Of a stretch of DNA of 64,000 nucleotides, positions 1 through 64,000 are shown one piece after another. Both the position numbers and the translations under genes were made by a program. Numbering within the stretch: the first letter of the stretch is position 1; every line of letters begins with the position of its first letter. The notes beneath the pieces are model-generated. The model did not search any database. It had not been told where the DNA came from and saw only the letters and a program-made list of their open reading frames with translations. Source of the DNA: Candidatus Poribacteria bacterium (GTDB taxonomy: Bacteria; Poribacteria; WGA-4E; WGA-3G); assembly GCA_965198235.1 (NCBI GenBank), contig OZ240248.1, forward strand, positions 3,328,001 through 3,392,000. The letters are read 5' to 3'.

Positions 1-324
1 GGTCTTATCTTCGGATGGATCATTCCCTTCCCAGATAATGGCAGTTGCATCGCCGTGACCGGCTTCTGTATGCCGATCGAGGCAATTATAGCAAGCGTTC
101 AGTGTGCCTCCGTCGAACCATTTAATCTCGGCGTTAACGAAATCGTAATCGCGAACCGTATTCCATTTCTGATACCATGTCAATCGTTCCGCGATCGTTG
201 CCCAAAATGTTTCCGGATCTTGAATGGATTCGGCGTATTGTGCGTGATATGTTTCTAAACTGTTGACGTGAGCATCACCAATAGGGTAAGCAGTTTCTGC
301 CGGTGAAAAAACATTGTTAGCCAT
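1..324 (-). CDS. acsA: acetyl-CoA synthetase, N-terminal part (runs off window)
   Basis: Manual translation MANNVFSP...SIQDPETFWA...IKWFDGGTLNACYNCLDRH...AIIWEG matches the Acs N-terminus; GGAG upstream. Not in the ORF track. Confidence 0.9.
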   Translation of the reverse strand, partial: MANNVFSPAETAYPIGDAHVNSLETYHAQYAESIQDPETFWATIAERLTWYQKWNTVRDYDFVNAEIKWFDGGTLNACYNCLDRHTEAGHGDATAIIWEGNDPSEDKT

Positions 325-561
325 CTATTTTCTCCAGTACAAAAGATGTCTTGGGGCCAGTTAGATTTTCTTAAATACAAGCGAGAAGCAGAGCATTGAT
401 TTCTCGCCTTTCGGCGTTTAAGACATAGAATTTTTCTTACAAATGCGGGCAATGGTACCTGCACTGGTACTTTAGGTAAAACATACTATAGTAAAATTGC
501 AAGCATATAAACCTGCCAATCCTGAAGACGACAGTTACAATTAGATAGATAGAGGATATTT

Positions 562-1080
562 CTAGAAGAGGTAACGAGATTCTGATGACAGAATTCCATA
601 TTCTCTACATTTGTCGATTATTACTTTTCTATTTTTACAATTTTCTAAAATGTCATAATTTTCCTTCAAATCCGGAATCTTGCTAATAGAAATGCTCTTC
701 TGATCGAGTTCTTCAATGAGGATGGTTGGAACAAAGTATAGTTCAAACGCGTTATCGCCTATTGGATGAACTCCAATAACAACGTCTGAGGTTACAGTGG
801 ATTGCGTATAAGTTTTAACGTCTGATTTGTACTCTCTGTCAACGCCTCCTCTTCCTCCACCAGTAAAAGGGACTGATCGAGTCGCTGTTTTCACTTGCGC
901 GCGGATTATGTCCTCACTGTCATCTTCTTTCTTATATACGATAATGATGTCATAAGGCGATAAAGGTAGATCGACCAATGAGACGTTCTGGTACCTTTTC
1001 ATGAGAATTCCAGCAGCGATATGCTCATGGGCAAATCCATCTACTGAAGCCTGCCTGCCTCTCTCTTCTATTTTAAGCAT
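562..1080 (-). CDS. PD-(D/E)XK nuclease, probable restriction endonuclease
   Basis: E...PYDIII...RAQVKT catalytic-type motif; directly downstream of a DNA methyltransferase. Confidence 0.7.
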   Translation of the reverse strand: MLKIEERGRQASVDGFAHEHIAAGILMKRYQNVSLVDLPLSPYDIIIVYKKEDDSEDIIRAQVKTATRSVPFTGGGRGGVDREYKSDVKTYTQSTVTSDVVIGVHPIGDNAFELYFVPTILIEELDQKSISISKIPDLKENYDILENCKNRKVIIDKCREYGILSSESRYLF

Positions 1081-1098
1081 GTTTCTGCCTCTGTTCCC

Positions 1099-2436
1099 TT
1101 ATTTTTTCAAGACTAAAATCCAATCTGTGTTGATACGTTCCCCCCTGGGGACCTTAATGAAATGTTTGATGATCTCCGAACCGAAGTAAGTTTCAACCTC
1201 AAACCCAATATTTTCGGCAATTGGCATGAGGTACTTCCAGCTCTCAAATAACTGTCCCCGGATACGATTATTACCTACGACGATAATGTATCTGCCACCC
1301 TCGCGTAGGACTTTATAAACCTCGACAAGGTTCTTTCGCATATCGTCTAAATACTTGAAAGCAATGAACGCACGCCTCGGATCATCCTCGAAAATGTTCG
1401 CCATAACCCTATCAGCCTCTGGTATTCCTATCTCATGCCGGAGTTTGTAATGGCTGGCTGAAACGCTTTCCGTGCCGACGTTCTGCTTTTTCAAAGCGGT
1501 TAGTGAGTTTTGCGCGAAACCTAACCAATACATCTCCAATTGATGGGTTCTCGGATAATCAACGGCATTGACATAGGGTGGTGAAGTTACCGCAAGATCA
1601 AAGTAATTTGCTCTATATTTGATGTTCCTTGCATCCATGTCGTCTGGAAAATTGACGGTTATGTCCGATGGATAGTTTTGAGAAAATGCTATCATCTTAG
1701 GCACCTTGACCTGGAGTGCTTTCACGAATCGGTTCAATGCGTCAGAGGGGCGAACCAATTTGTTTAATTTTTTCCGAATCACGGTGCGAGTACAATTGTC
1801 ATCGGCATTGGAAACAGAACGAATGATGGATGAAAGACAGACCTTGAAGAAATCTTTAACGGTATCGTGGGTGTCAAGGGACTGTATCCGCTTTTTTAAA
1901 TAGGTTAACTCCACGAGAATTTCTTTGTTGAACCAGTTATCTCTATAAGGAAAATCTGGCAAATCCGATTCAGCGACGAGTGAAGGGCGGTAGTGGAGAA
2001 TAGCCTCCAGAAGAACTTTTTGTGCTGGCTTGAGTTCCGTTTCAACTAAAGGAGTTACCTTTACTATTGAAATGAAACGGGAAAATGGATCTACATCAAT
2101 TCCAACGGAATTCCTTCTTGAAAGAAGTGCTTCAACATTTGTGGTGCCGCTGCCCGCGAATGGATCAAGAATCTGGTCGTTTTCTTGAGAATATCGTTTA
2201 ATAAGCCAACGGGGTAATTCTGGGAAAAATTTGGCAGGGTACTTGTGCAAGCCATGCGTTAGGAAACTCTGATCGTGACTAATGAACAAAAACCTGTCGC
2301 CATCCTTCGCTGGCAAGTCGACAGGAATATCGCCATCTACTCGAACAATGCTTTCACCAAAGTCGTTTACAATTTTAGTAATATTGTCCATGTTTTTTGC
2401 GTTGCGGAACCCTTCAATCCTTACCAACGATTGCAC
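1099..2436 (-). CDS. amino (probably N4-cytosine) DNA methyltransferase
   Basis: HKYPAKF, motif I DPFAGSGTT before motif IV TSPPY; start could be the later MDNITK ATG. Confidence 0.9.
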   Translation of the reverse strand: MQSLVRIEGFRNAKNMDNITKIVNDFGESIVRVDGDIPVDLPAKDGDRFLFISHDQSFLTHGLHKYPAKFFPELPRWLIKRYSQENDQILDPFAGSGTTNVEALLSRRNSVGIDVDPFSRFISIVKVTPLVETELKPAQKVLLEAILHYRPSLVAESDLPDFPYRDNWFNKEILVELTYLKKRIQSLDTHDTVKDFFKVCLSSIIRSVSNADDNCTRTVIRKKLNKLVRPSDALNRFVKALQVKVPKMIAFSQNYPSDITVNFPDDMDARNIKYRANYFDLAVTSPPYVNAVDYPRTHQLEMYWLGFAQNSLTALKKQNVGTESVSASHYKLRHEIGIPEADRVMANIFEDDPRRAFIAFKYLDDMRKNLVEVYKVLREGGRYIIVVGNNRIRGQLFESWKYLMPIAENIGFEVETYFGSEIIKHFIKVPRGERINTDWILVLKK

Positions 2437-2442
2437 AATCGG

Positions 2443-2880
2443 TTAAGCCTGGATGATTTGCTTTCCTTCAAGTTCTTCTATTCTCCGTCGGAGTGCCTGG
2501 ATTTCTTCTCGCTGCTGGTCGCGTTGTTTGTTGTATTGATAGACGAGGAAACTCAACGGCACAGCGACAAAACCGATAATGGCGACGATTAAGGCAATGA
2601 TCAGATGTCCTTGGAAGTCTATGCGGTCCCGTAAATCCGTGATACGTTTCCCTTGTGCTTCACTTTCAAAAGTGATACGCTTCTCCAGTCCATTCTCAAC
2701 CTCATTGATGCGTTCCCCCAACCGGACCTCAACCTTATTGATGCGTTCCCCCAACCGGACCTCAACCTCGTTGACAATCTGGCGGATTTTCTCTAAATCC
2801 TCAACGCTTAATTCACCAAATACATGCCCGCTGGGGCATAAAACCACCCCGATAATAAGAGACAGTCCTAACATTTTCAT
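2443..2880 (-). CDS. hypothetical coiled-coil membrane protein
   Basis: Signal-like N-terminus, repeated VEVRLGERIN, one TM helix, C-terminal coiled coil. Confidence 0.7.
   Translation of the reverse strand: MKMLGLSLIIGVVLCPSGHVFGELSVEDLEKIRQIVNEVEVRLGERINKVEVRLGERINEVENGLEKRITFESEAQGKRITDLRDRIDFQGHLIIALIVAIIGFVAVPLSFLVYQYNKQRDQQREEIQALRRRIEELEGKQIIQA
2704..2768. repeat. 33-bp tandem duplication inside the CDS
   Basis: attgatgcgttcccccaaccggacctcaacct twice with period 33. Confidence 0.9.
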
Positions 2881-2926
2881 CAGAGATTTTCCATACTTGA
2901 TCTAATAGATACTCTATACTTTACGA

Positions 2927-2955
2927 ATTATAGCACAATTACTGAGCGTCCGCAA
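2927..2955 (-). promoter_or_regulatory. sigma70-type promoter for the 2880-562 operon
   Basis: TTGCGG-17-TATAAT with extended TG on the minus strand. Confidence 0.6.
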
Positions 2956-2963
2956 CGTAATTT

Positions 2964-3689
2964 TTAGCGTGGAAGAGTGACAGCCACTACATCCATTGTC
3001 ATCGCGACGAGCCAGTGAATTGCCGCACCGTAGAGAAACGAACGCGTTTCCAGAGCAAGTACGCCGAGCAATACACTCGCAATGATTGAACCGAGTGCCT
3101 CCGGTAGCGGCTTTGAATAGTGCATCACTGCAAATGGGATGGTCTGAATTAAAAGAGTATAGTTCCCGAATTTCCGTTCCAGTCCGAAGAGCATAAACCC
3201 ACGGAAAAAGAATTCCCACGAAAACATGTAAACACCGTAGGCGAGTTGATAGGGTAGGAACGCCTGCCAACTACTTGCCACTACCTTGCTGAGTGGATAC
3301 TTTGCTACGAAGGGCGGGTACACGATGACGGCGAGAATAATCACGGGTATCATCAGAAACCATGCCGTTCCTGTTATGCTCCACCCGAGTTTCTGATTAC
3401 CGAGTTGGAATCCGTAGTCCTTCAACCGTTCCTTTGTTCCGAATTTCGCAACGAGTGCCGGGACGAGTAACAACGTGCCTGCTGTCGTCAAAAACCAGTA
3501 ATAGTATGGGTGGCTCTCTACCAATGGAACGTTGCTAAAGTATTCTGCGAAGTGGCGTTTAAAAAAGCTCCGTCGGCTATAATACCTGTGCAACATTAGC
3601 AATAGCGCAGAAGCCAGCAAAATAACAGTTGTCTGTTGTTCCCAACCGCGTAGATATTTCTCTTTTAAGCTTTGGATACGGAAATTCAT
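2964..3689 (-). CDS. CPBP/Abi (CAAX-like) intramembrane protease
   Basis: WEFFFRG, FAVMH, H near C-terminus, multiple TM segments; start trimmed to MNFRIQ. Confidence 0.85.
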   Translation of the reverse strand: MNFRIQSLKEKYLRGWEQQTTVILLASALLLMLHRYYSRRSFFKRHFAEYFSNVPLVESHPYYYWFLTTAGTLLLVPALVAKFGTKERLKDYGFQLGNQKLGWSITGTAWFLMIPVIILAVIVYPPFVAKYPLSKVVASSWQAFLPYQLAYGVYMFSWEFFFRGFMLFGLERKFGNYTLLIQTIPFAVMHYSKPLPEALGSIIASVLLGVLALETRSFLYGAAIHWLVAMTMDVVAVTLPR

Positions 3690-3690
3690 C

Positions 3691-3719
3691 TTGACATCCA
3701 GTAGATTTTGGGGTATTAT
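3691..3719 (+). promoter_or_regulatory. sigma70-type promoter
   Basis: TTGACA-17-TATTAT upstream of the 3803 gene. Confidence 0.75.
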
Positions 3720-3802
3720 ACCATCACTCGTGGAATTTAACAATAGGCTGTTTAAAGGGGATTCGGTCTGCAATGTCCAATCCGAAGGTATAAGAGAACA
3801 GG

Positions 3803-4819
3803 ATGGTGTCAACTGAACAAATCGAACGCATCTTAATCATCAGACTCGCGCCTCTGGGCGAAACGGTTTTAACAACGCCTGTCATTCGTGCCTTACGTCA
3901 GCATTTTCCAGATGCCTATATTGCTTATATGGTAGCACCGACACGAGAGGATTTAGTGTCCGCAAATCCACACCTGAATGAGGTTCTTACCTATCAGGCT
4001 TCGGTGCCGAAACTCATTTATCAAATTGCTCGGCGAAAATTCCAAATGGCGGTTGTGTTACAACCAACGTTTCGTCTCGTCTTTCACGCATTTCTTTCCA
4101 GAATCCCGTTCCGCGTAGGATTTGAAACGAACGCCGGGGGGAAGAAATTGTTGAATCTTGCAGTCCGGAGTAACACCTTACAGCATGAGACGCAACGTTA
4201 TCTTGATGTCGTTCGTGCACTGGGTGTTGAAGTCGTAGACAATGAACCGGAAGTGTTTGTGGATAGTGCCAGCAACGCGTGGGTGAGCAATTTTCTTGAA
4301 GATCGAAAGCTGAATGACGGCAAACACATTATCGGTCTCAATCCGGGTGCCGCGACCGCTTACCGTCGCTGGCACATAGCGAATTTTGCGGCTCTCGGTG
4401 ATCGCCTACATGAAACATACGGCGCACATATTATTATCACGACCGGACCGCGGGAAGGTGAATTAGCAGATCAGATGATGGAGTTGATGGCACATTCACC
4501 GGTTATTGTCAATCAGGCGACCCCGATACAACTTGCGGCACTTCTGCAACGGTGTAATCTATACATCAGCAACGATACGGGACCGATGCACCTCAGTACT
4601 GCCGTGAAAACACCGACGGTTGCCTTGTTTGGAGCTTCTAATCTTATCCAGTGGGCACCCCCATGGGACAGACATGCAGTGGTAGCGCGCAAAGAGTGTT
4701 CGTTTATGAAAACACTATCGTCCAAAGAGTGGGACGCACATCCCGATCGCGCACGCGAGAATCTTGAGGCGATTACCCCAGATGCGGTTATGGCGACAGT
4801 GGAGGAGCTCGCATGGTAA
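3803..4819 (+). CDS. GT9 glycosyltransferase (heptosyltransferase-like)
   Basis: RILIIRLAPLG, GLNPGA, SNDTGPMHL, ALFG. Confidence 0.9.
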   Translation: MVSTEQIERILIIRLAPLGETVLTTPVIRALRQHFPDAYIAYMVAPTREDLVSANPHLNEVLTYQASVPKLIYQIARRKFQMAVVLQPTFRLVFHAFLSRIPFRVGFETNAGGKKLLNLAVRSNTLQHETQRYLDVVRALGVEVVDNEPEVFVDSASNAWVSNFLEDRKLNDGKHIIGLNPGAATAYRRWHIANFAALGDRLHETYGAHIIITTGPREGELADQMMELMAHSPVIVNQATPIQLAALLQRCNLYISNDTGPMHLSTAVKTPTVALFGASNLIQWAPPWDRHAVVARKECSFMKTLSSKEWDAHPDRARENLEAITPDAVMATVEELAW

Positions 4820-6321
4820 GTTCTGAACGCAACCGAGGCGAAGTATTGGATGCACAACGCATCAAAAATTGTCTAACCGACATTCGTGGTAGGATGTACC
4901 GGCAGGCACTCTTGCAGACGATCACATCTACGTTTTTCTGTGGGCTCATTCTGCTCGCCATTCTGTTCCTTCTGAACCGAGTGGTTCTCCTATCGATACC
5001 TATATCAAAGATCAGTTGGATCGTCATGCCTGTGGCAGTGATTGTAGGCATCTGCCTCAGTTTCAAACATCGTAAGGATTTTCTGTTTGTAGCGCGGATT
5101 GTTGAGAAAAAAATGGATCTTAATGAGCGTCTCAGCACGGCACTTGGGCTCATACAACCTGATCCTCAAAGCGAGTTCGCACAACTCCAGATCCGAGATG
5201 CTGCAGAGGCTGCGACAACCTTAGACATTGTAAAAATAAGTCCATATCGTCTGCCAAAGTTCCTAAAACTGTTTCCGATTCCTGTGTTCCTGATTGGACT
5301 ATCCTTCACTATTTCACCCTTCTATGAAGTGCCACAACCACTGACGAATCCGCAGCAGCAGACATTAGGTAGAGTAATTCAAAATCTTGAAGGAGAACAC
5401 GTTGAGAATTCGGCCTTAAAGAGCCGGATCAACGACACTGTAAAAGCGTTGAAAGCCGCATCAGATCTCAATATGGCACAAAAACATCTCAGCGACTTAA
5501 AAAAAGAGGTCCGCAAGCAGCAATCGGAGCAAACTGCTATTACCGAAGCGACAGAAGCGAGTCAAAGTTTTCGCGGTATGGATGCCAGCCAACTCGCTGC
5601 AGAACTGAAAAACCTCACTGAACAGACTGAGATACCGTCTGAACTCCAAGCGGAACTTATGGAGCTCTTTGAACGTTTGGCTAAAGGGCTACCGAAAAGC
5701 GCGCTCGGTGATTCACTGGATCAGATTCAGGGCAAAGTGGTCACACCGGAGACGTTGCAAGACATCATCGCTGCCCTTGAGAAGATGGAAAAATCGACTG
5801 ACCTCGCGCAACTGGAAGCACAACTCACAGCAAGCCAGAAGGAATTGGCATTGGCAACTATTGACACTGAATCTGCAGAAGGCGGGATTGCGAATAGCGA
5901 TGGCGCACCTGGACAAGACGCGGGGACCAGCGAGGTCCAAGGGTCTCGTGAAGGTCCGTCGAATTCCGCTCTGCACTCAGAATCACAGACAGCCGAATCA
6001 GGCGGAATGGGAAGCGAAATAGACGGTAGAGATTCTACAGTACCACTGACTGGCGAGGAGACCCCGGTCCTACAGGGGGATGGAGAACAATTGACACTTA
6101 CAGCGGGTGTTTCTGGTAGTGCGGAAGGTTTCTCTCGCGTCTTTACGGGTGAGGTTACCGATGATGCGCCTGCCTATTTGCCCTTTGCCGAGGTCGTCCT
6201 CAACGCGTCGCGTGCGTATGCTGAAGCCGTAGAAAATAACCGTATTCCTGTCCGGTATCAGACACAGATTAAATCCTATTTGGAGGCAATTTCCGCAAAA
6301 AATGAAAAAGAGTATAATTAA
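4813..6321 (+). CDS. hypothetical membrane protein with coiled coils and G/S-rich tail
   Basis: 3 TM segments, LNERLSTA, C-terminal IPVRYQTQIKSYLE. Confidence 0.75.
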   Translation: MVSSERNRGEVLDAQRIKNCLTDIRGRMYRQALLQTITSTFFCGLILLAILFLLNRVVLLSIPISKISWIVMPVAVIVGICLSFKHRKDFLFVARIVEKKMDLNERLSTALGLIQPDPQSEFAQLQIRDAAEAATTLDIVKISPYRLPKFLKLFPIPVFLIGLSFTISPFYEVPQPLTNPQQQTLGRVIQNLEGEHVENSALKSRINDTVKALKAASDLNMAQKHLSDLKKEVRKQQSEQTAITEATEASQSFRGMDASQLAAELKNLTEQTEIPSELQAELMELFERLAKGLPKSALGDSLDQIQGKVVTPETLQDIIAALEKMEKSTDLAQLEAQLTASQKELALATIDTESAEGGIANSDGAPGQDAGTSEVQGSREGPSNSALHSESQTAESGGMGSEIDGRDSTVPLTGEETPVLQGDGEQLTLTAGVSGSAEGFSRVFTGEVTDDAPAYLPFAEVVLNASRAYAEAVENNRIPVRYQTQIKSYLEAISAKNEKEYN

Positions 6322-6976
6322 AATTCTAATTACTGTTGGGATCGTTGCGGCGGTTTATCTCGTGTTGAGATCCTACGGCGTAACAGACGATATTCGCTTA
6401 GAAAACGTCCCGAAAATCAAAACATGGGTGGCGAGTTTTGGGAGAATTGCCCCCTTGGTCTACATTGGGCTCTATCTGGTATCCACTGTCTTTTTCCTTC
6501 CCGGTTCTCCAGTAACTGTGCTGGCGGGTTTCGTCTTCGGACCATTGTGGGGTATCTTTTACGCTTCCGTAGCTTCTATTATCTCTGTCTCCGTTGCTTT
6601 TCTCATTGCCCGCTATGTTGCGCGCGACCTCGTTGAAGGTTGGGTCAAAGACAACGCACAATTCCGCAAAATAGATGAGCAGGTTGAAGAACAGGGATGG
6701 CGTATCTTGATGTTTACACGCTTGGTCCCGATTTTCCCATTTAACCTTCAAAACTATGCCTATGGGCTAACCAGTATTCGATTCTCCACTTATATACTCG
6801 TCTCTGCTATTTTTATGTTGCCGGGGACAGCGGTGTTTGTCCAGCTCGGTGGCGCGTTTGTGAGGGGTGAGGGCAATATTTGGAAGACGCTACTCTATCT
6901 TGGAATAGCTGGCGTGCTTATGCTCTTGCTATCTTTGATTCCGAGATTGCTACGAAAATATCAAACGAAATTGTAA
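6302..6976 (+). CDS. TVP38/TMEM64 (DedA/VTT) membrane protein
   Basis: FLPGS, RLVPIFPFNLQNYAYGLT, MLPGT. Confidence 0.9.
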   Translation: MKKSIIKILITVGIVAAVYLVLRSYGVTDDIRLENVPKIKTWVASFGRIAPLVYIGLYLVSTVFFLPGSPVTVLAGFVFGPLWGIFYASVASIISVSVAFLIARYVARDLVEGWVKDNAQFRKIDEQVEEQGWRILMFTRLVPIFPFNLQNYAYGLTSIRFSTYILVSAIFMLPGTAVFVQLGGAFVRGEGNIWKTLLYLGIAGVLMLLLSLIPRLLRKYQTKL

Positions 6977-7003
6977 TTCAGAAAAACCGATGAAACGGGT
7001 GAA

Positions 7004-8335
7004 TCACGGGTGCTTCTGAATTAACGCCGCTACCGCAGCAAATGCTTCTTCACGGGTTCGGATTTCACCGTCAAATTGACGGTCCTCAATCTCTTTTAAT
7101 AGATCTCCAATTTGCTCCCCTTCTTTCAAATGAAATTCCTGAATCAGATCGTTTCCCGTGATCAGTCTGCCCCGCTTGCAGATCGGCAGAATGTGTTCAT
7201 AGTAAGTATCAGCGATCTGTTTTAGAATTGCCGAATCAATGGGAGATGACACTGCAGAGTATAGAAGGATACCCCACCAATCGGACGCATAAGTTCTAAG
7301 AAAGCGATTTATCTGTTTCTGTGTCAATTGTGGAATTGTGTTTTTAATTTTCTTGCTTCCTGAGATGAGACATTCCATAAACTGCACCGCTTTTCGACTG
7401 AATCGAAGGCGTTCACCGATACCACCCAAATTGTCTTCCAAGAGTAGGCTAAATTTGATTAGCGAACGCTTATTGATTTTTATACTGAGTTCCTCTTGGA
7501 GATAGTGATTAATTTCCTTGCGATAAGCGTGCAGGGTCGCAGGAATTGGACTTTCCTCGAAGGTCTCAAGTGAAATCCAAGCCCGGCGAGTCTCTTTTAT
7601 AGTCGGAACGACCTGTGTGAGTAGTCCTGCTGCTTCCATTTGTTGTAAATATGGGTGTGCCTTCTTAACGTAAAAAATTTTCATCAGTTCGTCCCGGCAC
7701 CGTTCCGCCGCTACATCAGACAGCATTGACCCGTACTCTGTTACCAGATCGATTGCATTCTGGGAGATCTTGAAGTCTAATTGCGCTGCGAATCTATAAA
7801 TTCGTAGGAGTCGAACTGGATCTGCTATTACCACCTGTTTGTTCGGAAATCGGAGTAGGCCTGTCTCCAGGTCTTTTATACCGCCGCAGGGGTCAATTAT
7901 CCGAAAGGGGTTATGTTTGTGGGACTTATTTGTAAATGTCCGCGCATTTTCAAACGCGATTGCCATGGCATTAATCGTCAGGTCCCGTAAACGTAAGTCG
8001 TCAGTGAGCGATGCGGCTCGGAATTGTGCGAAATCCATGCTGAGTTGCGGGGTCTGTGAAGTGCCGTCCTGCTTAACAATCACGCGGGCTGTAGGCGGAT
8101 TTTCTTCTAAGGCGATGGCGATTGCTCCGATGTTGGCTGCAAATGCTTTGGCAAACTGGATTGCATCAGAAGCCAGCGTAAAGTCAATATCTGTCGTCTG
8201 ACGTCCCAAGAATAGATCCCTCACACTCCCTCCGACGAGATAGAGTTGCACACCTTGATCTTTTGCGAAAGCTGTGAGGGCCTGCAGGATCGGGTTGTTA
8301 AATAGTTTTTGGAGGGTCTGGGCAGTTATGTTCAT
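7004..8335 (-). CDS. class II tRNA nucleotidyltransferase (probably CC-adding type)
   Basis: LVGGSVRD...DID, RDLTINAMA, DPVRLLRIYRF, ERCRDE. Confidence 0.85.
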   Translation of the reverse strand: MNITAQTLQKLFNNPILQALTAFAKDQGVQLYLVGGSVRDLFLGRQTTDIDFTLASDAIQFAKAFAANIGAIAIALEENPPTARVIVKQDGTSQTPQLSMDFAQFRAASLTDDLRLRDLTINAMAIAFENARTFTNKSHKHNPFRIIDPCGGIKDLETGLLRFPNKQVVIADPVRLLRIYRFAAQLDFKISQNAIDLVTEYGSMLSDVAAERCRDELMKIFYVKKAHPYLQQMEAAGLLTQVVPTIKETRRAWISLETFEESPIPATLHAYRKEINHYLQEELSIKINKRSLIKFSLLLEDNLGGIGERLRFSRKAVQFMECLISGSKKIKNTIPQLTQKQINRFLRTYASDWWGILLYSAVSSPIDSAILKQIADTYYEHILPICKRGRLITGNDLIQEFHLKEGEQIGDLLKEIEDRQFDGEIRTREEAFAAVAALIQKHP

Positions 8336-8952
8336 TGGTTAACTCGTGCCTTCTGTCGTTGTGCTTTCCGTGAACGAAATAAAATCCCATCCAGATGGAG
8401 ATGCGTCGCGTAGCCGATGAAACTTGCTACATAGAACGGGAAACCGCTGCGGACGGCATCCATAAATCCTTCCCACTCTCGTAAGGCATTAAGTGAGTCT
8501 ACGAGCGTGCCCTCTGTCTCCCATGCTGAATATGCGGCATAAATCGGAATTAACAGAAACACACTGGGGAGCAAAATCATCGTAATTTTGGCATGTGTCC
8601 ATCCACGATGTTTGCTCATAATTGGGAGCATCGCGAATAGACCGAGCAGCGCAGATTCCAGATACTTTTGCAAAAAAACGATCAACACTACGTTCAGCGC
8701 AAATAGTACGGTATAAAATATTTTCTGACTCTTGCTCTTAATATCAACGTCTGGCCACAATCCGAACAGGACTGCGATGGCAAAACAGCCGATAATTTTT
8801 ACAACGTCTCTCACCGGCGGAATGGTTGGGTTCCACTCCTGTGGTACAGTATCATAAAGGATTGGAATGGCGAAGGTGGCGATGAGCGAGATGATAAAAA
8901 AAGCACTATAAACGACTAACCCGCCGATCCAGTGTTCGCGAAACATACTCAT
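8332..8952 (-). CDS. membrane metal-dependent hydrolase (YdjM/DUF2227-like)
   Basis: H near N-terminus, PDVD, HRGWTH, HLHLD; start trimmed to MSMFREH. Confidence 0.8.
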   Translation of the reverse strand: MSMFREHWIGGLVVYSAFFIISLIATFAIPILYDTVPQEWNPTIPPVRDVVKIIGCFAIAVLFGLWPDVDIKSKSQKIFYTVLFALNVVLIVFLQKYLESALLGLFAMLPIMSKHRGWTHAKITMILLPSVFLLIPIYAAYSAWETEGTLVDSLNALREWEGFMDAVRSGFPFYVASFIGYATHLHLDGILFRSRKAQRQKARVNQ

Positions 8953-9034
8953 AGGAGATAGTATAACATACTTATTATTGGAATGAAAATTACTTTTTGT
9001 CCTAATCAACGGGCATGGGTGGCTTGGATTTAAT

Positions 9035-9063
9035 TTGACTTCCAGCACAGAATGTGATACAAT
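9035..9063 (+). promoter_or_regulatory. sigma70-type promoter
   Basis: TTGACT-17-TACAAT with extended TG. Confidence 0.6.
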
Positions 9064-9124
9064 TATGTCATAATCTTTACGAATCTTGCTTTTAGCGACA
9101 GGTTTTTTGCGTGCAGTGCCGAAG

Positions 9125-9243
9125 GGTTGGTGAAGTGGTGGGAGGTTTAACATGGCTGTTGGAACCAAGAATTCAGTAAGGCGACTATCGCTTTTTTCAA
9201 GGGACCCAGTGGTGAGGTCATCGAATTTTTTGAAACACATTAG
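9125..9243 (+). pseudogene. 3' remnant of a VOC/glyoxalase-family gene
   Basis: 9181-9243 reads ATIAFFKGPSGEVIEFFETH*, a typical VOC C-terminus; upstream frame broken. Confidence 0.55.
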
Positions 9244-9280
9244 TCTTTGACCTCCAGGATTAGGCTTATTGACAATTGGC

Positions 9281-9309
9281 TTGACTGAAAAAAGGAAAAC
9301 GGGTATTAT
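9281..9309 (+). promoter_or_regulatory. sigma70-type promoter of the rimP-nusA-infB operon
   Basis: TTGACT-17-TATTAT. Confidence 0.75.
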
Positions 9310-9316
9310 GTAACAA

Positions 9317-9495
9317 TAGAGGTGGATGGGCGAGAATTGATACCCCGTTGCTTCGGCATCGGTAGGGTCGTAAAACGCAGTCCTTGGAATTCCGGTGAGG
9401 TCTTCGTCCTTGATTTACCTGTTCCTTTCAACTGTGCACTACGACATCATATAAACCGCGAAGAACCTCTACGATTAGGAGTATCGCGTTTTTTT
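9317..9495 (+). ncRNA. candidate structured leader/sRNA ending in a terminator-like hairpin
   Basis: cUUCGg hairpin, TAGAGGT/ACCTCTA long-range pair, CGCGA..TCGCG followed by a T run. Confidence 0.4.
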
Positions 9496-9507
9496 ATTTT
9501 TTATATT

Positions 9508-9957
9508 ATGACAGCAGCCGAGAAAAACTCCATTATTGAGATGTTAACACCGATGCTTGACATTGACGGTATTGAGCTTGTGGATGTTGAAGCACATTCA
9601 AAAACGCTGCGACTCCTTATTCATAAACCCGATGGGCTTTCGGTGGCAGATTGTCAAGCGGTGAACCAGGTCGTACGTCCGATTTTAGAGGTTCATGAAT
9701 ATTTAGCAAACTATGCTCAGTTGGAAGTGGCTTCCCCCGGCATAGACAGACCGTTACGAACCGCTAAGGATTTTCAGCGAAATTGTGGACGGACAGTTCG
9801 GATAGAAATCGCCGAAAAAAACGAGCACAAGCGTCAAGTACAAGGCACTGTCGTAGAGGTGCGTCCTGAAGAAGTCGTCTTAGCGCAGTCTGATGGAAAG
9901 GACATCTCCGTTAAAATTTCGCAAATTCTCAATGCCTGTATACACCTGAGATGGTAG
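9508..9957 (+). CDS. rimP: ribosome maturation factor RimP
   Basis: LEVASPGIDRPL; first gene before nusA; start trimmed. Confidence 0.9.
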   Translation: MTAAEKNSIIEMLTPMLDIDGIELVDVEAHSKTLRLLIHKPDGLSVADCQAVNQVVRPILEVHEYLANYAQLEVASPGIDRPLRTAKDFQRNCGRTVRIEIAEKNEHKRQVQGTVVEVRPEEVVLAQSDGKDISVKISQILNACIHLRW

Positions 9958-10078
9958 CGAACAAGAGCCAAAGACGCATACTGCGAATATTAAAAGATGG
10001 AAAGGAGTACGCGGACTGTTATACAGGGCAACATCTACAAGTCTGTATAATCAAGAGAAACCGCGGACATCAATTATT

Positions 10079-11356
10079 ATGTTAGAGAACCTCCAAAACG
10101 CTATACGTCAAAATACGGCGCAGACAGATTTACCTGAACAGGTTTTCGTTGAAGCGATAGAAGAGGCACTACGTGCCGCCGCACGCCGGGTTTACGGTGC
10201 CGATGCCAATATTTCTGTTGAGATTAATTTGGAGAAAGGTGATATACGTTGCTATGTCCCGAAAAAAGTGGTTAATATTATGCGTGATTTCTCGACAGAG
10301 ATTCCGATTGAGCAAGCGGTGAACCTCCAAGCGGACGTTGAGGTTGGGGAGATGCTGGATGTTGAAATTAATCCCAGTGAGTTTGGACGGATCCCGGCAC
10401 AGTTAGCAAAACAAATCCTTTTCCAAAAAATCAAACAGGCGGAGCGAGAAAAGATTTATCAAGAGTTTGCGGGACGTGAGGGTGAAGTTGTGACAGGTTA
10501 TGTCCAACGTTTTGAGCGTGGTGGTATCATTTTGGATCTTGAGCAGACGGAAGCCTTTTTACCACCCCGCGAGATGCCACGTTCACAGAACTACGAGCGT
10601 GGTAAACGCTTGCAATGTCTAATTCTGTCTGTGAAGAATGAGATGCGTGGTGCTCCGATTATTGTATCGCGGACGCATCGGGACCTGGTAGCGATGTTAT
10701 TTGAGCAGGAAGTTCCTGAAATCTATGAGGGTCAGGTTCAGATTATGGCGGTTGCGCGTGATCCTGGGAATCGGGCGAAAGTTGCGGTCAAGGCGACAGA
10801 AGAGGGTATTGATGCCGTAGGCACGTGTGTTGGAGTCAAGGGGATACGTGTCCAGACGATCGTCAGTGAACTTGATGATGAGAAGATAGACTTATTGGAA
10901 TGGAGTGAAGATGCCAGCGTGTTCATCGCGAATGCTCTGGGTGGTCGAGTTGGCGTGCGTAGGGTTGAGCTCAATGAGCAAGATAGGAGTGCTCTTGTGA
11001 TTGTTCCTGACAATCAGTTGTCTTTGGCGATTGGGCAACGAGGACAGAATGCGCGACTCGCTGCGAAATTGACGGGCTGGAAGGTTGACATAAAGGGTGA
11101 GTCTGAAGATGCTGTTTCGATTAATGAACTCTTTAAACCGGAAGATTCTGATAAAACAGATGAGCAAGCCTCGGACAGCCAAGAAGAAAGTCCTGACCAA
11201 AGTCTGCAAGAACAGGAGACTGTCGATGTGCCGGATTCAACAGAAGCTGAACAAGTAGTTGATTTGGCGGAGGATGTTGAGGTAGACTCAGACGCGGAGA
11301 TCGAGACGGATACATCTGCCGCTCCTGAGCGTGATGATTTTGATGCTGAGTCTTAA
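10079..11356 (+). CDS. nusA: transcription factor NusA
   Basis: [38 protein letters not shown]. Confidence 0.97.
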
Positions 11357-11362
11357 AAGTGG

Positions 11363-11677
11363 GTGGAGTCATTGAGGGATGTTATTCGCACTTGTATTGG
11401 GTGCCGTGGAAAATTACCGCAGAAAGTGTTGGTTCGGTTCGTGTGTCAGGGGGACGGGAAACTGCAAATCGACAGTCAAAAGAAGTTAGGCGGGCGCGGG
11501 GCTTACGTTTGCCTCTCTCAAGACTGCATTCAGAAAGCGTTCAAGTCTTCCAAACGGATTAATTCTTTATTACGTGTGCAACTGGCAAGTGAAAATATAG
11601 TGCAGTTTGAACAAGTGCTTCTTCAAAGGACCCAAAAGTCCACGAGCACAAAAGAAGAAAAGGAGGAATTACTATGA
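11363..11677 (+). CDS. ylxR: YlxR/DUF448 family RNA-binding protein
   Basis: RTCIGC, GRGAYVC; between nusA and infB. Confidence 0.88.
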   Translation: MESLRDVIRTCIGCRGKLPQKVLVRFVCQGDGKLQIDSQKKLGGRGAYVCLSQDCIQKAFKSSKRINSLLRVQLASENIVQFEQVLLQRTQKSTSTKEEKEELL

Positions 11678-13716
11678 GCAGAGCCCAACGACAGCGGGAG
11701 AAGCCCGCCAAAGGTAGTCAAGAGGAAAGTCAAATCTCTGGTATACGGGTTTATGAATTGGCGAAAGAATACAACCTAACAAACAAGGAACTTATCACTC
11801 TACTTGAGGGGCATGGAGTTCGCGTTAAAAACGGGATGAGTACCCTCGATCCAGATACCGTTGCGCTTATTGGATCAGAATTGGCTGACGAACCGGTGGA
11901 GGAAACCGTTTCTACGCCCGAAGATGCTGTTGAAAACGCCTCAGAGTCGGAAGAAACTAACACAACCGGTGGTTTGCAGGTTGTGGAAGGCGCGACTGTC
12001 GCTGACCTCGCAACATCGCTGGAGTTACAACCTTCAGCGTTGATTATGCGTCTCATGAAGTTAAAGGTGATGGCGAGCATAAATCAGCGGCTTGATTACG
12101 ATACGCTTGTGATGCTTGGAGAGCATCTGAATTTTGAAGCGGTTAGGCCGAGAACGCTTGAAGAAAAACTATTGACCGAGATACCGGATGATCCAGAATC
12201 TTTACAATCTCGAGCTCCGGTGGTCACAATCATGGGACATGTTGACCACGGCAAAACATCTCTTTTAGACTCTATTCGTCAGTCAAATATCAGTGAATCT
12301 GAAGCAGGTAACATAACACAACATATTGGAGCTTATCACGTAAAATTAAAAGGTGGGCGCATCGTTTTCTTAGATACGCCGGGGCACGCCGCTTTTACTG
12401 CGATGCGAGCACGCGGCGCACAAGTAACCGATATTGTCGTTCTCATTGTCGCAGCTGACGATGGAGTCATGCCTCAGACAATTGAGGCGATCAGTCACGC
12501 AAAAGCTGCAAAGGTTCCGATTGTAGTCGCAATTAACAAAATAGATGTGCCCGGAGCGCGCTCAGACTACGTCAAACAACAATTGGCAGAACAGGAACTC
12601 CTGCCAGAGGACTGGGGTGGACAAACCATTTGTGTTGAGACCTCCGCTATAGATGGAACAGGGATTGACTTTTTGCTTGAAATGCTCCTTTTGGAAGCGG
12701 CTCTGCTGGAACTCAAAGCAAACCCAAATAAGTTAGCACGTGGTGTTGTTATTGAAGCACAGGTTGACAAAGGACGGGGTGCCATCGCAACCGTCCTCGT
12801 ACAGTCGGGTACATTGAGGGTTGGTGATGTTTTTGTTTCAGGTAGGTACTCCGGAAGAGTTAGAGCAATGATGGACGGTTTCGGGAAACGGATGAAAGAA
12901 GCTGGACCTTCATGTCCTGTTGAGGTGCTCGGTTTTACCGGCGTACCAGAAGCAGGCGACAAATTCTATGTCGTTGAGTCCGATAAGGATGCACGTGCTA
13001 TCAGTGAAACCCGTCTGGACCGGTATCGCAATGAAAAACTCGGTGAAAATAGCCACGTCAGTTTAGATAACCTGTTCCAACAAATTCAGGAAGGCGAAAT
13101 CAAAGAATTGAACGTTGTTCTTAAAGGCGATGTGCAAGGTTCCGTACAAGCCGTCGCCTCATCACTGCTCGAGTTGAGTGCCGATGAGGTTAAAATCAAT
13201 ATTATTCACCAAGCGGTCGGAGGGATCACCGAAACCGACATTTTGCTCGCCTCTGCTTCTGATGCAATTGTCGTCGGCTTCAACGTTCATCCTACGACGG
13301 AGGCGGTGCAGGCTAAAGAGACTGAGGGGATTGATGTTCGGACCTACAATGTCATTTATAATCTCATCTCCTATATCCATTCGGCTATGGAAGGTCTGCT
13401 TGATCCCGAGGTCCGAGAAGTCGTTATCGGGCGTGCCGAGGTTCGTGAATTATTTAAGGTGCCACGCCTCGGTTTGGTTGCTGGTAGTTACGTCAATTGG
13501 GGACGAATTTCCTTCAACCAACCCCTTCGTATCCTTCGCGACAATCGATTGATTCACGAAGGTAAAGTCAATTCGCTTCGCCGGTTCAAGGATAATGTCA
13601 ATGAGGTGCAAGCGAACTACGAATGTGGAATAGGAATTGAGACGTTCGGTGATTTGAAGGTCGGTGATGTCCTTGAATGTTATGTTCACGAACAGGTGGC
13701 GCGCTCACTTTCGTAA
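11674..13716 (+). CDS. infB: translation initiation factor IF-2
   Basis: [26 protein letters not shown]. Confidence 0.98.
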
Positions 13717-13753
13717 ATTAGTTCTGTTCGTATAGTGGTGTATTTTCATAAGA

Positions 13754-13774
13754 GGTGCGATTGTCAATCGCACC
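13754..13774. repeat. perfect palindrome (REP-like hairpin)
   Basis: GGTGCGATTG-T-CAATCGCACC. Confidence 0.7.
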
Positions 13775-13794
13775 CACAATTGACTGACACTTTC

Positions 13795-14079
13795 ATGCAC
13801 ATCGGTGTTTGTAAAATCCGTCTGCGAATTCCGGAAAGTCAATCGCTGAAAGCGAAACGCCGGGTTCTCAAAAGCCTCATCGCGAGACTCAAAAACCGCT
13901 TCAACGTCGCTATTGCTGAAGTTGAGGCGTTGGAGGCACATCAGTTCGCCATATTAGCTGCCGTTTCAGTTTCCAACGATGTCGTACATCTGAATAAGAT
14001 TATCTCACATCTTATCACTTTTGTTGAGACTAATGTAGATGCTGAATTAGTGGATTACGAAACGGAATTTTTCTTTTAA
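13795..14079 (+). CDS. DUF503 (YlxP-like) protein
   Basis: SLKAKRRVLKSLIARLKNRFNVAIAEV; between infB and rbfA. Confidence 0.9.
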   Translation: MHIGVCKIRLRIPESQSLKAKRRVLKSLIARLKNRFNVAIAEVEALEAHQFAILAAVSVSNDVVHLNKIISHLITFVETNVDAELVDYETEFFF

Positions 14080-14126
14080 TTAATGAAGTTCGCAAGCCAA
14101 AACTTGCTGCAAGAGATAGGATTGAC

Positions 14127-14519
14127 ATGGTAGATAATAGAAGGCAAGATCGGGTAGGAGCCCTCATTCAGCGAGAATTAAGCGAGGTTATCCAACGTTC
14201 CGTCAAGGATCCGCGCGTCGCGTTTTGTACTGTCACACAGGCCTCCGTGTCCCCGGATCTAAAGTATGTGGATGTGAAGGTGAGCGTTATCGGCGATGAG
14301 GAGCAGAAAAGCAAAACGCTCGCGGGTTTAAAGAGTGCAGCGGGTTTCCTAAGGCGCGAGATTGGGAGGCGTCTGACGCTTCGCTATTCGCCGGAGCTTC
14401 GGTTCGCTATAGATGAATCCGCTGATTATCTCTTCAAAATAGATGGGCTCCTCAAGTCTGTGGAGACCGATGATGAAACGACAGAAGACCACCCAGCGGA
14501 CAACCCTACAGATGGCTAA
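14127..14519 (+). CDS. rbfA: ribosome-binding factor A
   Basis: KDPRV, SPDL, AAGFLR, LRYSPELRF. Confidence 0.95.
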   Translation: MVDNRRQDRVGALIQRELSEVIQRSVKDPRVAFCTVTQASVSPDLKYVDVKVSVIGDEEQKSKTLAGLKSAAGFLRREIGRRLTLRYSPELRFAIDESADYLFKIDGLLKSVETDDETTEDHPADNPTDG

Positions 14520-15528
14520 TACGCATGACTACGGCGTACTCCTTACCCTATTTGACCGATACCATAACTTCGCGCTTTCAACGCACATTAATCCTGATGG
14601 CGATGCAATCGGTTCCGAGTTGGGGCTTTACCTCTTTCTCACGAAACTCGGGAAATCCGTTAAAATATTTAACACGGATATAGTACCACCTAACTATCGA
14701 TTTCTCCCATTTTGGGATAGTATTGAGAGCGCGTATTCCATGGGGACATATCGTCCTGAGGTGTTGATTGTATTGGACGCAAGTACGCTGGAGCGGATTG
14801 GAAAGGGTCTTTCCAAAACCTTGTATCCTATACACACCCTCGTTAACATTGATCATCACGCCACTGCCGAGGCATTCGGTGACATCAACCTCATTATACC
14901 TACAGCCTCTTCCACTTCAGAGATTGTTTACAAGCTTATTAAACATCGTCAATTTCCAATATGCGAAGCCTGTGCACTTTGTCTCTATACAGGACTGATG
15001 TTTGATACCGGCTGTTTTCGACATAGTAATACCACAGCCGAGACACATCAAATCGCCGCAGAATTAATTGAGATTGGTGGATTCACTCCGGATGAAGTCT
15101 ATCGGAATGTCTATGAACAGGTCCCTGTTGCTAAGATACGCCTGTTGAGTGAAGTACTCAGCACATTGCAAGTAACAGATGATGGAAAGATAGCATCCGT
15201 GTATGCAACACAGGCGATGTTTCGCAAAACTGGAACGGCTGCTGATGCGGTGGAGGGGGTTGCGAACCAGATTCAAGCAGTAGCGGGTGTTGAGATGGCA
15301 CTCTGTGTGTCTGAGATGAGGGATCAAAGTACAAAAGTGAGCCTACGGAGTCAGGGATACGTTGATGTTAGTCAGCTTGCCGCAGAGTTTCAAGGGGGAG
15401 GACACGCCCGCGCCGCAGGATGTCGGATTGCTATGCCCTATCCATTAGCCATTGCTGCCCTTGTTCAAGCTTCACAACGCTACATTGATCCGGATCACAT
15501 GAGAGATGGTGATTGCCAGAAGGATTGA
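14512..15528 (+). CDS. nrnA: DHH/DHHA1 phosphoesterase (nanoRNase/pAp phosphatase)
   Basis: HINPDGDAIGS, IDHH, DTGCF, GGGHARAAG. Confidence 0.88.
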   Translation: MANTHDYGVLLTLFDRYHNFALSTHINPDGDAIGSELGLYLFLTKLGKSVKIFNTDIVPPNYRFLPFWDSIESAYSMGTYRPEVLIVLDASTLERIGKGLSKTLYPIHTLVNIDHHATAEAFGDINLIIPTASSTSEIVYKLIKHRQFPICEACALCLYTGLMFDTGCFRHSNTTAETHQIAAELIEIGGFTPDEVYRNVYEQVPVAKIRLLSEVLSTLQVTDDGKIASVYATQAMFRKTGTAADAVEGVANQIQAVAGVEMALCVSEMRDQSTKVSLRSQGYVDVSQLAAEFQGGGHARAAGCRIAMPYPLAIAALVQASQRYIDPDHMRDGDCQKD

Positions 15529-16505
15529 ACAACGTGGAAAATGCCTGCAGTGGGAGCGATCTACAGGTCGCAACCACATCTTATAGTCTAAACGACATAG
15601 TTGAATTTGGCAGAGAGACTGCTGTCACTTTTGGCGTATTTGACGGTATCCATCTTGGACACCAAGCGGTTATTAACACACTCCTTAAACATGCTGCACA
15701 TGATAACTTGATGAGTGTATTGGTCGGTTTTTACCCGCATCCACTTGCCTTCCTTGCCCCAGAACGGTGCCCACCTATCCTAACACCTCTCTCCAAGCGC
15801 GTTGAAATACTTCAACAATTTGGCGTTGATGAAATTGTCATGCTCAGTTTTGACGCACAGATTGCATCAATGTCTCCTGAATCCTTTGTAGAATGTGTGC
15901 TCTTAGAGAAATGTCGAGCGAGGCACGTTGTTGTGGGGTATGCTTGCCAATTTGGAAAAAATCGTGCGGGCGATGCAGAGCGATTGGTCGGGCTTAGCCA
16001 AGGATATGCATTTGATGTTTCTGTTGTTCCACCTACAGAAGTAGATGGGGCACCGGTCCATAGCACTCGTATCCGAGAGGCACTCGCACAAGGCGATCTT
16101 GAACGGAGTTCAGAGTTATTGGGACGTCCCTATTCCTTGATCGGTAATGTCGTTCATGGTGATGGTCGTGGAAGGGAAATTGGATTTCCTACCGCGAATA
16201 TAGAAACCCAGAATCAAGTCTATCCTCCTAATGGTGTTTATGCTATCCGTGCGAAGTTAGAGGAACGGTGGTTAGACGGGGTATTGAACATCGGCATGCG
16301 TCCTACGTTTAACGGTGTAAATATTCAGGTGGAGGGGCACTTCTTCAATTTTAATGAAATGATCTACGGTAAACCGGTAGAAATATTCTTCGTAGAGAAG
16401 ATTAGAAGTGAACGGAAGTTCCCAAGTCCAGAGTTTCTGATTCAACAGATACAGCGCGACATCGCAGCAGCGACGGAAATTCTCGCATCGCCTACCTCCT
16501 CGTAG
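15513..16505 (+). CDS. ribF: riboflavin kinase/FAD synthetase
   Basis: FDGIHLGH, STRIR, GREIGFPTAN, NIGMRPTF; start uncertain. Confidence 0.95.
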   Translation: MPEGLNNVENACSGSDLQVATTSYSLNDIVEFGRETAVTFGVFDGIHLGHQAVINTLLKHAAHDNLMSVLVGFYPHPLAFLAPERCPPILTPLSKRVEILQQFGVDEIVMLSFDAQIASMSPESFVECVLLEKCRARHVVVGYACQFGKNRAGDAERLVGLSQGYAFDVSVVPPTEVDGAPVHSTRIREALAQGDLERSSELLGRPYSLIGNVVHGDGRGREIGFPTANIETQNQVYPPNGVYAIRAKLEERWLDGVLNIGMRPTFNGVNIQVEGHFFNFNEMIYGKPVEIFFVEKIRSERKFPSPEFLIQQIQRDIAAATEILASPTSS

Positions 16506-16552
16506 ATGATGCTGCTTAAACTTAGGGGCTGCCGTGGGATTGTGAGTTTAAT

Positions 16553-16581
16553 TTGAATTTTGGGTTGATTTGTGATATTAT
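16553..16581 (+). promoter_or_regulatory. probable rpsO-pnp promoter
   Basis: TTGAAT-17-TATTAT with extended TG. Confidence 0.55.
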
Positions 16582-16773
16582 ATATGTGTCAGATATAGAT
16601 GGAGAAGGGAGCGATCTCCCGAATACGATTTAGTTTTTATTTCATATAAGGTTTTACAAAGCACTGATGTTTCGTAGTATTACCTTTATGAGGCAACTCT
16701 TCTTGGATTTTGCGAGTTTCCTAAACTTGCTATTACAAAAGTTAGGTGTTTGACCAAAAGGAGGTGAACGTAA

Positions 16774-17064
16774 TTGGCGATTGATGCAGCAGAGAAGAAG
16801 GAATTGATCCAACAGTACCAGATACACCAACAAGACACTGGTTCCCCGGAGACCCAAGTGGCAATTTTGAATGCGCGTATTCAACAGTTGACTGAGCATT
16901 TTCGGACGCACCGAAAGGATTATCATTCGCGCCATGGACTTTTCCGATTAGTTGGCAAGCAGCGCCGCTTGTTACGGTATCTTTACAAGAAAGACGCAAC
17001 GCGCTATTACCGTTTAATTAATGAACTCGGAATTCGTGACACTATCGGATCGAGGAGGAGTTAG
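16774..17064 (+). CDS. rpsO: 30S ribosomal protein S15
   Basis: [21 protein letters not shown]; TTG start after GGAGGTGA. Confidence 0.97.
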
Positions 17065-17169
17065 ATTTTGTACGGGTGCTGGGCGAGTTTGTCGTCTCAG
17101 TGCCAATTTTTACTGTCTATACTCGGTGACACGACAAAATAAATAGGAAATACAGGAGTAGTACATAGA

Positions 17170-19506
17170 ATGAAAGTTGAAATGCAACTTGGGAGCGAGA
17201 AGTTATCAATTGAAACCGGAAAAGTTGCGAAACAGGCAGACGGTGCCGTTTGGGTGCAATACGGTGGAACGGTTGTTTTAGTCACGGTGGTAGCCGATGA
17301 TGCTGAACAAGACCTCGATTTCTTTCCTTTAACAGTAGATTACCGTGAAAGGGCATACGCCACTGGGCGGATACCAACAGTTTATGGGAGGCGCGAGCCA
17401 CGTCCGGGGACATCAGAACAGTTGGTAGCTCGTTTAATTGACCACTGCATTCGCCCTCTTTTTCCAAAGGACTTTAAGGCTGAGGTGCAAGTTTTATGTA
17501 ATGTGTTTTCATCGGATGGTATTCATCCCGCGGATGTTCCCGCCCTTATCGGAACTTCTGCAGCATTATCGATTTCCGATATACCCTTTAACGGGCCTGT
17601 CGCTGCTGTCACCGTCGGAAAAGTTGAAGACAAGTTAATCATCAATCCTACTTATGAAGAATTGCATGCCTCAAGTATCGAATTGTTCGTCAGTGGTAAG
17701 GCAGATGCTGTTATGTCTGTCGAAGGCGGTGGGCATGAAACTCCTGAAGATGAAGTCATTGACACAATTATCACCGCTCACGCGCAGATACAAGAGATCA
17801 TCAAACTTCAAGAAGGATTGGCGGCTGGCTGCAGTAACGCAAAACGCGACTATGCCTCTAAAAGTGTTGAGTCTAACCTCAGTAGCCGTGTCCGGGATCT
17901 CGCCACTTCCCGCGTTCGAGAGTCTATCGGGATGGCAGACAAGAAGTTGCGTGAGGATTATCTTGAACAGGTGCAAGAAGAAGTGCTCTCAGAAATTCTT
18001 GAGGATACATCTGAGGAAGCCGATTCCAATGCAACAAAAGATGCCATCTCCATCTTAAATGAAATCGAAAAAGAAGAGATGCGTGAAGCGATTCTCACAC
18101 AGGGGAAACGTGTTGATGGTCGAGGTGTAACCGACATTCGCTCGATTTCAGGAGAAGTGGCGTTGCTCCCACATACCCACGGCTCCGCTCTGTTTAGCAG
18201 AGGGCAAACACAGGCACTCTGTGTAACAACACTCGGTACATCCGGCGATGAAGACGTACAACGCGGACTTGATGGCGAAGCAAGACGCTCCTTCTTTTTA
18301 CATTATAACTTCCCACCATTCAGTACCGGTGAAGTCAAACGCATGATGGGACCCGGGCGCCGGGAAATCGGGCACGGGGCACTCGCGCAAAAGGCTCTTG
18401 AACCGGTCATCCCGGATAAGGAAGAATTTCATTATACCATTCGGGTTGTCTCCGAGATTTTGGAATCTAATGCCTCATCTTCAATGGCAACTGTCTGCGG
18501 TACAACACTCGCACTGTTAGATGCGGGTGTGCCACTTAAAAGACCCGTTGCGGGGATCGGTGTCGGTCTTATCAAGGAAGGCGAACAGGAAGCTATCCTT
18601 ACCGATATGCTCGGAACCGAAGATTTTCTCGGCGACATGGACTTCAAAGTAGCGGGAACCAATGAAGGTGTCACCGCTATACAGATGGACATCAAGATTG
18701 ATGGTGTCACGCCTGAGTTGATGCGCCGGGCAATTCATCAGGCGAGAGAGGCACGCCTTTCGGTCATCGAACAGATGAACGCTGTCATAGCCGAACCGCG
18801 TGCGGAATTGTCACCCTACGCACCTCGAATTTATTCCCTCCAAATTGCGCAGCAGAAAATCAAAGACCTCATCGGTCCGCGTGGTAAAACTGTGCAGGGC
18901 ATCCAAGAAGAAACAAGCACGACCATCAATATCGAAGATGATGGGACTGTCGAGATTGCCGCGACAAGCGCAGAAGATGTCAAACGCGCGGAAGAGAAAA
19001 TTCGGGCAATCACCGCTATGCCTGAGATTGGCAAGGAATACACCGGTAAGGTGGTCCGAACAGCACCCTTTGGCGCATTTGTCGAAATCCTGCCCGGTAA
19101 GGATGGGCTTGTTCATATTTCACAGATGGGGGATGGGTATGTCCGCCGCGCCGAGGATGTTATGCAGGTTGGTGACGAGGTTACCGTCCGCATCCTCACT
19201 ATTGACGAACAGGATCGCGTAGATCTTACACTCGTTGCTGCAGGGGGCGTGCCTGTTGAAGAACTAAATATTGAATCAGGTGAAGATCGTGAGCCCTCAT
19301 CCGATTGGAATGCTGGCAGAGAATCCCGAGACTCCGGACGCTCTAACTATCGGGATAATCGGGATAATCGGGATAATCGTGAGTACCGTGATAGACGTTC
19401 TAATGACACACGCGAACGGCGCGGAAATCGCTATGACCAACGAGATAATTCTCGCGACTTCCGTAATCAACGCTCACCACGCATTCCCAAAGGGCGTTCC
19501 CGGTAG
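17170..19506 (+). CDS. pnp: polynucleotide phosphorylase
   Basis: FFPLTVDYRE, RREIGHG, DMDFKVAGT, KH and S1 domains. Confidence 0.98.
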   Translation: MKVEMQLGSEKLSIETGKVAKQADGAVWVQYGGTVVLVTVVADDAEQDLDFFPLTVDYRERAYATGRIPTVYGRREPRPGTSEQLVARLIDHCIRPLFPKDFKAEVQVLCNVFSSDGIHPADVPALIGTSAALSISDIPFNGPVAAVTVGKVEDKLIINPTYEELHASSIELFVSGKADAVMSVEGGGHETPEDEVIDTIITAHAQIQEIIKLQEGLAAGCSNAKRDYASKSVESNLSSRVRDLATSRVRESIGMADKKLREDYLEQVQEEVLSEILEDTSEEADSNATKDAISILNEIEKEEMREAILTQGKRVDGRGVTDIRSISGEVALLPHTHGSALFSRGQTQALCVTTLGTSGDEDVQRGLDGEARRSFFLHYNFPPFSTGEVKRMMGPGRREIGHGALAQKALEPVIPDKEEFHYTIRVVSEILESNASSSMATVCGTTLALLDAGVPLKRPVAGIGVGLIKEGEQEAILTDMLGTEDFLGDMDFKVAGTNEGVTAIQMDIKIDGVTPELMRRAIHQAREARLSVIEQMNAVIAEPRAELSPYAPRIYSLQIAQQKIKDLIGPRGKTVQGIQEETSTTINIEDDGTVEIAATSAEDVKRAEEKIRAITAMPEIGKEYTGKVVRTAPFGAFVEILPGKDGLVHISQMGDGYVRRAEDVMQVGDEVTVRILTIDEQDRVDLTLVAAGGVPVEELNIESGEDREPSSDWNAGRESRDSGRSNYRDNRDNRDNREYRDRRSNDTRERRGNRYDQRDNSRDFRNQRSPRIPKGRSR

Positions 19507-19547
19507 TAGGGAACGCGTTGTAACAACCAATTTACATAGAACACGAA

Positions 19548-19579
19548 GTAGGGTGAAGGGCGGTTCCTTTACCCTATTT
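19548..19579 (+). terminator. hairpin terminator after pnp
   Basis: GTAGGGTGAAGGG-CGGT-TCCTTTACCCTAT then a short T run. Confidence 0.65.
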
Positions 19580-19645
19580 CTATGTTTAAACCCCGATACC
19601 ATTGATTTTAGGTAGTTAAACTTATAGACGAAGAAAATTAAAAAT

Positions 19646-19675
19646 TTGGCATGTTCCCTGAATTTATGCTATAAT
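19646..19675 (+). promoter_or_regulatory. sigma70-type promoter
   Basis: TTGGCA-18-TATAAT with extended TG. Confidence 0.6.
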
Positions 19676-19769
19676 ATGAGTATTATAAAGTAATCCGAAT
19701 CTTTGACGAGGACGATACAGCTGCCCGTATAGACGAAGTAAAACACACTACTGAAATGAGGGCAAACCA

Positions 19770-20030
19770 ATGAAATCACGACGTAATCTAACTAAGCACG
19801 CCTTTGATAAAGGAGACTTGCTCGATCAGAGATGGCTCACCTATCTTTTAGCCATTGTTCTCATACTCCTTGTGCTCGTCTTTGTTGTTCTATTGTCGCC
19901 TACCTATAAACGATATGTTGTTGATACTGTTAAATCTGTGTTTTATGGTGGGAAACAGACAGCACCACGACCGAAAGCGGCTCCAGTAAAGTTTCAGCGA
20001 CCCGCACTAACGAATGGTCTGATGTTTTAA
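19770..20030 (+). CDS. small single-TM hypothetical protein
   Basis: One hydrophobic helix, basic tail, GAGG upstream. Confidence 0.6.
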   Translation: MKSRRNLTKHAFDKGDLLDQRWLTYLLAIVLILLVLVFVVLLSPTYKRYVVDTVKSVFYGGKQTAPRPKAAPVKFQRPALTNGLMF

Positions 20031-20123
20031 ACGAAGCAGACAAAACCGTGGCAATTAGGAGACACGAAAACTAACTTTAGAACACAGTCGGTCCCTTTTT
20101 CCGACAAAACTCCGGAGAGAAAA

Positions 20124-20639
20124 ATGTCTAAAATGTTGTTCATCTTAGTGCTACCGATTTGGCTAATTTTGATCTCTGGGTGCGGTTATGTTTCCAAATC
20201 AGAGTATTTAGAGCATATCTCAACCATTCGTATTACACCTGTTGAAATCCTGGATGCAGATTTTGCTTATGATAATGCCTCCCAACGTCCCAATGATGAA
20301 GTCATCCATGAGAAACTAACCCAACGTTTCAACCGTAAATGGCGAGACGGAAACGATGCCGAATTTACGATGCGGATACAGGATTACAATGTAAGAGAGC
20401 ACGGATTTGGACCTAATGGTGAAGTTGAGCTCGTGCGGATGACGCTTCAGATAGAGTATCAATTTATAGATAGGGTCCGCAACCAAATTATTGAGGAAAG
20501 TGATAACTACCTCCAGGTTCACGATTTCTATATTGTCTCAAATCGGGCTGAACCGATGGAAAGCGGTGAACAAGCCAGAAGTCTTATTGTAGAAGAATTG
20601 ATCGAGGACCTTTACAACCAATTGGCTGAGCAGTGGTAG
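20124..20639 (+). CDS. LptE-like lipoprotein
   Basis: Lipobox ISGC-GY, ~170 aa, ends LYNQLAEQW as in LptE-family proteins. Confidence 0.65.
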   Translation: MSKMLFILVLPIWLILISGCGYVSKSEYLEHISTIRITPVEILDADFAYDNASQRPNDEVIHEKLTQRFNRKWRDGNDAEFTMRIQDYNVREHGFGPNGEVELVRMTLQIEYQFIDRVRNQIIEESDNYLQVHDFYIVSNRAEPMESGEQARSLIVEELIEDLYNQLAEQW

Positions 20640-20667
20640 CAGAACACTGCGTCGGAGCTCTCCCTCC

Positions 20668-21720
20668 ATGAAACGTGAGACAGGATGTCCTTTTCAAAGA
20701 TTTCATCGTTTTTCACTTTGCGTGACCTTTTTCTGCAGTTTGGTGCTGATTTCGTGCGGTGAAGAACAAGGAAATTGGACGGCTGTTCAACAGGAGGGTG
20801 AGTATATCTACGGGGTCTGGCACAGCACTACACTGAAGAGAGCAGAACAGGCGATGCAGGAGGTTTTTGAGAACATTAGGGACGCGTCAACACTACCGGC
20901 AGAATCGCTAACGGCGAAAGACTTTGAACAAACAAGTATTTCGCCTAAGCTTCTCTTACCGAGCAATGGTGAAATATTGGATTGGGTACAGTCGCGCCCA
21001 CCATCAACCTACGAAGGCAAGACCCTCTATCGGGATAGAGCCGAAGCACCGGATCTTTTCTACGCTTACGGTTTCCAGCGGCAGGCAGAGGTGGAATACC
21101 AAACACCTCGATTCGGTTCAAAGCCTTTGATTTTGCTCGAGATTTTCGATATGGACACCCCTGAAAATGCATTTGGGATTTATAACTTTCACATCTATCC
21201 GCAAGTAAAATTTGAATGGGTGGGCAGCAAGGCGATACTTTCAGGCGGGTATCTCCGATTTTCAAAAGGGAAATATTTTATTCAAATTGAAGGCTACGAA
21301 TTCGCGACCGGTATTCGTGAAGCGATGGTTCTGCTCGCAAAAAATATCGCCGCACGGATTAAAGAGCCTGCTTCAGAACCACGAATATTGACTTTACTCC
21401 CAAGAAATAAGATGAGTGGAAGTGTCAAGTTATTTCAATCGAATTGGGTGTTGCGTCAGATTTACAGCACGTTGCCTGTCAATGTACCACAATTGAGTGA
21501 GACAGCACTCGGAATATCCGCTCGTTATCAGGATAACCCAGACTTAAAAAATTGGATGGAGGCACAGATCGTTTTTATCATCCGTTTTCCCGACCCTTCT
21601 GCGGCGGAATCTGCCTATACTATTTACCGGGATTCCGTGATGGAGGCAGCTTTGCCTCTTAAAGTTGGCACAACTGGACCGATTCTTGTGAACGAGCTTG
21701 TCGCGCCAAAGGCAAATTAA
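20668..21720 (+). CDS. putative lipoprotein (DUF6599-like)
   Basis: LISC lipobox, LEIFDMDTPENAFGIY, FSKGKYFIQI. Confidence 0.65.
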   Translation: MKRETGCPFQRFHRFSLCVTFFCSLVLISCGEEQGNWTAVQQEGEYIYGVWHSTTLKRAEQAMQEVFENIRDASTLPAESLTAKDFEQTSISPKLLLPSNGEILDWVQSRPPSTYEGKTLYRDRAEAPDLFYAYGFQRQAEVEYQTPRFGSKPLILLEIFDMDTPENAFGIYNFHIYPQVKFEWVGSKAILSGGYLRFSKGKYFIQIEGYEFATGIREAMVLLAKNIAARIKEPASEPRILTLLPRNKMSGSVKLFQSNWVLRQIYSTLPVNVPQLSETALGISARYQDNPDLKNWMEAQIVFIIRFPDPSAAESAYTIYRDSVMEAALPLKVGTTGPILVNELVAPKAN

Positions 21721-21750
21721 AAAAGCGTGTCTCCTTTAAGAGATTTAACC

Positions 21751-21846
21751 AAAGACGTAAGCCCAACTATCGGGCGGGGCTGGATATACGCCAGGGAACG
21801 TTATGCCTCGAACCGACTTGCCTAATCCGCAAGGAAAATTAAAAAT
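21751..21846 (+). repeat. family-B intergenic element
   Basis: AAAGACGTAAGC...CTGGATA..AACGTTAT..CCGCAAGGAAAATTAAAAAT, colinear with 40023-40146. Confidence 0.75.
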
Positions 21847-21858
21847 AGGAGCTTTCTC

Positions 21859-22611
21859 ATGCGAGGAGATTTTGAAGCCTATCTTAATGATTCGTTTCGT
21901 GATGAAAATGGAAACCTTAATTTAGCATCGTTGTTGGCATTAGAGGATGAAGCCGACATGGATGTTGCGGTTATTATGCCGAATACCCAGCCTCTTCCCC
22001 AAAATAGTGAGCTTGCTGACGCGATTCGCGGTAATTCGCGCGCACTTGGCTGTGCCCTCGTGCATCCAACGGAACCAGAACCCGTTGAGCAGGTTAGGTT
22101 AGCAGCCGAGGAATGGGGCATGCGCGGGATTAAACTGATGCCTGCCGTTCACAACTACGATGTGGATGCTGAAATCGTACGTCCTGTCGTTGAAGCTGCC
22201 CGTGATTACGGACTTATCGTCTCAATTCATTCTGGACCTAACAATTGCCATCCCAACCGGATCGGTACTGTGGCAAGTTGGGTGCCAGAAACCCCGGTTA
22301 TCATGGATCACATGGGGTTTCCGGACGATTTGGATTCAGGTATCTCTGTCGCAAAGGCGAACAAAAATATCTCGTTGGGGACGACTATCTTACGCTTTCA
22401 TCGGCGTTGGGGGACGGATCCAGATACCGTTGTTCCAACGGAGGTAAAAACAGCTGTTGAAGATCTTGGACCTGAGCAGATAGTCTTCGGTTCTAATTTG
22501 CCTGAGTACCGTCCTATTCAGGTTATCAACGCTCTCAAACGGTTGGAACTCGGCGATGATGCCGAAGCACAGATTTTCGGTGGAAACCTCGCTCGTATCT
22601 ATGGACTTTAA
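21859..22611 (+). CDS. amidohydrolase-2 family protein
   Basis: GIKLMP, IHSG, IMDHMG, IVFGSN, IFGGNLARIY. Confidence 0.85.
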   Translation: MRGDFEAYLNDSFRDENGNLNLASLLALEDEADMDVAVIMPNTQPLPQNSELADAIRGNSRALGCALVHPTEPEPVEQVRLAAEEWGMRGIKLMPAVHNYDVDAEIVRPVVEAARDYGLIVSIHSGPNNCHPNRIGTVASWVPETPVIMDHMGFPDDLDSGISVAKANKNISLGTTILRFHRRWGTDPDTVVPTEVKTAVEDLGPEQIVFGSNLPEYRPIQVINALKRLELGDDAEAQIFGGNLARIYGL

Positions 22612-22653
22612 ATACGCGAAGATCTACTTAGGTTCCCCGTGAATTTCGGGTTG

Positions 22654-22847
22654 TTTTGATGATTGAATCTGAGCCTTGTTCCACTACGTTCCATAACGCC
22701 TCTATCTAAATTGAAAACCTGCTTTAGGTTTGAAAAGGTTCATAACTTCACCGTAAACCACTGCGGAATGAAATTAGGTTTCCTTAAATGGCATAATTTG
22801 TCTTTGCTTTACATTTGGAGCAGTGACCAGAGGCAATAGTTTAAAAA
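22654..22847. repeat. family-A bipartite palindromic element with cargo
   Basis: Degenerate minus-strand hairpin 22674-22698; plus-strand cargo hairpin 22759-22825; ends TTTAAAAA before the gcvT ATG. Confidence 0.8.
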
Positions 22848-23933
22848 ATGAAGCGAACGCCCCTTTATGAGGTACACAAAAGCCTCAATGCTAAATTCAC
22901 CGAATTCGGCGGTTGGGAGATGCCCCTTCAGTATAGCAGCATTGTTAAGGAACATTTGGCTGTCCGGAGCATCGCCGGTTTGTTTGACCTGTCACATATG
23001 GGAGAGGTTGAAGTTTCTGGACAGGGGGCGAACGAATTGGTGCAGAAACTCAGCACGAATGATGTGAGTCGTTTAAGCAATGGACGTGTGTTGTATACAC
23101 TATTCTGCAATGAAACAGGCGGAATCGTTGACGACCTACTCGTTTATCGACATGCGGATAATCACTATATGTTGGTAGTCAACGCCGCCAATATTGAGAA
23201 AGATCTGGCGTGGGTGGAGACCTGTAACGATGCAGGTGCAGAAGTAAAAGACATATCCGAGGACACGGCTCTCATTGCCCTGCAGGGTCCAAAGGCAATA
23301 GACCTTCTGAATCCTTTCGTTCCTGAACGAGATGTCTCCGAGATTCCGTATTTTCGATTTACAGCCGGTGAAGTCGCTGGGGTCCCTACCGCTATTTCAC
23401 GTACGGGTTATACGGGGGAAGTTGGCTTTGAGTTATACGTCCCTGCGGCGGATGCCGAACGTTTGTGGACTGCTCTGTATCCTGCCGTCATGGCAGTAGG
23501 AGGACAACCGGTGGGGCTTGGTGCGCGCGACACCTTACGTCTTGAAGCCGGACTTCGCCTCTACGGCATGGACATGAGCGACGACACGAACCCGTTTGAA
23601 GTTGGGCTGGGTCGGTTCGTCAAATTTAAGAATCGACAATTTATCGGCAAAAGTGCACTCCTTGCAGAGAAAAAGAAGGGCATCACGAAACAGATGATTG
23701 GATTTCAGATGCTTGACCGTGCTGTAGCACGTGCTGGTTATGCTATTTATCAAGGCGGTGAACGCATTGGTAGTGTGACCAGCGGTGCCCCTTCGCCGAG
23801 TCTTAAATGTAGTATCGGTTTCGCTTCTGTTGAATCACAAGCGGTGTCTGAAAATGAAAAAATTGATGTAGAAATTCGAGGTAAATTGCACCCCGCTATA
23901 ATTGTGGAGGTGCCTTTTATTTCAAATTTCTAA
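22848..23933 (+). CDS. gcvT: glycine cleavage aminomethyltransferase T
   Basis: KRTPLY, FDLSHMG, SRTGYTGE, GLGARDTLRLEAG. Confidence 0.97.
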   Translation: MKRTPLYEVHKSLNAKFTEFGGWEMPLQYSSIVKEHLAVRSIAGLFDLSHMGEVEVSGQGANELVQKLSTNDVSRLSNGRVLYTLFCNETGGIVDDLLVYRHADNHYMLVVNAANIEKDLAWVETCNDAGAEVKDISEDTALIALQGPKAIDLLNPFVPERDVSEIPYFRFTAGEVAGVPTAISRTGYTGEVGFELYVPAADAERLWTALYPAVMAVGGQPVGLGARDTLRLEAGLRLYGMDMSDDTNPFEVGLGRFVKFKNRQFIGKSALLAEKKKGITKQMIGFQMLDRAVARAGYAIYQGGERIGSVTSGAPSPSLKCSIGFASVESQAVSENEKIDVEIRGKLHPAIIVEVPFISNF

Positions 23934-24159
23934 CGACGGGCCTCTGGACTGCTCTCCACTACGTTTCGAGTAGGTTTCTGGTGAAGTTAGTTACAGCGGA
24001 TAAAGGAATTGCAAGGTTTTTTGTGTATCGCACGTGCCTTTTTAGGGGTGAACACGCGTCTCACCAGATACCATCGTGGAACGAAATTATGTTTCCTTAA
24101 ATGGCATAATTTGTCTTTGCTTTACATTTGGAACGATGACCAGATTTCACAGTTAGAAA
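23927..24159. repeat. family-A element with cargo
   Basis: TTTCTAAC..GTTAGAAA ends; hairpins 23949-23973(-) and 24072-24138(+); inner IR GGTTTCTGGTGA/TCACCAGATACC. Confidence 0.85.
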
Positions 24160-24172
24160 AAGAGAACATAAA

Positions 24173-24559
24173 ATGATTCCACAAGACTTAAGATACATGG
24201 AAAGCCATGAATGGATCAAACAAGAGGGAGACATCGCTACTATTGGTATCAGCGATTATGCCCAATCCGAAATTCAGGATATTGTCTATGTTGAATTGCC
24301 CGAAGTTGGCACTGAACTCACACAGAAAACGGAGTTCGGTGTGATAGAGTCTGTCAAGGCGGCATTCGATCTCTATGCTCCTGTCAGCGGTGAGGTCATT
24401 GAGGTCAACGAATCGCTTCTCGACGCACCGGAACAGGTGAATGAGTCTCCGTACAATGAAGGTTGGTTCCTCAGAATCAGAATGACTGACACTAACGAAC
24501 TTGACGCACTTCTTGATGCCGATGATTATCAGGCGCATATTGAGGCGGAGCATGCTTGA
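24173..24559 (+). CDS. gcvH: glycine cleavage H protein
   Basis: SHEW, ESVKAA lipoyl lysine, PYNEGW. Confidence 0.97.
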
Positions 24560-27407
24560 AAAACAGAAAAACGGAAGATCCTTCGCAAATCGACACATCG
24601 GTCCTCGTCCAGAAGATGTTGAATGGATGTTGTCAACGCTCGGCTATTCTTCAATGACTGATTTCATTGAAGATGTTGTGCCAGCGGATATTCGTTTATC
24701 CTCCGCTTTCAGTTTAAATGGAGATGTGTGTGGGCTTTCAGAGTCGGAGGTGCTTGCCGCACTCAAGAAACTTGCTTCCCAAAACCAAGTCTTTCGCTCT
24801 TTTATTGGAATGGGATACTATAATTGCTTTGTTCCGCCAGTCATCCAACGAAACATTTTGGAAAATCCCGGTTGGTACACCCAATACACACCCTATCAAG
24901 CCGAGATTTCACAGGGACGTTTGGAGGCATTGCTTAACTTCCAAACAATGGTGATTGATTTAACCGGTTTACCTGTCGCGAATGCTTCTCTCTTAGATGA
25001 GGCAACAGCCGCCGCCGAGGCGATGGGGATGTGCCTCACCCTTACAAAACAGAAAACATGCCGCGATTTTTTCGTTTCTGAAACCTGTCATCCACAAACT
25101 ATCGCTGTTTTGCAGACGCGTGCTGAGCCTCTCGGCATTCGATTGGTTATTGGGGACCATAGAAATACGGACTTTGACGCGCCAATTCTCGGTGCTATCG
25201 CACAATACCCCGCAACTGATGGCGCGATTTACGATTACAGCGAATTTGGGGAACGAGTGCATGCCGCTGGCGGTTTGTTCATTACTGCCACAGATCTGTT
25301 AGCACTGACCCTTTTACGTCCACCTGGCGAGTTTGGAGCAGACATTGCTATCGGTAGTGCACAGCGATTCGGGGTTCCGCTCGGTTATGGCGGTCCGCAC
25401 GCTGCCTTCCTCGCTACCCGTGAGCAACTAAAGCGACAGATACCCGGAAGGATTGCGGGTGTTTCTCAAGATGCGACCGGCAAACCGGCTATCCGCTTGG
25501 CACTCCAAACGCGGGAGCAGCATATCCGACGTGAAAAAGCAACGAGTAACATTTGCACCGCGCAGGTACTACTCGCTGTGATGGCAGGGATGTATGCGGT
25601 TTATCATGGACCCACAGGACTTAAGCACATCGCTGAACGCATCCACTCACTCACTTGCACATTACGTGCAGGGCTTGGAGAACTTGGGTTTACAACGGGG
25701 AAATTGCCCTGTTTTGACACTCTCTCTGTTGGTGTGCCGTTGGGAACAACGGAGGAGTTGCTCGACTCTGCCCGTGCAAAACAAATAAACCTTCGGGCAA
25801 CTAATTCAACGCATATCGGTATCTCTTTAGACGAAACAACGACATTGGTCGATGTTGAAGAAATCTTGCAAGTATTTGGTGCGCGAACAAGTTTGGAAAG
25901 CGTACCTGCAAGTGACATTCCTATAGATTTGCAACGGAAGAGTTCCTACCTAATGCATCCGGTGTTCAATAGTTACCATTCTGAAACCGAGATGCTTCGC
26001 TATATCCACAAGCTTCAAACCAAAGATCTTTCCCTTGTGAATGCCATGATACCTCTCGGTTCTTGTACCATGAAACTCAATGCTACGGCGGAGATGGTCC
26101 CAGTAACATGGAACGAGTTTGGCGGACTGCACCCCTTCGCGCCGCGAGAGCAAGCAAAAGGGTATCAGCATCTGTTTTCACAATTAGAAACGTGGTTAGC
26201 TGAGATAACGGGTTATAGTGGTATCTCATTGCAACCGAATGCGGGTTCACAAGGTGAATATGCAGGACTGTTAGTCGTCCGAAAATACCACCAGAGCCGC
26301 GGTGAGTCACATCGTGATGTTTGTTTAATACCAACATCTGCTCACGGCACAAATCCTGCAAGTGCTGTGATGGCAGGTATGCAAGTTGTCGTCGTCGCGT
26401 GCGATACGGATGGGAATATTGACCTCGAAGATCTGGAATTAAAAGCTGACAAGCATCGTGAAGATCTTGCCGCTGCCATGATTACATACCCTTCAACACA
26501 TGGGGTCTTTGAAGAGAAAATTCGAGAGATTTGCGATATTGTTCATCAATCCGGTGGACAGGTCTACATGGACGGTGCGAATCTGAATGCCCTTGTTGGA
26601 ATCGGGCAGCCAGCAGATATTGGAGCGGATGTATGCCATTTGAATCTCCACAAAACTTTCTGTATCCCTCACGGTGGGGGTGGACCGGGAATGGGACCCA
26701 TTGGGGTTAAGGCGCATCTCACAGACTTCTTGCCAACACATCCACTTGTCCCTGTCGGTGGTGATGCTGGAATTGGTGCCGTGTCTGCTGCCCCGTGGGG
26801 AAGCCCAGGAATTCTGCCCATCTCATGGGCATATATTGCGATGATGGGAACGCAGGGGCTTACAGCCGCGACAGAAGTTGCGATCCTGAACGCGAACTAT
26901 ATTGCCAAACGGCTCGCGCCTCATTATCCTGTCCTTTATACGGGAAAAAACGGCTTAGTTGCTCACGAATGTATCATTGATTTGCGTGCATTCAAGAAGA
27001 ATACCGATATAGATGTGACCGATATCGCAAAGCGACTGATGGACTACGGGTTCCACGCACCGACTGTTTCTTGGCCCGTACTGGGGACGATGATGATTGA
27101 ACCGACAGAAAGCGAATCGAGGGCGGAGTTAGAGCGGTTCTGTGATGCTCTCATTTCAATACGTGAAGAGATAGCGGAGATTGAGACGGGTGTCGCTGAT
27201 CAGGTAGACAATGTGTTGAAGAATGCTCCGCACACCGTGGAAATGGTTACACGATCTGAATGGAGTCATTCGTATTCGCGTGAAAGAGCCGCGTTTCCGA
27301 AACCTTGGGTCCGCGAGGCTAAATTTTGGCCCGCAGTCGCACGTATCAACGAGGTTTACGGAGATAGGAATCTTTTGTGTGCCTGCCCACCGCTTGATAA
27401 ATATTAA
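24552..27407 (+). CDS. gcvP: glycine dehydrogenase (single-chain P protein)
   Basis: [31 protein letters not shown]; start trimmed. Confidence 0.97.
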
Positions 27408-27551
27408 TTTCAGTGACGCGAATTCCGTGTTCATAGCACGTAGCACGAACTGTATGAAGTTTAAGAATTTAATTGGGTGACTACCGACATCACCTTTGGG
27501 AAAAGGAATGGCAGGTCTACGGTAGAAGACGGTACAATTTACAGAAATGGT

Positions 27552-27697
27552 TGTCCAGTCTAATTGGGACATCCGTATTCGCTTAAGAAAGCGTACATGG
27601 CTCAGACCCCGTTGACTTAAGCGAAAACCACCGTGAAACGAAATTATGCCCTAAATGGCATAATTTGTTTTTGCTTTACATTTGGAACGGTTTAAGC
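27552..27697. repeat. family-A element with cargo (variant left hairpin)
   Basis: Inner IR TTCGCTTAAG/CTTAAGCGAA; cargo hairpin 27630-27691. Confidence 0.75.
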
Positions 27698-27734
27698 ATC
27701 AACTCGACTCCGCTATAAATGTTAAAGCACGAGT

Positions 27735-27808
27735 GTTTTTGCTTGGGGTTTTTGCTTGGGTGTTTCTGCGGATTTCTTCGATGGTTAACAGATTTAATAA
27801 TTAAAAAT
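27735..27808 (+). repeat. family-B fragment
   Basis: TTTTTGCTTGGG x2, TGTTTCTGCGGATTTCTTC, AATTAAAAAT-ATG as at 42151-42285. Confidence 0.7.
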
Positions 27809-29215
27809 ATGAAAGCAATAATTATAGGCGCAGGAGAAATTGGGTTCCATATTGCCAAACTTCTCACTGTCCAAGATAACGATGTTGTTCTCATTGATGA
27901 GTCCGATGCTGCCTGCGACCGGGTTAATGAACAATTGGACTTGCAAACGCTGCACGGATCGGGGGCATCCCCGCGCCTTCTCAAAACCGCTGGGATTGAC
28001 GAAGCCGACCTCATCATCGCCGTTACAAATAGTGATGAGATTAATATCCTCGCTTGTCAGATAGCCGGTAGGTACGGTGTCAACACAAAAATCGCACGTG
28101 TCTCAAATCCTGACTACTTCTCCACGGAAAGTGGACTCACTCCTAAAGACTTCGGTATTGATCTTCTGGTGAATCCAGAACAGCGCTGTGTTGCTGAATT
28201 TGTCCGGCTCTTGCATATACCTGAGGCGCGGGAGATTGTCGAATTTGAAGACGGAAAAGTCCAACTTGTTTCCTTTCGTGCCAAACAGTCAAACCCCTTG
28301 ATAGGAAAATCGCTCGCGGAATTGGACGCAAGTGGGCTTCTCGCTGATATCCGCTTCGCTGCCATTAGTCGTCGTGGAGGTTCCAATAACGGCAACCCGA
28401 TCAGTAATGGCGGCAGACACATTATCATTCCGAGAGGGGCGGATGCTTTGCAACAAGGGGACGAAGTCTTTGTCATCGGCAGTGCGTTGGCAGTTGAGCA
28501 ATTGTTACGTATTAGTGGTATCACATTTAATCAGCAGCTGGACCGCGTTATCATTGTTGGCGCAAGCCCTATTGGCATTGGACTCGCCCGTGTGCTTGAA
28601 GAAAACGACACCAACGTCAAACTCATCGAAGCCGATCAAACACAAGCGCGACTGGCATCCCAAATGCTAAAGCGCACCACCGTTTTACAGGGCGATTATC
28701 TCCAATTCAGACTCCTTGAAGAAGCAGGTATAGAGGGTGTTAACGGATTCGTCTCGGTTACGGGGGACGATGAGAACGATATTATGGCATGTATGACTGC
28801 CAAAGAGAACGGTGCCCAGCGTGTACTCGCACTCGTTCAGCGACCACGTTATCTCCCCTTGTTGGCACGCATTCCGAGACTCGATGGCGCGGTCAGCCGA
28901 CATCTCACTGTTGTTAGCAATATCCTGCGGCTCATCCGTCGTGGAAATATAGTTTCTGTTGCCTCACTGCACGGAATAGATGCGGAAGTTATTGAGATTG
29001 TCGCTGGAGTCAACGCGAAGATTGTCCACAAGGAACTTATCTCTTTCAAAACAAAATTTCCAGAAAATGCCTTTATCGGTGCCGTCATTCGGCGGGAAAA
29101 ACTCATTATTCCAACCGGTCAGTCTGTTATCCAACCTGCAGATCGCGTTATCGTCTTTAGTATGCCCGATGCGATTCCTATTGTCGAAGACCTGTTCGCC
29201 GAACGCCGCATCTAA
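27809..29215 (+). CDS. trkA: Trk K+ uptake NAD-binding subunit
   Basis: IIIGAGEIG, AVTNSDEIN, two RCK pairs; start trimmed. Confidence 0.95.
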   Translation: MKAIIIGAGEIGFHIAKLLTVQDNDVVLIDESDAACDRVNEQLDLQTLHGSGASPRLLKTAGIDEADLIIAVTNSDEINILACQIAGRYGVNTKIARVSNPDYFSTESGLTPKDFGIDLLVNPEQRCVAEFVRLLHIPEAREIVEFEDGKVQLVSFRAKQSNPLIGKSLAELDASGLLADIRFAAISRRGGSNNGNPISNGGRHIIIPRGADALQQGDEVFVIGSALAVEQLLRISGITFNQQLDRVIIVGASPIGIGLARVLEENDTNVKLIEADQTQARLASQMLKRTTVLQGDYLQFRLLEEAGIEGVNGFVSVTGDDENDIMACMTAKENGAQRVLALVQRPRYLPLLARIPRLDGAVSRHLTVVSNILRLIRRGNIVSVASLHGIDAEVIEIVAGVNAKIVHKELISFKTKFPENAFIGAVIRREKLIIPTGQSVIQPADRVIVFSMPDAIPIVEDLFAERRI

Positions 29216-29245
29216 AAGGGTGTATCGCTTGGCATTTCTCTTGTC

Positions 29246-30751
29246 ATGAGCCTTAAATTAATCGTTTATACTCTTGGGAATTTACTTATCTGTCTCGCGG
29301 GAACGATGCTGCTCCCTTTGGGAGTGGCTATCTATTATCAGGTGAGTGCCGGTGAAACCGAGAGCAATTTGATGGCGTTCGTCATCTCAGCGATATTCAC
29401 CTTAATTGTTGGTTTGGCTCTCCGTTTTAGTATTCGCGCGCGACAGGAAGAACTCGGCATACGCGAAGGTTTCGCAGTTGTCGCTTTGGGATGGGTGACA
29501 GTTGCTCTCTTCGGTACGCTGCCCTACCTATTTGCAAATGTGTTTCACATTGATGGTCGCTCATTGTGGACAGAGTTTTCCTTCTGTTATTTTGAATCTA
29601 TGGCAGGGTTCTCGACTACGGGTGCCACCGTCCTCACAGAAATTGAGCATCTTTCACACGCCGTGCTTTTCTGGCGGAGTCTTTCACACTGGCTCGGTGG
29701 GATGGGAATTGTCGTTCTTGCTGTCGCGATTCTTCCAATGCTCGGCATCGGTGGTATGCAGCTTTTTCGCGCCGAGGCACCCGGACCGCAGACCGATCGA
29801 CTCACCCCCCGTATTGCACAAACCGCTAAACTTCTCTGGGGCGTTTATCTCCTGCTCTCTCTTTTAGAAACAGTGCTACTGATGCTCGGCGGAATGTCGC
29901 TTTTTGACGCGCTCTGCCACACCTTTGGCACGATGGCAACCGGTGGGTTTTCGACGAAAAACCATAGCATTGGACACTACAATAGTGTTTATATTGACAT
30001 GGTAATCAGTTTCTTCATGTTTCTCGCTGGGACCAATTTCGCACTTCATTATCGTGCCCTCCGGGGCAATGTCAAAGCCTATCTCCAAGATGCAGAATTC
30101 AAATTCTACTGTGTCGTTATCGCAGTGAGCATTACCTTAATTTCATGGAATACAATCAGGTTTCAGGTCGATGGGGATATCCCTTATGATTCAATGTGGA
30201 CATCGCTACGCTATGCTACATTTCAGGTCATGTCTATCATCACGACCACCGGCTATGGGACTGCTGACTTTGAACGGTGGCCCGCCCTCTCCCAATTCAT
30301 TCTGGTAACACTCATGTTCTACGGGGGGTGTGCAGGTTCCACCGGTGGAGGTATGAAGCAGGTTCGATTCCTACTCCTTATCAAACAGAGCGGTGCCGAA
30401 ATTAAACGCCTCCTCTTCCCGCATGCTGTGCTTCCTATTCGCGTTAACGATCGAGTGGTTCCACCCGAAGTGATGACAAATGTCCTCGGTTTTTTCTTTT
30501 TTTTCATCGGAATTTTTGCGATTGTAACGTGCATTATGGCAACTTTGGGTCTCGACCTTGTTAGTGCCGCTGGAGCGACAATTGCTACGATGGGAAACAT
30601 CGGTCCTGGGCTCGGCAGCGTGGGACCGACCAATAACTACGCGCATATTCACACGACTGGAAAATTTGTTCTGGCATTCTGTATGTTACTGGGACGTTTA
30701 GAACTTTATACCGTGCTGATCCTCTTTTCACCGAATTTCTGGAGAAGATGA
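29246..30751 (+). CDS. trkH: Trk K+ uptake membrane subunit
   Basis: FSTTGAT, ATGGF, TTTGY, GNIGPG, GRLE. Confidence 0.95.
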   Translation: MSLKLIVYTLGNLLICLAGTMLLPLGVAIYYQVSAGETESNLMAFVISAIFTLIVGLALRFSIRARQEELGIREGFAVVALGWVTVALFGTLPYLFANVFHIDGRSLWTEFSFCYFESMAGFSTTGATVLTEIEHLSHAVLFWRSLSHWLGGMGIVVLAVAILPMLGIGGMQLFRAEAPGPQTDRLTPRIAQTAKLLWGVYLLLSLLETVLLMLGGMSLFDALCHTFGTMATGGFSTKNHSIGHYNSVYIDMVISFFMFLAGTNFALHYRALRGNVKAYLQDAEFKFYCVVIAVSITLISWNTIRFQVDGDIPYDSMWTSLRYATFQVMSIITTTGYGTADFERWPALSQFILVTLMFYGGCAGSTGGGMKQVRFLLLIKQSGAEIKRLLFPHAVLPIRVNDRVVPPEVMTNVLGFFFFFIGIFAIVTCIMATLGLDLVSAAGATIATMGNIGPGLGSVGPTNNYAHIHTTGKFVLAFCMLLGRLELYTVLILFSPNFWRR

Positions 30752-30762
30752 ACCGTCCGCGG

Positions 30763-30869
30763 TTTTTCTAATTTTACCTTGCGGATAAGTGATGTGGTCT
30801 GCAATTTGAAAGTTTTTGATTTCGAGTTGAAGAAACACCCAAGCAAAAATCCCTCCACTACGTTACGGG
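30763..30869 (-). repeat. family-B element, reverse orientation
   Basis: Reverse complement CCCGTAACGTAGTGGAGGG-ATTTTTGCTTGGGTGTTTCT...CCGCAAGGTAAAATTAGAAAAA. Confidence 0.75.
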
Positions 30870-30912
30870 CATGCGGTTCGATTTTAAGAAGGATGTTCAG
30901 AATATTCAAAAA

Positions 30913-30962
30913 CCTGCGCGTAATGTAATGGAGCACAGGGCGAAAACCCAATAATTAAAAAA
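30913..30962 (+). repeat. family-A right arm
   Basis: CCTGCGC-GTAATGTAATGGA-GCACAGG then AAAACCCAATAATTAAAA. Confidence 0.7.
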
Positions 30963-31000
30963 ATGTAATGGAGCGTATCCCAGGAGACCATAGTAAAAAA

Positions 31001-31645
31001 ATGAACACCGATAAACTACGCAGAGAATATAGAGCAGATAGTGGACACCTGCTTGAAGAAAACGCTTCCTCCGATCCGTTTGAGCAATTTGAAAAGTGGT
31101 TCTCGGATGCGACTGTCGCCAAACTCGATCTACCAGATGCCATGACGTTAGCTACGGCAACTCCACAAGGTATTCCTTCCGCTCGAATGGTGGTGCTCAG
31201 AGGCTTCGATACGAGAGGTTTCTGTTTCTACACCGATTATGGGAGCCAAAAAGGAAAGGAACTTGCTGAGAACCCGAACGCGGCGTTGGTGTTCTATTGG
31301 CGTGAGCTCGATCGGCAGGTCCGCAGTACCGGAACTGTTGAAAAAATGACAACGGAGGAATCAGATACTTACTTCGCCAGCCGTCCTCTCAGCAGCCAAC
31401 TCGCCGTGTGGACAGAACGTCAGAGCCTTGTGATTATAGGGAGAGAACATCTCACGGAGGGGTTCCAACGGGCAGAGCAGACATATTCACAGGATACCAT
31501 TCCGCGTCCGCCGCATTGGGGCGGATACCGACTCGTGCCGAATCTATTTGAGTTTTGGCAGGGGTGTCCAAACCGCCTCCATGATAGGCTCTGTTATACG
31601 TTGCAACCTGATGGAACATGGGAGATGACGCGTCTATCGCCGTAA
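31001..31645 (+). CDS. pdxH: pyridoxamine 5'-phosphate oxidase
   Basis: LRREY, PSARMVVLR, RQVR, WGGY, EFWQG, RLHDR, RLSP. Confidence 0.95.
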   Translation: MNTDKLRREYRADSGHLLEENASSDPFEQFEKWFSDATVAKLDLPDAMTLATATPQGIPSARMVVLRGFDTRGFCFYTDYGSQKGKELAENPNAALVFYWRELDRQVRSTGTVEKMTTEESDTYFASRPLSSQLAVWTERQSLVIIGREHLTEGFQRAEQTYSQDTIPRPPHWGGYRLVPNLFEFWQGCPNRLHDRLCYTLQPDGTWEMTRLSP

Positions 31646-31746
31646 GTCTAAAGAAAAGTCTGGAAAGTCACTTGACCTTCGGGGCAGATTCGTGTTACAC
31701 TTTGGGACATTCCATGAACAACATCGGAACTTAACGGAGGTGCTTG

Positions 31747-32502
31747 ATGAAATCCATAGGTATTGTAGTAGTCCTGTCTCTCCTGCCTTTCGTTGCCTTT
31801 GCAGGAACATTTCTGGAAACCTTTGATGACGGAGACTTGGAAGGATGGCAGGAATTGGTCCCACTGAATGAGGCAGCTGGTTCTTGGAACGCTATTAATG
31901 ACGAACTTCACGCCGTAAGTCATAAGGGGTTTCTGCGTCTACTCACAACGGGCGATGACACATGGGAAGATTACACCTTTGAGTTTGATGTCAAGCCACT
32001 GAAAAAACACGGTAAGGGTGCTATAGCAATTGCAGCACGGATTAAAGGAGGTGTGTTATTCTACTGTAGTTTTGCGGACCTAGTGATCTTCGGTAATGAC
32101 GATCCTCTCCTCGTATCATTTTTGAGTTGTATGAGGGGCGATTGGCACGATTTAGAATTTGCAGTCCTCTACTTTGAATCCTATCCGCTTTTAAGAGTGA
32201 ACAAGTGGTCGCATCTAAAGTTAAGCGTTAAAGGGAAACACTTCATTTTTTCGTTAAATGGTAAGAAAATTGCGGAAACCGGAGATGATTTTGCTCTGAT
32301 GCATAACGGTAAAAAAATTAAGACAAAGGCAGGTAAACTGACTCACTCTCTGACAGGCGGGGTCGGTATCGGTCTTACAAATTACACGGCACTCTTTGAT
32401 AACATTACTGTCACCGGCGATGGCATTCCGAACAGCGGTGGATTCGCCGTAACGCCTAGCGGAAAACTCGCGACGGTGTGGGGACAGTTGAAGAAGTTTT
32501 AG
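31747..32502 (+). CDS. secreted ConA/DUF1080-like protein with KLATxWG tail
   Basis: Signal peptide, ETFDDG, WEDYTFE, FDNITVTG, C-terminal AVTPSGKLATVWGQLK; GGAGG SD. Confidence 0.75.
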   Translation: MKSIGIVVVLSLLPFVAFAGTFLETFDDGDLEGWQELVPLNEAAGSWNAINDELHAVSHKGFLRLLTTGDDTWEDYTFEFDVKPLKKHGKGAIAIAARIKGGVLFYCSFADLVIFGNDDPLLVSFLSCMRGDWHDLEFAVLYFESYPLLRVNKWSHLKLSVKGKHFIFSLNGKKIAETGDDFALMHNGKKIKTKAGKLTHSLTGGVGIGLTNYTALFDNITVTGDGIPNSGGFAVTPSGKLATVWGQLKKF

Positions 32503-32643
32503 ACATAGGAATAAGAGGCTATCTTCTCCAATTTGATTTGGATTTATGTTGGCAGTCTTAATTTCAAAACTAAGGCTTTAGCAAACCAAACGAATTGGCT
32601 CTGAGGAATTTGTAAATACTTTATATTTTTTTCTAAAAAAAAC

Positions 32644-32672
32644 TTGACAATGTTTTTGAAATATGAGAAACT
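32644..32672 (+). promoter_or_regulatory. probable nuo promoter
   Basis: TTGACA-17-GAAACT with extended TG, AT-rich upstream. Confidence 0.5.
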
Positions 32673-32779
32673 ATTAAGCATATTAGAAAAATGTGTTTGT
32701 GAGTCGGCATTAACCTTTCACTTTGGCAAAGTTTGCGAGCCATTATTAAGATGTGTGAGGGCAAAATAGATTAGAAACA

Positions 32780-33148
32780 ATGTTAATAGATTATCTTCCA
32801 ATCTTGTTGTTAGGACTCTTTGCAGTCCTCTTTGCGGGTATTAATCTCGCCCTAACCCATATTCTTGGACCCAAACGCCCAACCCGCGCTAAACTCTCCG
32901 TTTACGAATCTGGTGTCCGCCCAGTCGGCGATGCGAGGCAACGGTTTACGATCCGGTTTGACCTCATCGCGATGCTCTTTATCATCTTCGATATTGAGGT
33001 GGTGTTCCTCTACCCGTGGGCAGTGGTCTTCAAGAAATTCTCTGAAACGAGTGGTTTATTTATTTTACTTGAAATGCTGGTGTTTATCGGTATTCTTCTT
33101 CTCGGCTATATCTATGCTTGGAAGAAAGGAGGCTTAACATGGGATTAG
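32780..33148 (+). CDS. nuoA: complex I subunit A
   Basis: [19 protein letters not shown]. Confidence 0.95.
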
Positions 33149-33648
33149 ATTTTGTTGGACAGGGTGCCGAAGAGACGGATGGGAACATCATCACAACGAC
33201 TATTGATAAGGTCGTCAACTGGGGACGGAAAAATTCGTTGTGGCCCATGCCGTTCGGGACAGCGTGCTGCGCAATTGAGATGATGGCGACCTTGGCGGCC
33301 AAATTCGACCTCTCTCGATTCGGTTCTGAAGCCATCCGTTTTTCACCCCGCCAATCCGATCTGCTCATCGTTTCCGGTAGGATTTCCATCAAAATGATGC
33401 CGGTACTAAAACGTATCTATGACCAAATGCCGGATCCGAAGTGGGTGATTTCGATGGGGGCATGCGCTTCCTGCGGCGGCGTGTTTGATACCTATACCCT
33501 CATCCAAGGCGTTGATCAGTTCATCCCCGTAGATGTTTACATACCCGGATGCCCGCCGCGCCCCGAAGATCTCATTGATGCGGTGCTACAGGTGCAGCAG
33601 AAAATCACCAGTGGTGCCTCACCTAAAGGAGTAGAGGCAGTTGTATGA
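33139..33648 (+). CDS. nuoB: complex I subunit B
   Basis: [27 protein letters not shown]. Confidence 0.97.
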
Positions 33649-34193
33649 ATGAAGAGAAAGAAGTTGAAGAACAGTCGAGACCTCTTGTCCTTGAAAAATT
33701 AGAGGAGCATCACGCAGATGCCCTATTGGCACAGGGCGAAACGCGTGGAACTGTCGTTGTTGTTGTCCGTAAAGACCAAGTTTACGCTGTTTTGGAGTAT
33801 CTGAAAACAGACCCTGAACTCGCCTATACCTTTCTCGTTGATGTTACTGCTGTCGACAATTCTCGAATGGAATCCGAATTGATGCAGTTTGATTATGCGA
33901 GGTTCATGGTTGTCTATCAGCTCTATTCCTATCAGGGACAGTGTCGCGTCCGAGTGAGGGTCCCTGTCCATGAAAATGACCTGAGTATTCCATCTGTTAC
34001 CGCATTGTGGAAAGGTGCGAACTGGTTAGAGCGTGAAACATACGACATGTTCGGAATTAATTTTGAGGGACACCCCGATCTTAGCCGGATCTTGATGCCG
34101 GACGATTTTGAAGGACACCCGCTCCGAAAGGATTATCCGCTCCGCGGACGTGGCGAACGCGAAACCTTTAATTTTGATAAACAGAATGCCTAA
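33645..34193 (+). CDS. nuoC: complex I subunit C
   Basis: [23 protein letters not shown]. Confidence 0.96.
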
Positions 34194-34200
34194 AACAAAA

Positions 34201-34317
34201 TAGCGATCAGCGATCAGCGATCAGCAGTCAGTAGAAGAGGTTATCGTTTAACGAAGGTCTCTTTGCTGATTGCTGAAAGGATTTTTTTCAAAAAATCCGA
34301 CCTGACTGCTGACTGCT
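34201..34317. repeat. heptamer-arm palindromic element (family C)
   Basis: (AGCGATC)3-AGCAGTCAG ... CTGACTGCTGACTGCT with internal hairpins. Confidence 0.8.
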
Positions 34318-34336
34318 CATAAAAAAGGAGTATTCT

Positions 34337-35533
34337 ATGCAAGGTGGGCTGGAACGCGCCACAGGTGAGAGGATGGTTCTCAGCTTCGGTCCGCAACATC
34401 CGGCAACGCACGGCACCCTTCGCATTGTGTTAGAACTTGATGGCGAATCCGTTTTGAAGGCGATACCACATGCCGGCTACCTGCATACCGGGTTTGAGAA
34501 ACTTGGTGAACACTTGGATTACAACCAGTACATTGTTGTAACCGACCGGATGAACTATCTGTCGCCGTTGTCTAACAATTTCGGATATGTGCTTGCTGTT
34601 GAGCAGTTGCTCGACATTGAAGTCCCGAAACGGTGTCAATACATCCGTATTTTGATGGCGGAGCTCTCACGAGTCGCAGATCATCTATTATGGTTGGGAA
34701 CTGCTGCCCTGGACTTAGGGGCATTCTCTGTATTCCTCTATAGTTTCCGTGAACGTGAGAAATTGTATAGCATCTTTGAAAAGACGACTGGAGCACGGTT
34801 GACGACCAGTTACACGCGCGTTGGCGGTGTGCTTCGCGATCTCTATGCTGGGTGTGAAGAAGATGTCCGGCAATTCGTCAGCAACTTCCCAAAAGCGTTG
34901 AAAGAGACCCATACGCTGCTCACACGGAACCGTATCTGGATGGATCGGACAAAAGGTGTCGGACCCATTTCACCTGATGATGCCATCAGTTACGGGTTAA
35001 CAGGTCCCTGTCTCCGAGCCACCGGTGTAGCGCATGACATACGCAAAGTTGAACCGTATTCCAGTTACGATGAGGTCACATTTGATGTGCCAGTTGGAAC
35101 CAATGGCGATGCCTACGACCGCTATCTCGTCCGGATGGAAGAGATGATTCAGAGTTGTGGTATCGTTACCCAAGCCTTGGATAATATGCCTGATGGACCG
35201 GTCAACATTGAGGATAACAAGATTACGATGCCGAATAAGTCCGATGCTTATGGACATATTGAGGGCTTAATCCACCATTTTAAGGTTGTTATGGACGGAC
35301 ACGGCGTGGAGACTCCAAAGGGTGAGCATTATTGTGCAACCGAATCACCGAACGGGGAACTCGGATTTTATATTGTCAGTGATGGCAGCGGAACCGCTTA
35401 TCGTATCCGCATCCGTCCACCGAGTTTTTTTCACTTCCAAGCACTTCCACACATGTTAGAGGGCGGAATGGTTTCCGATACTGTGGCTGTCTTGGGAAGT
35501 CTGAATGTTATTGCCGGGGAGTTGGATCGTTAA
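34337..35533 (+). CDS. nuoD: complex I subunit D
   Basis: GPQHPATHG, DRMNY, GELDR. Confidence 0.97.
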   Translation: MQGGLERATGERMVLSFGPQHPATHGTLRIVLELDGESVLKAIPHAGYLHTGFEKLGEHLDYNQYIVVTDRMNYLSPLSNNFGYVLAVEQLLDIEVPKRCQYIRILMAELSRVADHLLWLGTAALDLGAFSVFLYSFREREKLYSIFEKTTGARLTTSYTRVGGVLRDLYAGCEEDVRQFVSNFPKALKETHTLLTRNRIWMDRTKGVGPISPDDAISYGLTGPCLRATGVAHDIRKVEPYSSYDEVTFDVPVGTNGDAYDRYLVRMEEMIQSCGIVTQALDNMPDGPVNIEDNKITMPNKSDAYGHIEGLIHHFKVVMDGHGVETPKGEHYCATESPNGELGFYIVSDGSGTAYRIRIRPPSFFHFQALPHMLEGGMVSDTVAVLGSLNVIAGELDR

Positions 35534-35565
35534 GCGGGTCATTGCACTCCTATTTGAGGGATTAA

Positions 35566-35907
35566 ATGGAGTTGGGCGGCATTATACTTTTTGTCAAGAA
35601 CATGAAATCTGTAATCGCGTTTTACAGAGATGTTGTCGGATTGTTTCCTGACAAAGATCAACCGTTCTCGGAACACCGTTTTTTTCGCTTTAACACAGGG
35701 GCTTGCAAGTTGTGCCTCCATAGCGCGAGCAAACCGAACGAGGGAAGGCAAAAAATTGTCTTTCATGTTGAAAGCGTCAGTGCCGTTCATCAGAAACTGA
35801 GGTCCAAAGGGTTGCGATTACGGAAACTTGAGAACGACGATGGGCTTGCCTGTTTCGGTATTTCCGACCCCGAAGGCAACCGTATTCAGTTTTGGGGCAA
35901 TTATTAG
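35566..35907 (+). CDS. VOC/glyoxalase family protein
   Basis: FYRDVVGL, FHVESV, DPEGNRIQ. Confidence 0.85.
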   Translation: MELGGIILFVKNMKSVIAFYRDVVGLFPDKDQPFSEHRFFRFNTGACKLCLHSASKPNEGRQKIVFHVESVSAVHQKLRSKGLRLRKLENDDGLACFGISDPEGNRIQFWGNY

Positions 35908-35931
35908 GACACACTTTCAAGAAACAGAGAA

Positions 35932-36030
35932 ATAGTTATCAGTGCCGTGGCATGCAAGACGCTTTGGCAGTCCACACGCCTTAACTGACTGTTCTCACTG
36001 CGAAACAAACTGATGGTTTCCGATAACTAT
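35932..36030. repeat. family-C-like palindromic element
   Basis: ATAGTTATCAG...CCGATAACTAT terminal IR, AACTGA units. Confidence 0.55.
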
Positions 36031-36045
36031 TCCAAGGAAACACTT

Positions 36046-36570
36046 ATGTCAGATGAACTCATTCAAATTGAAACGTCTTTCGCGTTTAATGAAGAAAACC
36101 AACGTGAATTCGACGGGTTGATAGGGCGGTATCCAATTAAGGAAGCGGCGATGCTTCCGACGCTCCATCTCGCGCAAAGGCAGGCAGGCTACATTACCCC
36201 TGCCGTCATGAAGTATGTCGCAGAACAACTTGAGGTTTCTGTGATGAAGGTCAAGGATGTCGTTACTTTTTATCCGATGTTCTTTGAAGAGCCGGTAGGA
36301 GAGTACGTCATTCGGGTATGCCACACCCTTCCTTGTGCATTGCGAGACTGTCAGGACGTTTTGGACCACCTTAAGGCGAAGTTGGACACAGATGTCGCTT
36401 CCGAAACCAATCTCGCGAAAGGCACAACTGCTGATGGTAAGTTCACGCTCATGAAAGTGGAATGTCTCGCCTCGTGTGATGTTGCTCCTGTTATCATGGT
36501 GAATGACGATTTGTATAAGAATTTGACCCCGGAAAAGGTTGATGAACTTTTAGCGAAACTTGAAGCATAA
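36046..36570 (+). CDS. nuoE: complex I subunit E
   Basis: VCHTLPC, ECLASC 2Fe-2S ligands; start trimmed. Confidence 0.95.
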   Translation: MSDELIQIETSFAFNEENQREFDGLIGRYPIKEAAMLPTLHLAQRQAGYITPAVMKYVAEQLEVSVMKVKDVVTFYPMFFEEPVGEYVIRVCHTLPCALRDCQDVLDHLKAKLDTDVASETNLAKGTTADGKFTLMKVECLASCDVAPVIMVNDDLYKNLTPEKVDELLAKLEA

Positions 36571-36604
36571 GCAGATTCTGTTATTAGCACACAGTCGTTG
36601 ACTA

Positions 36605-36720
36605 TCAACTCGTGCCTTTATATGATGCAGACCTCTAATTGATGACCAATTTGCTTTACATTTGTTGTCCAAATTCATCGAAAACCCGATTTTGACAACG
36701 GAAAAATCGGAGCGAAAACC
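36605..36720. repeat. GACAACGGA-loop element
   Basis: CCGATTTT-GACAACGGA-AAAATCGG at 36686-36710; modules shared with 62557-62640. Confidence 0.75.
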
Positions 36721-36723
36721 CGC

Positions 36724-38208
36724 ATGATTAAAAAAATTGAAGAAAGACGAATTCTCTACGAGCATCTGGATGTGCCTGATATTAACACGTTCGATGTCTT
36801 TCGGCAATACGACGGCTACACGCATTTTGAAAAGGCAATTGCGGAATATCAGCCAGAAGATATTGCTAAAATGGTGATGGATTCCGGGTTGAAGGGTAGA
36901 GGCGGTGCCGGATTTTCGACAGGCTTGAAATGGAGTTTCGTTCCAAGAGATATAAAACCGTGTTATCTCTGTTGCAACGCCGACGAAAGTGAGCCGGGGA
37001 CATTCAGTAACCGCTACGTTTTGGAAAAGAATCCACACCTATTGATTGAGGGTATCCTGATTTGCTGCTATGCAATGGGTATTGAGACCACTTATATCTA
37101 CATTCGCGGTGAATTCACACTTGGGAAAAAGATGTTGGATGCCGCTATCAAGGAAGCATACGAAAAAGGATACCTCGGTAAAGACATCCGTGGCACTGGA
37201 CTCAATATTGACATCTATTCGCACCCAGGAGCCGGTGCCTATATCTGTGGCGAGGAGACAGGACTCATTGAGTCGCTTGAGGGCAAACGCGGGCAACCTC
37301 GGAACAGACCCCCGTTCCCTGCTGTCGAAGGTGTGTTTGGAAAGCCAACGGTCGTACAGAATGTTGAGACATTGTGTAACCTGCCTTTCATCGTTGGGAA
37401 CGGTGTTGAATGGTACACCCAAATGGGACCGACGTATGCCGATACGCGATCTGATCCGCCGACACCCGATCCTAACACAGGCACGAAGCTTTATTGCATC
37501 AGTGGTGATGTTAACGAACCCGGTGTTTATGAACTTGATCTCGGCTTGACATGCGCAGAGCTTATTGAGGTCGCAGGTGGACTGCGCGGCGAAGAGGTGA
37601 AAGCGGTTATTCCTGGTGGTAGTTCCGCACCGATTTTAACGCACTATGAATTGGACACGCGGCTCGATTTTACCTCACTCACGCTCGCAAAATCGATGCT
37701 CGGTTCCGGCGGCATCATTGTCATGAACGAGACACGGAATATCGTCGATTGCCTGCTCAATATTATGAAGTTCTACGCGCATGAATCTTGTGGGCAGTGT
37801 ACGCCGTGCCGCTGGGGGACCCCATGGGTACGAGATATTGTCCAACGCATTGCCGACGGAAACGGACGAAAAAGTACTATGACACGCCCCAAATTCGGGG
37901 TCGCTGAAAATGGTAGATGGGGCGATACCGGTGAGACAGAAGATATTTACGAAGACTTAGATTTGCTGGAAAGTGTCGCCAACAACATTGCGAATGTGGA
38001 TACGATGACGTGGAATACGATTTGTGTCTTTGGCATCGCAGTTTCCTGGCCCGCCGTGAGTTATATGCGCAAGTTCCGTCCCGAATTTGAAGCCGCCATC
38101 CGAGAAGGTGAACTCGTCACTCTGCCTGTTGCCGAGGCAACGGTCCCACCGGAGGAAAATTACGCGTATCAACAGCGATTTGTTCCGAAAGAGTTCGCTG
38201 ACCTGTAG
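36724..38208 (+). CDS. nuoF: complex I subunit F
   Basis: GRGGAGF, ADESEPG, GAYICGEET, ESCGQCTPC. Confidence 0.96.
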   Translation: MIKKIEERRILYEHLDVPDINTFDVFRQYDGYTHFEKAIAEYQPEDIAKMVMDSGLKGRGGAGFSTGLKWSFVPRDIKPCYLCCNADESEPGTFSNRYVLEKNPHLLIEGILICCYAMGIETTYIYIRGEFTLGKKMLDAAIKEAYEKGYLGKDIRGTGLNIDIYSHPGAGAYICGEETGLIESLEGKRGQPRNRPPFPAVEGVFGKPTVVQNVETLCNLPFIVGNGVEWYTQMGPTYADTRSDPPTPDPNTGTKLYCISGDVNEPGVYELDLGLTCAELIEVAGGLRGEEVKAVIPGGSSAPILTHYELDTRLDFTSLTLAKSMLGSGGIIVMNETRNIVDCLLNIMKFYAHESCGQCTPCRWGTPWVRDIVQRIADGNGRKSTMTRPKFGVAENGRWGDTGETEDIYEDLDLLESVANNIANVDTMTWNTICVFGIAVSWPAVSYMRKFRPEFEAAIREGELVTLPVAEATVPPEENYAYQQRFVPKEFADL

Positions 38209-38269
38209 GATCGACTTCTCGGTTGAATATACGGAACACTGAAGGCTGAAAGCCATTGGAGTAGAATTT

Positions 38270-39982
38270 ATGGCATTTGTTAAACTGGATGACCTTGAGA
38301 TAGAGGTTGAAGATGGAACGAATGTAGTCGAGGCAGCAAGGCAGCATGGCATTGAAGTGCCTCACTATTGTTATCACCCAGGGTTGAGCCGTCCAGCAAA
38401 TTGCAGGATGTGCCTCGTTGAACCTCACGTTTTCTTTCCACCCGCTGGTGCAATCGTCCCTGATCGACAACTCGCAACCGGGTGCACCACGGTGCTTAGA
38501 ACAGCACCGCCCAATAGGAAACTTGATGGGAAATACGACTTTATTGTCCGTACAGATAGCCCACGCGTGAAAAAGGCACGAGCGGATATACTTGAATTTC
38601 TCCTTGTACATCATCCCCTTGACTGTCCAGTCTGTGATCAGGCAGGCGAGTGCGACTTGCAAGACTACTCGCATCGACACGGATACGATCAGAGTCGCTA
38701 TCTTGAGGTCAAAAATGTCCCACCTAAGAAAGACTTAGGACCCGATGTGCTGCTCTACGCAACGCGCTGTGTTGTCTGCACCCGGTGTATTCGGTTTGCT
38801 GAAGAAGTTTCTGGAACAGGTGAGTTAGGCTTAGTTCACCGCGGCTCCTACGACGAAATTGATATTCCCCGAAGCCACGAAGGTGTCCCTTTGCAAGTAC
38901 TGGATAATAAATTGGCAGGAAATGTCGTTGATATTTGTCCCGTTGGGGCATTGATTAGTAAGGACTTCTTGTTCAAGTCTCGTCCGTGGTTTTTGGAGAA
39001 AGCGAACAGCGTCTGTTCAGGATGTAGTGTCGGTTGCAATATCACCGTAGAATATAAAGCCGATGGCGTGTACAGACTCAAGCCGCGCTTCCACGAGGAC
39101 ATTAACCAACATTGGATGTGTGACGATGGTCGCCTCGGTTACCACTATGTCAACAGCGATGATCGGCTCCAACTCCCGCTTAAACGGGTTGATGATGAAC
39201 TCACTCCAACGCATTGGGCAGATGCCTTAGCGGTAATTACAGAAAAATTGTCGGAAATAGAAACTGAAGGCATTGTTGTTATCGGCTCTGCGCAGGGAAC
39301 GAATGAAGACAACTACGTTTTACAGCAGTTCGCGCATGATGTGCTGAAAACAACCCAGTTGGGGCTCTTTGGGCAGCTGCTTGGTGAAGAACACAAATTC
39401 CCACAGTTTACAATTGAAGCCGACAAGAATCCAAACACGGCGGGTGCACGCACGATACTCGGTTCTGCGAATGGCAACATCGTTTTGGAAGGTGATGCGC
39501 TTTGGGAAAAGGTATCGGGTACAAAAGTCGTTTACCTCGTGAGTGGTGGACCGGAACGTCCTCTTGAAGATGCTGAAAAAGCGGCGTTGGAGAGTGTTGA
39601 TTTCCTTATCGTGCAAGACGTTTTGCCTTCAGAAGTAACGCAGTTAGCAGATGTGGTTCTACCGGGAACAACCTTTGCCGAGAAAGATGGCACCTTCACT
39701 AATTCAACAGGTTGGGTGCAACGGGTTCGTAAGACGATTGATCCGCCGGGTGAAGCGCGTGTAGATTGGGAAATTACGCAGCAGCTTGCCAAGCAGTTAG
39801 GCGGTGAGATGAACTATCATTTTGCTGGTGAGATTGCCCTTGCAATTGCAGAGAATGTTCTTGGGTATGGTGATGCAACGCATCAAAAAATTGGGGATAC
39901 GGGAATTAAGTTAGCAGGCAGCGCAGACTCGCCCACGCCTACTGATACAAAGCTTTTGAAGCGCGTGGGAGAGTCTGAGTAA
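38270..39982 (+). CDS. nuoG: complex I subunit G (short form)
   Basis: PHYCYHP, CRMC, HPLDCPVCDQAGEC, CVVCTRC, CSGCSVGC. Confidence 0.93.
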   Translation: MAFVKLDDLEIEVEDGTNVVEAARQHGIEVPHYCYHPGLSRPANCRMCLVEPHVFFPPAGAIVPDRQLATGCTTVLRTAPPNRKLDGKYDFIVRTDSPRVKKARADILEFLLVHHPLDCPVCDQAGECDLQDYSHRHGYDQSRYLEVKNVPPKKDLGPDVLLYATRCVVCTRCIRFAEEVSGTGELGLVHRGSYDEIDIPRSHEGVPLQVLDNKLAGNVVDICPVGALISKDFLFKSRPWFLEKANSVCSGCSVGCNITVEYKADGVYRLKPRFHEDINQHWMCDDGRLGYHYVNSDDRLQLPLKRVDDELTPTHWADALAVITEKLSEIETEGIVVIGSAQGTNEDNYVLQQFAHDVLKTTQLGLFGQLLGEEHKFPQFTIEADKNPNTAGARTILGSANGNIVLEGDALWEKVSGTKVVYLVSGGPERPLEDAEKAALESVDFLIVQDVLPSEVTQLADVVLPGTTFAEKDGTFTNSTGWVQRVRKTIDPPGEARVDWEITQQLAKQLGGEMNYHFAGEIALAIAENVLGYGDATHQKIGDTGIKLAGSADSPTPTDTKLLKRVGESE

Positions 39983-40146
39983 AGAGGTTGTCTTGCTGAT
40001 TGCTGACCCTTGATGGCTGTTGAAAGAGATCGTAAGCGCAACCGGGGTCCCCGCCCGTTACTGGGAAGGGGCGGGCGCACTGGATAGACGGGGAGCAACG
40101 TTATTATTCCGACTCCCCTCACCGAACCGCAAGGAAAATTAAAAAT
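39982..40146 (+). repeat. family-C remnant plus family-B element
   Basis: GCTGATTGCTGA then CGTAAGCGC...CCGAACCGCAAGGAAAATTAAAAAT-ATG. Confidence 0.75.
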
Positions 40147-41334
40147 ATGGAAAATTTCCCTCTCGTTTTAATCATCAGTTCAATCGTCAAGATTCTCATC
40201 ATTGTCCATCTGCTGCTTATTGGTGTGATGATAATGATCTGGGCAGAACGACGGGTGAGCGGATGGATGCAGGATCGGTTGGGACCTAACCGGGTTGGAC
40301 CACAAGGACTGCTCCAACCTGTTGCAGATGGGCTTAAGTTCCTGTTTAAAGAGGATCTCATCCCGGATCACGTAGATAAGCCGCTTTATGTGCTTGCGCC
40401 AGCAATGCTGTTAGTCCCGGCACTTGTTACGGTTGCAGTCGTGCCATTTGGGAGTTCTATTACGGTATTTGGGCATGAAATACCGCTCCAGATTGCAGAT
40501 ATCAATATCGGTATTCTGTATGTTTTGGCGATAACATCCCTCGGAGTCTACGGGGTTGTGCTCGGCGCATGGGCATCCAATAACAAGTACTCACTTTTGG
40601 GTGGTTTACGTTCATCTGCGCAGATGATTAGTTACGAGCTAACACTCGGATTGGCAATCATCGGTGTGCTGATGCTAACGAGTTCTCTCAGCCTTCGTGA
40701 GATCGCAAAGGTACAAGGCGGATATCCGTGGCAGTGGAATTTCCTGATTCACTTCCCCGCATTTCTGGCGTTTACAACAGCAATGTTTGCAGAAACCAAC
40801 CGATTGCCCTTTGACCTCGCTGAAGCGGAGCAGGAACTTGTTGCAGGGTATCATACCGAATACAGTAGTATGAAGTTCGCGATGTTTTTCATGGCAGAAT
40901 ACATGAACATGATTGTCGGCTCTGCCGTAACAGTGACGCTCTTCTTAGGAGGATGGCATTTCTTCGGTTTAGAAAATGTCGGTGGTCCCGTCTGGAGTGG
41001 GCTTATCTCGTTCGGTATCTTTTTTGTCAAAACAGCAATTTTCCTGTTCGTGTTTATCTGGGTTCGATGGACATTTCCTCGGTTCCGTTATGACCAACTC
41101 ATGAACTTAGGTTGGAAATTCCTATTGCCTGTCGCCTTGACTTCAATCGTCGTGACCGGCACTCTATGGATAACGACCAGCTCTCGCCTGATCGTGGGTA
41201 TCGGCAATGTGGTTTCCGCGTTTATTGTTGTATCTATTGTGGCTGGACTCCTTGTGATGAAGACACCTAAGCCAGCAATCCAGGATAGCGATATGCTTCG
41301 CAGTGAGAACTCACACCAACCGTTTTTTAAATAA
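40147..41334 (+). CDS. nuoH: complex I subunit H
   Basis: GPNRVG, ETNRLPFDLAEAEQELVAGYHTEYS, PRFRYDQL. Confidence 0.97.
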   Translation: MENFPLVLIISSIVKILIIVHLLLIGVMIMIWAERRVSGWMQDRLGPNRVGPQGLLQPVADGLKFLFKEDLIPDHVDKPLYVLAPAMLLVPALVTVAVVPFGSSITVFGHEIPLQIADINIGILYVLAITSLGVYGVVLGAWASNNKYSLLGGLRSSAQMISYELTLGLAIIGVLMLTSSLSLREIAKVQGGYPWQWNFLIHFPAFLAFTTAMFAETNRLPFDLAEAEQELVAGYHTEYSSMKFAMFFMAEYMNMIVGSAVTVTLFLGGWHFFGLENVGGPVWSGLISFGIFFVKTAIFLFVFIWVRWTFPRFRYDQLMNLGWKFLLPVALTSIVVTGTLWITTSSRLIVGIGNVVSAFIVVSIVAGLLVMKTPKPAIQDSDMLRSENSHQPFFK

Positions 41335-41546
41335 TTGGACTCCTAGGCCGCCCTCCATTACATTTCGGGCAAGTTTCAGGTCAATTTCAACGGAGTTGGA
41401 GACAAGTAAGATTCTTAAACATTTCATAACCCAGGAGGAGTTAGAATTCACCGGAAACCACCGCGTAATGAAATTATGCCTTAAATGGCATAATTTGTCT
41501 TTGCTTTACATTTGGAGCGGTGCTCAGGTTGCTAATCGTTAAAAAA
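41323..41546. repeat. family-A element with cargo
   Basis: Hairpins 41350-41370(-) and 41459-41522(+); TTTTTTAA/TTAAAAAA ends. Confidence 0.85.
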
Positions 41547-42074
41547 ATGAATGCAGAACAGATTCTATTTATTCTCTTTGGAGCGGTCTCGCTGATTGGC
41601 GCGATTGCTGTAATTTCGTTTCGACATCCGATTTATAGCGCGCTTTCGCTTATTGTAACGTTTTTCGCACAAGCAGGGCTTTTTGTCCTGCTGGGCGCAC
41701 ATTTCGTTGCGGCTGTTCAAGTAATTGTCTATGCCGGCGCGATTATGGTCCTGTTCCTCTTTGTGATTATGCTCCTGAACTTGGGTACACTCTCGGCGAA
41801 AGGGGCTATTGGGGGGAAACTGAAGGGATTCGCTATAATCTTAGGCATTCTCTTTGCCGCCGAAGGCATCTATATCGCAGTGAATGCGCTCAACGACACC
41901 GCAGTGGCATCGGCAGAATCCACGGCGGCAGCGGTAACGACAACCACTTATGACATTGGCGAACTCTTGTTCAGCAAGTACCTCTTACCGTTTGAGGTTA
42001 CTTCGCTTATTTTGTTGGCGGCATTGATTGGCGTTATCGTCTTGGTAAAACGCGAAGGTCAAGAAGAAAACTAA
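41547..42074 (+). CDS. nuoJ: complex I subunit J
   Basis: QVIVYAGAIMVLFLFVIMLL, PFEVTS. Confidence 0.96.
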   Translation: MNAEQILFILFGAVSLIGAIAVISFRHPIYSALSLIVTFFAQAGLFVLLGAHFVAAVQVIVYAGAIMVLFLFVIMLLNLGTLSAKGAIGGKLKGFAIILGILFAAEGIYIAVNALNDTAVASAESTAAAVTTTTYDIGELLFSKYLLPFEVTSLILLAALIGVIVLVKREGQEEN

Positions 42075-42075
42075 A

Positions 42076-42285
42076 GTCAGTAATCAGCAGTCAGTAGGTG
42101 AGGTGTTTATCTTCATAGCATCAAAGACGTAGCCTGTAATGTAATGGAAGGGTTTTTGCTTGGGGTCTTTGATAGGGGTTTTTGATAGGGTGTTTCTGCG
42201 GATTTCTGCGGATTTCTTCAGATTTACGCTAGGGAATGTCAAAGTCCTAAAGCCACTTGACCGAACCGCAAGGAAAATTAAAAAT
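42076..42285 (+). repeat. family-C remnant plus family-B element
   Basis: TCAGCAGTCAG; GTAG-CCT-GTAATGTAATGGA-AGG; TTTTTGCTTGGG; CCGCAAGGAAAATTAAAAAT-ATG. Confidence 0.8.
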
Positions 42286-42585
42286 ATGTCATTAGAGTAT
42301 TATCTCATTTTGAGCGCGCTCTTGTTTACAACGGGAGTCATCGGGGTCCTTATCCGCAGGAACGCTATCATCATCTTTATGTGTATTGAACTGATGCTAA
42401 ATGCGGCGAATCTCGCCTTTGTAGCTATCAGTCGTAGTCTCGGTGAGGCAACGGGCCAGGTGTTCGTTTTCTTTGTGATGACTGTCGCTGCCGCCGAGGT
42501 CGCGATTGGGCTCGCAATTATTGTGAGCGTCTTCAAACATCGACAGACAGTTAATGTGGATGAAGTTAATTCCTTGAAGGGCTAA
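42286..42585 (+). CDS. nuoK: complex I subunit K
   Basis: [17 protein letters not shown]; start trimmed. Confidence 0.96.
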
Positions 42586-42783
42586 TTTCTAATTATTGGG
42601 TTTTTGCTCTGCTCTCCACTTCGTTTCGAGCAGGTTTTTGGTCAGGTTGCAGCGTGTTTGAGAATCTGTGCAATGTTCACAAAACGCTTTAAGAAATCCG
42701 ACAAGTGCCCAGTGCCGCCGTAAATTAACCGAAAACCATCGTGAAACGAAGTGGAACGATGAGCAAAAACTTAATAGTTAAAA
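42586..42783. repeat. family-A element without cargo (cleanest copy)
   Basis: Outer IR AATTATTGGGTTTTTGCTC/GAGCAAAAACTTAATAGTT; hairpins 42609-42633(-) and 42737-42761(+). Confidence 0.9.
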
Positions 42784-42794
42784 GGGTTTAAAAA

Positions 42795-44684
42795 ATGTCA
42801 CTTGAACTCATTAGTGTTCTGTTAGTTGCCCCGCTTGTTGGGTTTCTGATTAACGGGTTGTTAGGAAAATGGCTAAAAGGTAACGAGCAACTGAGTGGAT
42901 GGATAGGTTCGCTTGCAGTGCTTGTTTCTTTAGTCTGTTCGATTATCGCTTTTGCCAGTTTGCACGGCGGTGCTGCCCCGTTCGATGAAACGCTGTATGA
43001 ATGGATTACAGGCGAGTCGTTCGCTTTCAATATCGGGTTCCGTGTGGACGCACTAACGTCAGTGATGTTGTTGGTGATTACAGGTGTTGGGTTTCTCATC
43101 CACGTCTATTCGATCGGCTACATGCATGGCGATGCAGGATATACACGCTATTTTGCCTATCTGAATCTGTTCATCTTTGCGATGCTAATCTTGGTCCTCG
43201 GAAACAACTATCTGATGATGTTCGTCGGATGGGAAGGGGTTGGACTCTGCTCATATCTCCTCATAGGATTCTGGTATGAGAAGCAAACGGCGACAGATGC
43301 TGGAAAAAAAGCGTTTATCGTGAACCGAATCGGTGATTTCGGGTTTCTGCTGGGGATGTTTACTCTGTTTGCTGCTTTCGGAACTCTCGATTTCGCATCG
43401 ATATTTGATGCCGCTGAGGCAGATAATTTTCAGAAAGTCTTTGGTGCCAGTACCCTCGTAATTGCGACCTTGTTACTTTTCGTTGGCGCGATAGGTAAAT
43501 CGGCACAAATTCCGCTCTATGTATGGCTCCCGGACGCAATGGAAGGTCCCACCCCTGTCAGTGCCTTGATTCACGCCGCTACAATGGTGACGGCGGGCGT
43601 ATATATGATAGCACGCTCCGCTGTGCTTTATAATATAGCACATACCGGCGAAGTGGTCGCTTGGATCGGCGTTTTGACTGCCTTCTTCGCTGCAACGATA
43701 GCACTTACCCAGAACGATATTAAACGCATCCTCGCTTATTCCACTGTGAGCCAACTCGGGTATATGTTCCTTGGTGTTGGTGTTGGTGCTTATGCATCTG
43801 GCATTTTCCATTTAGTAACGCATGCCTTCTTTAAAGGACTGATGTTCCTTACCGCTGGTAGTGTGATGCACGCAATGGCAAATGAATTGGATGTGCGGAA
43901 GATGGGCGGCTTAAAGGCAAAGATGCCGATAACGCACTGGACCTTTTTAGTAGGTGCCCTTGCTATTGCCGGGTTTCCGTTTCTGAGTGGTTTCTGGAGC
44001 AAAGATGAAATCTTGCACAGTGCGTGGGGGAGTTCACCTATTATTTACGTCATCGGTTTAGTCACGGCGTTCTTGACGGCGTTTTATATGTTCCGCTTGA
44101 TCTTTGTGACGTTTTATGGTGAATCTCGTGTTGAATCCGAAGTTGCTTCGCATCTGCACGAATCGCCACCGGTCATGTGGGTGCCGTTGGCAATTCTGGC
44201 GATCCCTTCTGCCTTAATCGGTTTGCTGTTGGGGTGGGGTGGACATGACAGTTGGTTCCACCACTTCACGAAGAGTGTTTTTCCAGAGGCACACCATGAG
44301 GCATCGGGTAATGTGATCTTATTTATGGTGATTTCATCGGTTGTGGGTTTGGCAGGGATTGCGTTCGCGTGGTCGCGCTATCGCGAAAGGACACCGTCTG
44401 ACGAACCTACCAATGCACTACATAAGCTTCTTGCGAACAAGTACTATGTTGATGAGGTATATAACGCACTCATCGTGCAACCGATTAAAAACGGTTCTCA
44501 CTACCTACTCTGGCGGATTATAGATAACGGTATTATTGATGGGATTGTCAACGGTGTCGGGTCTATTATTCGATTTATTGGTGGAACGTTGCGCCGCCTC
44601 CAGACAGGACTTGTCCAAGTGTACATTGTATCAATGGTTCTCGGAATTGTGTTATTCCTCGCATACTATCTGTTTTTTACTTAA
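42795..44684 (+). CDS. nuoL: complex I subunit L
   Basis: GKSAQIPL, WLPDAMEGPTPVSALIHAATM, HAFFK. Confidence 0.97.
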   Translation: MSLELISVLLVAPLVGFLINGLLGKWLKGNEQLSGWIGSLAVLVSLVCSIIAFASLHGGAAPFDETLYEWITGESFAFNIGFRVDALTSVMLLVITGVGFLIHVYSIGYMHGDAGYTRYFAYLNLFIFAMLILVLGNNYLMMFVGWEGVGLCSYLLIGFWYEKQTATDAGKKAFIVNRIGDFGFLLGMFTLFAAFGTLDFASIFDAAEADNFQKVFGASTLVIATLLLFVGAIGKSAQIPLYVWLPDAMEGPTPVSALIHAATMVTAGVYMIARSAVLYNIAHTGEVVAWIGVLTAFFAATIALTQNDIKRILAYSTVSQLGYMFLGVGVGAYASGIFHLVTHAFFKGLMFLTAGSVMHAMANELDVRKMGGLKAKMPITHWTFLVGALAIAGFPFLSGFWSKDEILHSAWGSSPIIYVIGLVTAFLTAFYMFRLIFVTFYGESRVESEVASHLHESPPVMWVPLAILAIPSALIGLLLGWGGHDSWFHHFTKSVFPEAHHEASGNVILFMVISSVVGLAGIAFAWSRYRERTPSDEPTNALHKLLANKYYVDEVYNALIVQPIKNGSHYLLWRIIDNGIIDGIVNGVGSIIRFIGGTLRRLQTGLVQVYIVSMVLGIVLFLAYYLFFT

Positions 44685-44790
44685 TTTTTAACTATGGACC
44701 TATGGGCACCGTTCCACTTCGTTACACGGTGGTTTACGGAGAAGTAGAGAGCCTGCTTTAGGTTTAGAAAGGTTTCTGACCTTACCGATT
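44685..44790 (-). repeat. family-A left arm
   Basis: Minus-strand CACCGT-GTAACGAAGTGGA-ACGGTG at 44707-44731; CCTGCTTTAGGTTT spacer shared with ~22720. Confidence 0.75.
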
Positions 44791-44970
44791 TTCAAAACGC
44801 CGACGCGAATTGCATCAGAAAGATGAAGATCGTTGGCTTTTTTGGTGCTTCCCTTCGATGTGGCTCTGGAAGACTTGGTTCAAGCGATAACCTATTCCTT
44901 CAAAAGAGGGAAGTGCAACCAGTGAATTATTCCTATTGATGAAAGTTAATTTGTCCTAAAGGAGGTTTCC

Positions 44971-46629
44971 TTGTTACTTTCAATAGTCATTTTTTTACCA
45001 CTGCTCGGTGTGATAGCGATTGCCTTGCTCAGAGGACTCGGTGCCTCCGCTGTCAAAGGCATCGCGCTTGTCATTGGGCTCCTAACTTTTATTGTCTCAT
45101 TGGGGCTTTACACCGGGTTTGACACAACGACTGCAACGTTCCAAAATGTCGCGCAGCAAGAGTGGATTCCCGGTTTAGGTACAAGTTACCACATCGGCAT
45201 TGATGGTATTTCGCTATGGTTAGTGTTGCTTACAACTTTCCTGACACCGGTGTGTATCCTCGCCGCATGGAATTCGGTCGAGAAAGGGCTAAGCGGTTTT
45301 ATGATGTCGCTCCTCGCTCTTGAGACCGGGATGTTGGGTGTCTTCTGTGCTTTGGATCTGTTCCTCTTTTTTGTATTTTGGGAGTCGATGCTAATTCCGA
45401 TGTACTTCCTCATCGGTATTTGGGGTGGAGAACGTCGAATTTATGCAACCGTGAAGTTCGTTCTTTATACAATGGCGGGCAGTGCGCTAATGCTGGTTGG
45501 CATCTTGGTGCTGTACTTCCAAAACAACAATAGTTTCGATCTCACGACGCTTAGCGGTCCGTTTGAACATTCACATCTATTGTTCTTGGCGTTTTTCATT
45601 GCATTTGCGATTAAGGTTCCGCTCTTTCCGTTCCATACTTGGCTACCAGATGCCCACGTTGAAGCCCCCACGGTGGGAAGTGTAATCCTTGCCGGAGTAC
45701 TGCTAAAGATGGGAACCTATGGGATAATCCGATTTTGCCTACCACTCTTTCCCGATGCAGCGGCTGAATTTACTCCGTTGATAGTGCCACTCGCTGTAAT
45801 TGGCATCATTTACGGCGCATTGGTGGCGATGGTCCAACCAGATCTGAAAAAACTGGTCGCATATTCCAGTGTGAGTCACCTCGGTTTTGTAGTGTTGGGG
45901 TTGTTTTCAAAAAATCCCGCTGGTATTCAAGGAAGCGTCTTACAAATGATTAATCACGGTTTAAGCACAGGCGCGTTGTTCCTTTTGGTCGGAATGATTT
46001 ATGAGCGACGACACAGCAGGATGATTGTAGATTTCGGTGGCTTGGCGAAGCGAATGCCGATCTTTGCTACAATTTTTATGATTGTGACATTATCATCAAT
46101 TGGGCTACCGGGTTTGAATGGATTCGTTGGTGAATATATGATACTGTTTGGCAGTTTTGTTCAGGGAGCCTTCTCGAAGATATATGTAGTTTTGGCAACA
46201 GCAGGTGTGATTCTGGCAGCTGTATATATGCTGTGGATGTTCCAACGGGTGATGTTTGGGACACTGGATAAGACAAATGAAGCTTTGCCTGACTTGAACG
46301 CACGTGAGATCGTTGTGATGCTTCCGATACTGCTGTTCATCGTCTGGATCGGCGTTTATCCGAAACCTTTCCTGAGTAAGATGGAGAAATCAGTAGGACT
46401 TGTCGTGACGCAGGTACAAACTGAACCTGCTATGGGGCGCGCGGGAGAACAGGAGAATAGCAGTCAGCAGTCAGTGGTCAGCAGTCAGCAAGACGGAGAC
46501 ACTTTAATAAAAAACCTCTTTCCTGATAGCCGACAGCCGATGGCTGATAGCCAATATACCGAACTCGCTCTACACGGGACACAGCGCGCCCAGCATGAAA
46601 AGATTGAAAAGGAGGCAGAGACGAAGTAA
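44971..46629 (+). CDS. nuoM: complex I subunit M
   Basis: WLPDAHVEAP, LKMG, YSSVSHLG; TTG start after GGAGG. Confidence 0.96.
   Translation: MLLSIVIFLPLLGVIAIALLRGLGASAVKGIALVIGLLTFIVSLGLYTGFDTTTATFQNVAQQEWIPGLGTSYHIGIDGISLWLVLLTTFLTPVCILAAWNSVEKGLSGFMMSLLALETGMLGVFCALDLFLFFVFWESMLIPMYFLIGIWGGERRIYATVKFVLYTMAGSALMLVGILVLYFQNNNSFDLTTLSGPFEHSHLLFLAFFIAFAIKVPLFPFHTWLPDAHVEAPTVGSVILAGVLLKMGTYGIIRFCLPLFPDAAAEFTPLIVPLAVIGIIYGALVAMVQPDLKKLVAYSSVSHLGFVVLGLFSKNPAGIQGSVLQMINHGLSTGALFLLVGMIYERRHSRMIVDFGGLAKRMPIFATIFMIVTLSSIGLPGLNGFVGEYMILFGSFVQGAFSKIYVVLATAGVILAAVYMLWMFQRVMFGTLDKTNEALPDLNAREIVVMLPILLFIVWIGVYPKPFLSKMEKSVGLVVTQVQTEPAMGRAGEQENSSQQSVVSSQQDGDTLIKNLFPDSRQPMADSQYTELALHGTQRAQHEKIEKEAETK
46457..46552. 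repeat. family-C element in frame inside the nuoM 3' end
   Basis: AGCAGTC-type heptamers ... CTGATAGCCGACAGCCGATGGCTGATAGCC. Confidence 0.75.
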
Positions 46630-48123
46630 TTGAAGTTTAAATTTACAACTTGTCTTATTCTTTGTGTGATTTTGGGGCTCGCGTTGTCAGTTTCAATGGG
46701 AGCCTTCGGAGCAGATGACGCACACGGTGACGAAGGCGCACACCACGGTCATGGGGTAGACGGGGCAAAATTGCCTATTTGGAGTATCATACCATTTGTT
46801 GGTATATTACTCTCTATTGCGATTTTCCCACTTGTGTTGGATTCCCATTTTCTTGTCCACCACGGCGGAAAAATGTCATTGATATGGGCGTTAGTCTTCG
46901 CAATCCCGTACCTTGTAGCATTTCGAGGAGAAGCCTTTTACGACATTCTGCATATTTATCTGATAGACTATATCCCGTTCATTATTCTGTTGTGGGGGTT
47001 GTTCACGGTTGCGGGTGGGATTCTCGTGCGTGGGACATTGCGTGGCACGCCGATAGTTAACACACTCTTACTACTTATCGGCACTGCTATCGCCTCATGG
47101 GTAGGCACAACAGGCGCATCAATGCTCCTCATCCGCCCGCTAATTCGAGCAAACGCGTATCGGCAGAACAAGATCCATCTGATTATCTTCTTCATCTTTC
47201 TCGTGAGTAACATCGGTGGTTCTTTGACACCGTTGGGTGATCCACCACTCTTTTTGGGGTTCTTGCACGGAGTGCCTTTCTTCTGGACAACAACGGCGCT
47301 CTTCCCACACATGCTGTTTATTAGCATCATCTTAATTGTGCTTTTCTTTGTAGTAGACACAGTCTTTTTCAAACGGGAAGGCGGTGTAGTTCCAGATGAT
47401 GGTACCAGTGAACCTATTCGTGTAAGTGGACTGTTTAACCTAATCTTCCTGCTCGGAATTGTCGCCGCTGTCCTGATGAGCGGTACCGCGAAATGGGGAG
47501 AGGTCAACATCCTCGGTGTGCATGTGACCTGGCAGAATATCGCTCGTGATGTGTTGATTGTCGTCATGGGGCTGTTATCCCTCAGGTTTACACCCTTTAG
47601 TGGTGAGTTGCGTCAAGCGAATGAGTTTTCATGGGAGCCGATTGAAGAGGTGGCAAAAGTGTTCGCCGGTATCTTTATGACCATTGTTCCAGCGTTGGCG
47701 ATTCTGAAAGCCGGTGAAAACGGCGAGTTACGTGGGTTAATTGGGGCGATAAAAGAACCATTGCACTATTTCTGGGTAACTGGAGTTCTGTCGAGTTTCT
47801 TAGATAATGCTCCGACCTATTTGACGTTTTTCAACACAGCACTTGGCAAATTGCATCTCACTGAAGCCGTAGTACCGGAAATTTTGTCTGGACAGTTGAC
47901 AGGTGCCGAGCACTTAGAATTTGTGAACCTGCTAACTGCCATTTCTGTTGGGGCTGTTTTTATGGGGGCAAATACCTATATCGGCAATGCCCCGAACTTC
48001 ATGGTGAAGGCAATCGCAGAACAAAGCGGTATCCGCATGCCGAGTTTCTTTGGATATATGCTCTGGTCGATAGGGATTTTAGTCCCGCTCTTTGTGATTG
48101 TGACGTTAGTGTTCCTACGCTAA
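46630..48123 (+). CDS. IT-superfamily putative cation/H+ antiporter (CitMHS_2-like)
   Basis: SNIGGSLTPLGDPPLFLG, LDNAPTY, TYIGNAPNFMVK, many TM segments. Confidence 0.8.
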   Translation: MKFKFTTCLILCVILGLALSVSMGAFGADDAHGDEGAHHGHGVDGAKLPIWSIIPFVGILLSIAIFPLVLDSHFLVHHGGKMSLIWALVFAIPYLVAFRGEAFYDILHIYLIDYIPFIILLWGLFTVAGGILVRGTLRGTPIVNTLLLLIGTAIASWVGTTGASMLLIRPLIRANAYRQNKIHLIIFFIFLVSNIGGSLTPLGDPPLFLGFLHGVPFFWTTTALFPHMLFISIILIVLFFVVDTVFFKREGGVVPDDGTSEPIRVSGLFNLIFLLGIVAAVLMSGTAKWGEVNILGVHVTWQNIARDVLIVVMGLLSLRFTPFSGELRQANEFSWEPIEEVAKVFAGIFMTIVPALAILKAGENGELRGLIGAIKEPLHYFWVTGVLSSFLDNAPTYLTFFNTALGKLHLTEAVVPEILSGQLTGAEHLEFVNLLTAISVGAVFMGANTYIGNAPNFMVKAIAEQSGIRMPSFFGYMLWSIGILVPLFVIVTLVFLR

Positions 48124-48195
48124 GCCATTCAAGGTTATACTCAGCTACCACTGTACTCGGAAACTTGGACAGAAAACTATCAAAGGAGGTTTTGA

Positions 48196-49629
48196 ATGCC
48201 AATAGAGATTAACTGGCAATTACTGATGCCGGAGCTGATTATCGCTTTAACGCTACTCATCGTCCTCGTTTTTGACCTGTTTGACTCCATTTCAAAAGCA
48301 ATTCTCGGCTGGATGACGATCGTTGGTTCTGGGATTGCGCTATGGGTCTCCATCCAGATGCATCAAGCAGGCACAGTTGGCACCCAGTTCAACGAAATGT
48401 TCAAGGTGGATAATTTTTCCCTTTTCTTCAATACTGTTTTCCTTGTTTCGACGATTTTGGTCGCTTTGATTTCGATGAGCTATTTGGACAGGGACGACAG
48501 AAAGCAGGGACCTTACTACCTACTTATTCTGCTGGCGACCCTCGGTATGATGTTGATGGCTGCTGGCAATGAGTTGATTATTGTCTTCCTTGGCTTGGAA
48601 CTGATGTCATTATCGTTGTATGTGTTGGCAGGTTATTTTCGAGATAATCCTGCTTCAAGCGAGGCGGGCATGAAATACTTATTGCTCGGCGCGTTTGCAA
48701 GCGCGTTCTTCCTTTACGGGATCGCTCTGATTTACGGTGGTGCCGGAACGACGAGTGTCCCCGCAATTGCTGAGGCAATTACTGCTCCGAATAAATCGCC
48801 GCTGTTGTTAGCAGGAATGTTCCTTCTGATTGTTGGATTCGGATTTAAGGTCGCCATTGTTCCATTCCATCAATGGGCACCAGATGTTTACGAAGGCGCG
48901 CCCACAACGATAGCAGCGTTTATCTCTGCCGGACCAAAGGCGGCTGGGTTTGCGGCGTTCCTCAGAATTTTTATGGAAGCCCTACCAACCCTGCAAGTCG
49001 AATGGAGTGGTGTTATCATTGTATTGGCGATGTTAACGATGACAGTCGGAAATGTCATTGCGATCGCGCAGACAAACATCAAGCGGATGCTCGCTTATTC
49101 AAGTATTGCCCACGCAGGTTATGTCCTAATAGGCTTGGCGGCTGCAAATAATGACGGAATTTCGAGTGCGATGCTTTATCTGCTCGTTTACTGTGTGATG
49201 AACATCGGTGCGTTCGGTGCGGTCATCTTGGCAAAAACGGAGGATGGCGAGAGCCTTATGATTTCCGATTACGCAGGGCTTGGTCTCCGAAAGCCGTTAC
49301 TTGCTATGTTTATGACAATAATGCTTTTGTCACTCGCCGGTTTTCCGCCGACTGCTGGGTTCGTCGGAAAATTCTATATCTTCAAATCAGCAGTTCAGGC
49401 AGGGCATATCTGGCTCGTTATTGTGGGTGCCATCAACACAGCAATATCAGCATTCTACTACCTCCGAGTTGTTGTGACAATGTATATGCGTGAACCGGAA
49501 GAGGAGCTAACATTTACGTCGTACCCAAGTACCCTCGTAGTTGGGCTAATCCTCGCCGCGATTGGTGTGTTGCTTATCGGTATTCTGCCGTCGCTCATGC
49601 TGAATCCAGCACAGAATTCCGTTTTTTAA
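48196..49629 (+). CDS. nuoN: complex I subunit N
   Basis: SEAGMKY, PFHQWAPDVYEGAPT, KRMLAYSSI. Confidence 0.97.
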   Translation: MPIEINWQLLMPELIIALTLLIVLVFDLFDSISKAILGWMTIVGSGIALWVSIQMHQAGTVGTQFNEMFKVDNFSLFFNTVFLVSTILVALISMSYLDRDDRKQGPYYLLILLATLGMMLMAAGNELIIVFLGLELMSLSLYVLAGYFRDNPASSEAGMKYLLLGAFASAFFLYGIALIYGGAGTTSVPAIAEAITAPNKSPLLLAGMFLLIVGFGFKVAIVPFHQWAPDVYEGAPTTIAAFISAGPKAAGFAAFLRIFMEALPTLQVEWSGVIIVLAMLTMTVGNVIAIAQTNIKRMLAYSSIAHAGYVLIGLAAANNDGISSAMLYLLVYCVMNIGAFGAVILAKTEDGESLMISDYAGLGLRKPLLAMFMTIMLLSLAGFPPTAGFVGKFYIFKSAVQAGHIWLVIVGAINTAISAFYYLRVVVTMYMREPEEELTFTSYPSTLVVGLILAAIGVLLIGILPSLMLNPAQNSVF

Positions 49630-49798
49630 GCGATTAAGGTTGCTCGGTTTTGTCCGTTGTCCAAAACCGAATCCGTGATGAAAAGTGAGTTGTTGGGCAG
49701 GACCCCAATTATTGCACTTTTAATCACGAAACCAAGAATTAATAAACCATCCGTTTCTCGACAACGGAGAGAAACGAGCAAGGACAATAGCTTAAAAA
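49622..49798. repeat. bipartite element with GACAACGGA loops
   Basis: TTTTTAAGC..GCTTAAAAA ends; hairpins 49644-49670(-) and 49752-49776(+); central hairpin ~49674-49728. Confidence 0.85.
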
Positions 49799-50773
49799 AT
49801 GTCAGACATTAGGTTAGGCTTTATCGGCACGGGTGGCAACATGAATCGCCACTTGCGCGAGTTAACCGAGATTGGCGGTTCAACATTCGTCGCCTTCTGT
49901 GATATTGTAGTTGAGAAAGCGGAGCAGGCTGTCACACAGTATGGTGGTAAAGCCTACGCCGACTATAACCAGATGCTCGCGCACGAGGAATTGGATGCCG
50001 TTTATATCTCAATCCCACCTTTTGCCCACGGCGCGCCTGAGCGTGCTGTTGTTGCCGCCGGACTACCGATGTTTGTGGAAAAACCTGTCCACATGGATGC
50101 CGATGAGGCGAAAGACATCGCAGCGGAAGTAGAAGAAAAGGGCATCATCACCGCTACCGGGTATCAGGAACGTTATCTTGACATCATCGACAAAGCGCAG
50201 GAACTCCTCGCTTCCCGACGTGTCGGATTCTTCATGGGCTACTGGATGGGCGGCATGCCCGGCCCCGGCAGTTGGTGGCGAGAAAAGGCAAAATCTGGTG
50301 GACAACTCATGGAGCAGACGACACACGAATTTGATATGGCGAGATACCTCTTCGGCGAGGTTAAAACTGTCTATGCCGTCGCACGCTATGATCTGATTCC
50401 CGATACCGATTACGATATTGAGGAAGCGTCTGCGGTCTCTTTGCAATTTGAGAGTGGGGTCTTTGGTATTATGTTCTCCGCCTGCTTCACAACAAATGGG
50501 ATGAGTCGTTCTGGATTGGACATTTTCTGTGAGGACGGTTCTCTTGAATACCATCTCCGTAGTGCGCTCGTACTCTCTACTGCTGAAGAGACGACCACGT
50601 GGAATCCGCAAAATAATTGCACGATTGATATGGATAGCACTTTTATTGAAGCAGTTCGCACAGGCGATGGCAGTGCGATCCGATCACCCTATTCGGATGC
50701 CGCCAAAACCGCAATTTTGTCAATCGCTGCCAACGAATCTCTTGAAACGGGTCTACCTGTCCACTTAGGCTAA
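49799..50773 (+). CDS. Gfo/Idh/MocA oxidoreductase
   Basis: GFIGTG, FVEKPV, GGQLMEQTTH. Confidence 0.9.
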   Translation: MSDIRLGFIGTGGNMNRHLRELTEIGGSTFVAFCDIVVEKAEQAVTQYGGKAYADYNQMLAHEELDAVYISIPPFAHGAPERAVVAAGLPMFVEKPVHMDADEAKDIAAEVEEKGIITATGYQERYLDIIDKAQELLASRRVGFFMGYWMGGMPGPGSWWREKAKSGGQLMEQTTHEFDMARYLFGEVKTVYAVARYDLIPDTDYDIEEASAVSLQFESGVFGIMFSACFTTNGMSRSGLDIFCEDGSLEYHLRSALVLSTAEETTTWNPQNNCTIDMDSTFIEAVRTGDGSAIRSPYSDAAKTAILSIAANESLETGLPVHLG

Positions 50774-50789
50774 AGACGGTTGGAATTAA

Positions 50790-50885
50790 CTGAGAACGCT
50801 GCGAAATGAAATTAGGTTTCCTTAAATGGCATAATTTGTCTTTGCCTTACATTTGGAGCAGTGCCCAGAATTAATCGTTTAGAAA
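50790..50885 (+). repeat. family-A right arm with cargo
   Basis: Cargo hairpin 50797-50863, ends TTAGAAA-ATG. Confidence 0.8.
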
Positions 50886-53120
50886 ATGGAACACCAACTT
50901 AACCTCCCCATCACTGGGATGCACTGCGAAAACTGTGCAAGCACCATCACACGGCATCTTAAAAAAATGGATGGCATCCTTGCCGCAGAAGTCAGCCTCG
51001 CCACCGAATATGCCGCGGTCGCCTTTGATGCGTCCACGCTCAGCGAGGAAACCATCGTTGATAAGATCCGAGACCTCGGTTTTGACGTTGTTGATGAGGA
51101 CGAAGAAGACGCAGCTCGCGCTGAGGAACTCCGACGGCAAAAGATGCAATTTACTTTCGGGGTAATCTTCACGCTCCCACTTTTTCTCCTCAGCATGGGT
51201 AGAGATTTGGGTATCGTCGGCGATTGGGCACACGCGCACTGGGTTAACTGGCTAATGTTTGGTTTAGCATTACCGGTGCAGGGTTATGTTGCGTGGGACT
51301 ATTACATCGGCGGTTTTAAGGCACTGCGCAACCGATCCGCCAATATGGATGTGCTCGTCGCTATGGGGTCATCCGTGGCGTTTCTCTATAGCCTTGCTGT
51401 AACGATTGCACTAACAGCGGGCGTGGGGGAACGCTTCGGCGCGCATGTCTATTTTGAGACAGCCGCGGTTATCATTACGTTGATTAAGTTGGGGAAACTG
51501 CTTGAAGCACGTGCCAAAGGTAAGATAAACGCAGCCCTCAAAAAACTCCCGCAACTTTCACCCAAAATAGCGTGCCGCTTAAAAAATGGCGAAGAACAAC
51601 ACATCCCTATTGAACAGGTCGGTGTAGGAGATGTCCTTCTTGTACGTCCCGGCGAAAGTATTCCTGTTGATGGCGTGGTACGCAGCGGCAAAAGTGCCAT
51701 TGATGAAAGCGTCTTCACCGGAGAAAGCCTACCTGTAGATAAGGAACCGGGCGACCCTGTGACCACTGCAACGATGAACCAGAGTGGGATGCTCACGATC
51801 GAAGCCACACACGTGGGTGCCGAAACATCCCTTGCCCGCCTCGTCCAATTAGTATACACGACGCAACAGAGCAAACCCCCCATCCAACGCGCTGCCGACG
51901 CAGTCACAAATGTGTTTGTACCCGTCGTCAGCGGGATTGCCATTGTGACGTTCCTTGTGTGGTGGTTCCTCCTCGGAGAAGGGTTCACCCCGGCAATGCT
52001 CCGCTTAGTTGCAATCCTCGTCACAGCCTGCCCGTGTGCATTGGGACTTGCCACCCCAACCGCTGTTATGATGGGAACCGGCATCGGCGCGCAGCGCGGC
52101 ATCCTCTTCCGAAACGGCGAAGCACTTGAACGCGCAGGAGACTTGACCACAATTGTTCTCGATAAAACAGGCACCTTGACAGAGGGGAAACTCACACTTA
52201 CCGATATTCTCACGGATAAAGACGAATCAGAACTCCTACAGCTATCTGCCGCTGCGGAGCGTGGCAGTGAACATCCTATTGGCAAAGCAATTGTTCAAGC
52301 AGCTGAGGAACGTGGACTTGACATCGCTACGCCAAGTGCGTTTAAAGCGGTTACTGGACACGGTATCGCCGCACAGGTCGGTGAAAATAGTGTCGTCATA
52401 GGCAATTTATCCTTAATTCAACAACACAACATTGCGACCAGGAGATTTGAAGAAGAAGCAGAGCGTCTACAGACCGAGGCGAAAACCGTCCTATGGGTTG
52501 TCGTTGACGGGCACGTTGTTGGGCTTCTGGCGGTCGCGGACACATTGAGATCGGAAGCGCAAGTTGCAGTCGCGGAACTCTACGAACTTGGGTGTACTGT
52601 AGTAATGATGACAGGGGATAACCGCGTTACGGCTGATGCGATCGCCAAGGCTACGCGGATTGGCGATGTCATGGCAGAACTCAAACCCGGAGATAAAGCG
52701 GCAGCCGTTGAAAAGCTACAGGCGGAAAATAGTGGACTCGTCGCGATGGTAGGCGACGGCATTAACGACACCCCCGCATTGGCACAAGCCGATATCGGAA
52801 TCTCACTCGGCACAGGCACCGATATTGCCAGGGAGACGGCACACGTGACGCTCATGCACAGCGATTTGCGTGGACTCCCCGATGCAATTCGGCTAAGCCG
52901 CTCGACGATGCGCACGATTAAACAGAACCTTTTCTGGGCGTTCTTCTACAATGTGCTTTTAATTCCTGTCGCAGCGGGCGCGCTTTATCCGCTATCTTTC
53001 GTGCCGATGATGTTTCGGGAACTACACCCGATGCTTGCGGCGTTCGCGATGGCGTTTAGCAGTGTATCTGTCGTGCTAAACAGCCTGCGTCTGCAATGGA
53101 AGAAGAATTCCTCTCTTTAA
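50886..53120 (+). CDS. copA: Cu(I)-type P1B ATPase
   Basis: MHCENC, TGES, CPC, DKTGT, SEHP, GDGIND, YN, MAFSS. Confidence 0.93.
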
Positions 53121-53374
53121 TGGGAGCAGGCATAAAGCGTGGGAATTAAATCCTTGAAGATCGAAGAAGCCTGGTTCTGACCATGAACTCCCGAACGCCC
53201 GATTTGCGTCCTTGAATCTTCAGGAAGTTGTACCTATTAGTAACTGATAACTGACCACTGGCAAGCGAAAACTGAATGCCTCTGGGAATGTTCCAAAACC
53301 TCTTGATGTCCAATAATTGTTGTGATGTAATTGTTTTACAAATTGAGGCTATTACAGAAACGGGAGGTAGCGCG

Positions 53375-54046
53375 ATGGAGAAAAAAATAAAGGCTGCACC
53401 GACGGTCGTCTATCCCGAGTCGGACGGTAAACCTATGGCAGAGACTGAATACCATCGAGACATCATGATAGATTTCATTCAGATGCTCAAATACTATTTC
53501 CGCGACGTTAATGATGCGTATGTCTCCGGTAATCTATTGATGTATTATGAGGAAGGCAACATCAGAAAGTCTGTCTCTCCTGATGTATTTGTTGTTTTTG
53601 GGGTGAGTAAGAAGCGGCGGCGCATTTATAGAACTTGGGAGGAGGGACACACTCCCGATTTTGTATTGGAGGTCGCGAGTCCAAGCACATACAGGCAGGA
53701 CCTAACGCGGAAAAAAGAACTTTACGCGTCGGTTCTCGGTGTCCGCGAGTATTATATCTACGATCCGTATCATGAAGTTGATCCCTATTTTCTCGGGTAT
53801 CGTCTTGTGGATGGTGTGTATGAAGAGATAGGATTTGTGGATGAACGTTTACCCTCTCTTGTGCTGGGTCTGGAATTAGGTGAGCGTGATGGTGTTTTTG
53901 GACTCTATGATCCAAGCCGTTCAGTCTGGTTGCAACCGCTGGAGAAACAGGTTGAACAGGAAGCAGAGGCACGGCAGCGCGCTGAGGCCGAACTTGCTAA
54001 GGCTTTAACCGCTCTTAAACGCCTGCAAGGGAAAACCGATGACTGA
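53375..54046 (+). CDS. Uma2 family endonuclease-fold protein
   Basis: YPESDGKPMAE, PDVFV, PDFVLEVASPST, EYYIYDP; GGAGG SD. Confidence 0.9.
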   Translation: MEKKIKAAPTVVYPESDGKPMAETEYHRDIMIDFIQMLKYYFRDVNDAYVSGNLLMYYEEGNIRKSVSPDVFVVFGVSKKRRRIYRTWEEGHTPDFVLEVASPSTYRQDLTRKKELYASVLGVREYYIYDPYHEVDPYFLGYRLVDGVYEEIGFVDERLPSLVLGLELGERDGVFGLYDPSRSVWLQPLEKQVEQEAEARQRAEAELAKALTALKRLQGKTDD

Positions 54047-54048
54047 TA

Positions 54049-55032
54049 TTAGATTGAAGAAGTATAACGTTCTATTGCCCGCACCACCTGTTCCACCGTA
54101 ATCCCTGCAATCACGGCACAACTACCAGCACCGCATCCGCCCGGATGCCTCCCCGGATGGCAAGGATTGCAACCCAAATTTATTCCACTCTGAACAACTT
54201 TATGCTTATCGCCGTAGGGACCGCTCCGAGTGTGGTTTGTTGAACCGAAAAGCGCAACTACAGGTGTGTCCACAGCTGCAGCGATATGCATCGGTCCTGT
54301 GTCGTTTCCGACATACACATCGCATGCAGAGATTAACGCCGCGAGGTGCCGAAGATCGTCCGTTTGGACGAGCATTGGTGGGACATCCATCATTTCTGCA
54401 ACCTGCGTTTGGAGTTCCCGTTCATTCGGACCAGCAAAGAGTAGGATCGCTGCGTTAAGTTTCTGTGCTAAAATACTCGCGACATCCGAATAGTTTTTTC
54501 TGTCCCACAATTTGTATTCCCAATTCCCACCCGGATGGATCCCGATTAACAATCGTTCTGACGTGAGACCTGCTTCAGCGAGAAAGTGATGCGCCACAGC
54601 ACGTTCTGTTTCCGTCAATTCTAAGCGTGGGTGTGCATCCGTTGTGTCAACATCGTGCCTCTGAAGCACCTCCAGATATCGAGTCACGGCGTGGCGATTG
54701 CTGTCACCGTGTGCCATCCCCCAATGTTCCGCACCGATACATCGAGCCATGAGGCTGTCCCGCAAGTTGACAACGAGATCGAATTTGCCAAGTCGTAAGG
54801 TTTTTATGAGACGCAGTCTCCCTTTCCAACCGGTGTGTTCACCTCGGTTGTCATAAACAGCAGTTGCGTCGATGTTGGGATTCGCAGTCGCAAGGAGATC
54901 AAATGCTCGCGGTCCGACAAGGAAGGTAATATGGGCATCTGGGAAGTGTCTTCGCAATGGTTGGATAACAGCAGTGGATAGGACTGCATCGCCGATGAAA
55001 CTGAAACTAAAGACGAGAATTTTCTTCAGCAT
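54049..55032 (-). CDS. GT9 glycosyltransferase
   Basis: IGDAVL, GIHPGG, GNDTGPMHIAAA. Confidence 0.9.
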   Translation of the reverse strand: MLKKILVFSFSFIGDAVLSTAVIQPLRRHFPDAHITFLVGPRAFDLLATANPNIDATAVYDNRGEHTGWKGRLRLIKTLRLGKFDLVVNLRDSLMARCIGAEHWGMAHGDSNRHAVTRYLEVLQRHDVDTTDAHPRLELTETERAVAHHFLAEAGLTSERLLIGIHPGGNWEYKLWDRKNYSDVASILAQKLNAAILLFAGPNERELQTQVAEMMDVPPMLVQTDDLRHLAALISACDVYVGNDTGPMHIAAAVDTPVVALFGSTNHTRSGPYGDKHKVVQSGINLGCNPCHPGRHPGGCGAGSCAVIAGITVEQVVRAIERYTSSI

Positions 55033-55108
55033 TTTTTATCAAAGGTTTTTTAATCAGGACTTACGCAAATTGAGTAAATAGAAGAAACAACATTGAAGTG
55101 GAGAGGGT

Positions 55109-55615
55109 TTAACGCTTCTCGTCTTTTAACCACGCATCCATTGCTTCCCGCCTTGCGTTTTCACAGAACCTGTGAACGCTCTCTATGCTACCAAAAGGAA
55201 TACTATAGACTTTTAGAACGGTGTGCATCTCCTCAAGTATTTCAGAAACGGCTTTGTTTTGAAAAAGGTTCTCAAGTGTTTCGCGATCTTTTTCTAATAC
55301 CTCCCACCATTCATAAAGACTGTAAAGATACTGAACGTCACTGAGCGGATCCCGTCCCTGCATGTCCATCGCGTCGCTACTGACACCTATAGGGTCAAAA
55401 GTTGTTAGAGCCAACATTTCTTCCAAGGTTAAGTCAAGTTCTACTTCGGCGATATCAAACCAGCACAGCCCGTCGAACGCCTCATCGTCAGCAACGCCGG
55501 GAATCTCACGCTCCAAAAACTCCCACGCAACAGCAGTTGTTTTTGCGTCAAGTTTTTCTAAAGCTTCAATAAAGCCTTCTCTGTCGTGCATTGGAATGTC
55601 AAACAAGTTTAGCAT
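55109..55615 (-). CDS. hypothetical acidic protein
   Basis: 168-aa ORF co-oriented in the GT operon, AGGAG upstream. Confidence 0.65.
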   Translation of the reverse strand: MLNLFDIPMHDREGFIEALEKLDAKTTAVAWEFLEREIPGVADDEAFDGLCWFDIAEVELDLTLEEMLALTTFDPIGVSSDAMDMQGRDPLSDVQYLYSLYEWWEVLEKDRETLENLFQNKAVSEILEEMHTVLKVYSIPFGSIESVHRFCENARREAMDAWLKDEKR

Positions 55616-55627
55616 TTTTCTAGCTCC

Positions 55628-56860
55628 TTAAAAAGATTCAATCAGGTCAACAGCTGCAGTCAAACCATCTTCCGTTTCCATCTGTTCTCCCAAAATCTGT
55701 GCCCGCGCAGTCATCGCGGGGGTCGCAAGGACTTGCTGGATCCGTTTCGCCAAACGTTTGGCATTGAGGCTGCGGCGATGCAAGTGCCTCGGTGCCACCC
55801 CTAAATCCGATAGGCGTTTTCCCCAATACGGTTGGTCTGCGTGGTGTGCTACGACAACGGAAGGAACTTTAGCGCGACACACTGATGCCGTTGTTCCGGC
55901 TCCACCATGGTGCACAACGCAGCACCCCTTTGGAAACAGCCACTGGTGTGGCACATACTCCGTACAGAAGATATCCGGTAGTGCATCTTCTGTGCCGAGT
56001 TGTCCCCACCCCGCTTGGATGATCGCGCGTTGCCTTGTTTTCTTAACAGTATCAATCAAGATTTCTGTTGTTTCACGTCCATTTGAACCTCCCATTGAGC
56101 CGAAGGAGATAATAATGGGTGGTGGCCCCTTCGCTAAAAAATTGACGAGTTCAGGGGGCGGAATATAGGATGGCGACGCAAGATGCCATACACCCGTGAA
56201 TTTGTGATTCGATGGGAAGTAACTTGGTGGGCAGAGAGATGGAGATGCGGCAATGAGATTCAGATGTGGTGAGTACATTCCGTCTAATGCTACTGAAGCC
56301 CGTGGTTCTCCACCGACAGACGCGATAAATTGATTGAAAAGCACGTCCACACTTGAAGCAAGGCGAAGCTGCACCAATTTCCACACAATAGCGTTGAAGG
56401 TGCGTCCCCAATTTGGAAATGGATGCGGCGCGAAGTCGAAGGACTTGATGAAACCCGGGCAATATGTTACAGTTAACCACGGGACACCGTTGCGAATTGC
56501 AGCCTCTTGGGCAGGGATGTCCACGGAATGGCAGATTACTATATCAAACCCTTTCATTGCAGCCAAGCAGTCGTGATACCACTTTTCGCCACGGCGCACA
56601 ATTCCCTCCTCCACGATGAGCCGTAACATAGCAAGCGGGTCGCGCTTGGGAATAATCGCGTCCATCGCCGCGTGAAATTCTGACAGATCAAAAACGATAC
56701 CTATCTCATAGAATTCTGCGCCGATCTCAAGAGCCTTGTCTCTATAAAGGGCGGGTGCACAAACACGCACCTGATGTCCTCTTTCAAGCAAGCGTTCCGA
56801 TAGTGCCAAGACAGGATAGACATCTCCCGTTGAGCCCCACCCTACTACGACAATTTTCAT
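55628..56860 (-). CDS. GT1/GT28-N glycosyltransferase (sterol glucosyltransferase-like)
   Basis: GSTGDVYP, SFGSM, HHGGAGTT, ADQPYWG. Confidence 0.88.
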   Translation of the reverse strand: MKIVVVGWGSTGDVYPVLALSERLLERGHQVRVCAPALYRDKALEIGAEFYEIGIVFDLSEFHAAMDAIIPKRDPLAMLRLIVEEGIVRRGEKWYHDCLAAMKGFDIVICHSVDIPAQEAAIRNGVPWLTVTYCPGFIKSFDFAPHPFPNWGRTFNAIVWKLVQLRLASSVDVLFNQFIASVGGEPRASVALDGMYSPHLNLIAASPSLCPPSYFPSNHKFTGVWHLASPSYIPPPELVNFLAKGPPPIIISFGSMGGSNGRETTEILIDTVKKTRQRAIIQAGWGQLGTEDALPDIFCTEYVPHQWLFPKGCCVVHHGGAGTTASVCRAKVPSVVVAHHADQPYWGKRLSDLGVAPRHLHRRSLNAKRLAKRIQQVLATPAMTARAQILGEQMETEDGLTAAVDLIESF

Positions 56861-57909
56861 TTTCGTCTCGCTTCTATGGCTATCGTCGTTGCATTCCAAA
56901 CCGGTTCAACAGGAAGTTTTTTCGTGCATTCCCATCCGATTTTACACTTGTGCGCGCTACAGGGCCAGCACGGCATATCCCGCCGCACGATAGAGGCGTT
57001 TTCGCTCAACGGATGCCACGCCACATGATCGGTGGGACCGAAGATCGCTATTGTCGGTACGTCCACTGCTGCAGCGAGATGCATCGGACCGGAATCGTTG
57101 CAAACGACCAAGTCGCAACAGGAGAGCAGTGCCCCTAATTCGCGGATCGTTTCTGGCGCGTGGATAATAGCAGCGGACTGCATCGCTTTCTGAATATTGT
57201 CCGTTAATGCCTTTTCTCCGGGACCCTGTAAAAGAAGTATCGTAGCGTTATAGTGGTGTGCGAGTCTGTCAGCAAGTTCAGCATACTGATTTTCGGGCCA
57301 GCGTTTATCGAACGAACTGCCGCCCGGATGGATGCCGATGAGAAATGAATCGCCATCAATACCGCACGATGCCAGCCGTGCTTTGGCAGTGGCAATCTCA
57401 TCAGGCGACAAGTGGAATATAAGTTCCCGTTTGCCTTCTCCATTACAGATTAATCGGACGAGTTCTAAGTTTCTGTCAACTTCGTGGGTTTCGCCTTTTG
57501 GATATTTACCACGCCACGCGTGTGTGAGGGTGGATTTGAAGCGTTTCTGATAACGTCCTAAACGGTATGGTGCACCAGAAAGAACAGCAACGAGATGCGA
57601 CCACATCGCTGTCTGCATGGCAACGATGAGTTGAAACCGCTCACGACGTAACTCGCGGTAGAATTGGAATTGTGCTAAAAACCCTCGGTGTTTTCCATCC
57701 CGATCAAAGACAAGAATCCTATCCACATCGGGGTTACCGATTAACACAGAGGCATTAAGTGGGCGCGCTAATACTGTGATTTCCGCTGATGGATAGTTTT
57801 CTCGCAACAGCGCGATCGCCGGAGTCGAGTTCAGCAAATCTCCAATCCCGTCAACGCGGATGACGAGTATTTTATTGATGTTAGGAAGCGTGTCGCTCTC
57901 GGGTAGCAT
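56857..57909 (-). CDS. GT9 glycosyltransferase
   Basis: RVDGIGDLL, IHPGG, CNDSGPMHLA; start trimmed. Confidence 0.9.
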   Translation of the reverse strand: MLPESDTLPNINKILVIRVDGIGDLLNSTPAIALLRENYPSAEITVLARPLNASVLIGNPDVDRILVFDRDGKHRGFLAQFQFYRELRRERFQLIVAMQTAMWSHLVAVLSGAPYRLGRYQKRFKSTLTHAWRGKYPKGETHEVDRNLELVRLICNGEGKRELIFHLSPDEIATAKARLASCGIDGDSFLIGIHPGGSSFDKRWPENQYAELADRLAHHYNATILLLQGPGEKALTDNIQKAMQSAAIIHAPETIRELGALLSCCDLVVCNDSGPMHLAAAVDVPTIAIFGPTDHVAWHPLSENASIVRRDMPCWPCSAHKCKIGWECTKKLPVEPVWNATTIAIEARRK

Positions 57910-57945
57910 AACGTTTCCCTTACGTGCGAAGTTAAAGTTTTGTTT

Positions 57946-57974
57946 ATTATAACACGAAGCAAAGGAAATGGCAA
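57946..57974 (-). promoter_or_regulatory. sigma70-type promoter of the GT operon
   Basis: TTGCCA-17-TATAAT with extended TG. Confidence 0.75.
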
Positions 57975-58050
57975 ATCCCAAAGCCGTAAACATGAAGCAG
58001 GCACACATCGTTCGTTGTATCAACACTGACGAATGTGGTATACTATAACT

Positions 58051-59943
58051 ATGCATCACAGAGCATCGCGCACAACTGCGGATAACCAGAAATCCTCAGT
58101 GCTCCGCTTTCTTTTCGGGACGCTCATCTTCGGTTCGCTCCTCATTATCCTCACTTGTTATTGGATTATCTCTGCAGAAAACCGGGTGGTATGGGAACTG
58201 ACCGATTTTTCTATCTTTCCAACGGTACTCTTCACCTTTTTTCTACTTGCTCTCATCACTCCGTTCCTCAAAAAGGTTTTCAGCGGTTTCGCGCCGACAG
58301 CACGTGAACTTGCCCTGACGTATACGATGGTATCCGTAGCAACTGCACTCGCGGGACACGATATTGTTCGACAGTTGGTGCCGATGATTGCCAACGCGGG
58401 ATGGTTTGCAACGCCTGAAAATGAATGGTCAGATCTCTTCTTCCGCTTCATGCCGACATGGCTAACGATTACCGATCGGCGGATTCTACAGGGATACTTT
58501 GAGGGCGATGATACGTTTTGGCGGGAATCCTATCTAAATGCATGGATGTGGCCCATTGTGGCGTGGAGTGGGTTGGTGATTGTCATCCTGTTTATGATGC
58601 TTTGTGTCAATATCATCATCAGGAGACAGTGGATTGACCACGAGAAGTTGAGTTATCCTTTGACGACACTTCCAGTTGAATTGCTCGGTAATACGTCTAC
58701 ACTCTTTCGCAATAAATTGTTTTGGCTCGGTTTGGGAATCGCATTTGGACTGGAGATTCTGGCGGGATTGAACTATCTTTTTCCGGTGATACCTGCGCTC
58801 AAAATCAAGTATCAACTCTACTTTTCTGACCGACCTTGGAACGCAGTGGGGCGTTTACCTATCTACGTCTATCCATTTGCGATTGGGTTTGGATATCTCA
58901 TGCCGCTGGAATTGTCGCTATCATTTTGGTTTTTCTACCTGTTTTGGGGTGCGCAGCGCGTCTTTTTCAGTGCAACGGGGTGGACGACTGCCATCGGTTT
59001 ACAAACCGAGCAACGCGCTGGGGCATGGCTCGGCATTGGGACACTTGCCCTCATCACAAGTCGACGACAGATTCTTGAGGTCCTCGGTGGTGTGTTTTCT
59101 TTTAGATCCAAAGATGGCTTATATCGGCTTGCTGTTTTTGGATTGATAATTGGCATGGCGTTTGTGTTAGCGTTCTGGTATTTCGCGGGATTGTCGCCAT
59201 GGGTTGTGCTCGGCTATTTCAGTATCTATTTGGTATTATGTCTTGGGATGACGCGCATGCGCGCCGAACTCGGACCCCCGACACATGAACTGCACAATGT
59301 GCATCCCGACAAGATTATGTTGCTGTTTGCTGGAAGTCGACCGCTGGGTGTGCAAAACCTAACGAACACGACCTTACTCTCATGGCTTGCGTATGGTTAC
59401 CGATGCCATCCGATGCCGCATCAGTTGGAGGCGTTCAAAATCGGCAGACACTTCCGTTTGAGTGAAAATCGGTTGGTTGTTGCCCTAATTGTGGCATCAA
59501 TTGTTGGAGCGATCGTTTCGATTGTTGGGCATGTGGCACTCTATTATGAATACCGATTCGCACAATGGGGTGTTGGTGAGTTTAACCGCTTGCAAAGTTG
59601 GATTATCGCGCCGCGGGTGCCGAATTTACCTGCTATCCAGCATATAGTGTTTGGTTTCCTGTTCACCGGTGTGCTAACGTTTCTGAAACGTCAATTTTTG
59701 TGGTGGCCCCTCTATCCTGTGGGCTATGCTGTCGGTAACGGTTGGGCTATCGGTTGGATGTGGTTCTCAATATTTTTGGGGTGGCTCTTCAAGCAGTTAC
59801 TTTTCACAGGGGGTGGGGTACGAGCCTATCGCAGAGCATTACCGCTATTTTTAGGCTTAGTATTCGGTCAGTTCCTCGCGGGGAGCCTTTGGAGTTTGAT
59901 AGGTGTGGTATTGAATATGAACATGTACACGCTTTTCCCATGA
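58051..59943 (+). CDS. polytopic membrane protein (DUF6785/DUF6784-like, putative transporter)
   Basis: RRQWIDHEKLSYPL, RMRAELG, WWPLYPVGY; many TM segments. Confidence 0.7.
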   Translation: MHHRASRTTADNQKSSVLRFLFGTLIFGSLLIILTCYWIISAENRVVWELTDFSIFPTVLFTFFLLALITPFLKKVFSGFAPTARELALTYTMVSVATALAGHDIVRQLVPMIANAGWFATPENEWSDLFFRFMPTWLTITDRRILQGYFEGDDTFWRESYLNAWMWPIVAWSGLVIVILFMMLCVNIIIRRQWIDHEKLSYPLTTLPVELLGNTSTLFRNKLFWLGLGIAFGLEILAGLNYLFPVIPALKIKYQLYFSDRPWNAVGRLPIYVYPFAIGFGYLMPLELSLSFWFFYLFWGAQRVFFSATGWTTAIGLQTEQRAGAWLGIGTLALITSRRQILEVLGGVFSFRSKDGLYRLAVFGLIIGMAFVLAFWYFAGLSPWVVLGYFSIYLVLCLGMTRMRAELGPPTHELHNVHPDKIMLLFAGSRPLGVQNLTNTTLLSWLAYGYRCHPMPHQLEAFKIGRHFRLSENRLVVALIVASIVGAIVSIVGHVALYYEYRFAQWGVGEFNRLQSWIIAPRVPNLPAIQHIVFGFLFTGVLTFLKRQFLWWPLYPVGYAVGNGWAIGWMWFSIFLGWLFKQLLFTGGGVRAYRRALPLFLGLVFGQFLAGSLWSLIGVVLNMNMYTLFP

Positions 59944-60006
59944 AGTTGTGCCATCAAGATATAATTTGTGTGTTTAATCCAATGTCGTTTAACAACAAAC
60001 AACACA

Positions 60007-60351
60007 TCAGAAGTCTTCCAATGCGTTTGCTTCGGATTCAAAGACACCTATACTCTGTGTGAGCCCAATGGTATTGAAAATATTTCGGACTTGTGTAGAG
60101 GGATGCGCAACTCGCAGAGCCTGTCCTTTTTCCCGCATCTTCCAAAGCAATCTAATTATCTCACCAAACCCACTACTTGTGATAAAACTGCGCCGTTCAA
60201 AATTAAGTAAAACCTTTTCTGCGTCCTGAACTTCAGCGTTGGCGTAAGCCTCACTCAACATAGATTCTGAGGCATCGGTGAGATAGCCTGTAATGTCAAA
60301 TATAGCGATCTTTCCTTCGTGCCGAATAGAGATTTGAGAATTTGCCCTCAC
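60007..60351 (-). CDS. STAS / anti-sigma-factor antagonist
   Basis: FITSSG phosphoserine motif, IFNTIGL, 114 aa. Confidence 0.85.
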   Translation of the reverse strand: MRANSQISIRHEGKIAIFDITGYLTDASESMLSEAYANAEVQDAEKVLLNFERRSFITSSGFGEIIRLLWKMREKGQALRVAHPSTQVRNIFNTIGLTQSIGVFESEANALEDF

Positions 60352-60415
60352 AATTTCCTCCTGTAAGATTAGTCCTGAATTCGTTAAATTTAATTATTAG
60401 TTGTAGTGCGGTCCG

Positions 60416-61360
60416 TTAATCTTCGGTAAAAGTTCGCTGAAGCGGCGTATGTTCTGGTTGCTCCCGGACTATTGTCCCATCATCCAGATGAAGCCATGTT
60501 TCAAATTGACGCTCACCTTCCTGTAATGCTATGACACGTGCGCCGCGGGGAAACCTGTCTCTACCGTAAGTATTGTAGCCAGAAGCGCGTCCATAGCACA
60601 GGCGGATCCCGTGCAAATCACCCCAGAAATCGTTGATATGTTCGTGTCCGACAAACGTTCCCATGACATCGCCGGCTTCATGCATTGCTGCAAAAAAACC
60701 GGTATTCAGCCGAGGTGCACAGACGTTTTCGTATTTTACCCCATAGCAGGTATGAAAGTCCCATACCTCGTCGTATTCGGGAATTGGGATGTGGAAAAAG
60801 GCGAGGGCAGGAAGTGGATGTTCCGCTTCAGCGGTGAACTTTGCGGATTCTTGTAAGTACCATGCAATTTGCTCCCGTTTGATCCAATCGTAGCCATCAA
60901 TATCTGTTAGGGCGTAGCTGCCGGAATCGATGAAATAGAGGAGTGCTGCAGACACATCTTCCTCAGAATTTTGGATGGGTAAAATATAATTCCCGACACC
61001 GGGTATCTCTGCCGGTCCTGGTTCCGTGAGAGATAACGTACCTTCTTGCATGACTGCCATCAATTCGTGGCGATCGGCGGTGCCTTCATCATCGTGGTTG
61101 CCGAAAACCGCCGCCCACGGTGTTCCGCACCTTTCTACAATTTTAACAACTTCTCGGAGGGAATTGGCGGCATCGTTGCACCCACCACCTGCTAAAATAT
61201 CGCCCGTTAGCACAATTAAATCCGGAGATTCATCTTTCGCGACTCGTTCTATCAACGCCGCTGATTGTTGATCGGGTGGTTCACCGTTATGCCAGTGAAT
61301 ATCGGTGAATTGCACGATTTTGAAACGCCGATCGCTGCGGAACTTCAATGCGTTTTTCAC
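60416..61360 (-). CDS. calcineurin-like metallophosphoesterase (Dcr2-like)
   Basis: DIH, TGD, GNHD, FFHIP, GHEH. Confidence 0.9.
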   Translation of the reverse strand: MKNALKFRSDRRFKIVQFTDIHWHNGEPPDQQSAALIERVAKDESPDLIVLTGDILAGGGCNDAANSLREVVKIVERCGTPWAAVFGNHDDEGTADRHELMAVMQEGTLSLTEPGPAEIPGVGNYILPIQNSEEDVSAALLYFIDSGSYALTDIDGYDWIKREQIAWYLQESAKFTAEAEHPLPALAFFHIPIPEYDEVWDFHTCYGVKYENVCAPRLNTGFFAAMHEAGDVMGTFVGHEHINDFWGDLHGIRLCYGRASGYNTYGRDRFPRGARVIALQEGERQFETWLHLDDGTIVREQPEHTPLQRTFTED

Positions 61361-61568
61361 TCTCTTTTACTCTCCTTTGCGCGTAATCATAACATAATTC
61401 CCAAAAATTGCAAGCGAATTCTTTATGCAAGAATCATTTGGCTTGGTATTCTGTAACAGAATATCGCACTCACTCTCATAGAGACATTAATCCTTGAAAA
61501 GATAGTGAAAAAATTCATATCTCTTCTTTTCCTGAATGAGCAAACTCAACATCTGTACTACAATAATC

Positions 61569-61597
61569 TTGCCATATCCAACTTTTTATGATAGCAT
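61569..61597 (+). promoter_or_regulatory. promoter of probably leaderless pyrK
   Basis: TTGCCA-17-TAGCAT, ATG 7 nt downstream. Confidence 0.55.
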
Positions 61598-61604
61598 ATA
61601 TGGT

Positions 61605-62423
61605 ATGCGAAGTAACCGTTTGTCGAATGCTTATGACATCCACACCGCTGTACTCTCCAATGAAGAGGTAGCGGAAGCGCATTATCTATTGCGTTGTGAG
61701 TGTGCTGAGATCGCGCGGCATGCGCGTCCGGGGCAGTTCGTCCACGTCATGATTTCGCAGGATACAGGAATGTTGCTCCGTCGTCCTTTCACTATCTATA
61801 CGGTGGAAGGGCCCGAGATAACGATGCTCTATCAGATCATCGGCGAAGGGACAAAGCAATTGTCGGAGATGCCGACAGGCACATCTTTACAAGTCTTAGG
61901 ACCGCTCGGCAATACGTTTAATCTTACCACAGAGCCTGAGCCAGCGATTCTTGTTGGTGGGGGTGCCGGTATTGCCTCGCTCATGTTACTGGCTGCTGCC
62001 TTGCGCGAAAAAGATATACAAACGCTTGGATTAGTAGGAGCACAACATCGTTCTCGACTTTTGAGCGTGACAGATTTGGAATCTATCGGCATCGCAGTAC
62101 ATATCGCTACAGACGATGGGAGCATCGGACATCACGGGTATGTAACGGATGTCCTCGCAGGCCTCCTTGGGAAAACCGACTGGTGCCGTCCGACGATTTA
62201 TGCATGTGGACCTCATGGAATGCTCGCTGCTGTTACAAAAATTGCCGCTGACTTTGAGGTGCCAGCCCAAATTGCTATGGAGAATCGGATGGGGTGCGCG
62301 ATGGGGGTGTGTCTCGGCTGTGTTTGCCCTGTCCGAATAGACACGAATCGTGTTGAATACCAACGTGTTTGCACCGAAGGTCCGGTCTTTAATGCTACCG
62401 ACATTGCGTGGAACGTTTTTTAG
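61605..62423 (+). CDS. pyrK: dihydroorotate dehydrogenase electron-transfer subunit
   Basis: PGQFV, LRRPF, GPLGN, ACGP, MGCAMGVCLGC...VCTEGPVF. Confidence 0.85.
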   Translation: MRSNRLSNAYDIHTAVLSNEEVAEAHYLLRCECAEIARHARPGQFVHVMISQDTGMLLRRPFTIYTVEGPEITMLYQIIGEGTKQLSEMPTGTSLQVLGPLGNTFNLTTEPEPAILVGGGAGIASLMLLAAALREKDIQTLGLVGAQHRSRLLSVTDLESIGIAVHIATDDGSIGHHGYVTDVLAGLLGKTDWCRPTIYACGPHGMLAAVTKIAADFEVPAQIAMENRMGCAMGVCLGCVCPVRIDTNRVEYQRVCTEGPVFNATDIAWNVF

Positions 62424-62477
62424 TTGGACGCAAGACGTAAAAGGGACCGTTAAATATCGGCTTCATCTCAGGATCTA

Positions 62478-62654
62478 CAGGCTGCCGTTGTTGCCTGCTT
62501 GCATCATTCTTAAACTGGTTTAATTATAACCAATCTGATTGAGATTGATCGGAAACCCGATTTTTTGACCCTCAACTCGTCTTCCACATTTTGTGAAGGC
62601 ACGAGTTGATGATCAAAACGGAAAAATCGGAGCGGAAACCCAATTGTTAAAAAC
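62478..62654. repeat. GACAACGGA-type element with nested hairpin
   Basis: CCGATTTT...AACGGA-AAAATCGG at 62557-62630 enclosing a TCAACTCGT..ACGAGTTGA hairpin. Confidence 0.75.
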
Positions 62655-63734
62655 ATGGAAACAACATTTTATCAAGAATTAACAACCATTAGCCTCAACG
62701 GCGAGTTTCTTTCCGATGCTACTTGTGAGAAACTTTTAACTGCATCGGAAATAGAATTACTCCCGCTTCTGGATGCAGCGTATCAGGTTCGCAAAACCTA
62801 CTTTCAGAATGAGGTACAACTGCATATCCTCAACAACGCCCAGAACGGCTACTGTCCAGAGGATTGCCACTATTGCGCCCAGGCGAGTTCCGCAACGACA
62901 GACATTGAAGCCTACCCCTTAAAACCTGATACCGAGATTCTGGCAGAAGCTGAACGTGCTTATGAATCCGGCGCGTATCGCTACTGCATTGTAATGAGTG
63001 GACGCGGTCCCTCACCAAAACGAGTCGCTCACCTTGCAAAACTCATCCGCACTGTAAAAGCGCGCTACCCGATCGAAGTGTGTCTCTCCGCTGGATTGAT
63101 TGATGTAGAATCTGCTGGTATCTTAAAGTCCGCGGGATTGGACAGACTGAACCATAACCTGAATACTTCCGAAGCCCATTATCCAAAGATATGTAGCACG
63201 CATAGCTATCAGGATAGGATGGATACATTGCAAGCCGCCCAAACGGTCGGGCTTGCCTGTTGTTCAGGTGTGATCGTGGGAATGGGTGAAGGGATAGATG
63301 ATTTAATTAAGGTGGCAAAAGCACTTCGACAACTTGAGGTAGCCTCACTCCCCGTAAACTTTTTCTTGCCAATATCTGGCACGCAACTGCTGGAAACGCC
63401 TACGCTAACGCCTGATTATTGTCTACGCGTTTTATGTCTTTACCGATTCCTGAATCCGCGGGCTGAAATACGGGTCGCTGCAGGCAGGGAACACCATTTT
63501 CGGAGCATGGAGGTAATGGCACTCTATCCAGCAAATTCGATGTTTATAGACGGCTACCTGAATGCGGAAGGCTCGACAGCATCTCGCACGCTTCAGATGA
63601 TCAGAGATGCCGGGTTTACGGTGAAAACAAACGATGATGATGCGGAACAACTCAAGCAGGAAGAGACAGAAAAAAGAGATGTGCTTCTCAAGGAGTTGAA
63701 AGTACTTCGCCCGCACATGGAATCCGATGCTTAG
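62655..63734 (+). CDS. bioB: biotin synthase
   Basis: CPEDCHYCAQ, NHNLNTS, CSGVIVGMGE, IRVAAGRE. Confidence 0.95.
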   Translation: METTFYQELTTISLNGEFLSDATCEKLLTASEIELLPLLDAAYQVRKTYFQNEVQLHILNNAQNGYCPEDCHYCAQASSATTDIEAYPLKPDTEILAEAERAYESGAYRYCIVMSGRGPSPKRVAHLAKLIRTVKARYPIEVCLSAGLIDVESAGILKSAGLDRLNHNLNTSEAHYPKICSTHSYQDRMDTLQAAQTVGLACCSGVIVGMGEGIDDLIKVAKALRQLEVASLPVNFFLPISGTQLLETPTLTPDYCLRVLCLYRFLNPRAEIRVAAGREHHFRSMEVMALYPANSMFIDGYLNAEGSTASRTLQMIRDAGFTVKTNDDDAEQLKQEETEKRDVLLKELKVLRPHMESDA

Positions 63735-63764
63735 TTTAGGCGGAAATGGTATTAAGGGAAGGAC

Positions 63765-64000
63765 CTAATAGCAGTCGCAGTGTTCTTCCTCATGGATGTC
63801 CATGTATTGTTGGGGTGTTTGAGGTGCTGTTGCTATTACTCCACCACCGGTTTTGATTTTTTCAAAATCAATACGCCTTATGTCTTGTGGAATCACAAAA
63901 TCTGACTGCAACAGATCCCAATCTTTATCGGCAATTGTAACGATTTCATCGCGATAGAAACTTACCCAAACGTCCCCAATTTTAGAGTTTGGTGATTCTT
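63765..64000 (-). CDS. C-terminal part of a hypothetical protein (runs off window)
   Basis: Open frame ...ESPNSKIGDVWVSFY...HEEEHCDCY*. Confidence 0.5.
   Translation of the reverse strand, partial: ESPNSKIGDVWVSFYRDEIVTIADKDWDLLQSDFVIPQDIRRIDFEKIKTGGGVIATAPQTPQQYMDIHEEEHCDCY

Follow-up and report, generated by a model that had tools for sequence, protein, structure and literature searches.

A 40-43-base non-coding element that probably spreads on its own inside a hairpin-repeat population of Candidatus Poribacteria

Elhai et al. are said to have described, in 2008, small dispersed repeats (SDRs) together with nested MITEs in heterocyst-forming cyanobacteria. The insertion sequences IS1397 and ISKpn1, 1.4 kb long, insert into REP/BIME hairpins and have a transposase, inverted ends and target duplications, and ERIC elements occur in forms with internal inserts. 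A modular build (boxA-boxB-boxC) is also seen in the intergenic BOX repeat of pneumococci, as outlined in PMC3184786. Bacterial repeats within repeats that have polarity and orthologous empty sites have rarely been documented, and our literature search, for which other terms might reveal one, gave no paper on the intergenic repeats of Poribacteria. Here we describe a cargo carried in the loops of larger hairpin repeats in one genus of Candidatus Poribacteria, which is likely to be a separate non-coding mini-element that spreads on its own inside the host population and is, most likely, selfish or neutral.

Within the 64-kb stretch of DNA analysed (the window), a search for the 19-base sequence TTTGTCTTTGCTTTACATT with up to three mismatches gave five plus-strand matches, starting at 22797, 24110, 27664, 41494 and 50835, against 0.03 expected by chance; five matches were reached in 0 of 100 shuffles. 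Each match is the near-invariant tail of a 40-43-base non-coding cargo, which begins with an A/T-rich hairpin of variable stem and lies in the loop of an outer, type-A hairpin with ...GAA on its 5' side and TGGA on its 3' side. The outer arms differ from host to host (CCACTGC/GCAGTGA, CCATCGT/ACGATGA, CCACCGT/ACGGT.., CCACCGC/GCGGTGC and ACGCTGC/GCAGTGC). The copies at 27630 and 41459 have the perfect cargo stem AAATTATGCC/GGCATAATTT; the variant ATTAGGTTTCC is found in the cargo of those at 22759 and 50797, and ATTATGTTTCC in that at 24072. The tail search and the reading of the sequence thus returned all five cargo-bearing hairpins of the preliminary description at the positions it had claimed, with the perfect stem in two copies and the variant stem in three, and the downstream genes that it had named gcvT, gcvH, trkA, nuoJ and copA agree with our Pfam matches (GCV_T, GCV_H, TrkA_N/TrkA_C, Oxidored_q3 and E1-E2_ATPase+HMA).

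The filled host upstream of gcvT (22758-22826, plus strand) has arms at 22758-22764 and 22820-22826, the loop entry GGAATGAA at 22765-22772 and the loop exit TGGA at 22816-22819, which enclose a cargo of variant V2 at 22773-22815. Between gcvT and gcvH, the host at 24071-24139 (plus strand) carries variant V2' at 24086-24128. The host between gcvP and trkA (27628-27693, plus strand) contains variant V1, with its perfect 10-bp stem, at 27643-27682; this cargo was flagged as terminator-like, and the 3' arm of its host is broken by a further nested element. That element, a mini inverted-repeat unit at 27691-27789 (plus strand) with the ends TTAAGCATCAACTCG and GATGGTTAA, forms a third nesting level, carries a GTTTTTGCTTGGGG-type unit and looks like a classical MITE; its module also occurs at other sites of the genome. 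Between nuoH and nuoJ, the host at 41458-41523 (plus strand) holds V1 at 41473-41512, and its A-run adjoins the nuoJ ATG at 41547; the same spacer is 6-8 bases long in 20 of 29 loci of other species, the remaining nine being unreadable. The host upstream of copA (50796-50864, plus strand) holds V2 at 50811-50853 with one change in the tail (GCCTTACATT).

Empty type-A hairpins lie in reverse orientation on the minus strand just after nuoH (41347-41373), after nuoK (42608-42634) and after nuoL (44706-44732). A fourth, upstream of nuoL on the plus strand (42736-42762), has the loop GAAACGAAGTGGA and the arms of the 24072 copy, as had been claimed for an empty form at 42737. The nuoJ/nuoK spacer (42075-42300) contains a second type of host, type B, with the empty loop GTAATGTAATGGA at 42136-42148 on the plus strand; its family ends in ACCGCAAGGAAAA, and its 3' arm includes GTTTTTGCTTGGGG and GTTTTTGATAGGG units. 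The earlier list of hairpins was thus right in the copies that it named and too low in its count, as the window has at least nine type-A hosts (five filled and four empty) plus the one of type B.

In the whole 5.17-Mb genome, we found 325 empty and 86 filled host loops, the empty-loop motif matching at 415 places against a chance expectation of about 10. No large insertion sequence split across host loops was found; 39 apparent insertions of more than 130 bases consisted of pairs of neighbouring hosts. The junctions are base-exact in all 86 filled copies, and the middle base of the loop is A in 85 of these; the empty loops have all four bases there (170 A, 132 T, 20 G and 3 C). Filled and empty hosts share discrete stem classes and the same gene context, with near-equal numbers in the two orientations (28 to 25 and 83 to 82, respectively). 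The loop position N is G in 20 of 45 V2 copies and in 5 of 30 V1 copies (P = 0.014), and the combination of Y=T with N=G is found in 19 of 86 filled and 19 of 325 empty loops. The leading strand, as inferred from the skew, carries 57 of 86 filled and 159 of 322 empty hosts (P = 0.007, Fisher test); we base no argument on this bias because the two arms delimited by the skew extremes differ widely in length (0.37 and 4.05 Mb), which leaves the placement of origin and terminus uncertain.

The cargo is far more conserved than its hosts, and this earlier claim holds genome-wide. Among 45 type-A copies with a cargo of at most 52 bases, 27 agree in every one of the final 32 bases of the cargo; the mean pairwise identity is 0.848, whereas the 5' and 3' parts of the hosts reach 0.599 and 0.577; this difference (0.85 vs. 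0.58-0.60) suggests that the cargo is young relative to the hosts. The commonest variant, V2 (45 of 86 copies), is a shared derived form with a 3-base insertion and an interrupted left arm, and it occupies 33 of the 59 filled type-A hosts of our host tree, across 15 stem classes; cargo sub-variants are spread over many classes of host stem. The cargo stems covary among stand-alone and hosted copies. When the 99 genomic matches to the tail with up to four mismatches were read, some host loops had a further small insert inside the cargo. In other Poribacteria assemblies, one cargo 30-mer recurs at 100 loci or more, covering many species and several single-chromosome records; a phage origin was tried as an explanation and dropped, the 30-mer giving 0 exact matches in viral_contigs. 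Other readings were rejected too: no CsrA gene was found for a CsrA-binding role of the GGA loop, the 5' strand misfits the consensus for a kink-turn-like reading of the GNA/GGA internal loop, a forward promoter with TTTACA as its -35 has no -10 at 16-18 bases at either host or stand-alone sites, and the mini-ORF ATG-GCA-TAA is missing from variant V3. Rfam 15 gave no match at the gathering score in the whole window and none at E values up to 1 in 41380-42820.

The same cargo fills type-B hosts in other species; types A and B are unrelated families that have only the loop motif in common. It is also found at a few non-host sites, which share the context YGAAA|T. Stand-alone copies adjoin start codons and occur between tRNA genes, one of them after CGAAA in a tRNA-tRNA spacer that is uninterrupted in related species. 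This old copy has drifted between species, and the tail is thus not strongly constrained there.

A very different history, in which the cargo was inserted once, its filled host multiplied and the stems diversified later, would have cargo and host always travelling together. A single clade of cargo hosts had been set beforehand as the outcome that would speak against independent spread. We inferred a tree for 279 type-A hosts (59 filled) from about 90 columns, leaving out the loop and the cargo. The filled hosts do not form a clade: the filled and empty states required 55 changes on the tree, compared with 54.1±2.1 for shuffled labels. The tree is weakly resolved and its signal is shown only by control characters, three loop characters absent from the alignment, which do cluster (65 changes vs. 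90.6±4.4, 78 vs. 117.1±3.8 and 73 vs. 84.4±3.7). Cargo variants cluster weakly on it (19 vs. 22.8±1.5), which, like the partial linkage of cargo variant and adjacent loop bases, is what a common descent of host and cargo has in its favor. The stem classes shared by filled and empty hosts and the presence of the cargo in unrelated host families and at non-host sites speak against it, and so do the orthologous loci. At the nuoJ/nuoK type-B loop, 13 species are empty and three (G036, G006 and G015) are filled, the latter in two separate clades, and at least two independent gains are thus required. We took 30 filled loci from the three nearest relatives and located 24 of them in this genome, where none is filled. 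Among 100 foreign filled loci, 43 map here; manual reading found five of them filled and 13 (10 distinct sites) facing an orthologous empty host, while the script classed the same 43 as filled in 3 cases, empty in 16 and other in 24. Conversely, the gcvT host is filled here and empty in another genome (G050, locus L120). The arms and flanks of such empty and filled pairs are identical. We thus consider a single insertion highly improbable. The orthologous comparisons show that the hosts predate the cargo, which has been gained at pre-existing host copies repeatedly and in different lineages.

A common repeat could also be put into hairpins by the assembly itself, through repeat collapse or chimeric joins, as the contigs of four short-read runs, two of them metatranscriptomes, are broken or joined within such repeats. 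A very recent difference is seen between two 40-kb segments, contig C2 being 99.3-100% identical to C1:775767-815774 and lacking the 41 cargo bases C1:789087-789127; this contig may be a haplotig. Yet the same structure, identified by the 30-mer, is seen in the at least 100 loci noted above, which include orthologues of the window's copA copy, in many independent assemblies and several single-chromosome records; further assemblies have filled orthologues of filled sites (L046, L081 and L102), the one of the copA site (L081) carrying the other cargo variant; and base-exact junctions in 86 copies hardly fit erroneous joins. This indirect evidence leaves an artefact next to no probability. A regulatory role has more in its favor: the cargo may be a selected module recruited into many 5' regions as a plus-strand terminator or attenuator, a minus-strand sigma-70-type promoter or a binding site for RNA or protein. 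Variant V1 was flagged as terminator-like (a 10-pair stem with three G-C pairs, a 6-base loop and a T-rich tail) and its reverse strand as promoter-like (AAGACA, 17 bases, CATAAT; 9 of 12 matches), and the isolated V1 hairpin has a folding energy of -12.4 kcal/mol (z = -3.08). Function could also explain the exact tail kept across other species, and the covarying stems and the stand-alone copies near start codons and between tRNA genes point the same way. However, in V2, over half of the copies, the terminator hairpin is gone, the promoter spacing is no longer 17 bases and the hexamer is changed, and shuffled sequences fold as well as a filled V2 element does (z = -0.60). A strong terminator would be harmful inside the operons at nuoH/nuoJ and gcvT/gcvH, filled and empty hosts do not differ in gene context in either orientation, orthologous genes of sister species manage without the cargo, and the drift of the old stand-alone copy and the lack of Rfam matches likewise give no sign of a selected module. 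The preliminary description had listed a regulatory module as an alternative only, and with both signals broken in V2 and the gene contexts the same, we regard it as unlikely; the cargo is most likely selfish or neutral.

The reading of the cargo as a second, younger mini-element or a conversion tract that targets the host loop, as proposed at the outset, agrees with the missing clade, the orthologous gains and the difference between C1 and C2. In a host hairpin, the cargo lands at one point only, in the mini-loop at the apex, where Y-G-A-A-A immediately precedes it and T-GGA follows. Copying is probably template-directed, in which case the donor copies would remain in place. The agent would be either an enzyme with a specificity for hairpin loops of folded DNA or an exchange between hairpins by short-patch conversion or template switching. 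Orthologous empty and filled pairs have no target-site duplication, showing at most a 1-base ambiguity (T) and often replaced loop bases. In many pairs, the empty loop reads G-TA-A or G-TA-G and the filled one G-AA-A, so that either three loop bases were overwritten or a prior mutation of the target was needed; as the loop bases differ, the junction counts against a clean insertion. The linkage of cargo variants with loop bases similarly fits conversion tracts, or some joint propagation of host and cargo, better than pure insertion.

We found no enzyme linked to the cargo. In the window copies and variants compared, the cargo ends AAATTATG and TTTACATT match in the four bases AAAT/ATTT only, whereas the terminal inverted repeats of a MITE would span some 10 bases at least. 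Among the 99 genomic tail matches, we found no autonomous insertion sequence with cargo ends, and host loops never hold a gene-sized element. None of the six PF01797 (Y1 transposase) matches in the genome is adjoined by cargo or host; three resemble IS605 and precede a tnpB-like ORF, and three are flanked by other palindromes, and the cargo has a single hairpin whereas IS200/IS605-derived elements require two subterminal ones, at the left and right ends, for recognition by TnpA. The DEDD transposase of site-specific elements of the IS110/IS1111 type (PF01548) had 0 matches in this genome (G000, 96.3% complete). As a tentative and rather less probable extension, the cargo could represent a class of ultra-small DNA elements, seen here for the first time, whose homing target is a folded hairpin loop (Y-G-A-A-A|T, placed where a strictly Watson-Crick palindrome has its tip). 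An undescribed structure-specific nuclease/ligase acting in trans, or a template switch linked to replication, would bring this about. It would then be the second of at least four nesting levels in an ecosystem of repeats parasitising repeats, comprising the host hairpin, the cargo and the insert in the cargo tail, with MITE-like and G/T-rich units in the host arms.

The system is countable, a single genome offering 86 filled and 325 empty targets and dozens of related ones differing in load, with cargo copy numbers from 1 to 62 per genome; a defined 13-base structured target with a 40-43-base non-coding insert opens the search for the responsible activity, be it an enzyme or a replication error, to direct tests. 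In the essential nuo and gcv operons, the elements lie right against start and stop codons, and hundreds of genes of this uncultured sponge symbiont have untranslated regions shaped by them. They also give rise to assembly breaks and to variation between strains in Poribacteria MAGs.

Like IS1397 and ISKpn1, the cargo has an intergenic-repeat hairpin as its specific target and is a parasite of a repeat; unlike them, it has no coding capacity, only the 4-base AAAT/ATTT match, no duplication and no insertion sequence sharing its ends. The REP/REPIN-RAYT systems, as set out in PMC3116915, resemble the present one in abundant intergenic palindromes with strictly Watson-Crick arms, spread within a genome and Y1 transposase genes. 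In contrast to those systems, other palindromes, and neither host nor cargo, adjoin the three RAYT-like genes of this genome, and the hosts are single hairpins with an asymmetric conserved loop rather than inverted REP doublets. PMC3184786 gives Nezha and Correia MITEs as small elements of high copy number with empty and filled orthologous sites, and BOX as a mosaic repeat with optional inner modules at fixed hairpin positions, also inside operons. ERIC with its internal inserts shares this mosaic build. The cargo differs from classical MITEs in being without terminal inverted repeats, target-site duplication or a related insertion sequence, and from BOX and ERIC in that the inner module is gained independently of the outer one and occurs also in a second host family and alone.

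The closest likeness in behavior is to the cyanobacterial SDRs, which are reported to be tiny and non-coding, without a transposase gene, inside hairpin-forming repeats and present or absent at orthologous sites. The cargo behaves as an SDR does, being nested, present or absent at orthologous sites and devoid of terminal inverted repeats and target-site duplication, and the likeness is one of behavior only: the cargo belongs to another phylum, is probably unrelated in sequence, measures 40-43 bases with its own hairpin and fixed tail, and occupies one defined position of a 13-base loop motif.

The 19-base tail TTTGTCTTTGCTTTACATT of the cargo, a 40–43-base insert consisting of a small hairpin and this tail, matches five places in the window, all on the plus strand with 0–1 mismatches; the chance expectation is 0.03, and none of 100 shuffles gave five matches. 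Reading all five places confirmed the preliminary description of cargo in the loops of five divergent hairpins: the outer stems have 6–7 pairs and differ among copies, and the filled loop runs from the entry G-N-A-A-Y-G-A-A through the cargo and T-G-G-A to the second arm. The reported split of the cargo stems was recovered as well, two copies (27643–27682 and 41473–41512, both plus strand) having a perfect AAATTATGCC/GGCATAATTT stem and the remaining three the left arm ATTAGGTTTCC or ATTATGTTTCC, and the empty form noted near 42737 is a host without cargo at 42736–42762 (plus strand) with the loop GAAACGAAGTGGA. The flanking genes were identified with Pfam as gcvT, gcvH, gcvP, trkA, nuoH, nuoJ, nuoK, nuoL, and copA, and several copies thus lie between genes of one operon.

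The hosts are small intergenic hairpin repeats of types A and B; type B ends in ACCGCAAGGAAAA and has only the loop motif in common with type A. The genome under study, G000, comprises 5.17 Mb in two contigs, C1 and C2, and the window corresponds to C1:3328001–3392000. In G000, a profile search for empty hosts gave 432 pieces, 301 near full length, and the empty-loop motif matched 415 places against ~10 expected, 325 of them with at least four contiguous stem pairs; among the rest are copies with other modules in place of the 3′ arm. The loop-motif catalogue of this genome holds 325 empty and 86 filled loops. Empty loops follow the pattern G-N-A / A-Y / G-N-A / R-T / G-G-A, where Y and R covary near-perfectly (C..G 202, T..A 120, other 3), so the loop forms a two-pair mini-stem under a GNA triloop cap. 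Among the 86 filled copies, not preselected for pairing, outer-arm positions 1–4 are paired in 85, 84, 83, and 82 cases, each with several pair types. Wobble pairs are scarce (17 of 1,300), and orientation between codirectional genes is approximately balanced, both for empty hosts (83 vs. 82) and filled type-A hosts (28 vs. 25). From the covarying loop, the multiple pair types, the rare wobble, and the balanced orientation together, we infer that what is constrained is the palindrome in the DNA, not a single RNA strand. In 101 of 361 cases, a type-A host has its terminal A-run directly at a start codon (ATG in 85 of those), and hosts genome-wide adjoin coding sequences very closely in either orientation, with the A-run leading straight into ATG or its complement directly following a stop codon. 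This suggests that hosts insert into, or get trimmed to, A/T-rich gene borders.

The cargo is not confined to this genome. A 30-mer of it was matched exactly at no fewer than 100 loci in other assemblies, those among the matches listed all being Candidatus or uncultured Poribacteria MAGs except for one "uncultured bacterium," and the 19-mer with at most one mismatch was present in all 18 genomes sampled from the genus of G000 (1–34 copies each; 62 in G000) and in none of 12 genomes from other families of the order. Type-A hosts, counted by pattern, number 214 in G000 and 21 in G050; in 59 genomes from other genera, the count per genome is 0–2. G088, from a different genus of the family, has two that look genuine; they are neighbouring loops in opposite orientation with the typical arms CACCGC and CATCGT (G088:C1:2873781–2873878), the host family is absent elsewhere in that genome, and the pair possibly represents horizontal transfer or a bin contaminant. 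Our literature searches turned up no publication describing repeats of this kind in Poribacteria.

To follow the cargo relative to its hosts, we used a tree of 279 type-A hosts with at least five stem pairs, built from flanks and arms only; type-B and unclassified hosts were excluded. The filled or empty state changed 55 times on this tree, compared with 54.1 ± 2.1 with shuffled labels, and the cargo-bearing hosts do not form a single clade. Three loop characters, likewise outside the alignment, clustered clearly (65 vs. 90.6 ± 4.4, 78 vs. 117.1 ± 3.8, and 73 vs. 84.4 ± 3.7); the tree thus carries signal, though not for the cargo. The 86 filled copies comprise 45 V2, 30 V1 (the perfect 10-bp stem), 4 V2′, 3 V3, and 4 others; relative to V1, V2 has an insertion of 3 bases and one change, a shared derived state, and its 33 copies among the 59 filled hosts on the tree are spread across 15 stem classes. 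Of 45 copies compared, 27 share identical final 32 cargo bases, and the mean identity of 0.848 over this stretch, with values of 0.599 and 0.577 for the 5′ and 3′ parts of the host, bears out the earlier remark that the cargo is far more conserved than its hosts.

Orthologous sites show both states. Upstream of gcvT, a host was found in only one of 29 species, G050, with the same arms and flanks as in G000 but empty (GGAATGTAATGGA vs. GGAATGAA-cargo-TGGA). The type-B host in the nuoJ–nuoK spacer (42075–42300 of the window), orthologous in many species, is empty in 13 of them, including G000, and filled in the sister pair G036 and G006 (support 100) and in G015 of a distant clade (support 98), whose 3′ flank is the same as in its empty neighbour G037; the cargo was thus gained at least twice into an older host. 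Among 29 loci from other species, 20 were readable at the nuoH–nuoJ spacer, which in these is 6–8 bases long; the entire host with its cargo is therefore new in the G000 lineage. When 100 listed foreign filled loci were mapped in reverse, 43 placed both flanks at one G000 position: by reading of the alignments, 5 are also filled there (L046, L081, L102, L045, and L105, the last two containing an additional nested insert), 13 correspond to an empty orthologous host (10 distinct sites in all), and the others have no host or an unclear state; the automatic flags gave 3 filled, 16 empty, and 24 other. The nearest relatives G018, G014, and G036 have 8, 18, and 15 filled copies, and of 30 of their loci, 24 map to G000 and none is filled there. 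Within the assembly itself, C2 (43,879 bases) is 99.3–100% identical to C1:775767–815774, a 40-kb stretch, and lacks the 41 cargo bases of C1, with a unique 16-base loop instead and 0 and 3 mismatches in the adjoining 2.9 and 3 kb; C2 alone has a 230-base type-B host (16419–16648). This contig represents a strain haplotig or, alternatively, a recent duplication.

In GAA-type loops, the filled and empty forms differ by a clean insertion between Y-G-A-A-A and T-G-G-A that is ambiguous by one base. Many orthologous pairs have an empty G-TA-A or G-TA-G loop and a filled G-AA-A counterpart, and all but one of the 86 filled loops have A as their middle base, a position occupied by A, T, G, and C in 170, 132, 20, and 3 of the 325 empty ones. 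The cargo may carry its own leading A's and overwrite three loop bases, or GAA loops may be the sole targets, with a middle base that flips often; this base changes 73 times on the host tree, and the junctions fit both readings. Outside hosts, cargo occurs in a tRNA–tRNA spacer after CGAAA in 8 of 29 other species' loci (six flagged automatically, L232 and L234 added by reading sequences), several others having an uninterrupted spacer. In G000, an old stand-alone copy lies between the second and third of three tRNA genes that stand in a row with a large SRP RNA upstream of a dnaX-like gene (C1:5072300–5073500), another copy lies within a different repeat (C1:3766266), and stand-alone cargo also adjoins start codons in either orientation. 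Since the stems of non-host copies vary and covary (GTGC, TTGCC, CTGCC) and the tRNA-spacer copy has drifted among species, the data suggest older cargo subfamilies and a weakly constrained tail.

A regulatory role of the cargo could be argued from V1, which passes simple scans for a terminator on the plus and a promoter on the minus strand. V2, the commonest variant, disrupts either reading, and its folding is not better than that of shuffled sequences; moreover, filled and empty hosts do not differ in gene context, the same genes occur in sister species without cargo, no Rfam family matches it, and no CsrA gene was found, all of which argues against such a role. As to how the cargo moves, it has no terminal inverted repeats or target duplication, and in G000 we found no cargo-linked transposase: the six Y1 genes have other flanks, no IS110-type gene is present, and no host loop contains a gene-sized insert; exact matches to viral contigs were also lacking. 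The cargo variant and the loop bases near it are linked (P = 0.014 and 2.5e-5), which would fit cotransferred tracts, and non-host insertion at a mere YGAAA|T context would fit a dedicated structure- or motif-specific activity; we consider the two about equally probable.

Further repeats were noted. Some hosts contain, within their 3′ arm, an element of ~57 bases bounded by clear inverted ends, TTAACCATCAACTCG ... CGAGTTGATGGTTAA (window 27691–27789; C1:2137961, 2911550, and 4586089). It resembles a classical mini-MITE and has, in its loop, sequence complementary to that of the cargo tail. At a fourth nesting level, a ~40-base palindromic unit centred on CTATAG sits in the cargo tail between AATTT and TGCTTTACATT (C1:1205472, 2140041, 2146796, 1624553, 1568988, and 3849747), giving cargos of 51–54 bases in shortened and 77–86 in full form. 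G/T-rich units (GGGGTTTTTGCTTGGGTGTTTCTT, GTTTTTGATAGGG, TTCTGCGGATTTC), in some cases tandemly arranged, take the place of the 3′ arm in certain hosts (window 42150–42260 and many sites elsewhere), and five tandem units fill the spacer upstream of gcvT in G014 (L112). Another abundant intergenic repeat with arms CAGTTATCAGTTAAGAGG ... CTGACAACTGACAAC occupies the same nuoJ–nuoK and tRNA–tRNA spacers in other species of the genus (L194, L195, L199, L202, L204, L205, L223, and L226–L231; also the flanks of C1:988298). Three RAYT-like Y1 transposase genes (C1:606918–607262, 1898775–1899119, and 3853757–3854101) have their own palindromes on the flanks, e.g., GCACTCCAGCGGAGTGC, and GCACCCCGTAGGGGTGC followed by ATGTCTATAG, and form a REPIN-like system distinct from the host and cargo family.

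The presence of cargo within hairpins is real, and its explanation as an assembly artefact fails. The host tree and the orthologous sites support the original reading of the cargo as a younger mini-element or conversion tract colonising the host loop. Among the features that could be tested, it has none that defines MITEs, REPINs, or IS200/IS605 derivatives; the nearest known behaviours are those of cyanobacterial small dispersed repeats and nested MITEs, of IS elements targeting REP hairpins, and of modular repeats such as BOX.

Follow-up and report, generated by a model that had tools for sequence, protein, structure and literature searches.

A genus-restricted, REP/BIME-like family of hairpin elements with a fixed loop and variable stems in Candidatus Poribacteria

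Overview

The genome of Candidatus Poribacteria examined here carries a dispersed hairpin in which shape and loop are conserved while the stem sequence is free. With 64 distinct stems for one loop genome-wide, it is an unusually clean case of this kind. The account we favour, with moderate confidence, is that the hairpins belong to genus-restricted REP/BIME-like (REPIN-like, MITE-like) non-autonomous palindromic DNA elements that are mobilised by an enzyme and were co-opted as intergenic spacers. A structure- and loop-specific protein may read the folded hairpin, either as single-stranded DNA or as a cruciform, and this protein would copy or move the elements. Reading of the folded form would account for the retention of pairing and loop despite drift of the stem sequence. 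As an alternative to selection, the pairing may be kept by templated repair, a known mechanism within quasi-palindromes. The mobilising enzyme is probably not one of the Y1 transposases of the genome.

Structure and covariation of the hairpin

The hairpin is 25 nt long and consists of a variable 6-bp stem that closes the loop G-N-A-A-Y-G-W-A-R-T-G-G-A. This purine-rich loop of 13 nt folds into a 3x3 G/A internal loop, a 2-bp mini-stem and a GWA triloop. K-turn, loop E and UAA/GAN readings of the loop were weighed; the symmetric 3x3 loop presumably does not fit a K-turn. Exact copies of the loop number 369 in the 5.17-Mb genome, and about 440 hairpins (439 in our count) are found when long-loop forms are included, so that the observation extends far past the window (the whole 64-kb stretch of DNA that was analysed). 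Within the window, the loop pattern with at most one mismatch is matched 10 times versus 1.29 expected, a number reached in 0 of 100 shuffles, and the 36-nt insert of the long loops is matched five times versus none expected.

The six positions flanking the 369 exact loops show full Watson-Crick pairing in 194 cases and pairing at five positions in 49; four positions pair in 96 and at most three in 30. Among 83 distinct hairpins, 94.9% of cells are paired versus 67.8% in shuffles, a percentage inflated by their pre-selection at ≥5/6 pairing, which leaves the diversity of pair types unaffected. Both sides change in 7 of the 8 pairs of these hairpins. The covariation score is 0.783 versus 0.276 when shuffled (0 of 500 shuffles reach 0.783), and partners slid out of register score at most 0.257. 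The mini-stem of the 369 exact loops is C-G in 228, T-A in 135 and unpaired in 6. Covarying outer and inner stems around a fixed loop, as proposed in a reading of the sequence alone (hereafter the sequence-only reading), are thus borne out. C is avoided at loop position 2 (2/219).

Most hairpins (375 of 439) lie outside ORFs according to crude ORF calls, though ORFs make up 87% of the genome. The repeat has the characteristics used to define REP/BIME sequences, i.e. it is an imperfect palindrome of 20-40 bp, present in more than 100 copies and mostly extragenic.

Architecture of the elements

About 180 hairpins form 90 inverted pairs in minus/plus order, while the plus/minus order occurs only 8 times. 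The modal gap of the minus/plus pairs is 60-62 bp and falls within the 20-100 bp spacer of inverted dimers, which confirms the earlier description of a dispersed, REPIN-like repeat in inverted pairs. Neighbouring hairpins on the same strand number only 19 versus the 90 inverted pairs and are mostly tandems of family B; the arrangement therefore differs from IS200/IS605-type ends, in which both subterminal hairpins lie on one strand.

The paired element of family A is about 157 bp long, resembles MITEs and BIMEs and has a conserved scaffold of outer and inner inverted repeats (IRs). Its termini are conserved inverted repeats, TTTTTTAACTATGGG...CCCATAGTTAAAAAA, as in MITEs; the outer IR of about 23 nt reads TTTTTTAACTATGGGCYCCTGGG. 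The spacer falls into several subfamilies. The three copies in the window described earlier as complete indeed read outer IR, minus hairpin, inner IR, spacer, inner IR, plus hairpin, outer IR (Table 1). Since the two hairpins are inverted in the scaffold, each DNA strand bears one sense hairpin at 22-24 nt from its 3' end. Two inverted REPs within one mobile unit are the hallmark of REPINs, but here the stems of the two arms differ in 90 of 90 pairs (mean number of shared stems in shuffles 8.4, P ~1e-4).

The stem of family A is preceded by 'AC' in 223 of 262 cases and lacks the GTAG or CGTC tag of tagged REPs. Family B hairpins, in contrast, are tagged at the 5' side with GTAG (56/107), GCAG (13) or ATAG (6), GYAG accounting for 69 of 107. 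The fixed asymmetric loop is common to three unrelated scaffolds, including that of the GTAG-tagged family B. Long loops are nested-hairpin expansions of 52-98 nt and are restricted to the loops of these hairpins. When hairpin halves were sought at distances of up to 4 kb, as large loop insertions would produce, only chance 9-nt matches turned up beyond ~100 nt. The best match of an element to any other has a median identity of 78%; a single pair reaches 100%, followed by one at 93%. Such low identity indicates old copies and counts against a demonstrated current mobility.

Of the 15 hairpins in the window, two are family B/C copies, one (22680) is degenerate and one (30960) is a remnant. All hairpins named in the sequence-only reading, which gave a total of 14, are present, each no more than a few bases from its stated position, with 27630 shifting to 27629 (CACCGT/ACGGTT) and 41350 (minus) to 41348. 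The presence of the hairpin in the GTAG-tagged family B, the nested-hairpin nature of the long loops and the position of element ends on start and stop codons had gone unnoticed.

Table 1 Hairpin elements in the window (positions count from its first nucleotide)
Feature	Position	Strand	Description
Composite element upstream of gcvT	22654..22847		Degenerate minus hairpin (core 22680-22692); plus long-loop hairpin 22759-22825, stem CACTGC/GCAGTG; 22-nt tail runs up to the ATG of the ORF starting at 22848
Complete element gcvT/gcvH	23927..24159		Minus hairpin 23949-23973; plus long-loop hairpin 24072-24138, stem CATCGT/ACGATG; outer and inner IRs, spacer; gcvT stop TAA (23931-23933) within left terminal TTTCTAAC
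Solo long-loop hairpin	27629..27692	+	Stem CACCGT/ACGGTT, 5/6 paired; another palindromic repeat adjoins after it
Family B/C hairpin	30848..30872	-	Core 30854-30866; G/T-rich repeat in place of 3' arm
Family A hairpin and tail	30914..30962	+	Hairpin 30914-30938, stem CTGCGC/GCACAG; followed by hairpin remnant 30960-31000
Complete element nuoH/nuoJ	41323..41546		Minus hairpin 41348-41372; plus long-loop hairpin 41459-41522, stem CACCGC/GCGGTG; provides the nuoH stop (41332-41334), other end at nuoJ ATG
Family B/C element nuoJ/nuoK	42124..42286	+	GTAG-tagged 5' arm and loop of hairpin, core 42136-42148; G/T-rich short tandem repeats, then 3' part ending CCGCAAGGAAAATTAAAAAT ahead of ATG
Complete element nuoK/nuoL	42586..42783		Short-loop hairpins 42609-42633 minus (CTGCTC/GAGCAG) and 42737-42761 plus (CATCGT/ACGATG)
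Half element directly past the nuoL stop	44686..44731	-	Outer IR TTTTTAACTATGGACCTATGGG and minus hairpin 44707-44731, stem CACCGT/ACGGTG
Long-loop hairpin and 22-nt tail up to ATG at 50886	50797..50885	+	Hairpin 50797-50863, stem CGCTGC/GCAGTG, 5/6 paired

Distribution and turnover

Searched genome- and phylum-wide, as had been suggested, a model of the hairpin (R1) matches all 56 sampled genomes of one Poribacteria genus and 6 of 38 genomes of the sister genus, the latter with one or two matches each; in the rest of the phylum sample, all matches have E-values above 0.01. In a 19-mer scan with one genome per species, 73 of the 80 loci listed are from Poribacteria. Judged by these matches, the hairpin family appears to be restricted to the genus and is almost unseen elsewhere.

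Between species, elements are gained and lost at orthologous sites, where they replace the native spacer. The nuoH-nuoJ element is absent in 18 of 18 relatives from the genus, in which a 24-nt spacer containing TAG and GGAGG separates the two genes instead; about 31 nt of native sequence were replaced by the element, which is neither a simple insertion nor a duplication. The nuoK-nuoL element is likewise absent at its site in 18/18 relatives. At nuoJ-nuoK, a family B/C element is found at the same site in 9 of the 18 (L088-L091, L094-L096 and L099, L090 in part), with compensatory changes of both stem and mini-stem in L095. Upstream of gcvT, orthologous sites in relatives are either empty (TTTAAAAATG) or occupied by half or other elements, and the gcvT-gcvH site holds a short spacer or a different hairpin within the same scaffold. 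A 20-kb syntenic block compared across five relatives has sites that are filled in some genomes and empty or occupied by other repeats in others. One hairpin was also seen with its short loop in one species and with the long form in a second. The short loop was found at only 2 of 80 orthologous gcvT loci, which had been read as absence of the family; this reading was rejected in favour of site-specific turnover, as the model matches 56/56 genomes.

The comparison of filled and empty sites proposed with the first description thus revealed turnover at gcvT, at the nuo genes and in the 20-kb block, but neither a clean target-site duplication nor a precise empty-filled pair at any of these; in the 20-kb block, the spacers have turned over too far for target duplications to be read. 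The gcvT site, empty as TTTAAAAATG versus filled with TTTAAA at both junctions, is compatible with a TTTAAA/TTAA duplication, but the palindromic target blends into the IR, which leaves this duplication ambiguous.

These sites bear on the possibility that the elements are ordinary MITEs, i.e. double-stranded DNA moved by a DDE transposase through binding to the 23-nt terminal inverted repeats, with the hairpins incidental and kept by quasi-palindrome repair or gene conversion. The conserved terminal repeats, the possible duplication at gcvT and the 6 IS630-type and 16 IS4/5-type transposase genes of the genome are in line with it, and the swaps of short and long loops at one site resemble conversion rather than simple insertion. 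The nuoH-nuoJ site is a replacement, however, and the gcvT duplication is ambiguous. None of the 26 GIY-YIG (4), IS630-type (6) and IS4/5-type (16) genes of the genome is bracketed by element ends or hairpins, the nearest hairpin lying at least 1194 bp away. Moreover, the sharing of the loop by three scaffolds, the avoidance of C at position 2 and the lack of identical stems within pairs suggest that the hairpin itself is under constraint. We therefore regard an ordinary MITE as quite unlikely.

Gene borders, translation and transcription

The ends of the elements coincide with gene borders. Outward of 358 family A hairpins, the closest feature is an ORF start 20-24 nt away in 87 cases and the stop of an incoming ORF 15-29 nt away in 100. 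In 81 of 97 tails facing starts, the start codon lies 22-24 nt from the hairpin, and it is ATG in 89 of the 97. Incoming genes use the TAA in the terminal TTAA as their stop, and the A-rich tail abuts the ATG of outgoing genes. Shine-Dalgarno-like words (AGGAG-like) are found in 55 of the 97 tails facing starts versus 71 of 261 others (Fisher 4e-7). The host may have co-opted the tails as 5' leaders.

Family A has no preferred orientation relative to flanking co-directional genes: solo short-loop hairpins are sense in 58 and antisense in 51 cases, the counts in pairs are 45/54, and those for long loops in pairs 14/13. This absence of bias to transcription favours a role at the DNA level over one at the RNA level, in agreement with the sequence-only reading. 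With respect to the lagging-strand bias that is typical of single-strand transposition, the cumulative GC skew of contig C1 is uninformative, as it showed no clear origin or terminus, and gene strand followed no replichore pattern. Family B, in contrast, is oriented with the downstream gene in 43 versus 8 cases and has an RBS-like end at the ATG. Together with the Shine-Dalgarno-like words in start-facing tails, this indicates RNA-level selection on at least part of the system.

The hairpin could accordingly be seen as a cis-acting mRNA module maintained by selection on the transcript, a stabiliser or helper of translation initiation 22-24 nt before the ATG on the 5' side and a protective hairpin past stop codons on the 3' side, its spread being secondary. 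The fixed start distance, the Shine-Dalgarno-like words, the orientation of family B and the retention of its hairpin at nuoJ-nuoK in several species with compensatory changes speak for such a module. RNA-library contigs also extend from coding sequence into elements, one of them running from the nuoK coding region across the nuoK/nuoL element to 42759. These data (four runs) consist of assembled contigs that break at repeats, are blind to RNA ends, strand and level, and are uninformative where they give no coverage; as ends are invisible and DNA carry-over is possible, the contigs are weak RNA evidence. On the other side, family A is antisense as often as sense. Within each pair, the purine-rich loop is nevertheless retained in both hairpins although these lie on opposite strands, and the complement of the loop is unable to form the same G-A pairs. 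Rfam gave no match at the gathering score across the 64-kb window, in keeping with the expectation of an undescribed family, and none at E up to 1 in 41300-42800; RNA folding z-scores are modest, the short hairpin reaching -2.0. The distance of about 15 nt between AGGAG and ATG exceeds the usual Shine-Dalgarno spacing. A primarily RNA-level element is, on balance, unlikely.

Search for a mobilising enzyme

The enzyme search covered Y1, GIY-YIG, IS110, IS630 and IS4/5 genes. No cognate enzyme is encoded in the window, as was stated at the outset. In the genome itself, neither an IS110 gene nor an autonomous copy was found; the only wide minus/plus pairs, 9 in number (400-4000 bp), enclose unrelated ORFs.

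The link to RAYTs put forward in the sequence-only reading would, in its strict form, make the inverted pairs REPINs that are moved by a domesticated Y1 HUH transposase binding the folded single-stranded hairpin. Two inverted hairpins with a spacer match the REPIN architecture, and the genome has 6 Y1_Tnp genes, 3 of which stand alone. Family B bears the 5' GTAG tag, a motif cleaved by the E. coli RAYT according to a survey of REP families (PMC3733652). Across 35 Y1 loci (6 from the genome, 29 from other members of the genus), however, none has a family A hairpin within 1.5 kb, and a single family B copy is situated at 1.4 kb from an IS605. The REP that flanks the stand-alone Y1 genes is a different one, with 61 copies and an ATAG tag that makes a cross-recognition of family B conceivable; these genes score as IS200/IS605 (72 bits, cut-off 55) and fall below the cut-off of the RayT NCBIfam model (28-31 versus 80). 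Nor does the presence of Y1 genes track hairpin abundance across the genus. Genome G073 has 5 Y1 genes and one hairpin match, while G101 has 48 hairpin matches and no Y1 gene at E up to 1e-8, a case weakened by its being a MAG of 94% completeness in 200 contigs. Family A, finally, lacks the GTAG tag. A strict REPIN-RAYT system is hence improbable, and the companion suggestion of GIY-YIG genes flanked by the motif failed for all 4 such genes of the genome.

A more speculative proposal, which we also consider unlikely, is that an undescribed structure-specific enzyme, confined to one genus and distinct from Y1 RAYTs, cleaves DNA or transfers strands at the fixed loop. Such an enzyme would act on extruded hairpins; the 52-98-nt expansions, swapped at orthologous sites, would be its footprints at the loop site, and the elements would serve as gene 'punctuation' that supplies stops and ATG-abutting leaders for roughly a hundred genes per genome.

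Relation to known repeats

Mycobacterial interspersed repetitive units (MIRUs) are operon-spacer repeats whose ends overlap flanking stop and start codons. The present elements share this location and these ends but are inverted hairpin pairs, whereas MIRUs are direct tandem units with small ORFs. Integron attC sites are imperfect palindromes (R''-L''...L'-R') that follow cassette ORFs near an integron integrase; inverted pairs between ordinary operon genes do not suggest a cassette-like layout. MITEs such as Correia/NEMIS and ERIC are ~100-200 bp long, have terminal inverted repeats and AT-rich targets, lie between genes, are co-transcribed and affect the expression of flanking genes, and the present elements are akin to them in all these respects. 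They differ in that no parent IS with matching ends was found in the genome and in that their ends hold a hairpin conserved in structure with free stem sequence. Bacterial MITEs are the subject of two reviews (PMC2229807, PMC10969869).

The closest likeness is to REPs and BIMEs, which are short extragenic hairpins in hundreds of copies with complementary-stem subfamilies and inverted dimers (PMC3733652). As described in this survey, REP families show complementary stem variants, a preference for heterodimers and ends that supply stop codons; inverted dimers are 20-100 bp apart, some of them inside longer palindromes, and a dedicated transposase is missing from certain families (CGTC) (Di Nocera et al. 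2013, PMC3733652). The degree of unusualness assumed in the sequence-only reading was therefore overstated, because covarying stems, heterodimers and stop-supplying ends are already known for REP families (PMC3733652). The GTAG/GYAG tag of family B resembles that of GTAG-tagged REPs, from which the untagged family A differs. Further differences from REPs are a conserved, structured 13-nt purine-rich loop with a covarying mini-stem of its own, the use of one loop in tagged and untagged scaffolds, loop growth by nested hairpins and scaffold ends that abut the ATG at a fixed distance from the hairpin. The host phylum is not included in the survey, in whose text 'Poribacter' occurs 0 times (PMC3733652).

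REPIN-RAYT systems of Pseudomonas and Enterobacteria are likewise inverted REP hairpins with a spacer in hundreds of copies per genome, with lineage-bound vertical persistence, here within one genus (PMC3116915, PMC3337134). In the present elements, no RAYT is flanked by the repeats, the spacer is longer and forms several subfamilies, and the arms never share a stem, so that they cannot zip into one long hairpin. No paper on these Poribacteria repeats or their loop strings was found in a literature search whose coverage excluded subscription journals and supplements. The family is best regarded as a variant of REP/BIME/REPIN-like repeats that is absent from the literature covered.

Implications

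With these elements, an uncultured phylum of sponge symbionts joins the organisms with large populations of REP-like repeats. Should the loop be read by an enzyme, this enzyme would probably belong to a type with no link to REPs so far. In each genome, about 100 genes begin 22-24 nt beyond a repeat hairpin, their native ribosome-binding spacer having been lost; should translation be driven by the tails, the elements would be mobile gene-junction cassettes. In practical terms, the repeats fragment Poribacteria assemblies and mislead the calling of start codons.

Hairpin structure and covariation

The hairpins of the window, as read directly from its sequence, consist of the loop G-N-A-A-Y-G-W-A-R-T-G-G-A closed by a variable 6-bp stem; within the loop, A-Y is paired with R-T to form a mini-stem around a GWA triloop. 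Direct reading recovered in place the hairpins listed in the sequence-only reading, and the layout described there for three complete copies was found again. Including degenerate ones, the window holds 15 copies, and in five of these the triloop region gives way to a conserved insert of ~40 nt. With at most one mismatch allowed, the loop pattern has 10 occurrences in the window compared to 1.29 expected, and 0 of 100 shuffles reached 10; the long insert occurs five times, with 0 expected.

Across the 5.17-Mb, two-contig genome, in which the window spans C1:3328001-3392000, the exact loop is present 369 times. Watson-Crick pairing at the six flanking positions is complete in 194 of these copies, while 49 pair at five, 96 at four and 30 at fewer positions; 64 distinct stems occur. 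The mini-stem pair is C-G in 228 copies, T-A in 135 and unpaired in six. When long-loop forms are included, the genome contains ~439 hairpins (372 short, 67 long). Loop sizes are discrete, namely 13 nt (215 with perfect stems), 52, 53, 55, 66 and 92-98 nt, and the longer loops are nested hairpins that have compensatory variants themselves. The insert is almost confined to these loops, with both loop flanks in 76 of 88 occurrences and at least one in 86. When the comparison is restricted to hairpins with perfect stems and with fixed loop positions 1, 3, 4 and 11-13, position 2 is A (119), T (52), G (46) or C (2).

The proposed covariation of the stems is confirmed by 83 distinct hairpins, a set pre-selected at ≥5/6 pairing and therefore inflated in its percentage of paired positions. 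Both sides change at seven of eight pairs, and 208 double-change cells were counted compared to 76.5 after shuffling. A covariation score of 0.783 was obtained; shuffled sets score 0.276, with 0 of 500 reaching the observed value, and slid partners score at most 0.257.

Repeat scaffolds

The same hairpin is carried by at least three repeat scaffolds. Family A reads ...TTAACCAGAAAC-hairpin-CCCAGGAGCCCATAGTTAAAAAA and forms 90 minus/plus inverted pairs (modal gap 60-62 bp) versus eight plus/minus pairs. Its unit of ~157 bp is composed of outer inverted repeat (IR), hairpin, inner IR, centre, inner IR, hairpin and outer IR, with several subfamilies of the centre. None of the 90 pairs has equal stems, where shuffling gives 8.4 such pairs on average (P about 1e-4). 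Family B carries a 5' tag (GTAG in 56 of 107, GCAG in 13, ATAG in six), has a 3' part of ~70 nt terminating in CCGCAAGGAAAATTAAAAAT, and is at times arranged in 109-bp tandems. Family C corresponds to family B with G/T-rich short repeats in place of the 3' arm. Other loops found in the scaffold that holds this hairpin are a bare GGA and the GACAACGGA family, which has its own covarying stems.

The G/T-rich short tandem repeats that take the place of the 3' arm of family-B hairpins are GGGGTTTTTGCTTGGG, GGTTTTTGATAGG and GTTTCTGCGGATTTCT (window 42150-42215; 82 genome copies), and longer runs of them are found in relatives at the site upstream of gcvT (L009). A palindromic repeat of ~55 nt, TTAACCATCAACTCGACTCCGTTATAAATGTTAAAGCACGAGTTGATGGTTAA-like, adjoins hairpin arms and is sometimes nested within hairpin loops; it is located at 27693-27740 of the window and, on the contig C1 that contains the window, at 1542217, 1598770 and 1269569. 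A further intergenic palindrome family of relatives, with GTTATCAG-type repeats in one arm and CTGACAAC-type repeats in the other, is found in their nuoJ-nuoK, nuoK-nuoL and other spacers (loci L097-L102 and L139-L141), and its search pattern has 0 matches in the window's own genome.

Position relative to genes

Based on a crude ORF call, in which ORFs cover 87% of the genome, 375 of the 439 hairpins are intergenic. For 358 family-A hairpins, the first feature in the outward direction was determined: an outgoing ORF starts at a distance of 20-24 nt in 87 cases, and an incoming ORF stops 15-29 nt away in 100 cases; shifted control positions are without such distance peaks. Outgoing starts lie 22-24 nt from the hairpin in 81 of 97 cases and are ATG in 89, and 99 of 131 incoming stops within 5-34 nt are TAA. 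AGGAG-like words are present in 55 of 97 start-facing tails versus 71 of 261 other tails (Fisher 4e-7).

Family A shows no orientation bias relative to co-directional flanking genes, the sense/antisense counts being 58/51 for solo short, 45/54 for paired short and 14/13 for paired long loops. Family B, in contrast, points in the direction of the downstream gene in 43 cases versus eight. Contigs from RNA libraries extend from the nuoJ and nuoK coding sequences into the elements, which is weak evidence for co-transcription with these genes.

Turnover at orthologous sites

The nuoH-nuoJ spacer comprises 24 nt with TAG and GGAGG in 18 of 18 relatives from the genus. In the window, a 224-bp element that terminates exactly at the ATG is found in place of ~31 nt, which correspond to the last codons, stop, SD and spacer. 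The C-terminus of NuoH (window 41290-41334) is unlike that of all 18 relatives; its last residues, stop and ribosome-binding site are element sequence, and it ends in …T-V-F-stop according to our own reading. The nuoK-nuoL element has no counterpart at this site in any of the 18 relatives. The family-B element between nuoJ and nuoK is common to about half of them, with short or long loops, and two compensatory double changes separate the comparison loci L095 and L091. Upstream of gcvT, some relatives are empty (TTTAAAAATG), one has the right half alone, and in another the left hairpin carries the long loop, which in the window is in the right one.

Repeat content differs in nearly every spacer of a 20-kb syntenic block compared in five relatives, and a hairpin whose stem is the same in two species has a short loop in the first and a long loop in the second. 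Elements within the own genome are diverged from one another: their best identity has a median of 78%, a single pair is identical, and the next closest pair reaches 93%.

The same element and flank are present in identical form on the second contig (C2:35442) and at C1:810857. This second contig (43.9 kb) contains several family-A hairpins and could represent a segment that was duplicated or wrongly assembled, or else an extrachromosomal element. The cumulative GC skew of the whole contig C1 climbs to about +20,000 without a return to zero and indicates no clear origin or terminus, which could stem from a problem of the assembly or from an unusual composition of the strands.

Taxonomic distribution

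Loci with a gcvT orthologue of the window belong to Candidatus Poribacteria in 78 of 80 cases; the others are one MAG and one member of the Ignavibacteriales. When 151 genomes sampled from the phylum were searched with a covariance model built on the hairpin (R1), matches were obtained in 56 of the 56 genomes that share the window's genus. The search scored 49 candidates, a number saturated by most genus genomes, which reach 45 or more. Low counts within the genus are found in G073 (1), G117 (4, weak), G016 (7), G124 (12) and G125 (20). Of 38 genomes from the sister genus, six have one or two matches each, and the rest of the phylum sample has matches solely at E above 0.01. The exact 19-mer of the commonest variant is found in at least 103 stretches (one genome per species). 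Among the 80 matches listed, 73 are from Poribacteria, three from MAGs and four are single matches in other taxa, the latter being at about chance level by a rough estimate.

Search for a possible mobilising enzyme

The sequence-only reading had suggested a search for RAYT or GIY-YIG genes flanked by the motif, and neither link was supported. Six Y1_Tnp genes are encoded in the own genome, three IS605-like ones, with TnpB in one and probably in the other two, and three stand-alone ones of ~160 aa (see table). All six proteins score above the cut-off of the IS200/IS605 model and below that of the RayT model, and 0 of the six genes is flanked by the hairpin. The nearest hairpin to any of the four GIY-YIG genes is more than 1.19 kb away.

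Y1 transposase genes of the window's own genome (G000)
Feature	Comparison locus	Position (G000:C1)
Three stand-alone Y1 (IS200/IS605-family) genes	L004:1000-2300, L005, L006	~3853757, 606918, 1898775
IS605-type element: TnpA 139 aa + TnpB-like ORF 370 aa	L001	119838
Two further Y1 matches, same score class	L002-L003	4381488, 4792784

Each of the stand-alone genes has another hairpin repeat, TTTTCTATAGACATAGCACYCC-N4-GGRGTG, on its flanks, the stems of which covary and which has 61 copies genome-wide; genes and repeat together look like the real REP-RAYT-like unit of this genome, with an ATAG tag. Copies of this repeat include a 121-bp tandem array near 607373.

Of 61 genus genomes, 56 have Y1. 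One relative (G073) has five Y1 genes and almost no hairpins; another (G101) has many hairpins and no Y1 match at E up to 1e-8. The hairpin is present in 0 of the best 29 Y1 loci of other genomes. Genes of the IS630 type (6) and IS4/5 type (16) in the own genome are hairpin-free within 1.19 kb, no IS110 gene was found there, and no autonomous element is evident in it.

Relation to known repeats and interpretation

The repeats do not match Rfam, with 0 matches at gathering score in the window and none at E up to 1 in 41300-42800. A literature search found no published description of such repeats in Poribacteria, and the loop strings were present solely in four unrelated papers. Most of the features that had been regarded as unusual already have precedent among REPs, because matching traits are described by Di Nocera et al. 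(2013, PMC3733652). In that work, stem residues of REP subfamilies are complementary, HH/TT dimers are spaced by 20-100 bp and are preferentially heterodimers, stop codons are supplied by REP ends, REP dimers also lie within larger palindromes, and CGTC REPs lack a transposase of their own. Similar loops may be listed in the figures or additional files of that paper.

The best account of the family is that of REP/BIME/REPIN-like palindromic elements, in which the hairpin is constrained as folded DNA with a specific loop. A reading at the DNA level is favored because the hairpins are independent of orientation, the two hairpins of a pair conserve the purine-rich loop on opposite strands, and equal stems are totally avoided. 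Either selection or templated repair may maintain the pairing, and the elements may or may not still be mobile. Some factor would spread or maintain the elements, and their ends would have been taken over as gene-junction sequence, a co-option suggested by the codon-exact ends and the enrichment of SD-like words.
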